Source: Chiloscyllium plagiosum (taxonomy: Eukaryota). Taken from it: 39,121 nucleotides of DNA. The notes below the pieces were generated by a model that saw only the letters and a program-made list of their open reading frames with translations, was not told the origin of the DNA and ran no database searches. This document shows, one piece after another, positions 1-39,121 of the stretch (position 1 is its first letter; each line of letters begins with the position of its first letter). The translations under genes were made by a program, and so were the position numbers. The stretch lies in assembly GCF_004010195.1 (NCBI RefSeq), contig NC_057718.1, positions 88,165,780 through 88,204,900 on the forward strand. The letters are read 5' to 3'.

Positions 1-416
1 GGGGTCATGGTCAAGGGGGCGGTAGGAAGAGGTGTCCTGGAGTTGGCGTTTGGCTTCAGCGATGTAGTCAAGGGGGCGGTAGGAAGAGGTGTCCTCGAGT
101 TGGCCTCATCCTAGTTTCTAACCTCCAGCAACACGATCCCCTGACTTGTCCGGGCTTGTCGGACCTGCCCAGCTCCTTTTCCACCTATCCACTCCACCCT
201 CTCCTCCCTGACCTATCACCTTCATCTCCTTCCGCACTGACCTATTGTACTCTATGCCACTCTCTCCCCACCCCCACCCTCCTCTAGCTTATCTCTCCAC
301 GCTTCAGGCTCTCTGCCTTTATTCCTGATGAAGGGCTTTTGCCCGAAACGTCGATTTTGCCTGTCCTCGGATGCTGCCTGAATTGATGTGCTCTTCCAGC
401 ACCACTGATCCAGCAT
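1..416. mobile_element. Penelope-like element fragment: probable inverted piece (1-104) joined to a + strand terminal repeat (105-416)
   Basis: Pyrimidine-rich leader, hammerhead and gatgctgcctga...ttccagcaccac tail shared with many copies in the window. Confidence 0.7.
325..352 (+). ncRNA. Minimal type I hammerhead ribozyme motif (Penelope-like element associated)
   Basis: CTGATGA-A-GGGC tttt GCCC-GAAA-CGTC; intact core and palindromic ACGT stem III; weak stem I. Confidence 0.75.
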
Positions 417-1410
417 CTTCCTCCTTCAGGCTGCTGAGCACAGACCTCTCCTTTTGACCCTTCTGGAAGAGGTGTGAGCAGAACTCATCCTGCCCCACAG
501 TGTGGACTCTGGACTGGAAGATTATCTTGGAGGCCTCCGAGGCCAAAGACCGAGGTTGGGTGGCCCCTCACTCCTGGAGATCCTCCGTGACATTGACCCC
601 CATCGTCTGCTGCAGGAGTAGGTTTTGCATACTTCTCTGGAGTTTGGACAATTTTCCCCATCTCTCTCTCTCTCTCTCACCTTCTGAACACCTGAAAGGA
701 TAAAGAACCTCTTGATGTTTCCCTTGATTGTTTCCCATCAGTTTGCTGGATACACACAAGTTCTTGGAGAACCTTTTTTTAAAATGTATTAATTTGTGAG
801 ATGTGTCATTGCTGGCTGGGCCAGCGTTTATTGCCCGTCCCTGGTTGCCTTTGAGAAGGTGGTGGTGAGCTGCCTTCTTGAACAGCTGCAGTCCATCTAT
901 TGTGGGTTAACCCACAATGCCATTAGGGCGGGATTTCCAGAGAATTCCAGTGTATAATCCCTTTTGAACTCCTCAATGTTTTCTGGCATCAACAGTTTCA
1001 GATGCCACATTCCCTTGCTGATCCACTGGTCATTCTGCAGATGTCAGTTGATCAGCAGGAGGCAGTGTCAGAGAAAGAACACTGGCTTGATGTCAGCGGA
1101 TCTGATTGAAAATGCGCGAGTCACAAACAGGAAATCTATCAATGAGTGGATAGATCCAACTGGCCGTGACCTGGTGTATCTACACTGTGCTTTGTCTGCA
1201 GGAGTGCTGAAGACATCATACAGCTTGATGACTTTAACCATTCCCATCAGGAATCTGAACATGCTGTCAGCCCATCCAGATTGTCCATCTGCATCAATAA
1301 TGCAGCCCATGCCTCTGGCCAGAATGCCCAGCCTGGACATCGTCAAAGCTGACACTAAATGAGCCTACTCCAGATGTTTGTCCTGGATCACGATGGCATT
1401 GAAGGGGTCA
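417..1410 (-). mobile_element. Decayed Tx1/L1-clade LINE ORF2 fragment (APE endonuclease C-terminus and linker), interrupted at ~775-950 by another LINE 3' end
   Basis: Minus-strand peptides CIIDADG...RYTRSRPVGSIHSLIDFLFV...IKPVFF and ASKIIFQSRV...CSHLFQK...SSLKEED, with frameshifts. Confidence 0.75.
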
Positions 1411-2966
1411 CCTACCATGCCATCTTCATTATGTGTTAACAAATTTGGGATTTTGTAATGAATATGTGAATAACAAACCCTAGTTCCCTCAGACAAACTT
1501 TGTCACTGCTAGTAAAGATTACTAGTTCTAATAAACCCTTACAATTAATCGATTTCCTGAGCTTTAAAAAATTTGGAGCAAAATACTTAACCCGGCAATA
1601 AGGTTCCCTGTCATATTACCTTTCAGTTGTGGTTGTGAGGATTTCACGGAACTGAGTTGGCAGTGGTTTCCTATCTCTTCTCTGCCACCCAATCCCACCA
1701 TCTTTTAATTCCTGCTATCCTGGAGGCTGATAAAGTTAGCAAAAGAAAGGAATACCTCCTTTCCCTGCTTGCCAAATTCCTAGCTTTATACTTTGTTACA
1801 TGCTACACACTGCCTCATGCACTCATCCATTTTCCCCTCACCAACCTCTACTCCTTTCATCCTTGACTCTCGCCCACTCAGCTGGTTGTCTCCAGCTTGT
1901 CTGCATGTGAGAGAGCTGGAATGGAGAGAATTGGTCATCAGTTTCTGAAAGTGGGCAGCCCCGCGATTGGTTGGTATTTAGTAAACTGTGACCTGTCAGT
2001 TTTACTCGTGGTCTCTCTGGTTGAGCTGTTTCCAACATTTCAAACAGCGTTGTGGGTTTCCAGACAGTCAGGTTGACATCAAATGAGAACTGTCAGTGGA
2101 AATGTAAAACTGACAGTTCTGGTTTTCTTCTTAGTTTGACTGGACAGAAAAACACGAAGTTGCCTGAAGGTTGGGTGTAACTATCAGTGAGACTGACAAG
2201 TTATTTTTAGAGTTGGGAGGCTGGAAACTAGAGTCCAGAAAGCAAATTTCCAAAATCTCAAAGTCAGATGTCCACCATTTGGCAGGAATTTCTCATTCCT
2301 AAAGTAAGAAATAGTTCTTAACGCGGCAAAAAAAACAAAGTACTGTAGCAATTCTGGGAACATCTGTCAAGAGAGAAACAGAATTAACATTTCGAGTCTG
2401 ATGATTCATCCTTCTTCTGAACTGTTGACAAAAGGGACAGAGCGGAACAATAAATGTGCTCCACAAGTAGTCCCAAAATATATAAAATCCCACTTCATCC
2501 ACCAAGATGACCAATTTACCTGACTGACTGCTATTCTGAATAAAAGCTACTCACACCAGGTTTCATCATTAACACAAAATAACTATATTTATTGTAGCAC
2601 TCTTCATTCTAACTAATGGTAGAGAAAAGAAAGTATTCTAAATCTACTACTAGATGACTTAACCAGACCCACTTTTAAAAAGATTTTTCATTTTGAAGAT
2701 AGGAGGAGGAAAGGGTAATTTGATACACATGGGTGGAGGATAAAGTGAACTCGGAACAAAATTCTGAAGATCAATGTCTAGATTATGAGTGGGTTACCTT
2801 GCCTTACACAGTTCCTTTTGATGTTTAGCATTTGTTGCATGTCGTATCTGTAAAACAATAGTTGATTCGGTGAACCTATATCTTTTCTTGGTAGAATTGT
2901 TTCTTTTAAGCTTTCTTGGTATTCTTGTATTTTCACCCAGTGTGGAAAGAGAGATGTTTTCAGATT

Positions 2967-3343
2967 GCACAGTGGCTCAGTGGTTAGCACTGCTGCCTCA
3001 CAGCGCCAGGGAACAGGTTTGACTCTAGGGTGACTGTCTGTGTAGAGTTTACACATTCTACCTGTGTCTGCGTGGGTTTCCTCAGGATGCACCGGTTTCT
3101 TCCCACAGTCCAAAGCTGTGCAGGTTAGGTGAATTGGTCATGTTAAATTGCCCATATTGTTCAAGGATGTGATAGCTAGGTGTGTAGGTTAGGTGCATTA
3201 GTCAGGGGACATGTAGAGCAATAGGGTAGGGGTAATGGGTCCGGGTGGGATACTCTTCGGAGGGTCACTGTGGACTTGTTGGGCCAAATGGCCTGTTTCC
3301 ACAATGTAGGGATTCTATGATGATTCTATAATGATGATGATGA
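2967..3343 (+). mobile_element. tRNA-derived SINE (HE1-like)
   Basis: A-box-like GTGGCTCAGTGGTTAG head, conserved body, CR1-like tail ending in GATTCTAT/ATG repeats; paralogues at 7568, 11169, 23228 and 34159. Confidence 0.85.
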
Positions 3344-3797
3344 AAGCACCGATGTCTCTGTCTCTGCCTGGCATCTTTAGATTTGTAGTAAACTGCAGTT
3401 CACCGAATCTGAGGGCTGTCACCATAGAGTCGTACAGCACAGAAACAGACCTTTTGGTCCAACCAACCCATGCTGACCATAATCCCAAACTAAACTAGTC
3501 CCACTTTCCTGTGCTTGGCTCAGTCTCTCTAGTCCTTTATGTACTTATCTATATGTCTTTTAAACCTAATAACTTCCTCTGGAAATGCATTCCATACATG
3601 AATCACTCTCTGTGTAAAAAAAATGCCCATGTCCTTCTTAAATCTTTCTACTCTCTGTTTAAAATTATGACCTCAGTCTTGAAAGCCCCCACCTCAGAGA
3701 AACATCTGCCATTCACCTTATCTACATTCCTCATAATTTTATAAGCCTCTATAAGGTCATCTTGCAACCTTCTACCCTCCAGTGAAAAAAGACCCAA

Positions 3798-3837
3798 GCA
3801 CTGATGATGTCGCCTAGCCAGGGGACGAAACGTTTGC
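3798..3837 (+). ncRNA. Minimal hammerhead ribozyme motif, second family
   Basis: GCA-CTGATGA-T-GTCgCCT agcc AGGgGAC-GAAA-CGTT-TGC; stem I GCA/TGC; GUU triplet. Confidence 0.75.
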
Positions 3838-3911
3838 AACAAAAACTTCCAGCTCGGCGAACAGAACCACAACAACGAGCACCCGAGCTACAAATCTTCG
3901 CACAAACTTTG
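3798..3911 (+). mobile_element. 114-bp Penelope terminal-repeat insertion with 9-bp TSD
   Basis: AAGACCCAA at 3789-3797 and 3912-3920; its 3' ~50 nt match the end of the RT-bearing element at 24918-25797. Confidence 0.85.
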
Positions 3912-4046
3912 AAGACCCAACCTATCCAGCCTCTCTTTATACTCAAACCCTCTCGCAAAATCGTGGTGTATCGGCTGAACCCTCTCCAGCTTAATATTCT
4001 GCCTGTAACATGGTGACCAAAACTGGACACAGTTCTCCAGAAGAGG

Positions 4047-4251
4047 AGAAAGTGAGGACTGCAGATGCTGGAGATCAGAGCTGAAAAATGTGTTGCTGGA
4101 AAAGCTCAGCAGGTCAGGCAGCATCCAAGGAGCAGGAGAATCGACGTTTCGGGCATAAGCCCTGAAGAAGGGCTCATGCCCGAAATGTCGGTTCTCCTGC
4201 TCCTTGGATGCTGCCTGACCTGCTGCGCTTTTCCAGCAACACATTTTTCTA
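4047..4251. mobile_element. Fold-back (palindromic) Penelope-like terminal-repeat insertion
   Basis: Inverted arms of ~80 bp around ~4165; TSD CTCCAGAAGAGG at 4035-4046 and 4252-4263. Confidence 0.85.
4162..4189 (+). ncRNA. Minimal hammerhead motif at the centre of a fold-back insertion (stem III CpG decayed)
   Basis: CTGAAGA-A-GGGC tcat GCCC-GAAA-TGTC. Confidence 0.65.
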
Positions 4252-4567
4252 CTCCAGAAGAGGCCTCATCACTTCTTGTACGACCTCAACATGACGTCCC
4301 AACTCCTATACTGAAAGATCTCAGCAATAAAGACAAGTGTTCTCAACACCTTCTTAGCCACCCTAGCTATATATGATGCAAACTTCAAAGAATTATGGAC
4401 TAGAACACCAAGTCTCTCTGCTCTACAATACTTCCCATGACCCTACTTTTAGTTGTATTCGTCCTGCTTTTGTTTGTTTTGCCAAAATACAATACTTCAA
4501 TTTATCCAAAATTAAACTCCATCTGCTGCTCAAGGTCTCTTTGTAATCTTAGATAACCTTCTTCACT

Positions 4568-4767
4568 CCCACCAAAAGAGAAAATGCTGGAAAATCTCAG
4601 CAGGTCTGGCAGCATCTGTAAGGTGAGAAAAGAGCTGACGTTTCGAGTCTAACTGACCCTCGAAATGTCAGCTCTTTTCTCACCTTACAGATGTTGCCAG
4701 ACCTGCTGAGATTTTCCAGCATTTTCTCTTTTGGTTTCAGATTCCAGCATCCGCAGTAATTTGCTTT
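4568..4767. mobile_element. Fold-back insertion of the U3-A8 family terminal repeat
   Basis: Near-perfect inverted arms ~4572-4645 and ~4658-4734; TSD TAACCTTCTTCACT at 4554-4567 and 4768-4781. Confidence 0.85.
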
Positions 4768-5541
4768 TAACCTTCTTCACTGTCCACCATACAACCAATC
4801 TTGGTGTCATCCACAAACTTACTAACAATGCCTTCTATATTCTCATCCAAATCATTTACATAAATGACAAACAAAAGTGGACCCAGCACCGGTCCCCATG
4901 GAACACTGCTGGCCACAGGTTTCCAGTCCAAAAAGCAACCATCACTCTCTGTCTCCTGCCATTAATCTAATTTTGGATCCAGTTGTGTGTGTGTGTGTAT
5001 ACATATATAGAGAGAAAGAGAGTACCAAGATTCTTGTAATCAAGGAAAGATTACCTGACATATATCCTTTACATATTCATACACAAGAATCTTGGTACCA
5101 TTCTGCCTGAAAGTATCCCCCTCACTGCTTTGCTTTGAAAAGCAATATTGTCATTTACAGCTAAAAGTATCCACCACTTGACCTTCCTAAATTGGAAATC
5201 CCTCCTGATATTTCAGCTATACAGGAGTGTCCAATTGCTATTCCAGTTTATAGTCCAAACAGGAAAAATACATTGTCCCATACACTTTAGGTTCTCCATG
5301 TTTCTGTTCTAGTTTTTGAATGCTCCTTTTTTCTATTAGTTATGACTTTAAATGCTTCAAGAAGTAACTTGTAACTTATTCTCTCTCTTTCCACACCTAC
5401 ATTTATAGCAAGTTTTAAGTATCACTTTTGCAGATGAGGGTTTAGTGAGGGGTCTGTTTCAAAAGAAGTTGTAAAATTCAGTAGTAACACTCCGGAGAAG
5501 ATCTAAATAAAAAGGTGAGAATCCAACCTAAATTATGTATA

Positions 5542-5866
5542 AAAGCAAATTCTGCCCTCTGCTTCTGCCCTCCCCTCTGCTTCACCCATCCCCCACATAT
5601 TTTGTCACATAGCACTGGCTTCAGCCTTGGTCATTCACAGCTCCTAATCTCTTTATAATCTCTTTATGCACTGTCATTATCACCTCTTTATTGCTACCTT
5701 TGCTTCTGGAGCCACGACTCACCTTCTCTCAGCCTAGTATTTCTCTATTTCTCCCTTTTTTTAGCTTTGACAAAGGGTCAGTTAGACTCGAAACGTCAGC
5801 TCTTTTCTCTCTTTACAGATGCTGCCAGACCTGCTGAAATTTTCCAGCATTTTCTCTCTTTGGGTT
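5542..5866 (+). mobile_element. Penelope-like terminal-repeat insertion (U3-A8 family)
   Basis: TSD CTAAATTATGTATA at 5528-5541 and 5867-5880; begins with a 10-nt inverted copy of the family 3' end (AAAGCAAATT). Confidence 0.8.
5763..5801 (+). ncRNA. Minimal hammerhead motif with U3-A8 core variant
   Basis: AGCT-TTGACAA-A-GGGTC agtta GACTC-GAAA-CGTC-AGCT; stems I and II pair fully. Confidence 0.7.
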
Positions 5867-6174
5867 CTAAATTATGTATATATTTGTGATGGTGTCAGTA
5901 TTTTAAGGACTTGTCTTTGATAGTCGCTGTTGTTTCTTTTTCATAATACATTTATACAGCTTTACGTTTTTTATTGAGTGTTTTTGACTGGACAAATGCA
6001 AAATTTGTAACCTCGTATTCTGCCTTGGTTGCAATTATTAATCTAGACCCCCTTCATTCACACATAGTTTTGTACCAGGAAGGGATGGATTTCTTGTAGT
6101 TGATTGACATCAGTTGATTCTCATTTGAGCATTGATCAGGTTGGCTAGCTCCCTGTTAGGTTAAGCAGGAGGCT

Positions 6175-6775
6175 AGCAGAACACAACAAGCCAGACAGCA
6201 TCAGGAGGTGGCAAAGGCAACATTTCGGGTAGAACGCTTCTTCAGGACTTGGGGTGAGTGTAAGGGGAGCTGCAGATAAAGGGGGTGGGGTTGGGGGTGA
6301 GATAGGAACAAGTTGAACACAGGTAGAGGGTATGACCTGATTGGTTGATGGGACGAATGAATCCAGCTGATAGCTGGAAGGAAGGGCCGGTGAGAGGAAT
6401 GGAAGGAAGGGGGCGGGGTTGGGAAGGAAGTCAGGGAATGGGAAGGGAGGTTATTTGAAACTGGAGAACTCAATGTCGGCTGCCCAGGCGGAAGACGAGG
6501 TGTTGTTCCTCCAATTTGCGGTTTGGTTCAATGTGGCAATGGAGGAGGCCAAGGGTGGCCATGTTGAAGAGGGAATGTGAAGGGGAATTAAAATGGACGG
6601 TGACTGGGAGGTCAGGTAGGCTGAGAAACTCGGCAAAACATGCTGAGTTTACATCTGGTCTCCCAGGCACCTTCCCCTGCAAACCATTCCCTTCAGCAAT
6701 CCTTGGTTGGTGCCAGTCTCCCCACCACTCCCCCCCCCCCCCCCTCGAACCTCCAGACACCTTCGCCTGCAACAT
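6175..6775 (-). mobile_element. Penelope-like (Neptune-type) fragment with GIY-YIG C-terminus and decayed hammerhead (6219-6245); short inverted piece at ~6660-6775
   Basis: LPVTVHFNSPSHS...LGLLHC...RKLEEQHLVFRLG on the minus strand, homologous to 15890-16110. Confidence 0.75.
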
Positions 6776-7567
6776 GTATCCAGTTAGGACATCCAGTTCA
6801 ACTGAGAAGTTGAATTCTGAATTGGTGTGAATAGGACTGAACTAGTCCTAGGAGGAGATGTCAGGACTCCTATGGCACAGTGCTAAAGCTCCTATATCTG
6901 AGTCTGGAAGCCTAGATTCATGTCCCACCTGCTCCCTAAATGTGTGAGATAACATCTTTGGAAAGGTTGATCAGAAAATATCCAAAAGGAGGTGTCAGTT
7001 TTCTTACTTTTGTGTTTCCTTAAGATCTTCTTATAAATCTAATTCTGGCCAGGTTTTGTTGTTCCCTCACTTTTCCAATATCTATGTAGTCTGGTGTCAA
7101 ATATTATTCGATAACACTACCATTAAGCATCTTGGAATGTTTTACAATGTTAATGGTTCCACATAAATGAAGTTGATTCTTGTTCAGTTAGGAGTCCTCA
7201 ACCTGAGTGTGCATTGCTGTTTGAAAACTGTCTTCTTCTACAAAATGTTTAATCACATAATTCTACACCAACTGTTTGTGGAATGAAGACAGAAATGAAA
7301 AGTAAAGTGTTTGCCTCCTCTCTCATTTTGTGTCTGGAATGCAGAATATTAAATTAGACTGCATGTGACTAATTGCTTTAAATGGTGAAACCCGTGATGT
7401 CTAATGCAGAATATTTCAAAAGACAAAGTTCGTATTAAAATGCTGAATCTGTCTTAAATGGCAGATTTCTCCAAGAATAGGATGGGATCTCTCTCTCTGC
7501 TCTGGTTTACAAGCATCTTGGAAAATGTTCATCTCTCATGAAGCTCATAATATAATTATTTCAGGGA

Positions 7568-7750
7568 ATCATAGAATCCCTACAGTGTGGAAACAGGCCA
7601 TTTTGGCCCAACAAGTCCACACCGACCCTCTAAAGAGTAACCCATTCAGATCTATTCCCCTACCCTAATATTTGCCCCTGACTAATGCATCTTGCCTACA
7701 CATCCCTGAACACTATGGGCAATTTAGCGTGGTCAATTCACCTAACTTGC
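7568..7750 (-). mobile_element. Partial HE1-like SINE (3' half)
   Basis: Reverse complement of the tail of the 2967-3343 SINE. Confidence 0.8.
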
Positions 7751-8007
7751 AGAAGGTATGGTACTCGAGGTCTTAAAATGCTTAAAGATAGATAAATGCT
7801 TGGGACCTGATCAAGTGTATTTCAGGACATTGTGGGGAGCTAGGGAAGAAATTATAGGCCCCCCGGGCAGAGATATTTATATTATCTACAGCCACAGGTG
7901 AGGTAATGGAGGATTGGAGCATGGCTAATATTGTGTCTTTACTTAAGTAAGGCTGCAAGAAAAAGCCAGGGAACTATAGATCAGTGCGCCTGATATCAGT
8001 GGTGGGT

Positions 8008-8175
8008 GAGAGTCGAAAAGTGTGGTGCTGGAAAGGCACAGCCGGTCAGGCAGTATTTGAGGAGCAGGTGAGTCGACTCTCCTGTTCCTCAGATGCTGCC
8101 TGATCTGCTGTGCTTTTCCAACACTGCACTTGTTGACTCTGATCTCCAGCATCTGCAGTCCTCACTTTCTCCTAG
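8008..8175. mobile_element. Fold-back Penelope-like insertion centred on GAGTCGACTC
   Basis: TSD TCAGTGGTGGGT at 7996-8007 and 8176-8187; inverted arms meet at 8074/8075. Confidence 0.85.
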
Positions 8176-8311
8176 TCAGTGGTGGGTAAGTGGTTGGAGG
8201 GGAGTCTGAGTGATAGGATTTATGTGCATTTGGAAAGGCATGGACTGGTTAGAGATAGTCAGCATGGCTTTGTGTGTGGGAAATTGTGTCTCATAAACTT
8301 GACTGAATTTC

Positions 8312-8339
8312 CTGATGAAGGGCTTTTGCCCGAAACGTC
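8312..8339 (+). ncRNA. Minimal hammerhead ribozyme motif
   Basis: CTGATGA-A-GGGC tttt GCCC-GAAA-CGTC at the 5' edge of a ~130 bp insertion into a CR1 fragment. Confidence 0.72.
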
Positions 8340-8599
8340 GACTCTCCTGCTTCTCGAATGCTGCCTGACCTGCTGTGCTATTCCAGCACCACACTCTTGA
8401 CTCTAATCTCCAGCATCTGCAGTCCTCAGTTTTGTTGAATTGTTTTGAGGATATGTCCAAGAAGGATATGAGGGCAGAGCAGGAGACGTTGTCTACATGG
8501 ACTTTATCAAGACCTTCAACAAAGTTCCGCATGGTAGACTGGTTTGTAAAGTTAGATCACGTGGGATCCTGAGTAAAAAATAATTTCTCATTTTTGTTC

Positions 8600-9135
8600 T
8601 AAGTGCCTTTCCCCCCCACAATTTGGAAACTGTATCCCAAGGTTGTAGATTCCCCAACCTGGAAATCATCTTACCTGCATCTACCTTGCCTATCCTTTAT
8701 ACATTTTGTAAATTTCAATTAGATCACCTCTCCTTTTTTGAAACAGTAGAGAATAAATATAGATCCAGTTTCCCCAATCTCTCTTCATTGGGCAGTTCTG
8801 CTATCCTGGGAACAAAACTATAATCTTTTTTGTACTGCTTCTGTGGCAATAATATTCTCCACAAGGTAAGACGACAAAAACTGCACATAGTACTCCAGGT
8901 GCAATCTAAACAAGGATCTAAACAACTGAAGTAAGACTTTGCTACTCATGTACTGAAATCCCCTTGTGATAAAGAATTACATACCAGGAACCTTCCTAAT
9001 TGCCTGATGAACTTGTGTGTTAGCCTCCAGTGATGCATTGACAAGGACACCCAAGTTCTTCTGTATATCTACACTTTCCAACCTCTCACCATTTCAGATA
9101 TAGTCTACACATTTCATCCTACCAAAATGGATAAC
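8600..9135 (-). mobile_element. Decayed CR1-like fragment
   Basis: aaaactgcacatagtactccagg and neighbouring motifs parallel the other minus-strand CR1 copies. Confidence 0.65.
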
Positions 9136-9171
9136 TAGTCTACCTAACCCTTTTAATACCTCTCATAAGTC

Positions 9172-9580
9172 AGCTGTGACTCAGTTCTGGTATTGCTGCC
9201 ACTGGGTCATGAGATTCTGGTCTCTAGTCCCACTCCAGTGCTTTAAAACAAGAATTAAGGATGGCATTCCAGCGCAGTGTCAGGGGTGCGGTCTTTCAGA
9301 TAAGGATGTTAAACTATGCTCCCTTCTGCCCTTTTAGGTTGATATAAAACATCCATTATTGCTATATTAAAATGGAGCAGTGGAATTATTCCCATTGTCT
9401 TGGCCAACTTCTATCCTTTAATTAACATCAGAAAATGATTTAGTAATCGTCATATTGTTGTTTATGAAAGCTCATTATTTGCAAGTGTACTGTTGTGTTT
9501 CCTACAATGAACATAGTTCACAGGTCGTTTAGCAACTTTTAAGCATTTTGTAAGATCCTATGATTGCAAAATTAAATAAG
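9172..9580 (+). mobile_element. Old Deu-domain SINE (SacSINE1/AmnSINE1-like)
   Basis: ggtgcggtctttcagat...gttaaac...tgtcttggccaa...tgtttcctaca pattern resembles the Deu core as recalled; related fragments at ~18640-18740 (-), ~24820-24900 (+) and ~34545-34815 (-). Confidence 0.6.
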
Positions 9581-10119
9581 TGCACTTTAAACAATATTTA
9601 AATGCTGCAGAGAAAATGCAGCACTAGAATACCAACTTCGACCAGTTACAAGGTAGTTTATGGTTTTGTAATTAAAAATAATCAGAATAGTTTGTGATAA
9701 AGCAGTATATATAATATGCAGTAGGAAGAATAACTGCCTCTGAAACTCAAGTTCCACCAGAATAATGCTGGGAAGTTTTAAGATTAATATAGACTAATGA
9801 ATCCACCACATTTTAAACAATTCTGAGGCTGACAACAGTTTGAAGCAGTTGCTTAGGATTTGAGAAGAATTGGTTGGTGCTGAGGCTAAGCTAGTGTAGG
9901 TCTCCTTTAACAGAATCAGGGGAGGCATTGTTGAGGGTAGAAGGTGTTGGCAGTATTGAATGGGTAGCTGAACACATGGGGATAGAATCACTGAGATCTA
10001 CAGCACAGAAAAAGGGCCTTTAGTCCATTGTTCCATGCCAGACAAAAAATCCAACTAATCCCATTTGCCAACATTTGGCCCATTTACTTGTGCACATGAG
10101 ATACCAAGACATACATCTA

Positions 10120-10990
10120 AATACTGCGTAAGATAGGTGGAGGGGCAGGTAGTATTGAGGCAGCAGGGAGCTGCAGAAAGATTTAGACAGGTTAGGAGTG
10201 TGGGCTAAGAATTGGCAGTTGAAACACAATGTGGGAAAGTGTGAGGTAGGAAGAAGAGGCATGGACTATTTTCTAAATGAGGAGAAAATTCAGAAATCTG
10301 AAGTACAAAGGGACTTGTGCGTCCTCGTACAGGATTCTTTTCAGGTTAGCTTGCAGGTTGAATTGATAATTAGGAAGGCAAATACAATGTTGTCATTCAT
10401 CTCGAGAGAACTAGAATATAAAAGCAGGGATGCACTGCTGAGACTTTATAAGGCTCTGGACAGACCACATTTAGAGTATTGTGAGCAATTTTGTGCCCCA
10501 TACTTCAGGAAGGATGTAATATCCCTGGAGTGGGTCCAGAGGAGGTTCACGAGAATGATCCCAATAATGTAAGGCTTAACATATGAGGAACGTTTGAGGA
10601 CTCTGGCACTATACGCGATGGAGTTTAGAAGGATGAGGAGGGATCTGATTGAAACTTACGGAGTACTGAATGGCCTGGACAGAGTGGATGTTGGAAGATG
10701 TTTCCATTGGCAGGAGAGATGAGGACCTGAGGGCACAGCCTTAGAGTAAAGGGAAGACCCTTTAGAATGGAGATAAGGAGAAGCTTTTTTAGCTAGAGTG
10801 GTGAATCTGAGGAGGCCAGGTCATTGAGTATTTTTAAGACAGAAATAGATATGTTCTTGATTACCAAGGGATCAAAGGTTTATGGGGAGAAAGTGTGAAA
10901 ATGGGTTTGAAAACTCTACCAACCATGATCCAATGGTGGAGCACACTCGATGGGCTAAATAGCCTAATTCCTGTTTCTATGGTCTTATTG
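10120..10990 (+). mobile_element. CR1-like LINE 3' end
   Basis: WAKNWQLKHNVGKCEV...[40 protein letters not shown]; tail ...gtttctatggtcttat. Confidence 0.9.
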
Positions 10991-10994
10991 ACTT

Positions 10995-11945
10995 CATATC
11001 ATTATGAAGTGAGATCCAGATTCCCATCATCCTCTGGGAAAAATATATATTCCTCACACCTCCTCTTAACCTTCCGCCCCTTAACTAATCTATGTCTCCG
11101 GTCATTGATCCATCCACCAAGGGAAAACAACTTTTCTTCCTGTCTATGCCACTTATAATTCTATATATGGGCAGCACAGTGGCTCAGTGGTTAGCACTGC
11201 TGCCTCACAGCACCAGGGTCCTGGGTTTGATTCCCACCTGTCTCTGTGGAGTTTTCACATTCTCCCTGTATCTGCTTGGGTTTCCTCTGAGTGCTCCGGT
11301 TTCCTCCCACAATCCAAAGATGTGCAGGTCAGGTGAATTGGCCTTGCTAAATTGCTCACAATGTTAGGTGTATTAGTCAGGGGTAAATAGCAGGTAGGGG
11401 AATGGGTTTGGGTGGGTTTCTCTTCAGAGGGGCAGTATGGACTTGTTGGGCCGAAGGGCCTGTTTCCATACTGTAGAGAATCTAATCATAGAATCTAATA
11501 TCTCAATCATGTCCTCCCTCAGTCTCCTCTGTTCATTGGAAGCAACACAAGTTTATCCTATCTCTCGTTGTGCGTAAACCTGTACAGCCCTGGCATCATC
11601 AAGGTAAATCTCCTCTGCACCACCTCCAGTGCAATCACGTCCCTCCTTTAATGTTGATTCTAGAACAAGGGTTTGTCCTTCCCCAACTGCACCACTTCAC
11701 ATTTATTCAGTTGAATTTCTTTTGCCACTATCAGCCTGTCTAAATCCTCCTGTAATCTCAGGCTATATTCAGGCTCACTGTCTACCACCCTTTTGTATCA
11801 GCTGTAAATTTCCTGATCAACCCGACGAAATTCAAGTGCAAATCATTTAGACAAACTGCAGACAGGAAGGGGCCACTGGACACAGGTTTCCGGTCACAAA
11901 AACATCCTTTAACCATCGCCCTCTGTTTCCGGCCACTCACCCAAT
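10995..11945 (-). mobile_element. Decayed CR1-like fragment abutting the promoter, split by a SINE
   Basis: Motifs parallel to the 3423-4985 copy (aaatctcctctgcac, atcatttagacaaa, ccactggacacagg). Confidence 0.6.
11169..11499 (+). mobile_element. HE1-like tRNA-derived SINE
   Basis: GGGCAGCACAGTGGCTCAGTGGTTAG head, B-box-like GGTTTGATTCC, GAATCTAAT tail repeats. Confidence 0.88.
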
Positions 11946-11949
11946 TCCC

Positions 11950-12500
11950 CTGGTGGTGGGCGTGACCAGGGGCTAGAGGGTGTGGTCACGGGCGGAGTTT
12001 GGGATTAGGGCGGGGTCAAGGTAGGGAATAGTGCGCGGACTTGAGGTTAGAGGGCGCGGAAAGGCGACGGAGGAGGCGCGGCTAAGTGCGAGAGGAGGAG
12101 GCGTGAATAAGGGCTGGTGTTGATGGCGGAGGGGAGGTCCAGCGGGCGGGACTAGGAGCGAGGGGGCGTGGCCAGAGGCGGGATGGGGGTGTGTCCACCG
12201 CTGAAGCGGCGGGAAATGGGGCCGGTTTAGTCTCGGGTGCGCAAGCTCGAGCTACTTCAGTTTTTTGTTCGCCGCGAGCTCGAGGTTGAACCATGTGGAT
12301 GTCGTTAGCAACGAGAGGCCGGGGGGCAGCGGCGGCGGTCACAGCCGGCGGAGTCACCTGGTGTGGGCTGCCGGCCGGCCTCCGGGGCTGTGCTCAACGG
12401 TTACCGGCCATCGGCATCAAGGATGAACTGGCACCGGGATCCGGTACCAGGGTGAAGAGGAGCGTTAGGTAAGCCTGGGACCTTTCCGGTGTGACCTGGG
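11950..12500 (+). promoter_or_regulatory. CpG island / TATA-less GC-box promoter of MTHFD1L
   Basis: The clearest non-repeat CpG-dense stretch; several Sp/KLF boxes (GGGCGGAG ~11990, GGGCGGGG ~12008, GGGGCGTGGC ~12163); overlaps exon 1. Confidence 0.85.
12293..12468 (+). CDS. MTHFD1L: MTHFD1L coding exon 1 (N-terminal mitochondrial presequence-like region)
   Basis: ATG in ACCATG context inside the CpG island; reads MWMSLATRGRGAAAAVTAGG...GTRVKRSVR; donor AG|GTAAGC at 12468/12469; its phase 2 matches exon 2. Confidence 0.85.
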
Positions 12501-13254
12501 GCAGAGGGACTGAGAGATGGCGGTTAGGGGGAAGTGTGAGGGGACCGCTTGAACGGTCTTCTCGGGTTGGGGAAGATCCCGGGATGGGGAAGCTGGAAGA
12601 TAGAGCCCGGGAGGAGGTGGGTGTTGGAATCTGGGGAGTAAAGATGGAAATTAAAAGGGGGTTAAAGAGAACCCGGTGAGGGAGTGAGAGGTGGTTTGCA
12701 GGGTTCTGGTGCTGGAGGAATGAGGGTCAAGTGGGTTTGGATGTGGCGAAGTGGGGGGGGTGTTTGAATGATTCTGGGTGTGCGGTAATACAGATTTAAA
12801 GGGGTTTTGGGTGTGTGGAGAAAGGGATCCGAGTGTGGGCTACAGTGAAGTGTTAAAGGACTCTGGGGCAATGGCGAGAGAGGCTCAGGTGAGGAGAGGA
12901 TGTTTCAAGGAGCCTGGGAGAGAGTGGTTTAAAGGTGCATGCTGGATAGGGAGAAGGCAGTTTAAGGGATCTGTGCATTAGAAGAGGCTGGGTTAAAGGG
13001 AACTGGGGAAAGGGAAGAAAGGAGGTTCCAGCAGCCCAGAATGGCAAGAGAAGAACACTAAAAGGTCCTGGGCGGATGGTGGGCAAAGAGTGTGGAGGCT
13101 TTTTAGTGGGTGAGAACAAAGCATTAAAAGATTCCACATGGTGGTAAGGAGGTGGTTAAAGGAATTCCATCGGGCAGGTATGGTTAGGAGATTGTGTGAT
13201 AGACAAAAGAGCAAGCTGTGACATGAATGTAGAGGATGTGAACAGTGAGTGGGC

Positions 13255-13800
13255 AACAATGTGATGTCATTGAGAGAAGTGTGAAGTCAGCCACTTTGGA
13301 TGGAAAAATAGCAAAGCACTTTTTTTTAAATTGTGAAAGACTAGGAAATGCTGGTACTCAAAGGAACTTTGGTGGTCCTTTTGTATGAAGTTAACACGCA
13401 GGTATGACGACCCATTAAGAAAGAGTGAAGAAGACTTCCTGCAGTTGCATTTGGGTTTGGTGAGACCATACCTATAGAATTGTGCACAATCTTGACCTTT
13501 AAAGTAGAAAATATTTCTGTTAGAGGGAGTGTAACAGATATTCACTGGATTGCATCTTAGAATGGATCGCCTAGAATGAGCTGTTTCCACATTTAGGACT
13601 CAGATGTGTAAGCAAACGTTGGCATTCCCAAGGCAAAGAACACTGTCATTGAGAAGTTTGTGGAGTTTGGAATAGAGGGATAAAGGGATATTGAGGGAAA
13701 GTGGAATTGAGGAAGAAGACCAGCTGTGATTGCATTGAATGTGGTGTAGGTATGAAGGAGCAAATAGTCTACTCCTGGCTTATGTTTCTTATGCTCTTAC
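13255..13800 (+). mobile_element. Decayed CR1-like 3' fragment
   Basis: gagaagtgtgaagt...ggtgagaccatacctatagaattgtgcacaat...tatgtttcttatg, collinear with 10120-10990. Confidence 0.65.
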
Positions 13801-13834
13801 ATTAAGATGGCTCAGGGAAGTGGAAGGGAACATT

Positions 13835-14022
13835 CTCCTCCAAGTCCCCCCTCCCTACCTTTTATCTTCTCCTGCTGAACACTCTCTGCTCATTCCTGAA
13901 GAAGGGCCTGTGCCCGAAACGTCGAATCTCCTGTTCCCTGGATGCTGCCTGACCTGCTGTGCTGTTCCAGCAATAAAGTTTCAACTTTGATCTCCAGCAT
14001 CTGCAGTCCTCACTTTCTCCTC
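13835..14022 (+). mobile_element. Penelope-like terminal-repeat insertion with intact hammerhead
   Basis: Family tail ...ctgcagtcctcactttctcc; flanking GAACATT at 13828-13834 and 14023-14029. Confidence 0.8.
13892..13927 (+). ncRNA. Intact minimal hammerhead motif, sense strand of MTHFD1L intron 1
   Basis: ATTC-CTGAAGA-A-GGGC ctgt GCCC-GAAA-CGTC-GAAT; 4-bp stem I, GUC triplet. Confidence 0.78.
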
Positions 14023-14653
14023 GAACATTTTAAAAGGGTCCTGGGAAGATAGTGTGTTGGAATGGAAATGTTAAAAAGCTGCTGGGATAGTAGGAAGGAT
14101 GTTTAGGAGTAGATAAGAGTTAAAAGGGTGTAGCGACTGAGTTAATTAGTGGAATTAAGAACAGAAAGGCTATCGAGGTCAGGACATGATTTAAAGGAGT
14201 CCAGGAAAAGGTTGTAGAGATCTGCAGAAGAACAGAGCGATGAAAGGGGAACCAAGAAGTGAAAGAGATCTGAGGGAAGAAAGAGCAGGTTTAAAGGGGA
14301 GTGAGTCTGGAGCCATGGGTAAGAGGGGAGGATTTGAGTTCCCATGCAAAGATCCTTGGTCAGTCTGATGCAGAGAGTGAAATCAATGCTGATTATTGAT
14401 GCATGATTTCTTGCTTATGTGGAAGGGGTTAAGCAGAATTTAGATTGAATGTCTTTCACAGAGGAATAGCTGACCTATTTCTTGTAGATGAAGAATCACG
14501 AGTGCAAAAAGATTCTTCAACATTGCTTCTACCACATTCTTTTGGATCCAGTGGAACAAGCATTTAGTTTCCTCCTTGAAGTTGGCTTCACAATCATTCA
14601 GACAAAATCAACTTTTGATAGACTAGGCAGGTGTTTTCTCAACTCTCAAAAAG

Positions 14654-16419
14654 GAGAAAGTGAGGAGTGCAGATGCTGGAGACCAGAGTTGAAAAGTGTG
14701 GAGCTGGAAAAGCACATCAGGCCAGGCAGCTTCCGAAAGCAGGAGAGTCGACGTTTCTGGCATACACCCTTCTTAAGGAATGAGGCTGGTGTGCCAAGCG
14801 GGCTGAGATAAAAGGTGGGGGGGATTTGTGGGAGGGGCGCTGGGAATATGATAGGTGGAAGGAGGTGAAGGTGATGGGCTGGAGAAGGGGTGGGGGCAGA
14901 GAGGTCGGGAATAAGATTGCAGGTCAGGGTCCCAATAAGGAAGAATAGGTGTTCTTCATCCAGGCATTGAGTGGCTAGGGTTTGGTGATGGAGGAGGCCC
15001 AGGACCTGCATGTGTTTGGCAGAGTGGGAGGTTGTCCTAGAAATGATTTGCCAGTTGGCGTCTTGTCTCCCCAATGTAGAGGAGACCACATCAGATACAA
15101 CAGATGCAGCAGATGACGTGTGTGGTAGGACAGGTACATTTCTGTCAGATATTGAAGGATGGTTTGGGGCCTTGGATGGAGGTGAGGAGGGAGGTTTGGG
15201 CGCAGGTTTTGAACTTCATGCAATGGCAGGGGAAGGTGCCAGGAGGGGAGGGTGGGTTGGTGGGGGGCATGAACCTAACAAGGGAGGCACAGAAAGAATG
15301 GCCTCTCCAAAATGCAGATAGAGATGGGGAGGGAAATATATAGCTGGTAGTGGAGTCTGTTTGTTGTTGGAAAAGGCAGAAGATGATGTAGTGTATCTGG
15401 AGATTGGTGGGGTGGAAGGTCAGGACCTTGTTGCGGTTGGAGAGGTAGGGTTCAAGGGCGGAGGTACGGGAAGTGGAGGAGATGAGGTGGAAAGTGCAGG
15501 AAGTGGAGGAGATCCCATATTCCCAATTCCTTCGCGTCCGCCGCATCTGCTCCCAAGAGGACCAATCCCACTACCGAACAGCCCAAATGGCCTCCTTCAA
15601 AGACCGCAATTTCCCCTCTGACGTGGTCGATGATGCACTTCACTGCATCTCCTCCACTTCCTGCACCTCTTCCCTTTAACTCCGCCACTCCAATTGCCAC
15701 CAGGACAGAACCCCACTGGTCCTCACCTTCCACCCCACCAACCTCCGGATACATTGTATCATCCTCCATCATTTCTGCTACCTCCAAACAGACTCCACCA
15801 CCAGGGATATATTTCCCACCCCTATCAGGGTTCCGGAGAGACCACTCCCTCCGTGACACCCTCGTCAGGTCCACACACCACCTACTTGCAGAACGTTTCA
15901 GGGAACACCTCTGGGACACCCGCACCAACCAACCCAACTGCCCTGTGGCTGAACACTTTAACTCCCCCTCTCACTCCGCCAAGGACATGCAGGTCCTTGT
16001 CCTCCTCCATCACCAGACCCTGGCCACACGACGCCTGGAGGAAGAGCGCCTCATCTTCCGCCTAGGAACCCTCCAACCACATGGGATGAATGTAGATTTC
16101 TCCAGTTTCCTCATTTCCACTCCCCCCACCTTATCTCAGTCCCAACCCCTGAATTCAGCACCGTTCTCTTGACCTGCAATCTTCTTCCCAACCTTTCTGC
16201 CCCCACCCCCTCTCCGGCCTATCACCCTCGCCCTCACCTCCTTCCACCTATCGTATTCTCAGCCCCCCTCCCCCAAATTCCCTCCCCACCTTTTATCTCA
16301 GCCCGCTTGGCACACCAGCCTCATTCCTGAAGAAGGGCTAATGCCCAAAACGTCGATTCTCCTGCTCCTCAGATGCTGCCTGCCTGCTGTGTTTTTCCAG
16401 CACCACACTTTTCAACTCC
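14654..16419. mobile_element. 1.77-kb inverted two-arm Penelope-like (Neptune-type) element: minus arm 14654-~15512, plus arm ~15513-16419
   Basis: IPYSQFLRVRRICSQ (RT C-terminus) and LAERFREHL...PVAEHFNSPSHS...RRLEEERLIFRLGTLQPHGMNVDF (GIY-YIG C-terminus); decayed hammerheads at ~14750-14777 (-) and 16327-16354 (+); TSD ACTCTCAAAAAG at 14642-14653 and 16420-16431. Confidence 0.88.
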
Positions 16420-16597
16420 ACTCTCAAAAAGTCAACATTCCAGGCAAAGTGGAAGAAATGCTCCAGAGATACTTTGAAGGTCTTTTTGGAGGATTGGGGC
16501 ACTGATTTTAATGATTGGAAGAAGTTTACCATTCAAAGTAGTGATAATTTGACCACTTAAGTGCCATGATGTTTTCAGTCTCAAAATCTTAATGATG

Positions 16598-18200
16598 TGG
16601 AGACAGTAAGGTCTGCAGATGTTGGAAATGAGAGTTGAGAGTGCGTTGCTGGAAAAGCACAGCAGGTCAGGCAGCATCCGAGGAGCAGGAAAATCGACTT
16701 TTCGGTCTGGAGCCCTTCATCAAGAAAGGAAACGAAGCAGACCAAATCGTCTAAACTGTCCAAAGGGGTTGTTCCCTCTGTGATACACTGGTCCAAACCT
16801 GTGTCACTCTAATGATTCCTCTCCCTCCCAGAGCATCTTCCCATGCAATCACAGAAAATGTAACACTGGGCTTTTTATCTTCTCTCACTGTCCAAGGCAT
16901 TGCAGCACCTTTTGGCAAAGCTGTAGTTTACTTGTACTTCATTCAATATAGGCAACTGTTTTCACACTAGAGCCTCATCTTCATTGTGTAGACCAAATGC
17001 ATACTGAATGAACACCTTGCAGAACATCTCCACTCAGTCTGCATGCAGAATTCTCACCTTCTGCTTGCTTAGCATTTCAATAAAGAGTGGTTGCAAACAA
17101 GGAATGAAAAGGAAGCAGACCAAAGTGACTGTTGACCATCAGTGTTTCAGAGGAGTTCTGTCTGTGACACTGCTTCACCCCTCTATCACCCTATCAACTC
17201 CTCTCCCTCCCAGATTGCTCTTGTGCTTACATTTCTATACTAAGAATGACTGATGCACTATTCCAGTGGAGCTCATCCCAACTCAAGGAACAGCTCCTCA
17301 ACATTGAGTTCAACAAATTCAGACCGTGAAACATGTCCTCTATTGTGTATTTTCTTTCTCTAGTGTCTGTATCTTGTTTTTGTGTTCTCGCTTTGTCAGA
17401 GCTGACTTATAGTCTATTAACATCTACACTGGACCATTGCTTTTTGTTCTTTATAATCATATTTGCTCCAATTGTCTTTTGTTCTAGATATCTGATTCCT
17501 AAATTCCTTGCCGTGTAACTTTTCTCTGACTGTCTCTCTTTCACCATTACCTCGTCAGTGTGGTAGGCCCAGTGGGGAAAGATGGCACCTGAGGATTGAC
17601 GACTTTGTTAGTTGTGTCCAGTGCTGATGATGGCAGAAGGACATCGCAGTGACATTGAGACAGGCCAAGCAGTGAGAGATGCAACTCTGATGTGGGTTGG
17701 TCTGGTGCAGGCAGTGGCAAGGTGGCGGCGGAGGAGTATCAGCCCAGCTCTAAATGATGGTGCCTGAAGATCGACAACTTCATTGGTTGGGTCTGGTGTA
17801 GACGACAGCGAAGTGGTTGAGGAAGGATGGTGGTGCAAGCCTCTTTGCTGATAAACTGACTCAGTACTGATGGACTGTCTTTAAGCTTTTTTTTTAAATT
17901 CTTATTCTTTAATTATTCAAAATGGTGACAGATTGTGGTGACAAATGAAAGCTTCTTAGTGTATTTTATTGTATTCTTGCTGTAAAATTCACATGACAAT
18001 AAAATCATTTATCATTTTATCTCCATCTTTCTCCAACAGCATAAACTCTCATTATTTTTCCAACCCCCTCAGTGCTTCAGAGAAGTCATATTGGACTCCA
18101 TGTTAACTCTGTACTTCCAAATAAATTTGTTGGACTGTAACCTAGTGTTGTGATTTTTAACTTTGTCCATCCCAGTCCAACACCAACACCTCTACATCTG
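16598..18200. mobile_element. Cluster of decayed Penelope-like fragments (16598-16725 minus; ~16770-18110 plus, interrupted) with an unclassified retroposon at ~17560-18015
   Basis: Similarity to the 14654-16419 arms; the insert ends in ATGACAATAAAATCATTTATCATT. Confidence 0.5.
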
Positions 18201-18827
18201 TTTCTCTAGCATTTTATTTTTTATTGAAAAACTGAAGCAAATCCTGCATTGCAATCTAGTTGCTTCCTGGAACATCTTGTGAACCCGAAGTTGAAATTCA
18301 AAAATCAGCTTGTTCATGAAAACCCATGGTAAAAACATGCAAATCTCAGGCACCATCTTTGAATCAAGGGACAGCTGACTAGTTGAAGAGTGAGTTGGAT
18401 TTGCCTTGAGGAAGAAGTAGAGGAGATTTAGGAACACGGAACAAAGCTGTACATTTGGTCAGTGATTAGATTTTCCATTGGCAAATTGAGAGTTTAGTGC
18501 TGGTGGTTGGAGGTTAGACAGGGTTCCCTTGACCAAGTAATTGTGTAATAAAAAGCATACTTCCCCTTAAAGCAAATCATTATCATTGCAAAGAAGATTG
18601 CAAAAGCGATTTCTTTAACAGGGAAAGAGATTGAAATAGTTTACATTTATATCCTTCTGGTCATGACCTCAAGTGCTTTACATCCAGTTAACTACTATTG
18701 AACTGGAATCGCTGTTAATGTGGGAAATGCAGCGTGGGCATGACCAGTTCTTCCAACCAGGAATGTAGTTAAGGTTGGATAAGGGTATGTGGGGGTTAGA
18801 GGTGCAGTGGAAGGGATACATCTCTTG

Positions 18828-18851
18828 CCCCCCCCCCCCCCCCCCCCCCCC
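18828..18851. repeat. C24 homopolymer
   Basis: 24 consecutive C; a C15 run also occurs at 6730-6744. Confidence 0.9.
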
Positions 18852-19323
18852 ACCCAACCCTGGGTATTTATGATATAGGGGAACAATCAACAATGGTGAC
18901 CATTGTAAATATAAGCTTTTAATGGGACTTCTGACATTCCAAGAGTAGCGATTTAAAATCTATCTTAACTTATTTGTCTATGTAGTACTTTTACAATAGA
19001 ATATTATCTGTGTGAGATTTTTCATTTCCCACCAGCATTAAAGTTGTAATCTACATTGGAAGCAAACAACATTCTGACTGCAACTTCAGGGGAGTAAAGA
19101 ATTACTTCTAGATACCAATTCTAAATTTGTACAGTGTGTTTACACTACAATTGTGTAGATACAGTCAAAGGTGTGGATTAAGTTAGTACATTGATTGAAA
19201 GGTAAATAAGCCCAATTTCTTGAAAGGTGTGTTGTGCATTTAATTGTTGATGCAAGACTTATTTTTCTCTGATTATGAATACTGTTAAAGCTAACTGAAT
19301 ATTTCTGTTGAACTCTCCCTTAG

Positions 19324-19408
19324 GCAAATAATCCTGAATTGTAAAACAGAATTGGCAGATTTACAGAAAACTGAGCCGCGCTTTCACCCGGGACTGGCCA
19401 TTGTTCAG
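19324..19408 (+). CDS. MTHFD1L: MTHFD1L coding exon 2 (85 bp)
   Basis: ctctcccttag| acceptor, CAG|GTTTGT donor; encodes (R)QIILNCKTELADLQKTEPRFHPGLAIVQ, resembling the ...FKPVLAIIQ region of human MTHFD1L as recalled. Confidence 0.92.
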
Positions 19409-20214
19409 GTTTGTTTTCAAGTTACATTCAAATTTACTTTTAAGTTTCTTTTTGGTCAACAATCAGAAAATGGATTCTGTTTTTAGCCCGTCCCACCCTG
19501 GTCCATGATTTAATTTGGTCACAGAACCATATTGTTGCTGTTATTGAAAGCTGATCGTTTTTTACTCATCCAAAGTTACCTTTGAATGGTTTTCTGGATC
19601 ACTTCAAACGGCAATTAAGAGCCACTGTGTTGGTTATGGAACTGGAGTTACACTTAGGCCAGACCACGTGAGGGCAGCAGTGAAACTTGGGATTTTATAT
19701 GACAGTTCAACAGTTTCATGGCTACCTTTGTACATTAGTTTACTTTTAATTTGGAAGATGAACCCCTCTACAGTGTAGATAACTAATTTCTGGAGTGGGG
19801 CTTGAACCCAAGATCTTCTGATTTTGAGATAAAAGTTTTACTCACTGAACCACTTTTGACACATGTACATGTTAATAAAATGACTCGTTTTCATTATTGT
19901 CTAAGCTTTAGGGTTGAAAAAGGAAGGGGTGATCTGTCTCACCATAGTGTATTTATTTCCAATAGAAACCGACCATGTTTCTTGATTACAGAAATTTTAT
20001 ACTCTGTAATTCAGAAGCAAACTTTTATTGAATTAGATATAGGTAAGTATGTGATATTCTGTATATTGAATAATCACCATCCCAATGCTCCATCACCTTG
20101 TTTTATAATTTTCAGGTGAAGTTGTGTTTGTGGTTTGTGCATGTTTTCTGACAGGTGATTTTAATATCCCCTGCCACATCCAATTTTTTAAAAAAATGAT
20201 TATTTTCCCATTAG

Positions 20215-20259
20215 ATTACCGATAATGATATATTGGAGGTCAAAAAGATGGCAGCAGAG
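20215..20259 (+). CDS. MTHFD1L: MTHFD1L coding exon 3 (45 bp)
   Basis: ttttcccattag| acceptor, GAG|GTGAGT donor; ITDNDILEVKKMAAE, phase 0/0, corresponds to the AGDDNLMQEINQNLAEE exon. Confidence 0.85.
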
Positions 20260-21554
20260 GTGAGTTTTCATCATTATGTTCAAAATGTAAATTGCTGATT
20301 GTTTAAACATTTATTTATCACAAGTTTAACCCAGTTTCCTTTCCTCTCTGTTAGTTCATGAATTTTATAATTCATACAGTTCTACTATGGTATTATATAG
20401 ACCAGGAAGGGGCTGTTCAGCTCATGATCCCCGTATCAGCTCCAGTAATCTTGTTCACTGCTCTTAGCCTGCACATGTTTTCTTTTCCAAGTTACTGTTC
20501 AAATTCCATTTTGAAAATTTGTATTGAATCTGCTTCCATCAGCTTCTAAGGCAGGGTGCATCTGTCTGATCATTATAAATTGCTGAGAGGAAAAAAAAAC
20601 TTCGTTTTCCTTCTGGTTCTTTAGTAAGTTGGAATTTTGACAATTTTTGGTTCCTACCATTCTCTGAATCAAGCAACTTCAGTTTATTCCTCTTTTACTA
20701 AATTGATCTGCATTTGTGATCTTCCTAACCATAGAACAATTTTGGAATGTTTCCTGTCTTAATTGAAAAAAATAGTTTGATTCTCAGTCTTCCCCTCACT
20801 TACTGAAAATAAGTTCCGTATCTCTGTTTGTTTCTCTGCTAACATTTCTGCTGGTAGGTCCACTGGTCTGTTTCTGGGAAAGGATTGTCAATCTCTGTAT
20901 CCAGATTCTCATAGATTGATAGTCCAAAATATTCAAACTGGCCACTGACATCTCTTCATCCACACACTAGCAGCAGCTATTGTGGTTTGAATGTCTTACG
21001 TTGGATATAGGACTTGGGCCAGTATCATTCTATTGCAGGTACTGTTTAACATTTCATCAACTCCTTGCCCCACTCTCACCTACTCCTTTAGTGTATTCCA
21101 GTGCCTACAATTGCTCTCCACCTTAGTTGTGAAATCTTGCTGAAGGACTTGTTCTTGACATTTTGAAGTATTAAGATAGATTCAAGTCTTATGTATTCAA
21201 TTCTGCTCTGACAGCCATATCCCTTTAAGATGTGGGCCCTTCAAGGGCAGACTCCTTGGGAACTGTTGCTCCTACCTTTTTAGATGGAAGATTCTGCTGC
21301 CTCATTCCCACGTCTAGCCAATTCATGGCATGCTCGAGAGTAGGTACAGTGTTGCCCTATTGTCTTCCATCAACCCTGTCCCTTTCTTTTGTAACTGTAA
21401 CTTAGGTCAAGTTGTCCTATAAACTGCATTGTTCTACTGAAAGTTGATCGAAGTATTTAAGTCTCTCTATTGGTTAAAAATTAAAATCAATAGGTCAAGT
21501 GAAATATAAGAAAAGCCCATGTGAGAATGTAGCAAATGTGTTGGGTATCTGTCT

Positions 21555-23118
21555 TGTTATGATTATGGATCAGAATTCCAAAGTACTGTGGGCGTTTTAA
21601 ACTTGCAATTCTAAAATATGTGTTTTTTGCCAAAAAAGCTGTAGATGTAAATTAAGTGACTGGCTGGAGAGAGAGATTCACAGTATATCTCACCTAAAGA
21701 TGTGACAGAATCTTCAAACTTCAAGTCAAAATAGCCTGCGATCTCTCGTCTGCAAAGATATCAAGGAGCAGATAACCCGCTGCTCCCCAGTAAGCTACCT
21801 TCTGATTATGCCCCAAACTGAATGCTTCTTTTGTATTTACCCTCTGAATAACACACACAGGCAGGCATTAAAAAGCTAGCTTCATCACTTAACATGGGCT
21901 AGCGGGACTGAACTTTGTGTACACCAACCTGGGTTTGAGTGACAGCACGCTGAGAAGATCACAATCGTAGAGTTGTGCTCTAGAATGTCTGGACTCAAAA
22001 TGAAGAGAGATTGAACTATTATGATTTGGACTAATATTTACTGGACTTTAGAAGAATGCGGGAAGCTTTCATAGAAACCGATAAAATTCTGACAGGATAA
22101 ATACATGAAGGATGTACCTAATGACTGGGGGATCCAAAACCAGGGCTCACAGTTTAAGGATAGGCCCATTGGGACAGGGATAAGGAGAATGTTTTCACCC
22201 AGATAGTGGTGAGCCTGTGGAAGTCTCTGCCACATAAAATGGTTGAGGCCAAAATCTTGAATGTTTTCAAGAGGTAATTAGAAGATGTACACTCACCCTC
22301 TTGTCCCTGTCTCACCCTCTTGTTGCTGTCTCTGGCACACTTTTGCATCACTTCTGAGGAAGAGTCGCTTGACCTGTATCGTTAACTGTGATTTCTCTCC
22401 ACGGATGCTGTCAGACCTGCTGAGCTTTCCAAGCTGTTTCTGTTTATTTCTGATTGACAGCATCTGCAGTTTTTCAGTTTTTACTTAGGAACCAGGTATA
22501 ATTATTTGGGGCTAAAGGAATCAAAGGGTATAGGGATAAAAGGGGAACCGGGTACTAAGTTGGATGATCAGCCATGGTTATATTCAATTGCGGAGCAGAT
22601 TTGAATGGCTGAATGACCTACTCCTATATTCTATGTTTCTAGTTACCCCTGCATTGCAGGGAGAAGCGACTTGAATTTTGAATGCTAGAAGTCAACTCAG
22701 TAGGAGGTCAAACAACAAAGGATCCTTTCTTGCCTAAATGTTAGAATTGGATCACAGTCAAAACTAGTCATAGCAACAGAATCTCAACCAAAGCCCAAAA
22801 CTAAGAATCTTGAAATTGAAATTAATTACATCAATACAACTGGTAACTTGCAGCGCTGCAGCAGCGTTTAAGTATCTGCTGTTTGAAAATTTATCTGTAT
22901 GTCTTTTATTTAACTCTTATCGTTTTGGACTCGTTTCTTATGTTTGTTATTTAATTAATTCTTCTTGTGTTTAAATAATAAACTCCATACTTTGTTAACT
23001 CAAGAAAGCTTTGTCAGTGAGAAGGTTTTCCAGAAGGGAAAGGTCTGCTTTTAAATTAACCCTATGATGAATCAAAGAAAAGGAAGCTACAGAAAAACTC
23101 CCATCTAAAACCATAACA
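21555..23118 (+). mobile_element. Possible LTR (TGTTATG...CATAACA) containing a nested CR1 3' end (~22035-22640) and a terminal-repeat fragment (~22285-22490)
   Basis: 7-bp perfect terminal inverted repeat with TG..CA ends, AATAAA near 22977, followed by AATGG; no TSD seen. The nested CR1 is clearer than the LTR. Confidence 0.4.
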
Positions 23119-23227
23119 AATGGAGGAATCTAACCTTGAATTTGAGCATAACAGCACCTGTACCTTTAACAATTGAAGTTACATCTTTTGAGGGTATTGG
23201 ACTACAGCAGGAGAAGCCCCTGATCTA

Positions 23228-23440
23228 GGGCAGCAATGTGGCTCAGTGGTTAGCACGGCTGCCTTACAGCACCAGGAACCCGGGTTCGATTCCAGCCTCA
23301 AGCGACTGTCTGTGCGGACACATTCTTTCTGTATCTGTGAGGGTTTCTTCCCACAATCCAAAGATGTGCATGTTAAATTGCCTATGGTGGATTTGATGTG
23401 CCAAATGCCTGCTTCCACACTGTGGATTTTATGATTCTAG
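23228..23440 (+). mobile_element. Internally deleted HE1-like SINE
   Basis: GTGGCTCAGTGGTTAG A-box and GGTTCGATTCC B-box; ATGATTCTA tail. Confidence 0.8.
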
Positions 23441-23658
23441 TCTTATCTTCGTGCTAGCCACTAGATGGCATGAACAGATTTAGAAGTCTTAAAACTTGGT
23501 GCAAGTGACCAGAAAATGAATTTAAATCATCTGAAAATCGAAGAATAGTTGCATTAGAGAATGAGGCTAGTCAGCATGTAGTGTCCTTGCTAAATCTCTG
23601 CAAGATCAACTCAACAAGTCCCATTCCTGCCTTTGCTCTCTAGTTCTCTATCTTTCCA

Positions 23659-24270
23659 CCATAAGACCATAAGACATAGGAGTGGAAGTAAGGCCATTCG
23701 GCCCATCGAGTCCATTCCGCCATTCAATCATGGCTGATGCGCATTTCAGCTCCACTTACTAGCGTTCTCCCCGTAGCCCTTAATTCCTCGAGACAACAAG
23801 AATCTATCAATCTCGGCCTTGAAGACATTTAGCGTCCCGGCTTCCACTGCACTCCGTGGCAATGAATTCCACAGGCCCACCACTCTCTGGCTGAAGAAAT
23901 GTCTCCGCATTTCTGTTCTGAAATGACCCCCTCTAATTCTAAGGCTGTGTCCATGTGTCCTAGTCTCCTCGTTTAACTGAAACAATTTCCTAGCATCTAC
24001 CTTTTCCAAGCCGTGTATTATTTTGTATGTCTCTATTAAGTCTCCCCTTAATCTTCAAACTCCAACGAATACAATCCCAGTATCCTCAGCCGTTCCTCAT
24101 ATGTTAGACCTGTCATTCCAGGGATCATCCGTGTGAATCTCCGCTGGACACGTTCCAGTGCCAGTATGTCCTTCCTGAGGTGTGGGGACCAAAACTGGAC
24201 ACAGTACTCCAAATGGGGCCTAACCAGAGCTTTATAAAGTCTTAGTAGTACATCTCTGTTTTTATATTCT
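23659..24270 (-). mobile_element. Young 5'-truncated CR1-like LINE
   Basis: ORF end ...RTHGHSLRIRGGHFRTEMRRHFFSQRVVGLWNSLP...IKGYGENASKWS; (CCATAAGA)n tail; many CpGs retained. Confidence 0.92.
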
Positions 24271-24917
24271 CTCTCTGTCTCTCTTCCTCATTGCTGCCAT
24301 TTTTGTCACTACTCTCTCCCAGCTACTTTTTCCTTGAGTAGGTTTCTGATCCTGCAATTCACCAAGTTAAATTCTTCGCTAGTTTGCTACTGGCCTTATA
24401 ATTCCTCCAGCTGGTAGCTAAGAAGGTGCAGCTCCTCAATGCTCCTGGGTTGATTCCTGACCAATGCCAACAAGGAGCAGGATGCTTCTTGATCTGCTGT
24501 GCTTTTCCAGTGCCACACTTTTTGACTCTGATCTCCAGCATCTGCAGTCTTCACTTTCTCCCAATTCAAACAAGACCGCTTCCTGACTTACCAATCAGTG
24601 AGAAAGCTTTTCCCATCCTCCATGCCGAAGATGTTTAAATCACTGATGTCAAGATTATGCATGCAACCATGCAAATAAGAAAGTAATTGGCAAGGTCCTC
24701 ACAGTGTGATCCAAGACACTCATATTGCCAACCAGAAAACAGACTTGCCTTAGTTTTGTTGACTACACATTGTCAGATAAGTGACTTTTGTATCTACACT
24801 ATTAGTTCAATAAGGCAGATAGTTGTGGGTTCAGATCCCCCTCCAAAGATTTGAGCACAAGAATATAAACCGGCTCCAGCATTGTGCTGAAGGAATGCTC
24901 CTTTATTAGAGAAGCAA

Positions 24918-25797
24918 TTCAAAGTTTGTGAGAAGATTTGTAGCTCGGGTGCTCGTTGCTGTGGTTCGTGTCGTTTCGTGTTTTGTGCAGTCCTTGCATG
25001 GGATTTTGTACACTACATTAGTTTTTCTCATGCTGGGTATCGGGTCCTTCGTCCTGGTGAGTTGTTGTCTGAAAGTGGCTATTGGTTTGTGTTCTGTTAT
25101 AAGTCCTAGTGGTCGCAGTCGTCTGGCTGTCAGTTCAGAGATGTTCTTGATGTATGGTAGTGTGGCTAGTCCTTTGGGTTGCGGCATGTCCTCGTTCTGT
25201 TGTCTTTCCCTTAGGCGTCTGTTGATGAAATTGCGAGGATATCTGTTTTTGGCGAATACCTTGTATAGGTGTTCCTCTTCCTCTTTTTGCAGTTCTGGTG
25301 TGCTGCAGTGTGTTGTGGCCCTTTTGAATAGTGTCTTGATGCAACTTCGTTTGTGTGTATTGGGATGGTTGCTTTCATAGTTCAGGATTTGGTCTGTGTG
25401 TGTGGCTTTCCTGTGTACCTTAGTGGTGAATTCTCTGTACCCTCGCGTCTAGGAATGGGAGTTGGTTGTCCTTTTCTTCCTCTCTCGTGAATCGGATTCC
25501 TGTGTGTGGAGTTGATGATCCGGTGTGTTTTCTCTATTTCCGTGTTTTTAATGATTACAAAGTTTGGGTTGAATTTGTGGTAAGACTGTTTGTTCTAACC
25601 TTTGCATTACTGCTTCTGCTATGAATCCTGAGATCGGTGAGCCCATGGGTGTTCCGTTGATTTGTTCGTATATCTGGTTGTTGAATGTGAAGTGTGTTGT
25701 GAGGCACAAGTCCAGTAGTTTAAGTATGCCGTCTTTGTTGATGGGTTCAACGTCCTGTTGTCTGTTATGTCTGTTCAGCAGGTTGGCTATTGTTTCT
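24918..25797 (-). mobile_element. Penelope (Poseidon-type) element fragment: RT C-terminal half, start of GIY-YIG, terminal-repeat end
   Basis: Minus strand QIYEQINGTPMGSPISGFIAEAVMQRLE...LPYIKNISELTARRLRPLG...KTNVVYKIPCKDC; end shared with 3863-3913. Confidence 0.9.
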
Positions 25798-26435
25798 CAA
25801 TCATAATAATCATTTTATTATTCTATGCTATGTCTACTATGGATTTAAACCACTGCTAGAACAAAAGTATCTGATTTTTGGGGAGGTCAAAATTGGGCAA
25901 GATGATGCGTGAACAAGAAATAACTGAGACCGAATAATCAGGTTTGGCAAAGAAATGGAAGATGTTTGAAGTTGTAATATTAGAATGGGAGATTATTCAT
26001 TTATCATAACGGGGATCATCTATGTATAATCACCCTTTTAATTCTAACATGCATTTTTTAAAAAGAGCTGATGTAACCATCGATGGAGATTTAGTGGCAG
26101 TCTGGAGAAAAATTCTGGAAAGTTAGTAGAGTCAGGGAAATGTCAAAGGGACTGACTGACATGGAAGTGATAATGAGAGGCTGACTACCAAACCCCTCGA
26201 TAGGAGGCTATACCTTTGTAGTTATATATAAAAATGATATAAAAAGTAAGCTTTAATCCTGATACATATGTCAATGGTCCAATATGCAAGTGTATGTTGA
26301 CTGGTATGCTCTGAAGAACAGCTTTGTGAACAGTTTATAAGTGACTCTGTACAGGACGTAGTCATCAGTGGCAAGGTCACCACTTATTGTTCTTGACAAG
26401 ATGGTGATGAGTAGCTGCCTTGAACTGCTACAATC

Positions 26436-27036
26436 TGTTATGGACTAGGCCAGACCACTCAAAACATTCTTAAGCTGGCAGCCCCAGACTATAACTTTGC
26501 AATTTGTTTTGGTAAGTGTACAGTGAAAATTACCTGGAGTAAGATAGCTAGGTTGACGACTAGATTTTAAAAACAGACAAAAGTTTATGCACAAAATTAC
26601 GCAATGAAACATAAAGAACCCCTACAGAACTCACCCTATCTAACTAGACTTAATTATGCTGTGCTGAATATATAATAGTCCCAATAAGCAAACTCCCTTT
26701 TTAAAAGAAAACAGTATAAATGGAACATATGCTTACAGATTGAAGTTGAAGGGCAGAAAAGAGTGAGTTTCCACACTGCTCTCTTTTGAACTTGCCAGTT
26801 CAAGACCGAACTAAAACTGCTCAGCTCAGCTAGAGAGCTGGCCACTCCCCCCTCTTTATAAAGGTCAACTCATCTGCTGACAAAAGGCCTCTCAAAATCC
26901 TTTTCATCTCTGTACCAAGCCAGACTGATTGGAGCTTGGCCTGGTTTATTGCCCCTCTGAAAAAAATCAAGGATAGAGTCTCCTTGAGCTAAGGAACAGC
27001 TTTTTTTTTAAAAAAAGAGGGACTAGCTTTGTGACA
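26436..27036 (-). mobile_element. Solo LTR-like element (~600 bp)
   Basis: TGTTA...TGACA termini; 4-bp flanks AATC/GATC; interrupts a LINE 3' fragment. Orientation is tentative. Confidence 0.55.
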
Positions 27037-27039
27037 GAT

Positions 27040-27800
27040 CTTTGTCATGCCATGTCAGACCACTCTTGCAGTGTTATTAAGGAGGGAGTTCCGGGACTTT
27101 GACCTAGCAACAGTGAAGGAACAACTATATAGTTCAAGTCAAACAGCAGTGTTCCCATACATCTGCCTTTATTCTTCTAGGTAGTAGAAAGTTTTGAGTA
27201 TGGAATATCCTGCAGAAGGAGTTTTGTTTTGCTGCCGTACACCTTGGTAAATTGTACATCTTACAGCTGAAGTGTACTGATAGTGGATAGACTGCCAAAC
27301 AAGTGGACTGCTTCATCCAATATAACTTTGAGCTTCTTGAGTATTATTTGAACTGCACTTATGGAGGAAGATAGAGAGCATTTAGTCATACTCCTGACAT
27401 GCCTTGTAAACTATGGGCATGCCTTTGGGAGTTAGATAAGTTGTTAATTACAGAATTCCCAACGTCTGATCTCTTTTAACCTTTTTCTATTCATGGGATA
27501 TGGGTTTCACTCGGTGCACCACCATTTGTAACAATGCCTTGTTGTCCATGGGAAGATGGTAGTGAGCTACTGTCTTGAACTGCTACAATCAACTTTGTGT
27601 ATGTAGACCCACGATATTGTTGGGAATGATGTTCCAGAATTTTGACACTCCAACTATAAGATAATACCAATACATGTTTAAGTCAGGATAGTAAGCGTCT
27701 TGGAGGGGAGCATGAAATTGGTGGTGTTTCTATGTGTCTTACCCGCATCCTTCTAGATGGTAATGTCTTCGGGTTTGAAATGTGCTGTCTAAGGCACTTT
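27040..27800 (-). mobile_element. Decayed LINE 3' fragments (CR1/L2 group), same family as 775-950 and 38375-38965
   Basis: Shared gagctactgtcttgaactgc...gaattttgac...gtggtgtttc...gggtttgaaa motifs. Confidence 0.6.
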
Positions 27801-27809
27801 GTTGATTTT

Positions 27810-28037
27810 CCCCAACAAAAAGAGATGTTGCTGAAAAAGCTGAGCAGGTCTGGCAGCATCTGCGAAGAGAAATCACAGTTAGCATTTTAGGTTAGGTCCA
27901 GAACAGTTCTGAGGAAGGGTCACCAAACCCGAAACATTAACTCTGATTTCTCTTCACAGATGTTGCCAGACCTGCTGAGTTTTACCAGCAACTTCTAAAT
28001 TTGCCCCTGATTTACAGCATCTGCAGTTGTTTTAGTT
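27810..28037. mobile_element. Fold-back Penelope-like insertion
   Basis: Inverted arms around ~27890-27930; TSD TTTGTTGATTTT at 27798-27809 and 28038-28049. Confidence 0.8.
27905..27942 (+). ncRNA. Minimal hammerhead motif, another family (stem III decayed)
   Basis: AGTT-CTGAGGA-A-GGGT caccaa ACCC-GAAA-CATT-AACT; stem I AGTT/AACT. Confidence 0.65.
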
Positions 28038-31000
28038 TTTGTTGATTTTATGCTGTGAATGTTTTTAAATGGTTAAAAATGCAGAAAGAGGATATCCAAG
28101 ATGGTGGTGATCTAAGAAGATCGCACTGCAGACCTCCGCAACGCAGCACAAGTGGGACGAACCTTCAACCTGTCCAACCCGAACCATCGTGATATCTTGG
28201 GACTCCGGAAAGATCTGGAGTCCCAAGAAACTTCTAAAAGTTATCTTACCTGCGTTTCCAGCCATCCAGAGATGCTGATAAAGGGAGGAGTGTCCAAGGC
28301 TGGCCTGTGGCCCAGCCTGCAGGATCCTCTGAGTCGATTACTTTCCAGGCCCTGGTGAACGAGCTTGTGAAATCTCAAGCGATGCTGGGGAAACAGATTA
28401 AAGAGAAGCTGGCTCCAATCTCTCTCATGCTGCAGAAGCATGAGCAGCAGCTGGGAGACCTGAAGAAGAGGACAGATGAGGTGAAGCACAGGGTCATAGT
28501 GGTGGAAGCTGATGCCAGTTCATCCAAAGATAGAATCCAAGCCCTAGAGACGCAGGTTCGTAATTTGCGCAACCAAGTGGATGATCTTGAGAATAGGGGC
28601 AGGAGAAAAAAAATTCAGATCATTGGTCTGCCTGAGGGTAAGGAAGATGAGCGGCCTGTGGAATTTATTGAGGATTAGCTGCTGAAATTCCTTGACTTGG
28701 AGGCTGGCATGAGAGGATTGAAGATAGAGGGGGCTCATCGGGTCACAGCGTGGAGATTGGGTCTGGGTCATCGTCCTCTTCTAGTGCGGTTCCATCATTA
28801 CTGGGATAAGGAGAGTGTCATGGAAGCTTCCAGAATCCAGGGGGCTCTATGATCATGTTCTTTCAGGACCTTTCAGCGGCAGTGATCCAGAAACGAAAAT
28901 CTTGCGTTGGTGTCAAGAGAAAACTGAGGGAGCTTGGGATTCAGTACTCCGAGGTATCTGGCGATGCTTCAGATCACCTTAGATGGATCCATACGTCTGA
29001 GAAGACAAGAGACTTTGTGGACAAATTAACCTAATTTGAACAATTTTAGTATGTATAAATGTTGTTTGGGTATGTCTTTATCGTTTTGTAAAAGGAACGG
29101 AGCAAGTCTGGTTGTAGCTTTAATTTTCTATTTTTTTTCTATTGATAGGAAAAAAATATTGATAGTTTAAACCAAATTATGTTTGGCGGTGGTTGAGATG
29201 TACATTTTCACTTTCTAAGTTAGGATGTACCAAAGGATGGGTGGGGTATTCCTTTTTTTAAAAAAATGTTTTATTCATATTGGTATTCTATGGTGTGTTT
29301 ACTTTTTTTTCTTCTGCTTGTGTTTATGGTGTGGCTCTAGCTGGGAGAAGTGAAGGTGGCTGGGATGTTTAAATGCCTACTTTTGGGTAGTTTGGGATAG
29401 GTAGTTGCCGCCTCTGGGCAGAGGGTGAGTTCCCCCACTCAGCACTGTTAGCACTTTTTATGTTGATAGGTATTTTTTGTTTTTGTTTTTAATTTTTAAT
29501 AGTTTTGTAGGTTTGTTAAATCTAGTGATTTTAGTTTTTGTAGCTTTTATACTTGGTGGATCATGTGGCACTAAGGCTCAGCGATTTGTGGTTCGGGTTC
29601 CTCCTTTCTGGAATCTAAATGTTATTGCAGAAGGTTATGGCTAATGACTTGATTAAATGGTGTACCTGGAATATCAAGGGAAATCACTCTCCAATTTAAC
29701 GGAAGAAGGTAATCTTGAGCCTTAGAAAGGAAAAGGTGGATATTGCCTTGTTACAAGAGACCACTTAGATGACAAGGAGCATCTGAAATTACAGCAGAAT
29801 GGTTTTAACCAAGTTTATTTTTCATCATTTAATACCAGAAGTAGGGGAGTGGCTATATTGGTTAGGAAGAATCTCCCATTTAAGTTGTTAATGTGTTAAA
29901 AACACATACGGGAGGTTTGTAATTCTTAAAGCCTTGATAAATGGGGAAGAATATGGTGTTTTAAATACTTATTGACCTCCAGCTCATTCCCTTAAATTTT
30001 TGGTAGATGCTTTTTCTAAACTGGTAAGTCTCAAGTCCCGGCACATCATTATGGGGGAGATTTTAACTGTCTCATGTATCCCACAGTAGACAGGTTGCCC
30101 AATGGTCCCTCGGTACAAACTAAGCAGTTAGTGGATATGTGTGGGGAGTCAGGGTTGGTGGACGTCTGGAGGCATCTCCACCCTACAGGCAGGGATTTTA
30201 CGTTTTTCTCCGATCCGCACAGATGTCACACTAGGTTTATTTTGGACCCCTGCGGTAATCTTGGATTTGGTGGCATGTTGTACGATTGGTAATATTACCA
30301 TCTTTGATCATGCTCCAGTGTACGTTATGATTAAGGACGTTTACAATGGGTTCAAGGCACTGCCGAATGTATCCCTTTATCCTTGAGGATAATAAGTTTG
30401 TGGAATATTTCTCTCAGGAATTTTGGGCATTCCTAGACATCAACTTTAGGCTCGGTTTGTAGTTCATCTGTCCTCTGGGAAACTGCCAAAGCCTATGCTA
30501 GGGGGTTAGTTATTTCTTACTCTGCCAGTAGGAAGTGGCAGAAGGGGGAGAAGCATGGTTGAAGGCAGCCGAGAAGGCTTACTTTGACTAGACCCTCGTT
30601 GGTCAAACTATAGAGGATTACAGCGCTGCGGTCTGCTTTGAATTCTGTGCTCATGCAGATGGCAAAGAAGAAGCTGGCTTTTGCAAAGCAAAGATTATAT
30701 GATCACGGTGACAAGCCAGGCAAATACTTAGTGTATCTCGCCAGGAAAAGGAGTGCCCACAAGTCATTACAGCAATTAGAGAAGGGTCTGGGAGCCTAAC
30801 ATGTGATTCTAAAAAGATTAATATGGCGTTAGAGATTTTACTCTAAGTTATAACAATCCGACGATTGTGAGGAGGCACAGGCCAAAATTGAATCTTTCTT
30901 TAAGGATCTGAAGCTCCCAGGCGTGACTCCTGAACAAGAGTCCTTTCTGAATATCCCCTTATCAGAGCAAGAAGTGCAGGAAGCTGTGAGGCAACTTCAG

Positions 31001-32197
31001 CATGGAAAGGTGCCCGGTCCTGACGGACTTCACAGTGAATTCTATAAGGAATTTATAAGTATACTGTTAGGCCCGATGCTCCATATTCAATGGTTCATAC
31101 AGTCATGATTGTCTCCCACCATTTATGAGGGGCCAATATTTCACTTATCCTTAAAAAAAGGAGGACCCGGACGACTGTGCTTCGTACAGACCCATCTCAC
31201 TCTTAAATGTGGACTTTAAAAGCTTCTCTAAGGCTCTCATTAAGGTTGGAGACTGTGTTATCTTCTGTTATTAAAGAGGATCAGACTGGCTTCATAACGG
31301 GTTGCAGATCCTCCAATAATGTTAGGAGGCCGCTTTATGTAATTCAAGCATGTCAACAATATCAATACAGGAATTGGTGATTTCTCCAAATGCAGAGAAG
31401 GCATTTGACCAAGTTGAGTGGGCATACCTTTTCTATACTCTGGAGAGATTTGGTTTGGACGAAGTCTTTATAAGATGGGTTCTGTATGGTGGCTCTCTTG
31501 TGACGGTCGTCACCAACTGGGTACGATCAAGCAATTTTATTATTTTTAGGAGCAGCCGGCAGGGCTGTCTCCTTTCACCAATGCTTTTTAGGTTGGTGAT
31601 TGGATCTTTGGCGGAGGCCATTCGTGGAGATCCCAATATATCAGCTCCAGACGTGGGGTCCAAGTTACATAAGATTTTGTTGTATGCAGACGATGTCCTA
31701 GCTTTTTTTTGACAAATCCAGCAGTTTCAGTACCTTGCGCAATGCAATGCATTTGCGCGTTTGGTGCTTTTTCAGGGTACAAGATTAATTTTGTGAAATC
31801 AGGCTATGCCTATGGGTGGTCTTACGAAGGAGCTTGGTCTTGAAGGCGACTATAGATTCCCATTTAGGTGGTCATGGGGGTTTTGTGTATTTGGGCATAT
31901 TCATTACTCCAGTTCTGGATTGACTGTTGAAAGCCAATTTTATCCAATTATTTGATAAAATTAAACGAGACCTTCAAAGATGGGAGGCACTTCCCGTCTT
32001 GTAGTCGGATCGGATAGCGCTTATTAAAATGAATATTCTTCTCCGTTTGCTATACTCTATACGGATGCTCCCCCTGATTTTCAATAAGCAAACATTCAGG
32101 AGGCTGAACAGCTGGTTCAGTTCCTTTATTTGGCATTGTATGCCGCCCCTCATTAAATTAGCTAAACTGCAACTGCCCCACAGAACGGACATTAAAA

Positions 32198-32391
32198 ATT
32201 GAAAAATATGGTGCTGGAAAAACACCGCAGGCCAGGCAGCATCCGAGGAGCTGGAGAATTGACGAAGAAGGGCTTATGCTCCAAACGTCGATTCTCCTGC
32301 TCCTCGGGTGCTGCCTGGCCTGCTGTGTTTTTCCAGCACCACATTTTTCAACTCTGGTCTCCAGCATCTGCAGTCCTCACTTTCTCCTAGT
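32198..32391. mobile_element. Fold-back Penelope-like insertion inside L1 ORF2
   Basis: TSD GGACATTAAAA at 32187-32197 and 32392-32402; arms meet in a truncated hammerhead at ~32260-32290. Confidence 0.85.
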
Positions 32392-33940
32392 GGACATTAA
32401 AAGTTACCAACTAAGCTCGCTTTTGTCCTACGTGAGTGATTGGGCTTGTGGGGATCCTCTTTCTATATGGCTAGCTATCGAAGCCTCTCAGGCAAGATGC
32501 CCCCTTACCAGTTTGCTGTTTTTGGATAAAATGAGGACAGTTAGACAATATTGCCATAACCCATTTAGTCATCAATACTGTTAAAGCATGGAAGGCCATT
32601 TGGCAGAGGGAAGGCAGTATTGGCAAAACATCTTAGTTTACATCTTTTGTGTTTATGCTGGGTTTTCAACTGGGGATGATAGATTCAGGGTTTAAACGTT
32701 TGACAGCTTAGGGTGTGTCTTGCATGGGTGATTTTATTTGAGGGAAACTTAATGATGTCCTTCGATCAGTTAGTACGGAAGTACGAGTTATTTAATAGAG
32801 ACGTCTTTTTTTCCAAGTTAGGGATTTTATTTAAAAAAAACCACACTTTTGACTGATCCGTACAAATCTGACATGGGGGGGGCGCTCTAAGTGGTAAGAG
32901 TACACTTTCTGTCAGTACTTTATATCATCATTTGGGGGTGCCCACTTGATTGACTCTGCAGAGTGTGGGAGAGAGAGCTGGGTGTTGAAGTTTCCTCAGA
33001 GGCATGGGAGGATATTTGGGAGAATGCAAGGAAGATATCAATTTGCAATAGACCCCATATTTTACAGTTGAAGATTCTCCATAGGATCCACTTGGCTCCG
33101 GACCATTTGTCAAAATTTAAACCACTGGTATCTTCAACATGTCCCAAGTGCAAGGTCTGTACAAGTGCTCTTGCCCATTGTCTCTGGTCTTGTGTTAGGC
33201 TTTAACATATTGGAATGCTGTGGCGAGTGCAATGGAGAGGATTTTGGATGTAAGGGTGGAGAAGGACTCCATCTCTCTACTTCTGGGCCTGCCCATTGTA
33301 TTCCCTGTAGAAGTGCATAAGAAAAGACTTCTCAATATTCTCATGTTCCGTACAAGAAAGAATATCTTGCTAAGTTGGATATCCGAAAACCTCCTGAGCC
33401 TGTCAAGTTTGCAGAAGATTGTTATGGAACATATTCCCTTGGATTTTCTCACAAATATGGTACACCACAAAACTGAGAATTCTTATGGCATACCTGGGCA
33501 CAAATTTATCTGCCATGCTAACAAGGGTGTTTATATAACTGTAACGATTGTGTTTTACGAGTCCAATATTCAGGGAGGAGGAACTGGGAATGTATGAGCG
33601 TTTTGTTTGGCTGGGCTGAGTTTTTTACTATTTATTAGTTTATTGGTTATTTATTTATTTAGTTAAAATAGCTATACTTTTTATCTGTACTTTTCTATAT
33701 ATGCTTATACATTTGTACATGATGGTGGGTTGGGTTTTTTAACTTGATTTTTTGTATTGTTTTGAATTGTATTGTTTTGCTAGTTTGTTTGTACTCTTTG
33801 CTACCTTCCCCCACCCTTCTCGCTGACCTATCACCTTCATGCCCACCCCCCACTCACCTATTGTCGTCTATGCTACTTTCTCCCCACCCCTACCCTCCTC
33901 TCATTTATCTCTCCACCCTTCAGGCACTCTGCCTGTATTT

Positions 33941-33968
33941 CTGATGAAGGGCATTTGCCCGAAACATC
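33941..33968 (+). ncRNA. Minimal hammerhead motif (ACGT to ACAT) in a terminal-repeat fragment (~33790-34030) nested in the L1 3' UTR
   Basis: CTGATGA-A-GGGC attt GCCC-GAAA-CATC. Confidence 0.65.
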
Positions 33969-34158
33969 GATTTTACTGCCCCTCAGATGCTGCCTCAACT
34001 GCTGTGCTTTTCCAGCACTACTAATCCAGATTGTATTGTTTTGTACTTGTAATATTAAAAAATCTATTTTTCCAAGAAAAGTATATTTTAAAAAGCAGAA
34101 ATGATCAAATGTAGACTAAATGAAAGAGTAAAAGTTCTACACAAAAAAGAAAAAGGAG

Positions 34159-34482
34159 TTTAGATTAGATTAGATTAGATTATTTACAGTGTGGAAACAG
34201 GCCCTTCGGCCCAACAAGTCCACACCGATGCGCAACCCACCCATTCCCCTACATTCACCCCTTTACCCCTTTACCTAACACTACGGGCAATTTAGCATGG
34301 CCAATTCACCTGACCTGCACATCTTTGGACTGTGGGAGGAAACCGGAGCACCCGGAGGAAACTCACGCAGACACGAGGAGAATGTGCAAACTCCACACAG
34401 TCAGTCGCCTGAGTCGGGAATTGAATCCGGGTCTCTGGCGCTGTGAGGCAGCAGTGCCAACCACTGAGCCACCATGCCGCCC
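34159..34482 (-). mobile_element. HE1-like SINE with (TAGAT)n tail
   Basis: Reverse complement begins GGGCGGCATGGTGGGCTCAGTGG; B-box-like region; pentamer tail at ~34161-34181. Confidence 0.9.
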
Positions 34483-34955
34483 ACAGTTTGTTTATTCAGA
34501 GCTGTTCACAACCACAAGATATTTGAAAGCCTAATTTACAAACATTAAAATTTTTTGAAATGTGATAATGTGGGCAATTCAATAGTTAATTTATGCACAG
34601 CACGGTCCCACACAATGTGATCATGGTCAGATTTTGTTTTTTTGATGTTGATTGTGAGATTAATATTTATTAGGACACCACCGATAACTCCTCTGTTCCT
34701 CTTCAGAAAGTAATTGTTCACATGGCGCATGATCTTGAGAGATTAAATGGGGCCTTGATGCCATATTTCATTCTAATAGATCCTCTGTAATGTAGCACTC
34801 CTTCATATTGCCTGAGGATTAATCAGGCTTAATTATATTCTGACGCCTAGCATGGAATTCAGTTGTTTTAACTCTTATGTTCAAAGTTCTGTAAATATTC
34901 AAATTAATTATTTGGCGAATGTTATAATGTATTAAAATCTTTTTTTTAAAATTAG

Positions 34956-35009
34956 GTTGGCCTACATGTTGTTCATATATGTTTACCAGAAGAAACTGCG
35001 ACAGGGGAG
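34956..35009 (+). CDS. MTHFD1L: MTHFD1L coding exon 4 (54 bp)
   Basis: attag| acceptor, GAG|GTAACT donor; VGLHVVHICLPEETATGE corresponds to AGLNITHICLPPDSSEAE. Confidence 0.92.
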
Positions 35010-36169
35010 GTAACTGAATTTTCTCATCCTTATTTTTATAAGTTAACTTCTTAGACTGCTTCAAACGCCTGAAAATTGGGTGTAATATGGATGAACAGTT
35101 CACCATTGCTTAGTAATAAAGAGCAAAATTACTTCTATTCTTAATCAGGGCTTGTGCAGGTTACATAAAATTTCATAACTTGGTTCCATGTCTTACAATG
35201 TATGTATCCTAACAGATTTTTGCTGGTGTTTATGCTCTTTACTATCCTCCTGCCACATTATCCTACATTGCTTTCCCCATATAAACATTCACCTTCATCT
35301 TAAATACAGTTGTGTTCTTCACATTAACCAGTTTTGTAATAGTAAATTTTACTCACTCAGCACTCTGGATGAAGAATGTTCTCTTAGTTTTGGACACTCC
35401 TGCAAAAGACAATATCTCTTCATTTACCTGATCATAACTTTAAAGACCTCAGGTAACCCCTCAGAACTCTCCGCTCCGGAAGAAAGAGTCAAAGGATTTC
35501 TTCTTGATTCTGGTATCATCCTTGTGGCTTTGGAGACCAGAACTGGCACACGTGTGGTCAGAACAAGGTTCCATATGGAGTTAACATAAACTTTTCAATT
35601 CAATCCCTCTAAAATTGTAGAAAAGCTGTTTTATAAACTTGATCTTAAATTGAAGCTTCCCACTACAAATTGTGACCTGGCAGCCTTCCACCCTCCATAA
35701 ACCTGAGCTTGCACCAAGTCCAGTTCACTAATTGCCTCTGAGTTTACTGTTAAACGTTAACACAGTGAGGCAGCAACTTGATTTAAAGGTTCTAAGCCTT
35801 GTGTTCAAATGTCTGCTCCATAACTTCATCCCTCCATGTCTCTAGACCCTGATTTAGCCCCATAATTCACAAACTGTTCCTTCATTTTTGGTCACACTGT
35901 TTCCTTTACCCTACCATTGGTGGCTGAACCTTTAGTTGGCGTGGCTGTAAGTTACACAGTTTCATCCCAACACCTCTGTGTCTCTTTAGTTCCTCTTATG
36001 CTTTCCTTGAAACCAGTGTGCTTGACTCAGCATTTGGTTATCTGTCTTAATTTCTGTCTATCCAGCTTGATGGCAAATTCTGCTTGGTTATGTAATTATG
36101 AAATACTTTGATGCTCAAGTCCACATTATAAGTAGAAGTTGAGTAATTGTATTTTCCTTGATGGTACAG

Positions 36170-36291
36170 CTTTTAGATGAGATCATGAAGCTAAATGATG
36201 ATCCTAAAATCAGGGGCTTGGTTCTGCCCCACAACCTTGTCATGAGTGATGCAGCAATAAATGCAGTGCTTCCTGAGAAAGATATTGATGG
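36170..36291 (+). CDS. MTHFD1L: MTHFD1L coding exon 5 (122 bp)
   Basis: tacag| acceptor, GG|GTAAGT donor; LLDEIMKLNDDPKIRGLVLPHNLVMSDAAINAVLPEKDIDG with the FolD-family PEKD(V/I)DG motif. Confidence 0.95.
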
Positions 36292-37419
36292 GTAAGTGTC
36301 CTCTATTTTTGGCAATATATAAGCATTCTCCACTAGCATCTGCTGGTGCATCATGAGAGTTTCACATTCATTGGAGAGGCAAGCCTTGGGGCAGATACAA
36401 ATAGAATTTAAGACACATATTAATATTAAATTACAGAGCATGGATATCAGATGATTGCAAACATGATTTGAGAAGTGACCGGAGAATGGATAAGAGAAGC
36501 ATAGCAAGGTAGTGCAGAATCAAATAGGACTGGGGAAGATAATGAAGTTAGGATATATTTGCTTATGTGGATAAGATTTAAAATCAAAGCACTTCTCCTT
36601 AGAGAAGCCAACATTGGGAAGGTGTTTTGACAAAAGAACTGAAAGTGACAGGAGACAAAAACTTTTATGTAAGAATGGACAGGATCTGGAATGGCCTGAG
36701 TGGTGAAAACAGATTTAGTTGTACCTTTCAAATAAAATTTGGATGAGCATCTGGAGGGGAGAGATATCAAGGCTACAGAGAAATGGTGGGGGTGTGGAAG
36801 AAACTAAGTTGCTTTTGAAGTGAGCCAATATTTTCTTACTGTGGTGTAACTGTTCTATCATTTTGTGCTGCAATAGCAGCTGATATAGGTCAATGAGCAG
36901 AGGGATGATGGGTGAATGCCTCTTGATTCAAGTTAGAGAACAGGATTTTGGATAAATTGAAGGTGATGACCGATGGAAAGCAGTCATTGGAAGCAGGGGA
37001 GTCTGGAGATGAAAACCACTTGTCAGTTAAATGCATGAAGTTTGCTAATCTCACAGTCAGAGGAGTAGTGCCAACACATTTTCAAAACACATTCTCTCAA
37101 TGCAGGCATTGCGGGCAAAGCAGTTATTTAGTGCCTACACTAGTTACTCAGAGAAACTAGTTGGGATGTCCCATCTTGAATCATTGCAGTCTGTGATGTA
37201 GGTTCACCCACATCATTTGGAATGCCTGCTCTGCTGTTGAAAATACAGCATGTATGTGAGTGGCCCACATTTCTTTCTGCCCCATGCTAGGATTGTAGTG
37301 AATATCCAGGAAAATATACAGACTCTCTATTGTTGCGTAGAGTCTATGTTCTGTGTGGAAATTGATTTGCAACAAAAGTCTGGTTTGTAACAATCTATTC
37401 ATGTGTCCTTCCTTACCAG

Positions 37420-37520
37420 AATCACAGATGTTAATTTAGGAAGACTAGTCCGTGGGAATTTTAATGAATGCTTTGTACCACCGGCAGCAAGTGCAATAAT
37501 AGAATTACTGGAACAAGCAG
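37420..37520 (+). CDS. MTHFD1L: MTHFD1L coding exon 6 (101 bp)
   Basis: ccttccttaccag| acceptor, CAG|GTGAGA donor; ITDVNLGRLVRGNFNECFVPPAASAIIELLEQA corresponds to VTDINLGKLVRGDAHECFVSPVAKAVIELLEKS. Confidence 0.96.
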
Positions 37521-37609
37521 GTGAGAAGTGCAGGCACACCACATGGAATCACTCATTCCTCAAACATGTAGTGGCCTCTGCATTGACTCCTTTTACACCT
37601 GTCTTACAG

Positions 37610-37746
37610 ATTTGTGCGCTTTTGGAAAGAAGGTCTTAATTGTAGGTGAGAATGGTTCACGAGAAGCAACCCTGCAGAAACTTTTACAGATGAAAGGGAT
37701 GGTAGTTGTGAACTGCCAATGGCAGAACACAAACATCACGGAACTG
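37610..37746 (+). CDS. MTHFD1L: MTHFD1L coding exon 7 (137 bp); gene continues beyond the window
   Basis: gtcttacag| acceptor, CTG|GTAAGA donor; DLCAFGKKVLIVGENGSREATLQKLLQMKGMVVVNCQWQNTNITEL corresponds to GVNLDGKKILVVGAHGSLEAALQCLFQRKG; lacks the GRSxxVG motif of MTHFD1/FolD, favouring MTHFD1L. Confidence 0.94.
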
Positions 37747-38374
37747 GTAAGAACCCTCATTCAACCTGTGAGGTATTGAAAATAGGAGAAAGCAGTTTAA
37801 AATTAAACACTAAATAAAAACTGAAACCTTTCGCTTCCAGTTCAGTGAATTCTGAAACATTAATTCTGATTTCTTTCACATGCTGCCAGATGTGCTTAAC
37901 TTTTCCAGCAATTTTTGTTTTTGTTTAAACACTACTTAGAAGTTTCAGTCAAATAGTTCATTAAAACTAACTTCAAAGAAAAGAGTTAACAAAATTCTGA
38001 GAGGAATTGCCTAAACCAAGTAAGTAGTTTTTACCATGTGAAATATATTTCTCAATATGTTTTCAATTGCTATTTTACGCAATTTCCTTTTAGCTGAATT
38101 TCAGAAATGCACTACAAGAAAATCATTTAAAATTTTGCAAAAAAAGGGAAAATTTGAGGAAATCATTCTTGCAGTTCACATGATTTTTTACCTCTTTTTC
38201 TTGAAGCTGTTTAGTTGTTGCAGAGAATTATAGGATATCTCTGGAGAGGAAAAATGCAAGTGCTTTTCCTATACCTGAAATTTTGCTGTAGTCAATGTTT
38301 TTTGTGCCCAGTTCAGGTATCCTCAAAGTTTGGAGCTAGGGAAAAGGCAGAAAAAAGCTGCTTTGGAATAATTC

Positions 38375-38965
38375 TTTTTCACTTGTTCAAGGGATGTGGG
38401 TGGCATTGGCAAGGCCAGCATTTGTTTCCCATCCTTAATTGCTATTGAGAAGGTGTTGATGAGCTTCAGCTAATGTAGTCTATGTGCTATAGGTGTATCC
38501 ACAGTGCTATTAAGGAGTTCTAGGATTTTGATCCACTGACAATAAAGGAGCAGCAATGTAGTTGCAAGTCACAATGGTGTGCAACTTGGATGGAACTTGT
38601 AGGTGGTGGTGTTCCCAAGCATCTGCTATTCTTGTTCTTCTATGTTGTGTAGATTGCAGGTTTGGAAAGTGGTGTTGAAGCAGGCTTCATGATATACTGC
38701 AATGCATCTTGTTATGCTGTCACTGTGAAGGGAGTGAATGTTACAGTTGGAGGATGGATTTCTAATACGATAGGCTGCTTTGTCTTGGATGATGTTGAGC
38801 TGCTTGAGTATTGTTGGAAGTGCACCCATCCAGGCAATTGAATAGTATGGAGTCCAGGATGTCAGGTAAGCCATCTGATAAAAACAGTGGAGGATTCAAG
38901 AGAGTTTGTGATGGGATAAAGTTGACAGTCAGCTGTATATATGTGAAAACTTGACACTGTTCCCA
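38375..38965 (-). mobile_element. LINE 3' end (CR1/L2 group)
   Basis: YSIAWMGALPTILKQLNIIQDKAAYRI...NIHSLH resembles a LINE ORF2 C-terminus. Confidence 0.65.
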
Positions 38966-38969
38966 CTTC

Positions 38970-39121
38970 TGGATCAGTGGTGCTGGAAAAGCACAGCAAT
39001 TTAGGCAGCATCCGAGGACAGGCAAAATCGATGTTTCGGGCAAAAGCCCTTCATCAGGAATAAAGGCAGAGAGCCTGAAGCGTGGAGAGATAAGCTAGAG
39101 GAGGGTGGGGGTGGGGAGAAA
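38970..39121 (-). mobile_element. Penelope-like terminal repeat running off the window end
   Basis: Near-identical reverse complement of 261-413. Confidence 0.88.
39030..39057 (-). ncRNA. Minimal hammerhead motif (ACGT to ACAT)
   Basis: Reverse complement reads CTGATGA-A-GGGC tttt GCCC-GAAA-CATC. Confidence 0.65.

Follow-up and report, generated by a model that had tools for sequence, protein, structure and literature searches.

By sequence, the motifs recurring in the 39,121-nt stretch of DNA analysed here (the window) are real minimal type I hammerhead sequences (min-HHRs) in the pseudo-LTRs (pLTRs) of Penelope-like elements, a known pairing. We consider it probable that these hammerheads are selected in the source elements and decay in the inserted copies, and that the short copies (stubs) are reverse-transcribed from uncut RNA.

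Hammerhead-Bearing Copies in the Window

All 16 sites listed by a first-pass annotation map to hammerhead-bearing repeat ends carrying minimal type I remnants, and the window holds 26 such remnants against about 13 expected, roughly twice the genome average. The copies are arranged solo or head to head:

116–418, forward: family B pLTR end of Neptune type with C3 at 325; intact core and ACGT; stem I of 2 pairs plus U-U
2347–2426, reverse: family D stub, decayed, with C3 at about 2414
3793–3913, forward: Poseidon-type stub; C3 at 3801; intact; U17; ATG within core
4044–4256, unstranded: two family A stubs head to head; forward-strand C3 at 4162 with ATGT decay; 14-base target duplication
4571–4773, unstranded: head-to-head family C stubs, both arms without the 5' half of the core; newly found
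5574–5866, forward: pLTR end of family C with an intact hammerhead at 5767, U3-A8 core swap, stem I AGCT/AGCT
6165–6617, reverse: family E copy; endonuclease C-terminal piece 6479–6616; decayed hammerhead at 6245
8007–8176, unstranded: head-to-head family A tails meeting at a GTCGAC palindrome; 15-base target duplication; previously unlisted
8309–8432, forward: solo stub starting 3 bases ahead of C3 (8312); intact core, stem I of 2 pairs
13835–14022, forward: family A pLTR end; hammerhead 13892–13927 intact, stem I of 4 pairs
14649–15237, reverse: 5'-truncated Neptune-type copy; endonuclease pieces 14925–15237; decayed hammerhead at 14777
15486–16428, forward: 5'-truncated Neptune-type copy with remnants of RT thumb and endonuclease; hammerhead at 16327, G12 to A
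16595–16731, reverse: family A stub whose hammerhead at 16723 is decayed
18111–18198, forward: family F tail remnant without core; previously unlisted
22349–22482, forward: decayed family D stub
24480–24561, forward: family A tail without hammerhead
24906–25646, reverse: Poseidon-type RT-thumb/endonuclease fragment; same family as the carrier of the 3801 motif
27812–28040, unstranded: head-to-head family D pair; C3 at 27909, ACAT decay; 13-base target duplication
32196–32391, unstranded: head-to-head family A pair; core lost; 14-base target duplication
33811–34030, forward: family B pLTR end; C3 at 33941, ACAT decay
37854–37914, forward: family D tail remnant
38967–39121, reverse: family B pLTR end; C3 at 39057, ACAT decay; continues past the window end

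The last copy is 97% like that at 325, and an 11-base flanking repeat overlaps the 5' edge of the stub at 3793–3913. The pattern CTGANRAN-N(4-30)-GAAAYRTY matches the window 10 times against 0.33 expected, a number reached by none of 100 shuffles, and nine of the matches are element copies (the exception is 20746–20787). Of ten sites described as full motifs, those at 325, 3801, 5767, 8312 and 13896 keep core and palindrome, while the other five do not: 16327 reads CCAAAAC, with G12 changed to A, 4162 reads ATGT, and 27909, 33941 and 39057–39030 (reverse strand) read ACAT.

Ribozyme Structure and Covariation among Families

The core CUGANGA and GAAA..UH sequences are present around stem II, and 84 of 124 family A and B copies keep all 11 core bases. 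All seven groups contain G10.1-C11.1 and, as claimed previously, an additional base separating A9 from stem II. The 15.1-16.1 stem is palindromic and lacks loop III, reading ACGU in six groups and AGCU in family F, and is CpG-decayed in many copies. Stem I has four pairs in families C, D, and E, three in F and P, and two plus U-U plus one in the dominant A and B. Its third pair in the 124 A and B copies is U-U in 81, U-C in 13, and U-A in 9, so the ATTC/GAAT stem I reported earlier exists as a minority form; the copies at 325 and 8312 have two contiguous pairs. The reported GUC cut triplet holds for families A, B, and C, but D, E, and the 3801 motif have GUU, and family F, which the earlier list missed, has CUA.

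With copies assigned to families by best hit, 21 of 24 stem I pairs across six families are Watson-Crick, a score reached by 1 of 720 permutations. Stem II likewise changes between families with pairing kept, and further swaps involve the U3-A8 core and the ACGU/AGCU palindrome. The proposal of several element families with real stem covariation is thus borne out.

In nearest-neighbour energies, which leave core contacts out, a double-hammerhead dimer reaches −9.3 kcal/mol versus −16.4 (A) and −22.8 (B) for two monomers. Family B is predicted to fold into an inactive hairpin, and 13892–13927, with its four-pair stem I, is the sole window copy with stems I and II in its lowest-energy fold. Dimer cleavage is known from the literature, with little or no activity reported (PMC4209133, PMC11167929). 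In the reads of run X20, which perhaps come only from a relative, the Neptune and Poseidon stretches show no RNA ends at the cut site. Any cutting in vivo would most likely occur as a dimer or with the help of the element's protein.

Carrier Elements

Penelope-like elements were correctly named as the carriers. One natural frame of 754 residues runs into the motif and contains RVT_1 (E 9e-8), GIY-YIG (E 2.5e-4), DKG, YIDD, and a CxxxxCxxC linker. Of 59 protein matches reaching the C-terminal part, 47 have the tail motif behind the endonuclease (a hand count, duplicates included). The linkers between RT and endonuclease, CNRRRCNTC and CNCKKCKTC, fit the CX2-5CxxC of PMC8557442. Pfam gave no match for the short window element fragments, and Pfam and PDB gave none for the 424-residue frame of locus L145; the longer natural frame was required.

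The hammerhead lies about 220 bases behind the endonuclease in Neptune-type elements and over the start codon in Poseidon-type elements. The name Poseidon reflects likeness to the green anole element PAc; as clade names, both it and Neptune are provisional. A full-length Poseidon copy (L125) starts at C3, has its ATG at A9, and contains two motifs 2,502 bases apart with RVT_1 (E 8e-7) in a pLTR-frame-pLTR layout. Among 50 loci chosen by RT or N-terminal matches, many with assembly gaps, none held a full-length Neptune copy with a repeat upstream, so these loci do not reveal the Neptune 5' structure.

Constraint and Decay

Changes shared by subfamilies occur in 0 of 1,237 non-CpG core cells versus 257 of 5,370 in the tail, counted as cells, not events. 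This points to constraint on the core in source lineages, although core conservation is confounded by coding: in Poseidon the motif is part of the reading frame, and in L160 it closes the Neptune frame. Private changes affect 12–19% of CpG sites, G12 included, and 3–6% elsewhere. The core carries somewhat fewer of them than the tail (3.4% vs 5.5%, P 0.002), a difference that may reflect base composition and alignment-based copy selection. Inserted copies decay through CpG loss, including G12 and the cut-site CpG.

5' Junctions and the Candidate Start Site

The 5' junctions of 85 of 214 A and B copies fall from 9 bases before to 2 after C3 (−9 to +2). In the first 1 Mb, 61 of 101 at-risk copies end there, as do 24 of 33 in a further 0.4 Mb held out until the prediction had been fixed. 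The peak is at −4/−3 with a sharp upstream cliff, none of nine held-out copies ending in −45 to −10. Upstream DNA is unrelated in 34 of 35 non-inverted A and B junction copies; a splice acceptor as cause of the edge was dropped because the upstream DNA differs between copies. Upstream of the edge, TATAAA is found at −38 (F) and −35/−37 (C), TTTATC at −35 (A), and CTTATC at −37 (B); TTTATC is non-canonical as a TATA box. Poseidon has no TATA-type motif within 45 bases. Family F ends further upstream than A and B (12/35 vs 14/88 at −7 or before, P 0.03). A Poseidon peak at −2 and part of a D peak proved to be artefacts of subfamilies with other upstream sequence, so the junction claims rest on A, B, and F.

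Starts at +27 to +30 number 10 of 214 against 3.5 expected (P 0.003), four of which were reassigned on inspection; an advance prediction of zero such starts failed at face value. In one subfamily with 74,749 copies genome-wide, 208 matches begin at +28, 57 at +30, and 47 at +26. Among the first 100 of the 208 listed, 67 begin with CAG, the end of an inverted arm (a class checked in context in two cases, L181 and L054), and the remaining matches, about 69, are near background. Clean starts at the cut site amount to about 0.5%, and cut-site starts were rejected as a major junction class.

Stubs thus often start at the front edge of the ribozyme and rarely at the cut site, and are therefore likely copied from uncut RNA. 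The pattern of junctions speaks against cut RNA serving as template and, by extension, against a cut-and-circularise model for these families; it also names one candidate start site.

The pile-up need not mark an RNA 5' end if reverse transcriptase halts or changes template where the hammerhead is folded or at the pyrimidine tract just upstream. Junctions with microhomology inside the motif (the GTCGAC centre at 8072–8077; stem I arms in L181 and L054) would fit this, as would X20 RNA, in which the Neptune stretch has no pile-up of RNA ends and the Poseidon stretch only an edge effect, with no transcription start seen. However, a polymerase heading 5' should halt on meeting the stems from their 3' side (+19 to +31), and the peak lies beyond the structure, has the sharp cliff, and moves with TATA position between families, making this alternative unlikely, if worth weighing. 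The strand bias of X20 reads is opposite for Neptune and Poseidon and perhaps reflects internal oligo-dT priming, so it was excluded as evidence.

Stubs, Pairs, and Autonomy

Copies in which Penelope protein ends less than 600 bases upstream occur in each of families A, B, C, D, E, and P; family F has none among 81 copies and may be non-autonomous. Short copies lack the upstream TATA-position motif and therefore look like dead-end products. To judge from their sequences, they are mostly truncated ends of protein-coding families. Penelope insertion hallmarks were found, including an inverted 5' copy, a tail on a single end, and target duplication: one long and one short tail occur in 78 of 96 head-to-head pairs, and duplications of 13–15 bases flank four of five window pairs, none being found around 4571–4773. 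With A to E and P linked to Penelope protein and the stubs apparently dead ends, the suggestion of spread mainly by short non-autonomous copies is not supported. The window holds no retrozyme-like head-to-tail arrays, and a same-strand neighbour within 4 kb was found for 10 of 68 intact motifs in the sampled 10-kb stretches.

We regard it as improbable that the stubs form a non-autonomous family of their own, resembling SINEs or retrozymes and consisting of hammerhead and tail, that copies itself by means of Penelope protein. Most copies are indeed hammerhead plus tail (about 155 tail matches versus 20–25 reaching more than 50 bases upstream), family F has a common non-coding upstream part of 330–420 bases with a TATA box in addition to lacking upstream protein, and animal retrozymes have been argued to be non-autonomous Penelope derivatives (bioRxiv 10.64898/2026.07.22.740005). 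However, the stubs are 85–99% like protein-linked long copies, their 5' ends are spread across about 12 bases and trail off downstream, 39 of 214 A and B copies extend beyond −45, paired arms have different breakpoints, and, unlike retrozymes, stubs form no tandem arrays.

Copy Number and Ribozyme Load

A genome-wide search gave 177,340 intact-pattern matches versus 2,124 in the control, or 1 per 20 kb, so the genome contains about 175,000 intact-looking cores, in line with the very large copy number expected earlier. Remnants of any state number 443 in 1.339 Mb sampled (1 per 3.0 kb), corresponding to about a million in the genome. The earlier density of one per 3–4 kb therefore applies to all remnants and not to intact motifs. 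As a ribozyme load it is unsupported, because just 68 of the 443 remnants (about 15%) match the intact pattern, 192 are head to head, where read-through RNA would be a long hairpin, and few intact motifs have a same-strand neighbour; motif counts thus overstate active ribozymes. In an Rfam scan with E up to 10, no hammerhead model matched, and the head-to-head hairpins alone gave weak microRNA-like scores.

A large load of active ribozymes cutting host pre-mRNAs or flanking transcripts under host-level selection would fit the genome-wide count, the hammerhead-plus-tail sequence in X20 RNA reads of both strands, and the slightly lower private change in the core, but it is very improbable given monomers without stem III, a two-pair stem I in the dominant families, the inactive hairpin of family B, the unfavourable dimer energies (core contacts ignored), free decay of G12 and the cut-site CpG, and the placement of all five intact window copies on the same strand as a host exon.

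Proposed Mechanism

On the account we favour, selection keeps hammerheads in source lineages and inserted copies decay. Reverse transcription would start at the tail just behind the hammerhead (internal priming) and, in stubs of 90–130 bases, run to the 5' end of the uncut RNA. The RNA is predicted to start with the opening bases of stem I, some 30 bases downstream of the TATA or TATA-position motif. Head-to-head pairs may arise by priming at both DNA ends or by fold-back, and stubs would be promoterless dead ends. The anole Poseidon behaves comparably in vitro, with internal priming, extension of both strands, and uncut RNA as main substrate (PMC11167929).

Cutting in vivo would remove about 32 bases from the 5' tip of the RNA, including the start codon in Poseidon. 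The role of the hammerhead in Penelope-like elements has been called unclear (PMC8557442), and cleavage is dispensable in vitro (PMC11167929). We tentatively suggest, as a possibility still short of an even chance, that a hammerhead at the 5' tip of a capped RNA is an off-switch, removing the cap and the Poseidon start codon, that only uncut RNA is retrotransposed, and that the stem I arms provide fold-back microhomology leading to palindromic insertions. If this is correct, about a million fossils would record in vivo both the RNA start and the near-absence of copying from cut RNA.

Comparison with Known Systems

The min-HHR pLTRs of metazoans (Cervera and de la Pena 2014, PMC4209133) share with these copies the absence of helix III, palindromic 15.2-16.2, the extra base after A9, G10.1-C11.1, a short stem I, and the U3-A8 core variant, as well as many families with covariation, mostly single truncated copies, and some opposite-strand pairs. 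Unlike that set, stem II here has 4–5 pairs in most families, and the dominant families have the stem I U-U mismatch. In scale, about 175,000 intact-pattern matches compare with about 4,000 in coelacanth and 9,000 in Xenopus, although descriptors differ. Copies here far outnumber these published counts and suffice for a base-by-base map of template ends. We found no description of a front-edge pile-up of 5' ends in the results or discussion of PMC4209133, and nothing specific in the literature on cartilaginous-fish hammerheads, for which supplements may contain such counts, or, in main texts, on transcription start sites at the hammerhead.

Green anole Poseidon PAc (Frangieh et al. 2024, PMC11167929) shares the start codon inside the hammerhead, a tail about 105–115 bases into the frame, two classes of 3' end, uncut RNA as template, and RNA-seq without ends at the cut site. 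The PAc template was shown in vitro, whereas ours is deduced from insertion fossils of mostly Neptune-type families. Endonuclease-bearing Penelope-like elements (Craig et al. 2021, PMC8557442; Arkhipova et al. 2013, PMC3846280) likewise have 5' truncation, an inverted 5' copy, a 30–40-base tail on one end only, target duplications, palindromic junctions, and a putative TATA and initiator in the pLTR; unlike in those elements, the unit here is reduced to as little as hammerhead plus tail, in about a million remnants.

Animal non-LTR retrozymes (bioRxiv 10.64898/2026.07.22.740005) share type I hammerheads and pLTR kinship. They are present in the one cartilaginous fish sampled there, and eight of nine tested dimers showed no cleavage. 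Retrozymes form head-to-tail tandem arrays, whereas the copies described here are solo or head to head.

Hammerhead remnants in the window and the genome

The pattern CTGANRAN-N(4-30)-GAAAYRTY occurs 10 times in the window, against 0.33 matches expected, and a library built from natural copies detects 26 hammerhead-bearing repeat-end remnants; an Rfam scan of the window returned no matching hammerhead model. The 16 sites listed in the first-pass annotation all belong to dispersed repeat ends, but only five (325, 3801, 5767, 8312 and 13896) keep both core and palindrome intact. G12 is gone at 16327, and a CpG transition has hit the ACGT palindrome at 4162, 27909, 33941 and 39057(-). That annotation's list of families also overlooked family F, whose hammerhead has a GGAGC/GCTCC stem II, an AGCU palindrome and A17.

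In the 3.56 Gb genome searched, a single exact 30-mer has 15,996 copies and the strict core pattern 162,222 matches (93 in the reversed control), while a broader pattern, admitting U3-A8 and AGCU and requiring an undecayed palindrome, has 177,340 (2,124 in the control), or one per 20 kb. Structure-passing motifs number 47 in 955 kb (100 10-kb stretches at round coordinates; reversed control, 0). Remnants of all kinds number 443 in 1.339 Mb, one per 3.0 kb, in 140 stretches spread over contigs C1-C38 that are not a random draw; this scales to roughly 1.1 million in 3.4 Gb, and 68 of the 443 keep the intact pattern. The first-pass estimate of one motif every 3-4 kb thus holds for remnants as a whole but not for intact motifs. 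One locus, G000:C16:42817618-42817928, is a local tandem array of ~47-base units built from the family A tail.

PMC4209133 already describes minimal hammerheads in the terminal repeats (pLTRs) of Penelope elements: they occur en masse, carry the extra base and the palindrome, show covariation and include the U3-A8 variant. The C. plagiosum hammerheads belong to this known kind and stand out by their scale. A literature search with few subscription papers within reach found nothing on Penelope-type hammerheads in cartilaginous fishes or on transcription start sites at the hammerhead.

Carrier elements

The proposal that Penelope-like elements carry these motifs is borne out for six families: Neptune-type protein lies upstream of copies in each of A, B (GGGC/GCCC), C (U3-A8), D and E, and Poseidon-type protein upstream of the family of site 3801 (P). 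The motif recurs ~220 bases downstream of endonuclease C-terminal matches. A natural 754-residue frame contains RVT_1, GIY-YIG, DKG, YIDD and a CX2-5CxxC linker, the last shared with Neptune-type elements as given in PMC8557442. Locus L125 holds a full-length Poseidon-type copy that starts at core base C3; its ATG is at A9 and another motif follows 2,502 bases later, an arrangement like that of the anole Poseidon element in PMC11167929. The 50 targeted loci yielded no full-length Neptune copy. One Neptune frame (L160:3327-5591) extends across the 3' repeat and stops 20 bases beyond the hammerhead cut site, so that the motif can form part of a coding sequence. A young Neptune subfamily (L171-L200), whose copies share 97-99% identity and include many long open frames, was probably active recently.

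Covariation, constraint and decay

The stem covariation noted in the first pass stands: with families assigned by best match, not by structure, 21 of the 24 stem I pairs across A, C, D, E, F and P (E from 4 copies, C from 6) are Watson-Crick, and permuting the 3' arms attains this in 1 of 720 arrangements. At core pair 3-8 both C-G and U-A occur, at 15.2-16.2 both C-G and G-C, and 11 of 124 A+B copies have exchanged G-C for A-U at 10.2-11.2. The core is also conserved over its flank, a comparison the first pass had suggested: subfamily-shared changes occupy 0 of 1,237 non-CpG core cells versus 257 of 5,370 tail cells, counts that overstate independent events and are confounded by the motif lying in frame in some copies. 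Their absence from the core indicates that source lineages kept it. Inserted copies lose CpGs at 12-19%, C11.1-G12 and C17-G1.1 among them. Several observations count against ribozyme activity: 94 of 124 A+B copies have U-U or U-C as their third stem I pair, predicted folding of family B favors an inactive hairpin, and the double hammerhead has a poorer folding score than two monomers, with the smallest gap in F and P.

Copies often begin near the front of stem I

Among A+B copies reaching +2 (numbered from C3), 61 of 101 end within -9 to +2, versus 10 of 40 over the following 36 bases. In a held-out 0.4 Mb, with the prediction fixed beforehand, the figures were 24 of 33 and 0 of 9; family F behaves likewise (31 of 54 at the front edge). 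Upstream of A+B junctions lies either an inverted arm or, in 34 of 35 non-inverted cases, unrelated DNA. The junction mode, -4/-3, falls on the first bases of stem I, within TCATTC, which we take to fit the initiator consensus. Positions -35 to -38 hold a TATA box in families C and F and TTTATC/CTTATC in A, B and E; in family F the box is furthest upstream and copy ends are also further upstream (P 0.03).

A copy started at the cut site, after C17, would begin at +28. Starts at +27 to +30 number 10 of 214 versus 3.5 expected, contrary to the prediction of none, and inspection showed 4 of the 10 to be miscalled. In one subfamily of 74,749 copies, genome-wide patterns placed 208 starts at +28, 57 at +30 and 47 at +26. 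Of the first 100 +28 matches listed, however, 67 start with CAG, which marks where an inverted arm ends; at loci L181 and L054 this is an arm run to -4/-3 and joined to the other arm via stem I complementarity. The remaining ~69, corrected for a 19% pattern catch rate, represent ~0.5% of copies, like flanking positions. RNA run X20, whose organism may be a relative, contains reads of both Neptune- and Poseidon-type elements, with no read-end pile-up at the cut site for either. Six X20 read ends at 6932 were discounted as a signal, that position being the edge of the queried stretch.

We infer that RNA synthesis from the pLTR promoter likely begins at the front of stem I. The element protein would then likely bind the tail ~85-130 bases downstream and nick target DNA, presumably priming synthesis there. 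Uncut RNA copied to its 5' end would likely yield promoterless stubs (hammerhead plus tail), often two per insertion, and priming at the far pLTR likely gives longer truncated copies. The ribozyme is kept in source elements, perhaps for clipping the 5' tip by putative cleavage, and decays in copies.

Head-to-head pairs

The head-to-head arrangement involves 192 of 443 remnants; of 96 pairs, 78 combine a long tail with a short one, and 4 of 5 window pairs are each enclosed by one 13-15-base duplication. Pairs match the Penelope-like insertion form published in PMC8557442 and PMC3846280. According to PMC11167929, the anole Poseidon protein primes on both strands at two tail sites, which the pairs also match. 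Read-through RNA from a pair would be a long hairpin burying the ribozyme, and with ~40% of remnants paired, a large source of double-stranded RNA is possible.

Pairs forming near-perfect hairpins, with weak Rfam microRNA-precursor scores
4044-4256
4571-4773
8007-8176
32196-32391

Family F

No Penelope protein was found upstream of family F in 81 copies, and only 330-420 non-coding bases there are common to copies; the family may be non-autonomous. A long F copy lies head to head with a truncated Neptune frame at 2 of the 30 Neptune N-terminal loci, as if one insertion had been made from two different RNAs.

Family F loci; the family has AGCU, A17 and a TATA box at -38, and no protein was found
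L176:820(-)
L191:2280(+)
18111-18198 (window; tail remnant without core)

Other features of the window

The window probably lies at least partly inside an MTHFD-type gene, and all five intact motifs are on the strand of its exon. We take the SINE family to be HE1, with a tRNA-type start at 11169, the two 3' fragments to be CR1/L2-like and the longer LINE to be L1/Tx1-like.

Exon and dispersed repeats in the window
36152-36294, +, MTHFD-type (tetrahydrofolate dehydrogenase/cyclohydrolase) exon; Pfam THF_DHG_CYH, E 7e-5; ends at GT
2962-3321, tRNA-like SINE
11168-11498, tRNA-like SINE
23228-23437, tRNA-like SINE
34160-34483, tRNA-like SINE
10159-10994, LINE 3' fragment
23663-24270, LINE 3' fragment
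28238-28678, longer LINE element
31326-31712, longer LINE element; RVT_1, E 6e-13
33199-33597, longer LINE element

Follow-up and report, generated by a model that had tools for sequence, protein, structure and literature searches.

The window, meaning the whole 39,121-nucleotide stretch of Chiloscyllium plagiosum DNA analysed here, contains five small hairpin insertions that an earlier note had described as inverted repeats within 11-14 bp target-site duplications (TSDs). All five were confirmed, with an inverted arm pair at each place: 4078-4163/4169-4254 (identity 93%) in the insertion at 4047, 4571-4647/4659-4735 (97%) at 4568, 8009-8078/8071-8140 (83%) at 8008, 27816-27897/27922-28003 (79%) at 27810 and 32199-32264/32286-32351 (92%) at 32198. 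The inserts are 205, 200, 168, 228 and 194 bp long, respectively, and their TSDs of 12, 14, 12, 12 and 11 bp are exact and flush with the insert ends as first mapped. Among 300 random position pairs scored in the same way, a score of 11 was reached in 1 and a score of 12 in none.

Arm 5' ends were numbered from the first C of the CUGA hammerhead core (C3 = 0). The family A fold-back 4047..4251 (TSD 4035-4046/4252-4263) has a minus-strand left arm with a tail (4047-4163) ending at +7 and a tailless plus-strand right arm (4161-4251) ending at -1, with a 3-nt overlap. In the family B fold-back 4568..4767 (TSD 4554-4567/4768-4781) a tailless left arm (4568-4660, +7) overlaps by 2 nt a right arm with a tail (4659-4767, +20). 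The family A fold-back 8008..8175 (TSD 7996-8007/8176-8187) carries the tail on its right arm, and both arms end at +25, in a GTCGAC palindrome (8072-8077) straddling the predicted cut. The family C fold-back 27810..28037 (TSD 27798-27809/28038-28049) has a tailed right arm starting at 27902 (-7) and a tailless left arm whose end at ~+14..16 is ambiguous (alternatively -3 with an internal deletion). Finally, the family A fold-back 32198..32391 (TSD 32187-32197/32392-32402) joins a tailless left arm (+24) to a tailed right arm (+2) with a 1-nt overlap at 32264. Since all five pairs of arm ends lie near the motif, all five pivots are inside or beside the hammerhead, as the earlier note had stated. 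The five, which come from three families, have five different pivots in this window, and none of them retains two whole cores. The junction overlaps of 3, 2, 6, 0 and 1 nt exceed those of random joins (P=0.0018), an excess that drops to P=0.09 once 8008 is omitted.

A much longer family A fold-back (14654..16419, 1.8 kb) had been overlooked earlier. Its left arm is on the minus strand, carries the tail and reaches ~15498; its tailless right arm is on the plus strand and starts at ~15510. The pivot lies at ~15505, with arm ends at -693 and -815, which puts it 700-800 nt upstream of the hammerhead. The TSD of this insertion (~14638-14653/16416-16431, 16 bp with 1 mismatch) overlaps the element ends. 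Two further plus-strand insertions, a family B copy at 5542..5866 (TSD 5528-5541/5867-5880, 14 bp) and an old family C copy at 37813..37924 (TSD 37803-37812/37925-37934, 10 bp), begin with inverted tail stubs of ~14 and ~13 nt, followed by a tailless arm from ~-215 in the former and a decayed tailless arm in the latter. These stubs, also overlooked earlier, span 13-15 nt and never reach the ribozyme edge. Counting 6 full fold-backs plus 2 insertions with a stub arm, this window has eight cases of an inverted copy inside one TSD. One arm is longer by a Penelope-like element (PLE) tail of 28-39 nt in 6/6 full fold-backs, a feature that the earlier note did not mention, and in only 3/6 is each arm the best match of the other.

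The 14654-16419 insertion contains remnants of an RT thumb, a Zn-finger linker and a GIY-YIG domain, and its ORF remnants share 70% identity with P0002 across 82 aa. Both P0002 and P0005 carry RVT_1 and GIY-YIG, although only the GIY-YIG match of P0005 exceeds the curated cut-off, the other matches falling below it; the window fragments searched alone gave no GIY-YIG match. Family A is an EN+ PLE, with a linked ORF combining RT with an endonuclease of the GIY-YIG type at its C terminus. A Zn-finger-like motif between RT and EN is described for the Neptune clade (Craig 2021, PMC8557442), and in the 14654 left arm, as in P0002, a stretch resembling CxxxxCxxC lies ahead of GIY-YIG. By this linker, family A may be Neptune-type rather than Poseidon. 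The ORF remnants of families A, C and D resemble different PLE clades.

The five hairpins are 5'-truncated insertion units of several Penelope-like families, their arms head-to-head within one TSD each, and the retro origin proposed in the earlier note is supported. This architecture is already known: the published EN+ PLE unit comprises an inverted 5'-truncated pLTR, a one-sided 30-40 bp tail and a TSD (PMC3846280, PMC8557442, PMC2377424), so the gain here is incremental. The likeness to the published units extends to the head-to-head arms, the tail on one arm, TSDs of 9-16 bp, frequent 5' truncation and a short overlap or palindrome at the pivot, and solitary single hammerheads together with opposite-strand pairs are also known from PLEs (PMC4209133). 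Unlike the EN+ units as those papers describe them, the shark fold-backs have both arms cut to 65-135 nt, with ends piled up 2-7 nt before the core.

PLE minimal type I hammerheads, which cleave themselves as dimers or when assisted by protein, consist of CUGANGA, a bulged base, stem II, GAAA, the palindromic 15.2-16.2 and a short stem I (Cervera and de la Pena 2014). In the reference arm the motif occupies 16323..16358 (plus strand; C3 = 16327), with a predicted cut after 16354; by family, cleavage is predicted after +27 (A), +30 (B) and +29 (C). The core and stems are visible in families A-D, and stem I covaries across families (ATTC/GAAT, AGCT/AGCT, AGTT/AACT, GCA/TGC). Stem II is just 4-6 bp long. 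No Rfam hammerhead match reached gathering over the whole window, and none was found at E<=5 within 3700-8500. Nearly all cores continue intact as far as the hammerhead motif. Upstream of it, a TTTTATCT motif lies on the plus strand at 16291..16298, 32-25 nt before the 5' edge, and TTATCT is found at -36..-29 from C3 in 5/5 A-type copies examined; judged by spacing, TTTTATCT/TTATCT is a candidate TATA-position element. An initiator-like YYANWYY with its A at -4 is found in 4/9 copies.

Several uninverted copies also begin at the motif. The family D stub 3798..3911 (plus) starts at -3 within a 9-bp TSD (3789-3797/3912-3920), and the family A stub 8310..8435 (plus, with tail) starts at -2/-3. 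The earlier note had placed both starts 2-3 nt before the core, and these positions hold, but the 6-bp TSD of 8310 is weak and in the chance range (score >=6 in 79/300 random controls). Two minus-strand stubs overlooked earlier have no clear TSD: 16599..16726 (family A, with tail) starts at -3, and 2322..2426 (old, family C) begins at -7, on the identical base at which the right arm of 27810, also family C, begins. The copies named in the earlier note as extending further upstream (105, 5552, 13835, 33790) are real. They include the plus-strand family A copy 13835..14022 (with tail, start -61) and the plus-strand tailless family A2 copies 105..418, from ~-220, for which a TSD was looked for and none found, and 33780..34029, from ~-160 (TSD 33766-33779/34030-34043, 14 bp). 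Other copies are 22290..22484 (old family C with tail, plus, from approximately -70), 6172..6466 (old A-type, minus, extending to at least -227), 24480..24561 (family A stub with tail, plus, starting at +44, downstream of the hammerhead), 38968..39121 (tailless family A2, minus, cut by the window end) and 24918..25796 (family D, minus), in which a 50-nt 3' end is joined to an internal RT-to-GIY-YIG fragment of the same orientation. Breakpoints in several old copies (2330, 6190, 22290, 33790, 37800) were placed by eye. The window holds no full-length copy, which in EN+ PLEs takes the form of a partial tandem with a promoter in the pLTR, and an nhmmer scan of it revealed no overlooked tail-only or short fragments.

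Ends accumulate at the front edge of the hammerhead, not at the cut site. The most upstream end falls within -8..+8 of the CUGA core in 8/19 insertions, a peak that the earlier note had asked to be weighed against length-only truncation; under exponential or Pareto models with floors of 40-65 nt, finding 8/19 in any 16-nt window has P 0.0003-0.006. Of 25 arms, 15 end in -8..+30 and 0 in -60..-9, with 13835 just beyond at -61. The edge is sharp, at -7..-2, before the hammerhead core; outside family A it is seen in window copies numbering 0 (B), 2 (C) and 1 (D). Our literature search did not find a positional peak 2-7 nt before the hammerhead core described. We consider this sharp 5' edge a modest, testable detail, the remainder being mostly ordinary.

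For family A the edge was also examined genome-wide, by comparing contigs from DNA runs with reference 15881-16480. Random flanks enter the element at -4/-3 in hundreds of contigs in three DNA runs: loose 5' ends lie at 16323 (-4) in 383 (X1), 323 (X5) and 407 (X9) contigs and at 16324 in 322 (X1) and 246 (X5), from 10145, 7558 and 11006 partly aligned contigs in X1, X5 and X9. The consensus of the flanks at these ends is random and rich in AT (agreement 0.31, median 183-255 nt), and 117 reads of the RNA run X21 end at 16323 (agreement 0.34). In the breakpoint table, where the kind of joint is not displayed, 5 of the 12 rows listed end at 16322-16324. The 16322 rows are in part diverged subfamilies with a pyrimidine-rich consensus. 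Loose-end rows at 16332 and 16348 were rejected as true ends, being clipping at reference mismatches.

Two-ended priming, run-off before the hammerhead and overlap joining is, we think, probably the best explanation. Each cut end of the target DNA would start reverse transcription, using two internal sites in the RNA that lie ~35 nt from each other. Both cDNAs would likely run off the RNA 5' end, probably the transcription start, directly ahead of the hammerhead, and their ends would likely be trimmed and then joined via 0-6 nt overlaps. The two antisense cDNAs may anneal, each serving the other as template. The pile-up of ends at the hammerhead's front edge would reflect copying that runs off the RNA start, with the ribozyme a passenger adjoining the RNA 5' end. 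Taking the edge as the transcription start relies on motifs common by descent to related copies. On that view stubs would form when RT begins at the initiation-site copy nearest the RNA 5' end, and long copies would come from a downstream initiation-site copy in read-through tandem RNA, with scattered truncation points. In D. virilis Penelope transcription begins within the pLTR, upstream of an intron whose end abuts helix I (PMC2377424, PMC4209133). The Anolis Poseidon element PAc cuts and extends the two target strands in vitro, and its two internal RT start points flank the tail (Frangieh et al. 2024, PMC11167929), with which the 28-39 nt tail asymmetry agrees. The shark tail ends (+123..+130 from C3) lie near the PAc start zone (~+116..+123 by hand count; ORF nt 111-118 of the template printed in PMC11167929), a similar spacing from the hammerhead. 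Templates shortened at the 5' end give shorter products and hammerhead cleavage is dispensable (PMC11167929); the text of that study, as excerpted, does not address inverted units or 5'-end positions. Against run-off, neither 4568 (+7/+20) nor 8008 (+25/+25) has an arm ending at the edge, and contigs cover the ORF region at 45-75% of their depth at the hammerhead, a ratio that is not a copy number, other families adding to the depth.

More tentatively, and with somewhat less than even confidence, we suggest that shark PLE transcripts start ~4 nt before the core and that the internal RT initiation sites at the 5' end of each transcript yield ribozyme-bearing stubs and palindromes of 100-230 bp, without any special non-autonomous master. 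The results bear on how PLEs complete insertion and on what their hammerheads do. Should the edge be the RNA 5' end, breakpoints in the genome would serve as a readout in vivo that tells ribozyme cleavage, with no role in setting insert ends, apart from transcript structure, and would link the in vitro two-start result to the long-known inverted units. If the start at ~-4 and this origin of the stubs hold as well, they would explain why animal genomes carry solitary minimal hammerheads by the thousands, each fold-back would record two-ended priming by a PLE dimer, and PLE start sites could be read from genomic breakpoints alone.

We regard it as unlikely that RT, or an RNP on the hammerhead or its dimer, stalls within the motif and that the stall triggers the join. 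This structural part of the earlier proposal draws at best a little support from the shorter arms, which end at +24, +25, +20, ~+15, +7 and +7, around stem II, and from the intactness of almost every core up to the motif; trimming and microhomology joining account equally well for those arms. A stall is expected 3' of the helix (+19..+31), but the sharp edge is the 5' border of stem I, reached after all intramolecular helices, including the short stem II, have been copied. That the ribozyme causes the inversion finds no support: the 1.8-kb fold-back has a distant pivot, two inverted arms are just 13-15 nt long, and Naiad PLEs, as far as the account in PMC8557442 goes, lack canonical hammerheads and form the same inverted units.

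Short masters of a non-autonomous, SINE- or retrozyme-like kind that start at -4 could have been transcribed, moved in trans and passed the edge on to their copies, the edge then being no property of the full element, and the very sharp edge, the very high copy number, the two family C copies beginning at one base and the proposal of PLE-derived non-autonomous retrozymes (bioRxiv 10.64898/2026.07.22.740005) all fit. This is nevertheless quite improbable, as the edge is common to families A, C and D despite their different clade affinities, stubs and long copies share cores (32198R vs 16424R, 95%), no tandem arrays were seen, and an RNA beginning at the edge would still be required. We find it very doubtful that one nascent strand primes itself or folds back at a short palindrome to make the second arm, or that long palindromes lose their centre later: the pivots of 8008 and 4047 are palindromic or microhomologous and for PLE units with head-to-head arms a self-priming model on an antisense template has been published (Arkhipova et al. 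2013, PMC3846280), but overlaps are 0-3 nt in 4/5, and both the uninverted stubs starting at the same edge and the one-sided tail, which two-start biochemistry explains, are left unaccounted for. It is highly improbable that RNA cleavage by the hammerhead supplies a 3' product off which RT then runs, leaving arms that end at the cut, as the earlier note had also proposed: stems I and II form in 4/6 copies folded, the PAc hammerhead cleaves with protein present (PMC11167929) and two run-offs at the cut, bluntly joined, would give precisely the junction of 8008, but the palindrome there would anneal without cleavage too, the two arms compatible with a cut-site ending belong to this single insertion, 13/15 arms ending in -8..+30 include sequence 5' of the predicted cut, the cut site is absent among the 24 of 2279 loose-end rows listed (not strictly ranked by count), and uncleaved RNA is the dominant PAc substrate, hammerhead mutants inserting normally (PMC11167929).

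Other systems produce similar shapes. In L1 twin priming the RNA is primed from the two target ends, and microhomology joins the cDNAs, leaving an inversion inside one TSD. L1 arms cover different parts of the RNA, whereas the shark PLE arms cover the same part and form a palindrome. MITEs have terminal inverted repeats flush with a TSD of fixed length, and their copies share one internal structure. The fold-backs resemble them in size, hairpin shape and high copy number, and are liable to be mislabelled as MITEs or as miRNA precursors. The term MITE-like used in the earlier note applies to shape only, because the tail offsets the termini and the pivots all differ (5/5 in this window); with TSDs variable at 11-14 bp and a sequence that is the PLE end, identity with MITEs was rejected. 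Non-LTR retrozymes, as excerpted from the preprint, share with the fold-backs a short, non-coding, pLTR-derived sequence with a type I hammerhead (bioRxiv 10.64898/2026.07.22.740005). Identity with these was also rejected: retrozymes are described there as head-to-tail with a hammerhead per unit, whereas the fold-backs are head-to-head and mostly hold one whole motif or none. The hairpins also score against many Rfam miRNA models, in every case below gathering.

The repeat families in the window are endonuclease-bearing Penelope-like elements (PLEs). A 1.8-kb insertion at 14654-16419, missed by the earlier note, links family A to an open reading frame: its arms contain remnants of an RT thumb, a zinc-finger-like linker and a GIY-YIG domain, and these remnants are 70% identical over 82 aa to the protein P0002. 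Both P0002 and a second, 894-aa protein, P0005, have RT and GIY-YIG matches, the GIY-YIG match being above the curated cut-off in P0005 only. The family D fragment gives a weak RVT_1 match and is without the linker. At 24918-25796, the family D 3' end (50 nt) directly abuts an RT/EN fragment from the element's interior that runs in the same direction, a junction that reflects either a template jump or a deletion. We also observed that in family A (13940-14021 and equivalents) an ATG just past the hammerhead starts a frame running through the tail, as expected if the pLTR contains the ORF start; a family B frame, read by eye, closes within the tail.

Five hairpin insertions, each with two head-to-head arms inside a single target-site duplication (TSD), had been described, and all five are present: 4047-4251, 4568-4767, 8008-8175, 27810-28037 and 32198-32391 have exact TSDs of 12, 14, 12, 12 and 11 bp, respectively, flush with these limits. 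Among 300 random pairs, a TSD score of 11 arose once and a score of 12 never. The fold-backs at 4047, 8008 and 32198 belong to family A, 4568 to family B and 27810 to family C, and the uninverted insertion at 3798 represents family D. A minimal type I hammerhead motif is present in all four families; its stem I varies in concert from one family to the next, and 4 of the 6 copies examined for folding do fold. Rfam gave no hammerhead match, either in the whole window at the gathering threshold or in 3700-8500 at E<=5, and a core-motif scan of metagenome contigs and of genome contigs returned 0 matches in either. At insertion 4047, both outer junctions (4035-4047 and 4250-4254) show three-base matches between target and element.

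All 6 full fold-backs are asymmetric: the outer end of one arm extends 28-39 nt further, forming the tail. Published accounts describe, in the portions consulted, a typical PLE unit as an inverted pLTR with a one-sided tail and a TSD (PMC3846280; PMC8557442; PMC2377424), and the insertion unit itself is already known. Cervera and de la Pena report opposite-strand hammerhead pairs 100-700 bp apart among mostly solitary motifs (PMC4209133, in part). The units had been called MITE-like; they are not MITEs, since their termini are not TIRs and every pivot, the junction between arms, is different. In the 14654-16419 fold-back, the target site is similar to the first of the element's two RT-start regions; its TSD therefore overlaps the element end, and homology-assisted priming is possible there.

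Arm ends were placed relative to C3, the first C of the hammerhead CUGA core (position 0). The two arms end at +7/-1 in 4047, +7/+20 in 4568, +25/+25 in 8008, about +15/-7 in 27810 and +24/+2 in 32198. Uninverted stubs start at -2/-3 (8310), -3 (3798), -3 (16599-16726, minus strand) and -7 (2322-2426, minus strand), bearing out the claim that 3798 and 8310 begin just before the core. Of 25 arms, 15 end within -8 to +30 and none within -60 to -9; with one count per insertion, the most upstream end lies within -8 to +8 in 8 of 19. Five of the old breakpoints behind these counts were placed by eye. The counts exclude the copy of family D at 24918, two stubs consisting of 13-15 nt of tail, and old fragments around 17040-17340 and 18060-18120 that have no family assignment and by eye look like additional Penelope ends. 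With lengths modelled as exponential or Pareto, the chance that any 16-nt window holds eight insertions is 0.0003-0.006, and we rely on this per-insertion scan because fixed-window P values count both arms of one event in a window picked after looking. A profile scan of the window revealed no overlooked short fragments. Arm ends in the window thus peak near the hammerhead, and the smooth decay that the earlier note had named as evidence against its view was not seen. Tailed and tailless arms differ in length (P=0.004) and not in position (P=0.17), a comparison we dropped because choosing arms by position forces such an outcome.

For family A only, we compared reference 15881-16480 at 80% likeness with three DNA runs, drawn from three studies under two organism labels, and with a single RNA run. 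Among the loose-end rows listed (24 of 2279, not strictly ordered by count), loose 5' ends with a random AT-rich consensus occur at 16323 (-4) in 383 of 10145, 323 of 7558 and 407 of 11006 partly aligned contigs, and at 16324 in 322 and 246 contigs. The same position, 16323, has loose 5' ends in 117 of 1849 RNA reads, again among the rows listed. The RNA run showed no position at which molecules start or stop in numbers, a result that weighs neither way because a poly-A single-cell library is unable to map 5' ends. Rows at 16322 look in part like diverged subfamilies, rows at 16332 and 16348 come from clipping where the reference mismatches, and the predicted cut site (16354/16355) is absent among these 24 rows. 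Depth was not taken as copy number, since contig and read depth disagree over the ratio of ORF to hammerhead and the subfamilies diverge upstream.

The sharp edge at -7 to -2, the 5' border of stem I, is probably the 5' end of the RNA, and that end is most simply a putative transcription start, predicted from sequence. Four of 9 copies have YYANWYY with its A at -4, and all 5 A-type copies examined carry TTATCT 25-32 nt upstream, though the copies are related to one another. Where PLE start sites are known, transcription begins within the pLTR at a point upstream of the hammerhead (PMC2377424; PMC4209133, sections consulted). In the Anolis template as printed, we counted by hand an AT-rich, TATA-like run ~46 nt before the hammerhead core (PMC11167929, in part), which hints that transcription may likewise begin a short way ahead of that ribozyme.

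The earlier note had instead proposed that the structure of the ribozyme or its cut end sets where reverse transcription stops or switches strand. A structural stall should stop synthesis on the 3' side of a helix; some shorter arms do end around stem II, but the sharp edge lies at the 5' border of stem I. A stop at the cut end predicts arms starting at +28 (family A), +31 (B), +30 (C) and +34 (D), yet of the 15 arms that end between -8 and +30, 13 retain sequence upstream of the predicted cut. In the exception, 8008, the arms meet on a GTCGAC palindrome spanning the cut, an arrangement explained as readily by annealing of the palindrome as by blunt joining of products made on cleaved template; family B lacks a palindrome at its cut. 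Mutants of the Anolis element that are defective in cleavage still insert normally (PMC11167929, in part). Inversion does not depend on the ribozyme: 14654 pivots 693/815 nt upstream, the inverted arms of 5542 and 37813 consist of tail only, and Naiads are described as having inverted units without a canonical hammerhead (PMC8557442, in part). A splice acceptor, considered because a D. virilis intron ends at helix I (PMC2377424; PMC4209133, in part) and because AG occupies -4/-3 in families B, C and D, was rejected for family A, which has no AG at the edge and whose loose ends at -4 join random flank and not a shared leader exon. The observation is real, and it is its proposed cause that we correct; we found no description of a positional edge before the hammerhead in the literature searched, a scope that most subscription papers fall outside.

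With the RNA 5' end at the edge, fold-backs could form as follows. One cDNA would be primed at each target end and both would run to the RNA 5' end; the two antisense cDNA ends may then be trimmed and annealed via a few bases, each serving as template for the other. Frangieh et al. report, in the parts consulted, that both target strands are cut and extended, that RT starts internally at two sites bracketing the tail, and that a shorter template 5' end gives a shorter product (PMC11167929). Junction overlaps in the five fold-backs are 3, 2, 6, 0 and 1 nt (P=0.0018, or 0.09 without 8008), and mutual best matches between arms occur in 3 of 6 units, a partly informative measure given their age.

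The window is repeat-rich vertebrate DNA, and the two proteins closest to a repeat-encoded fragment are named as bamboo-shark by their source. The exon at 36170-36289/36291 matches THF_DHG_CYH below the curated cut-off, in line with a host gene that we take to be MTHFD1L-like, with further exons picked by eye at 12290-12450, 19324-19408, 34955-35008, 37421-37520 and 37610-37746; the later insertions in the window are intronic in this gene. A decayed, near full-length LINE recognized by eye at 28080-34080, presumably L1/Tx1-like, hosts the insertions at 32198 and 33780. Copies of a tRNA-type SINE, which we assume resembles the shark HE1 family, lie at 2965-3320, 11170-11490, 23228-23430 and 34180-34482. 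Finally, a tandem duplication of ~60 nt lies within 1-105, directly before the copy at 105.

Follow-up and report, generated by a model that had tools for sequence, protein, structure and literature searches.

A hammerhead motif with a U3–A8 core pair in a Penelope-like end fragment of Chiloscyllium plagiosum, likely the norm of an abundant subfamily

The window analyzed here is a stretch of 39,121 nucleotides from Chiloscyllium plagiosum, in which a hammerhead motif of 39 bases lies on the plus strand at 5763–5801. As read from the sequence and with a motif descriptor, its layout is that of a minimal type-I hammerhead, an architecture described in the part of PMC4209133 that was available. 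Helix I consists of 4 bp between AGCT at 5763–5766 and AGCT at 5798–5801. The core reads TTGACAA (5767–5773), where position 3 is T5767 (U3), position 8 is A5772 (A8), and N7 is C. According to the descriptor, one extra nucleotide, A5774, follows the core. Helix II (5 bp, 5775–5779 with 5785–5789) has one G–U pair and a 5-nt loop, and it includes the G10.1–C11.1 pair (G5775–C5789), which was also obtained by folding. The GAAA box occupies 5790–5793. The palindrome ACGT at 5793–5796 (15.2–16.2), also a feature of the hammerheads in PMC4209133, requires a second molecule for the formation of helix III, as in our dimer model. The GTC triplet is at 5795–5797, and cleavage is predicted after C5797. 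The motif thus has the sequence features of the minimal hammerheads of Penelope-like elements (PLEs), namely the core boxes with U3–A8, an NUH triplet, the extra nucleotide, and G10.1–C11.1 with helix II, as well as a short helix I, the lack of helix III, and the palindromic 15.2–16.2. An earlier note, made from the sequence alone, had described the TTGACAA core with both stems, the GAAA box, and the GUC triplet intact, and both the sequence and the descriptor agree. It had also held that CUGANGA searches would miss the motif, and the strict descriptor indeed does.

A relaxed descriptor allowing C or U at position 3 and G or A at position 8 matched the window four times and had no match in 100 random sequences (first-order Markov, of window length and like composition). 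The hammerhead likeness of 5763–5801 is beyond chance. The hammerhead families of Rfam have the same catalytic core layout, but none scored the motif at the gathering score (release 15). No hammerhead model appeared at E values up to 10 either, where the single match (E 9.7) was a chance one. The folding z-score of the 39-mer was only −1.77, and 8 of 200 shuffles were equally stable.

The motif belongs to an insert at 5542–5866 flanked by identical 14-mers, which form the left (5528–5541) and right (5867–5880) target-site duplications (TSDs). The clean 14-bp TSD of the earlier note is therefore confirmed; among 5000 random control positions, 3 showed a similar 14-mer repeat. At the left end lies an inverted 12-nt piece of the family 3′ tail (5540–5551, minus strand), the exact reverse complement of 4758–4769, which shares 2 nt with the left TSD. 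The upstream part of the terminal repeat (pLTR-like; 5552–5762, plus strand) is multi-copy from about 5568. It carries private substitutions at 5652, 5653, 5664, and 5715 and private indels at 5740–5744, and it had no significant similarity to seven other upstream regions of the window. Downstream of the hammerhead, the 3′ part of the terminal-repeat module (5802–5866, plus strand) stops ~30 nt before the tail end seen at 4769.

A near-identical relative without the core had also been pointed out, and it is indeed present, with an extent of 4554–4789. It is a head-to-head pair with its own TSD of ~21 bp (left copy, 4554–4574; right copy, 4768–4789, with one mismatch and one indel). The inverted arm (4572–4660, minus strand), which is of the same subfamily, starts at the equivalent of 5774, truncated immediately 3′ of the core, and is 95.6% identical to 5774–5863 over 90 columns. 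The forward arm (4659–4769, plus strand), again of the same subfamily, begins inside helix II and retains the full tail. The two arms overlap by 2 nt and are identical to each other at 75 of 77 positions. Because neither arm holds the core, the relative cannot show the core of the family.

As described in the available parts of PMC8557442, PMC3846280, and PMC11167929, the insertion units of endonuclease-positive PLEs consist of a pLTR, an optional tail of 30–40 bp, an adjacent inverted truncated copy, and a TSD. The junctions at our locus present the same set of features: a terminal-repeat fragment, the optional tail, an adjacent inverted piece, and a TSD. The insert resembles these units in being a 5′-truncated end fragment with a tail at one end only, a head-to-head inverted piece, a TSD, and an AT-rich site. 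Unlike them, it contains no ORF, and its inverted piece is only ~12 nt long. A tandem non-LTR retrozyme, which by the criterion given in a preprint requires complete hammerheads in two or more successive tandem units (bioRxiv 10.64898/2026.07.22.740005), was rejected, as 5542–5866 is a single dispersed copy with a TSD.

The link to PLEs comes from a neighboring locus. A Penelope-like ORF 3′ remnant, followed by a terminal repeat with a C3–G8 hammerhead (core at 16327), lies at 15486–16430 on the plus strand. Residues 110–205 of this ORF showed 57–76% identity to three carpet-shark proteins from Chiloscyllium, Rhincodon, and Stegostoma, the three matches among 130 candidates. All three homologues gave a C-terminal GIY-YIG match (E 0.002 or better, one above the curated cut-off) and two of them an RVT_1 match (below cut-off), an arrangement that, judging from these matches, corresponds to the PLE domain order. 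Pfam detected nothing in this ORF fragment, and Pfam and PDB searches with the ORF fragments of the window gave nothing usable; a protein atlas gave a GIY-YIG lead only (score 0.94; family in 23% of members). The module at 5763–5866 was identical to the ORF-linked repeat at 16320–16430 at 56 of 75 positions, and none of 500 shuffles was as good. A second ORF-linked copy (14660–14785) also passed the shuffle test, and a third (6150–6250) failed it, with 16 of 500 shuffles as good. The module is thus homologous to the hammerhead repeat behind a Penelope-like RT/GIY-YIG ORF remnant, and 15486–16430 represents a sister family, not the parent, of the U3–A8 insert. The window contains no autonomous parent with a U3–A8 core in its own pLTR. 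The exact helix II-to-helix I stretch was found 0 times in metagenome, viral, and prokaryote contig collections, and a core-neutral degenerate motif 0 times in the metagenome and prokaryote ones. Two more stretches, 6150–6560 and 14646–15570 (both minus strand; cores at 6245 and 14777), each combine the 3′ remnant of a Penelope-like ORF with a hammerhead-bearing terminal repeat behind it, and the second is arranged head to head with the 15486–16430 remnant.

In total, 15 core-bearing loci of this repeat superfamily were found in the window, including that at 5767. The other 14 comprise 12 with C3–G8, one with U3–G8 (16723, minus strand), and one with a broken junction (32259/32262), and A8 occurs at 5772 alone. 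In an alignment, 13 other core-bearing copies are in register with the motif at 5763–5801 but have helices I and II of different sequence; the other 14 loci are members of other subfamilies, with their own helices. Palindromic pairs of end fragments that carry hammerheads of other subfamilies, arranged head to head, were seen at 4078–4254, ~27816–28030, ~32207–32390, and ~8013–8176. Two copies of a young C3–G8 subfamily (263–413 and 38969–39119) are 97% complementary over 151 nt, and their helix I has just 2 bp and a mismatch.

Several other repeats occur in the window. Copies of one dispersed repeat are found at 2962–3317, 11169–11484, 23228–23318, and 34273–34482, and it resembles the shark HE1 SINE. 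A perfect 16-bp inverted repeat (5022–5037 and 5083–5098) surrounds 45 nt beside a (GT)n/(TA)n microsatellite and is possibly a tiny DNA-transposon derivative. A 180-aa open frame at 24906–25448 (minus strand), for which Pfam gave no meaningful match, resembles the RT–endonuclease linker of another Penelope/Poseidon-type element. The frame at 28238–28678 (plus strand) had only generic coiled-coil Pfam matches below cut-off and that at 10159–10572 (plus strand) had none; the former resembles the coiled coil of a LINE ORF1 and the latter the remnant of a CR1-type RT.

The state of positions 3 and 8 among relatives was analyzed with four of 24 listed public runs, from three organisms, aligned to 5400–6000 at 85% likeness with differences listed from 5%. 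These were X1 (organism A, DNA contigs, 12,349 aligned), X14 (organism B, 11,962 contigs), X18 (organism C, 1,580 contigs), and X21 (organism A, 394 raw RNA reads). The pile-up is confined to the subfamily similar to this copy throughout the motif, and its letters are counted per position, not per copy. The summed depth over 5757–5777 was 89,244 in X1, 72,822 in X14, 7,025 in X18, and about 30 reads in X21. In X1, the unique flanks had a depth of ~7, compared with the 89,244 over 5757–5777, which suggests on the order of 10^4 copies, the depth being contig-weighted and not a copy number. The X1 depth dropped from 89,000–255,000 over the ribozyme to 3,000–18,000 upstream (5736–5798), so that the majority of copies seem to start directly before the hammerhead; part of the upstream dip is caused by the indels of this copy at 5740–5744. 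In X14, the depth over 5757–5777 was about one-ninth of that of the next bin, indicating that most relatives were clipped before the core. One X14 contig matched the right junction and flank (5839–6000) with 0 other letters and 11 gaps; this hints that the insertion at 5542–5866 may be older than the split of organisms A and B, from a contig with only 28 letters on the element side and a left flank without X14 depth.

No difference at 5767 or 5772 was present among the 40 of 64 differences listed for the four runs. The change-type tallies of each run reconcile with the listed differences and narrow the remainder. In X1 and X18, all changes from A are placed elsewhere, so that each other letter is below 5% at 5772. 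In X14, all changes from T are placed (T>C, eight of eight), so that each other letter is below 5% at 5767. The C>T changes are fully placed in X1 and X18, which leaves no CpG-type decay of at least 5% at 5771; the true CpGs at 5789/90 and 5794/95 showed 7–19% decay in X1. The earlier caveat that G8A could be CpG decay in this copy thus loses its footing in these two runs. Beyond the differences listed, the tallies held changes from T in X1 (one T>C, two T>A) and X18 (three T>C), a single A>G in X14, and both types in X21 (six A>G, three T>C). The lowest best share among those listed was 10.9%, so the remaining ones are probably smaller, if the ranking rule is as we infer. Among the differences listed, there was no majority change between 5757 and 5811. 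Elsewhere, the aligner reported private changes of this copy at 5652/53, 5664, 5715, 5838, and 5858, and it carried mismatches that were adjacent or near an end at 5652/53, 5838/39, and 5856/58.

The effect of clipping was simulated with families that had a divergence of 4% and, on each strand, a CpG decay of 15%; their sequences were cut into pieces of 33–150 nt and aligned locally. The 24 settings combined four scoring schemes and three seed lengths, and the families were either left whole or truncated directly 5′ of helix I, at 900 pieces per setting. The simulation used indel-free fragments rather than assembly contigs, and its aligner may differ from that of the pile-up. A simulated C3–G8 family showed 85–95% C at 5767 and 60–77% G at 5772 in all 24 settings, and a simulated U3–A8 family 3–4% C and 1–2% G, respectively. 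The real tables agree with the simulated U3–A8 family. Taken together, the pile-up, the tallies, and the simulations indicate that U3–A8 likely predominates in a high-copy subfamily. U3–A8 is thus likely the norm of an abundant, probably shark, subfamily and probably not a decay private to this copy. The earlier suggestion that U3 and A8 may be fixed in the family is supported, as the two letters, counted per position, look fixed together.

The compensatory exchange of C3–G8 for U3–A8 in hammerheads is textbook knowledge. Natural U3–A8 cores were reported in 2011 (Perreault et al., PMC3088659), and ~1,300 minimal hammerheads of Schistosoma mansoni Cercyon PLEs were retrieved with a U3–A8 descriptor (Cervera and De la Pena 2014, PMC4209133). 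In view of these two papers, novelty of the core variant is not supported. In Fig. S3 of PMC4209133, as far as available, two Schistosoma families have U3–A8, one Saccoglossus entry has U3–G8, and the vertebrate entries have C3–G8; its text includes no cartilaginous fish. The available part of a 2026 preprint on animal retrozymes includes one chondrichthyan and lacks the words “core” and “covariation” (bioRxiv 10.64898/2026.07.22.740005). Within the available parts of the literature searched on U3–A8 and C3–G8 hammerheads, “U3–A8” was named in PMC4209133 only. No report of a shark U3–A8 hammerhead family was found there, and one may exist; in the review that linked hammerheads with the word “shark”, the word describes their shape. 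What is new here is only the vertebrate instance of U3–A8, the swap itself having been published from flatworms.

The available part of PMC4209133 allows a comparison with the Cercyon hammerheads. The motif at 5763–5801 shares with them the core swap, the extra nucleotide between 9 and 10.1, the G10.1–C11.1 pair, the palindromic 15.2–16.2, the short helix I, and the occurrence mostly as solo dispersed copies. It differs from them in its vertebrate host, the 5-bp helix II, C at N7, and a rough abundance on the order of 10^4. With the natural U3–A8 cores of PMC3088659, it has in common the compensatory change at positions 3 and 8 in a natural hammerhead. Unlike those examples, several in number and without a PLE tie in the available part of that source, the motif has no helix III of its own, so that a partner would be required.

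Here, we propose that 5763–5801 is a minimal type-I motif in a TSD-flanked, likely retrotransposed PLE end fragment, whose U3–A8 pair was likely inherited from the master of an abundant subfamily and not acquired at this locus; we regard this account as probable. A PLE RT/GIY-YIG protein would have nicked an AT-rich site and copied the RNA from the tail region, stopping ~210 nt upstream of the ribozyme, and the insertion would have left the 14-bp duplication. In a tandem parent transcript, two motifs may pair via their ACGU palindromes to form helix III and exchange their helix I strands. U3–A8 would then take the place of C3–G8 as the tertiary Watson–Crick pair, and cleavage after C17 (5797) may proceed slowly, perhaps assisted by protein. 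The window contains no core-bearing partner of the same subfamily for 5763–5801, and the solo copy is probably inert. As to activity, hammerheads covariant at 3–8 are stated in the available part of PMC3088659 to be proven active in vitro. In a PLE hammerhead, single C3G or G8C mutants were dead and the double mutant was partly rescued, according to the available part of PMC11167929.

Folding models bear on a possible origin of the swap. In the secondary-structure model, an off-pathway helix dominates the fold of the monomer, and with C7, A1.1, and G1.2, the whole of a C3–G8 core would be able to pair with the cleavage strand. The dimer minimum was computed to lie 14.6 kcal/mol below the active-dimer model for C3–G8 versus 6.5 kcal/mol for U3–A8, which ranks fourth of 64 contexts. 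Native C3–G8 copies gave gaps of 5–16 in five with intact helices II and III and larger ones in four decayed copies. Relief of misfolding is a weak explanation of the swap, because the swap narrows the computed gap in most of the 64 contexts (median 4.8), the gaps of other C3–G8 copies are as large, and the Acropora Neptune PLE family keeps C3–G8 with the same C7, A1.1, and G1.2 (PMC4209133, available part of the supplement). It is conceivable, though doubtful, that several shark species carry a high-copy PLE subfamily with a rebuilt active-site pair. The C7–G8 CpG of its master would have decayed to A8, and a C3-to-U change would have restored the pair, dissolving a 6-bp off-pathway helix between 3–8 and 15.2–1.2.

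The same fixed pair could also be catalytically irrelevant, an explanation that we consider unlikely. A master whose core was weakened or dead may have been amplified in trans or without cleavage, and the changes may have hitchhiked, or the motif may have been retained because it binds protein or marks a transcription boundary. In the available part of PMC11167929, hammerhead mutations had no effect on the insertion of an anole PLE in vitro, for which cleavage was not needed, and no RNA-seq reads started or ended at the cut site. PLE minimal hammerheads cleave weakly in vitro, even as dimers (PMC4209133, available part). Our RNA run X21 likewise had no accumulation of read starts or ends at any position, including 5797/5798, and no reads on the unique flanks of this locus; as ~2% of a poly(A) single-cell run, it is ill suited and a weak test. 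The two changes are both transitions, and a CpG could have been the origin of G8A if N7 was C. Against irrelevance, the two changed positions are exactly the two that pair, one of the 15 possible pairs among the six conserved CUGANGA letters (a post hoc count), while the remaining core letters, the GAAA box, the palindrome, and both helices are intact. The same swap also recurs in the Schistosoma PLE families of PMC4209133, as far as that source was available.

Far less plausible is a reading in which the family consensus is C3–G8 and two independent decay changes in this copy (C>T at 5767 and, in a CpG, G>A at 5772) re-paired by chance. It could draw on the at least six private substitutions elsewhere in the copy, on C at N7, which would place G8 in a CpG, and on the predominance of C3–G8 among the other core-bearing loci of the window (12 of 14), with a single change in the U3–G8 locus at 16723. 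However, those 14 loci represent different subfamilies with different helices, and the pile-up showed neither a C3 or G8 majority nor CpG-type C>T at 5771 in X1 or X18. This reading is largely refuted by the pile-up, the change tallies, and the clipping simulation. A chance match in repeat DNA, to which the lack of an Rfam hammerhead score and the modest folding z-score might point, has a negligible probability and is refuted by the aligned family, given the in-register copies with differing helices I and II, the empty random windows, and the match to the published consensus save at positions 3 and 8 (PMC4209133, available part).

Our preferred account, that of a U3–A8 pair inherited from the master of an abundant PLE subfamily, extends the U3–A8 variant to an abundant vertebrate subfamily. 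Because strict CUGANGA searches and Rfam miss this subfamily, hammerheads in shark genomes are undercounted. That an entire subfamily carries a compensatory change in its active site suggests indirectly that the fold is important for the element. If the active-site pair was indeed rebuilt, it would provide natural evidence for selection on hammerhead cleavage during PLE mobilization in vivo, even though cleavage is dispensable for insertion in vitro.
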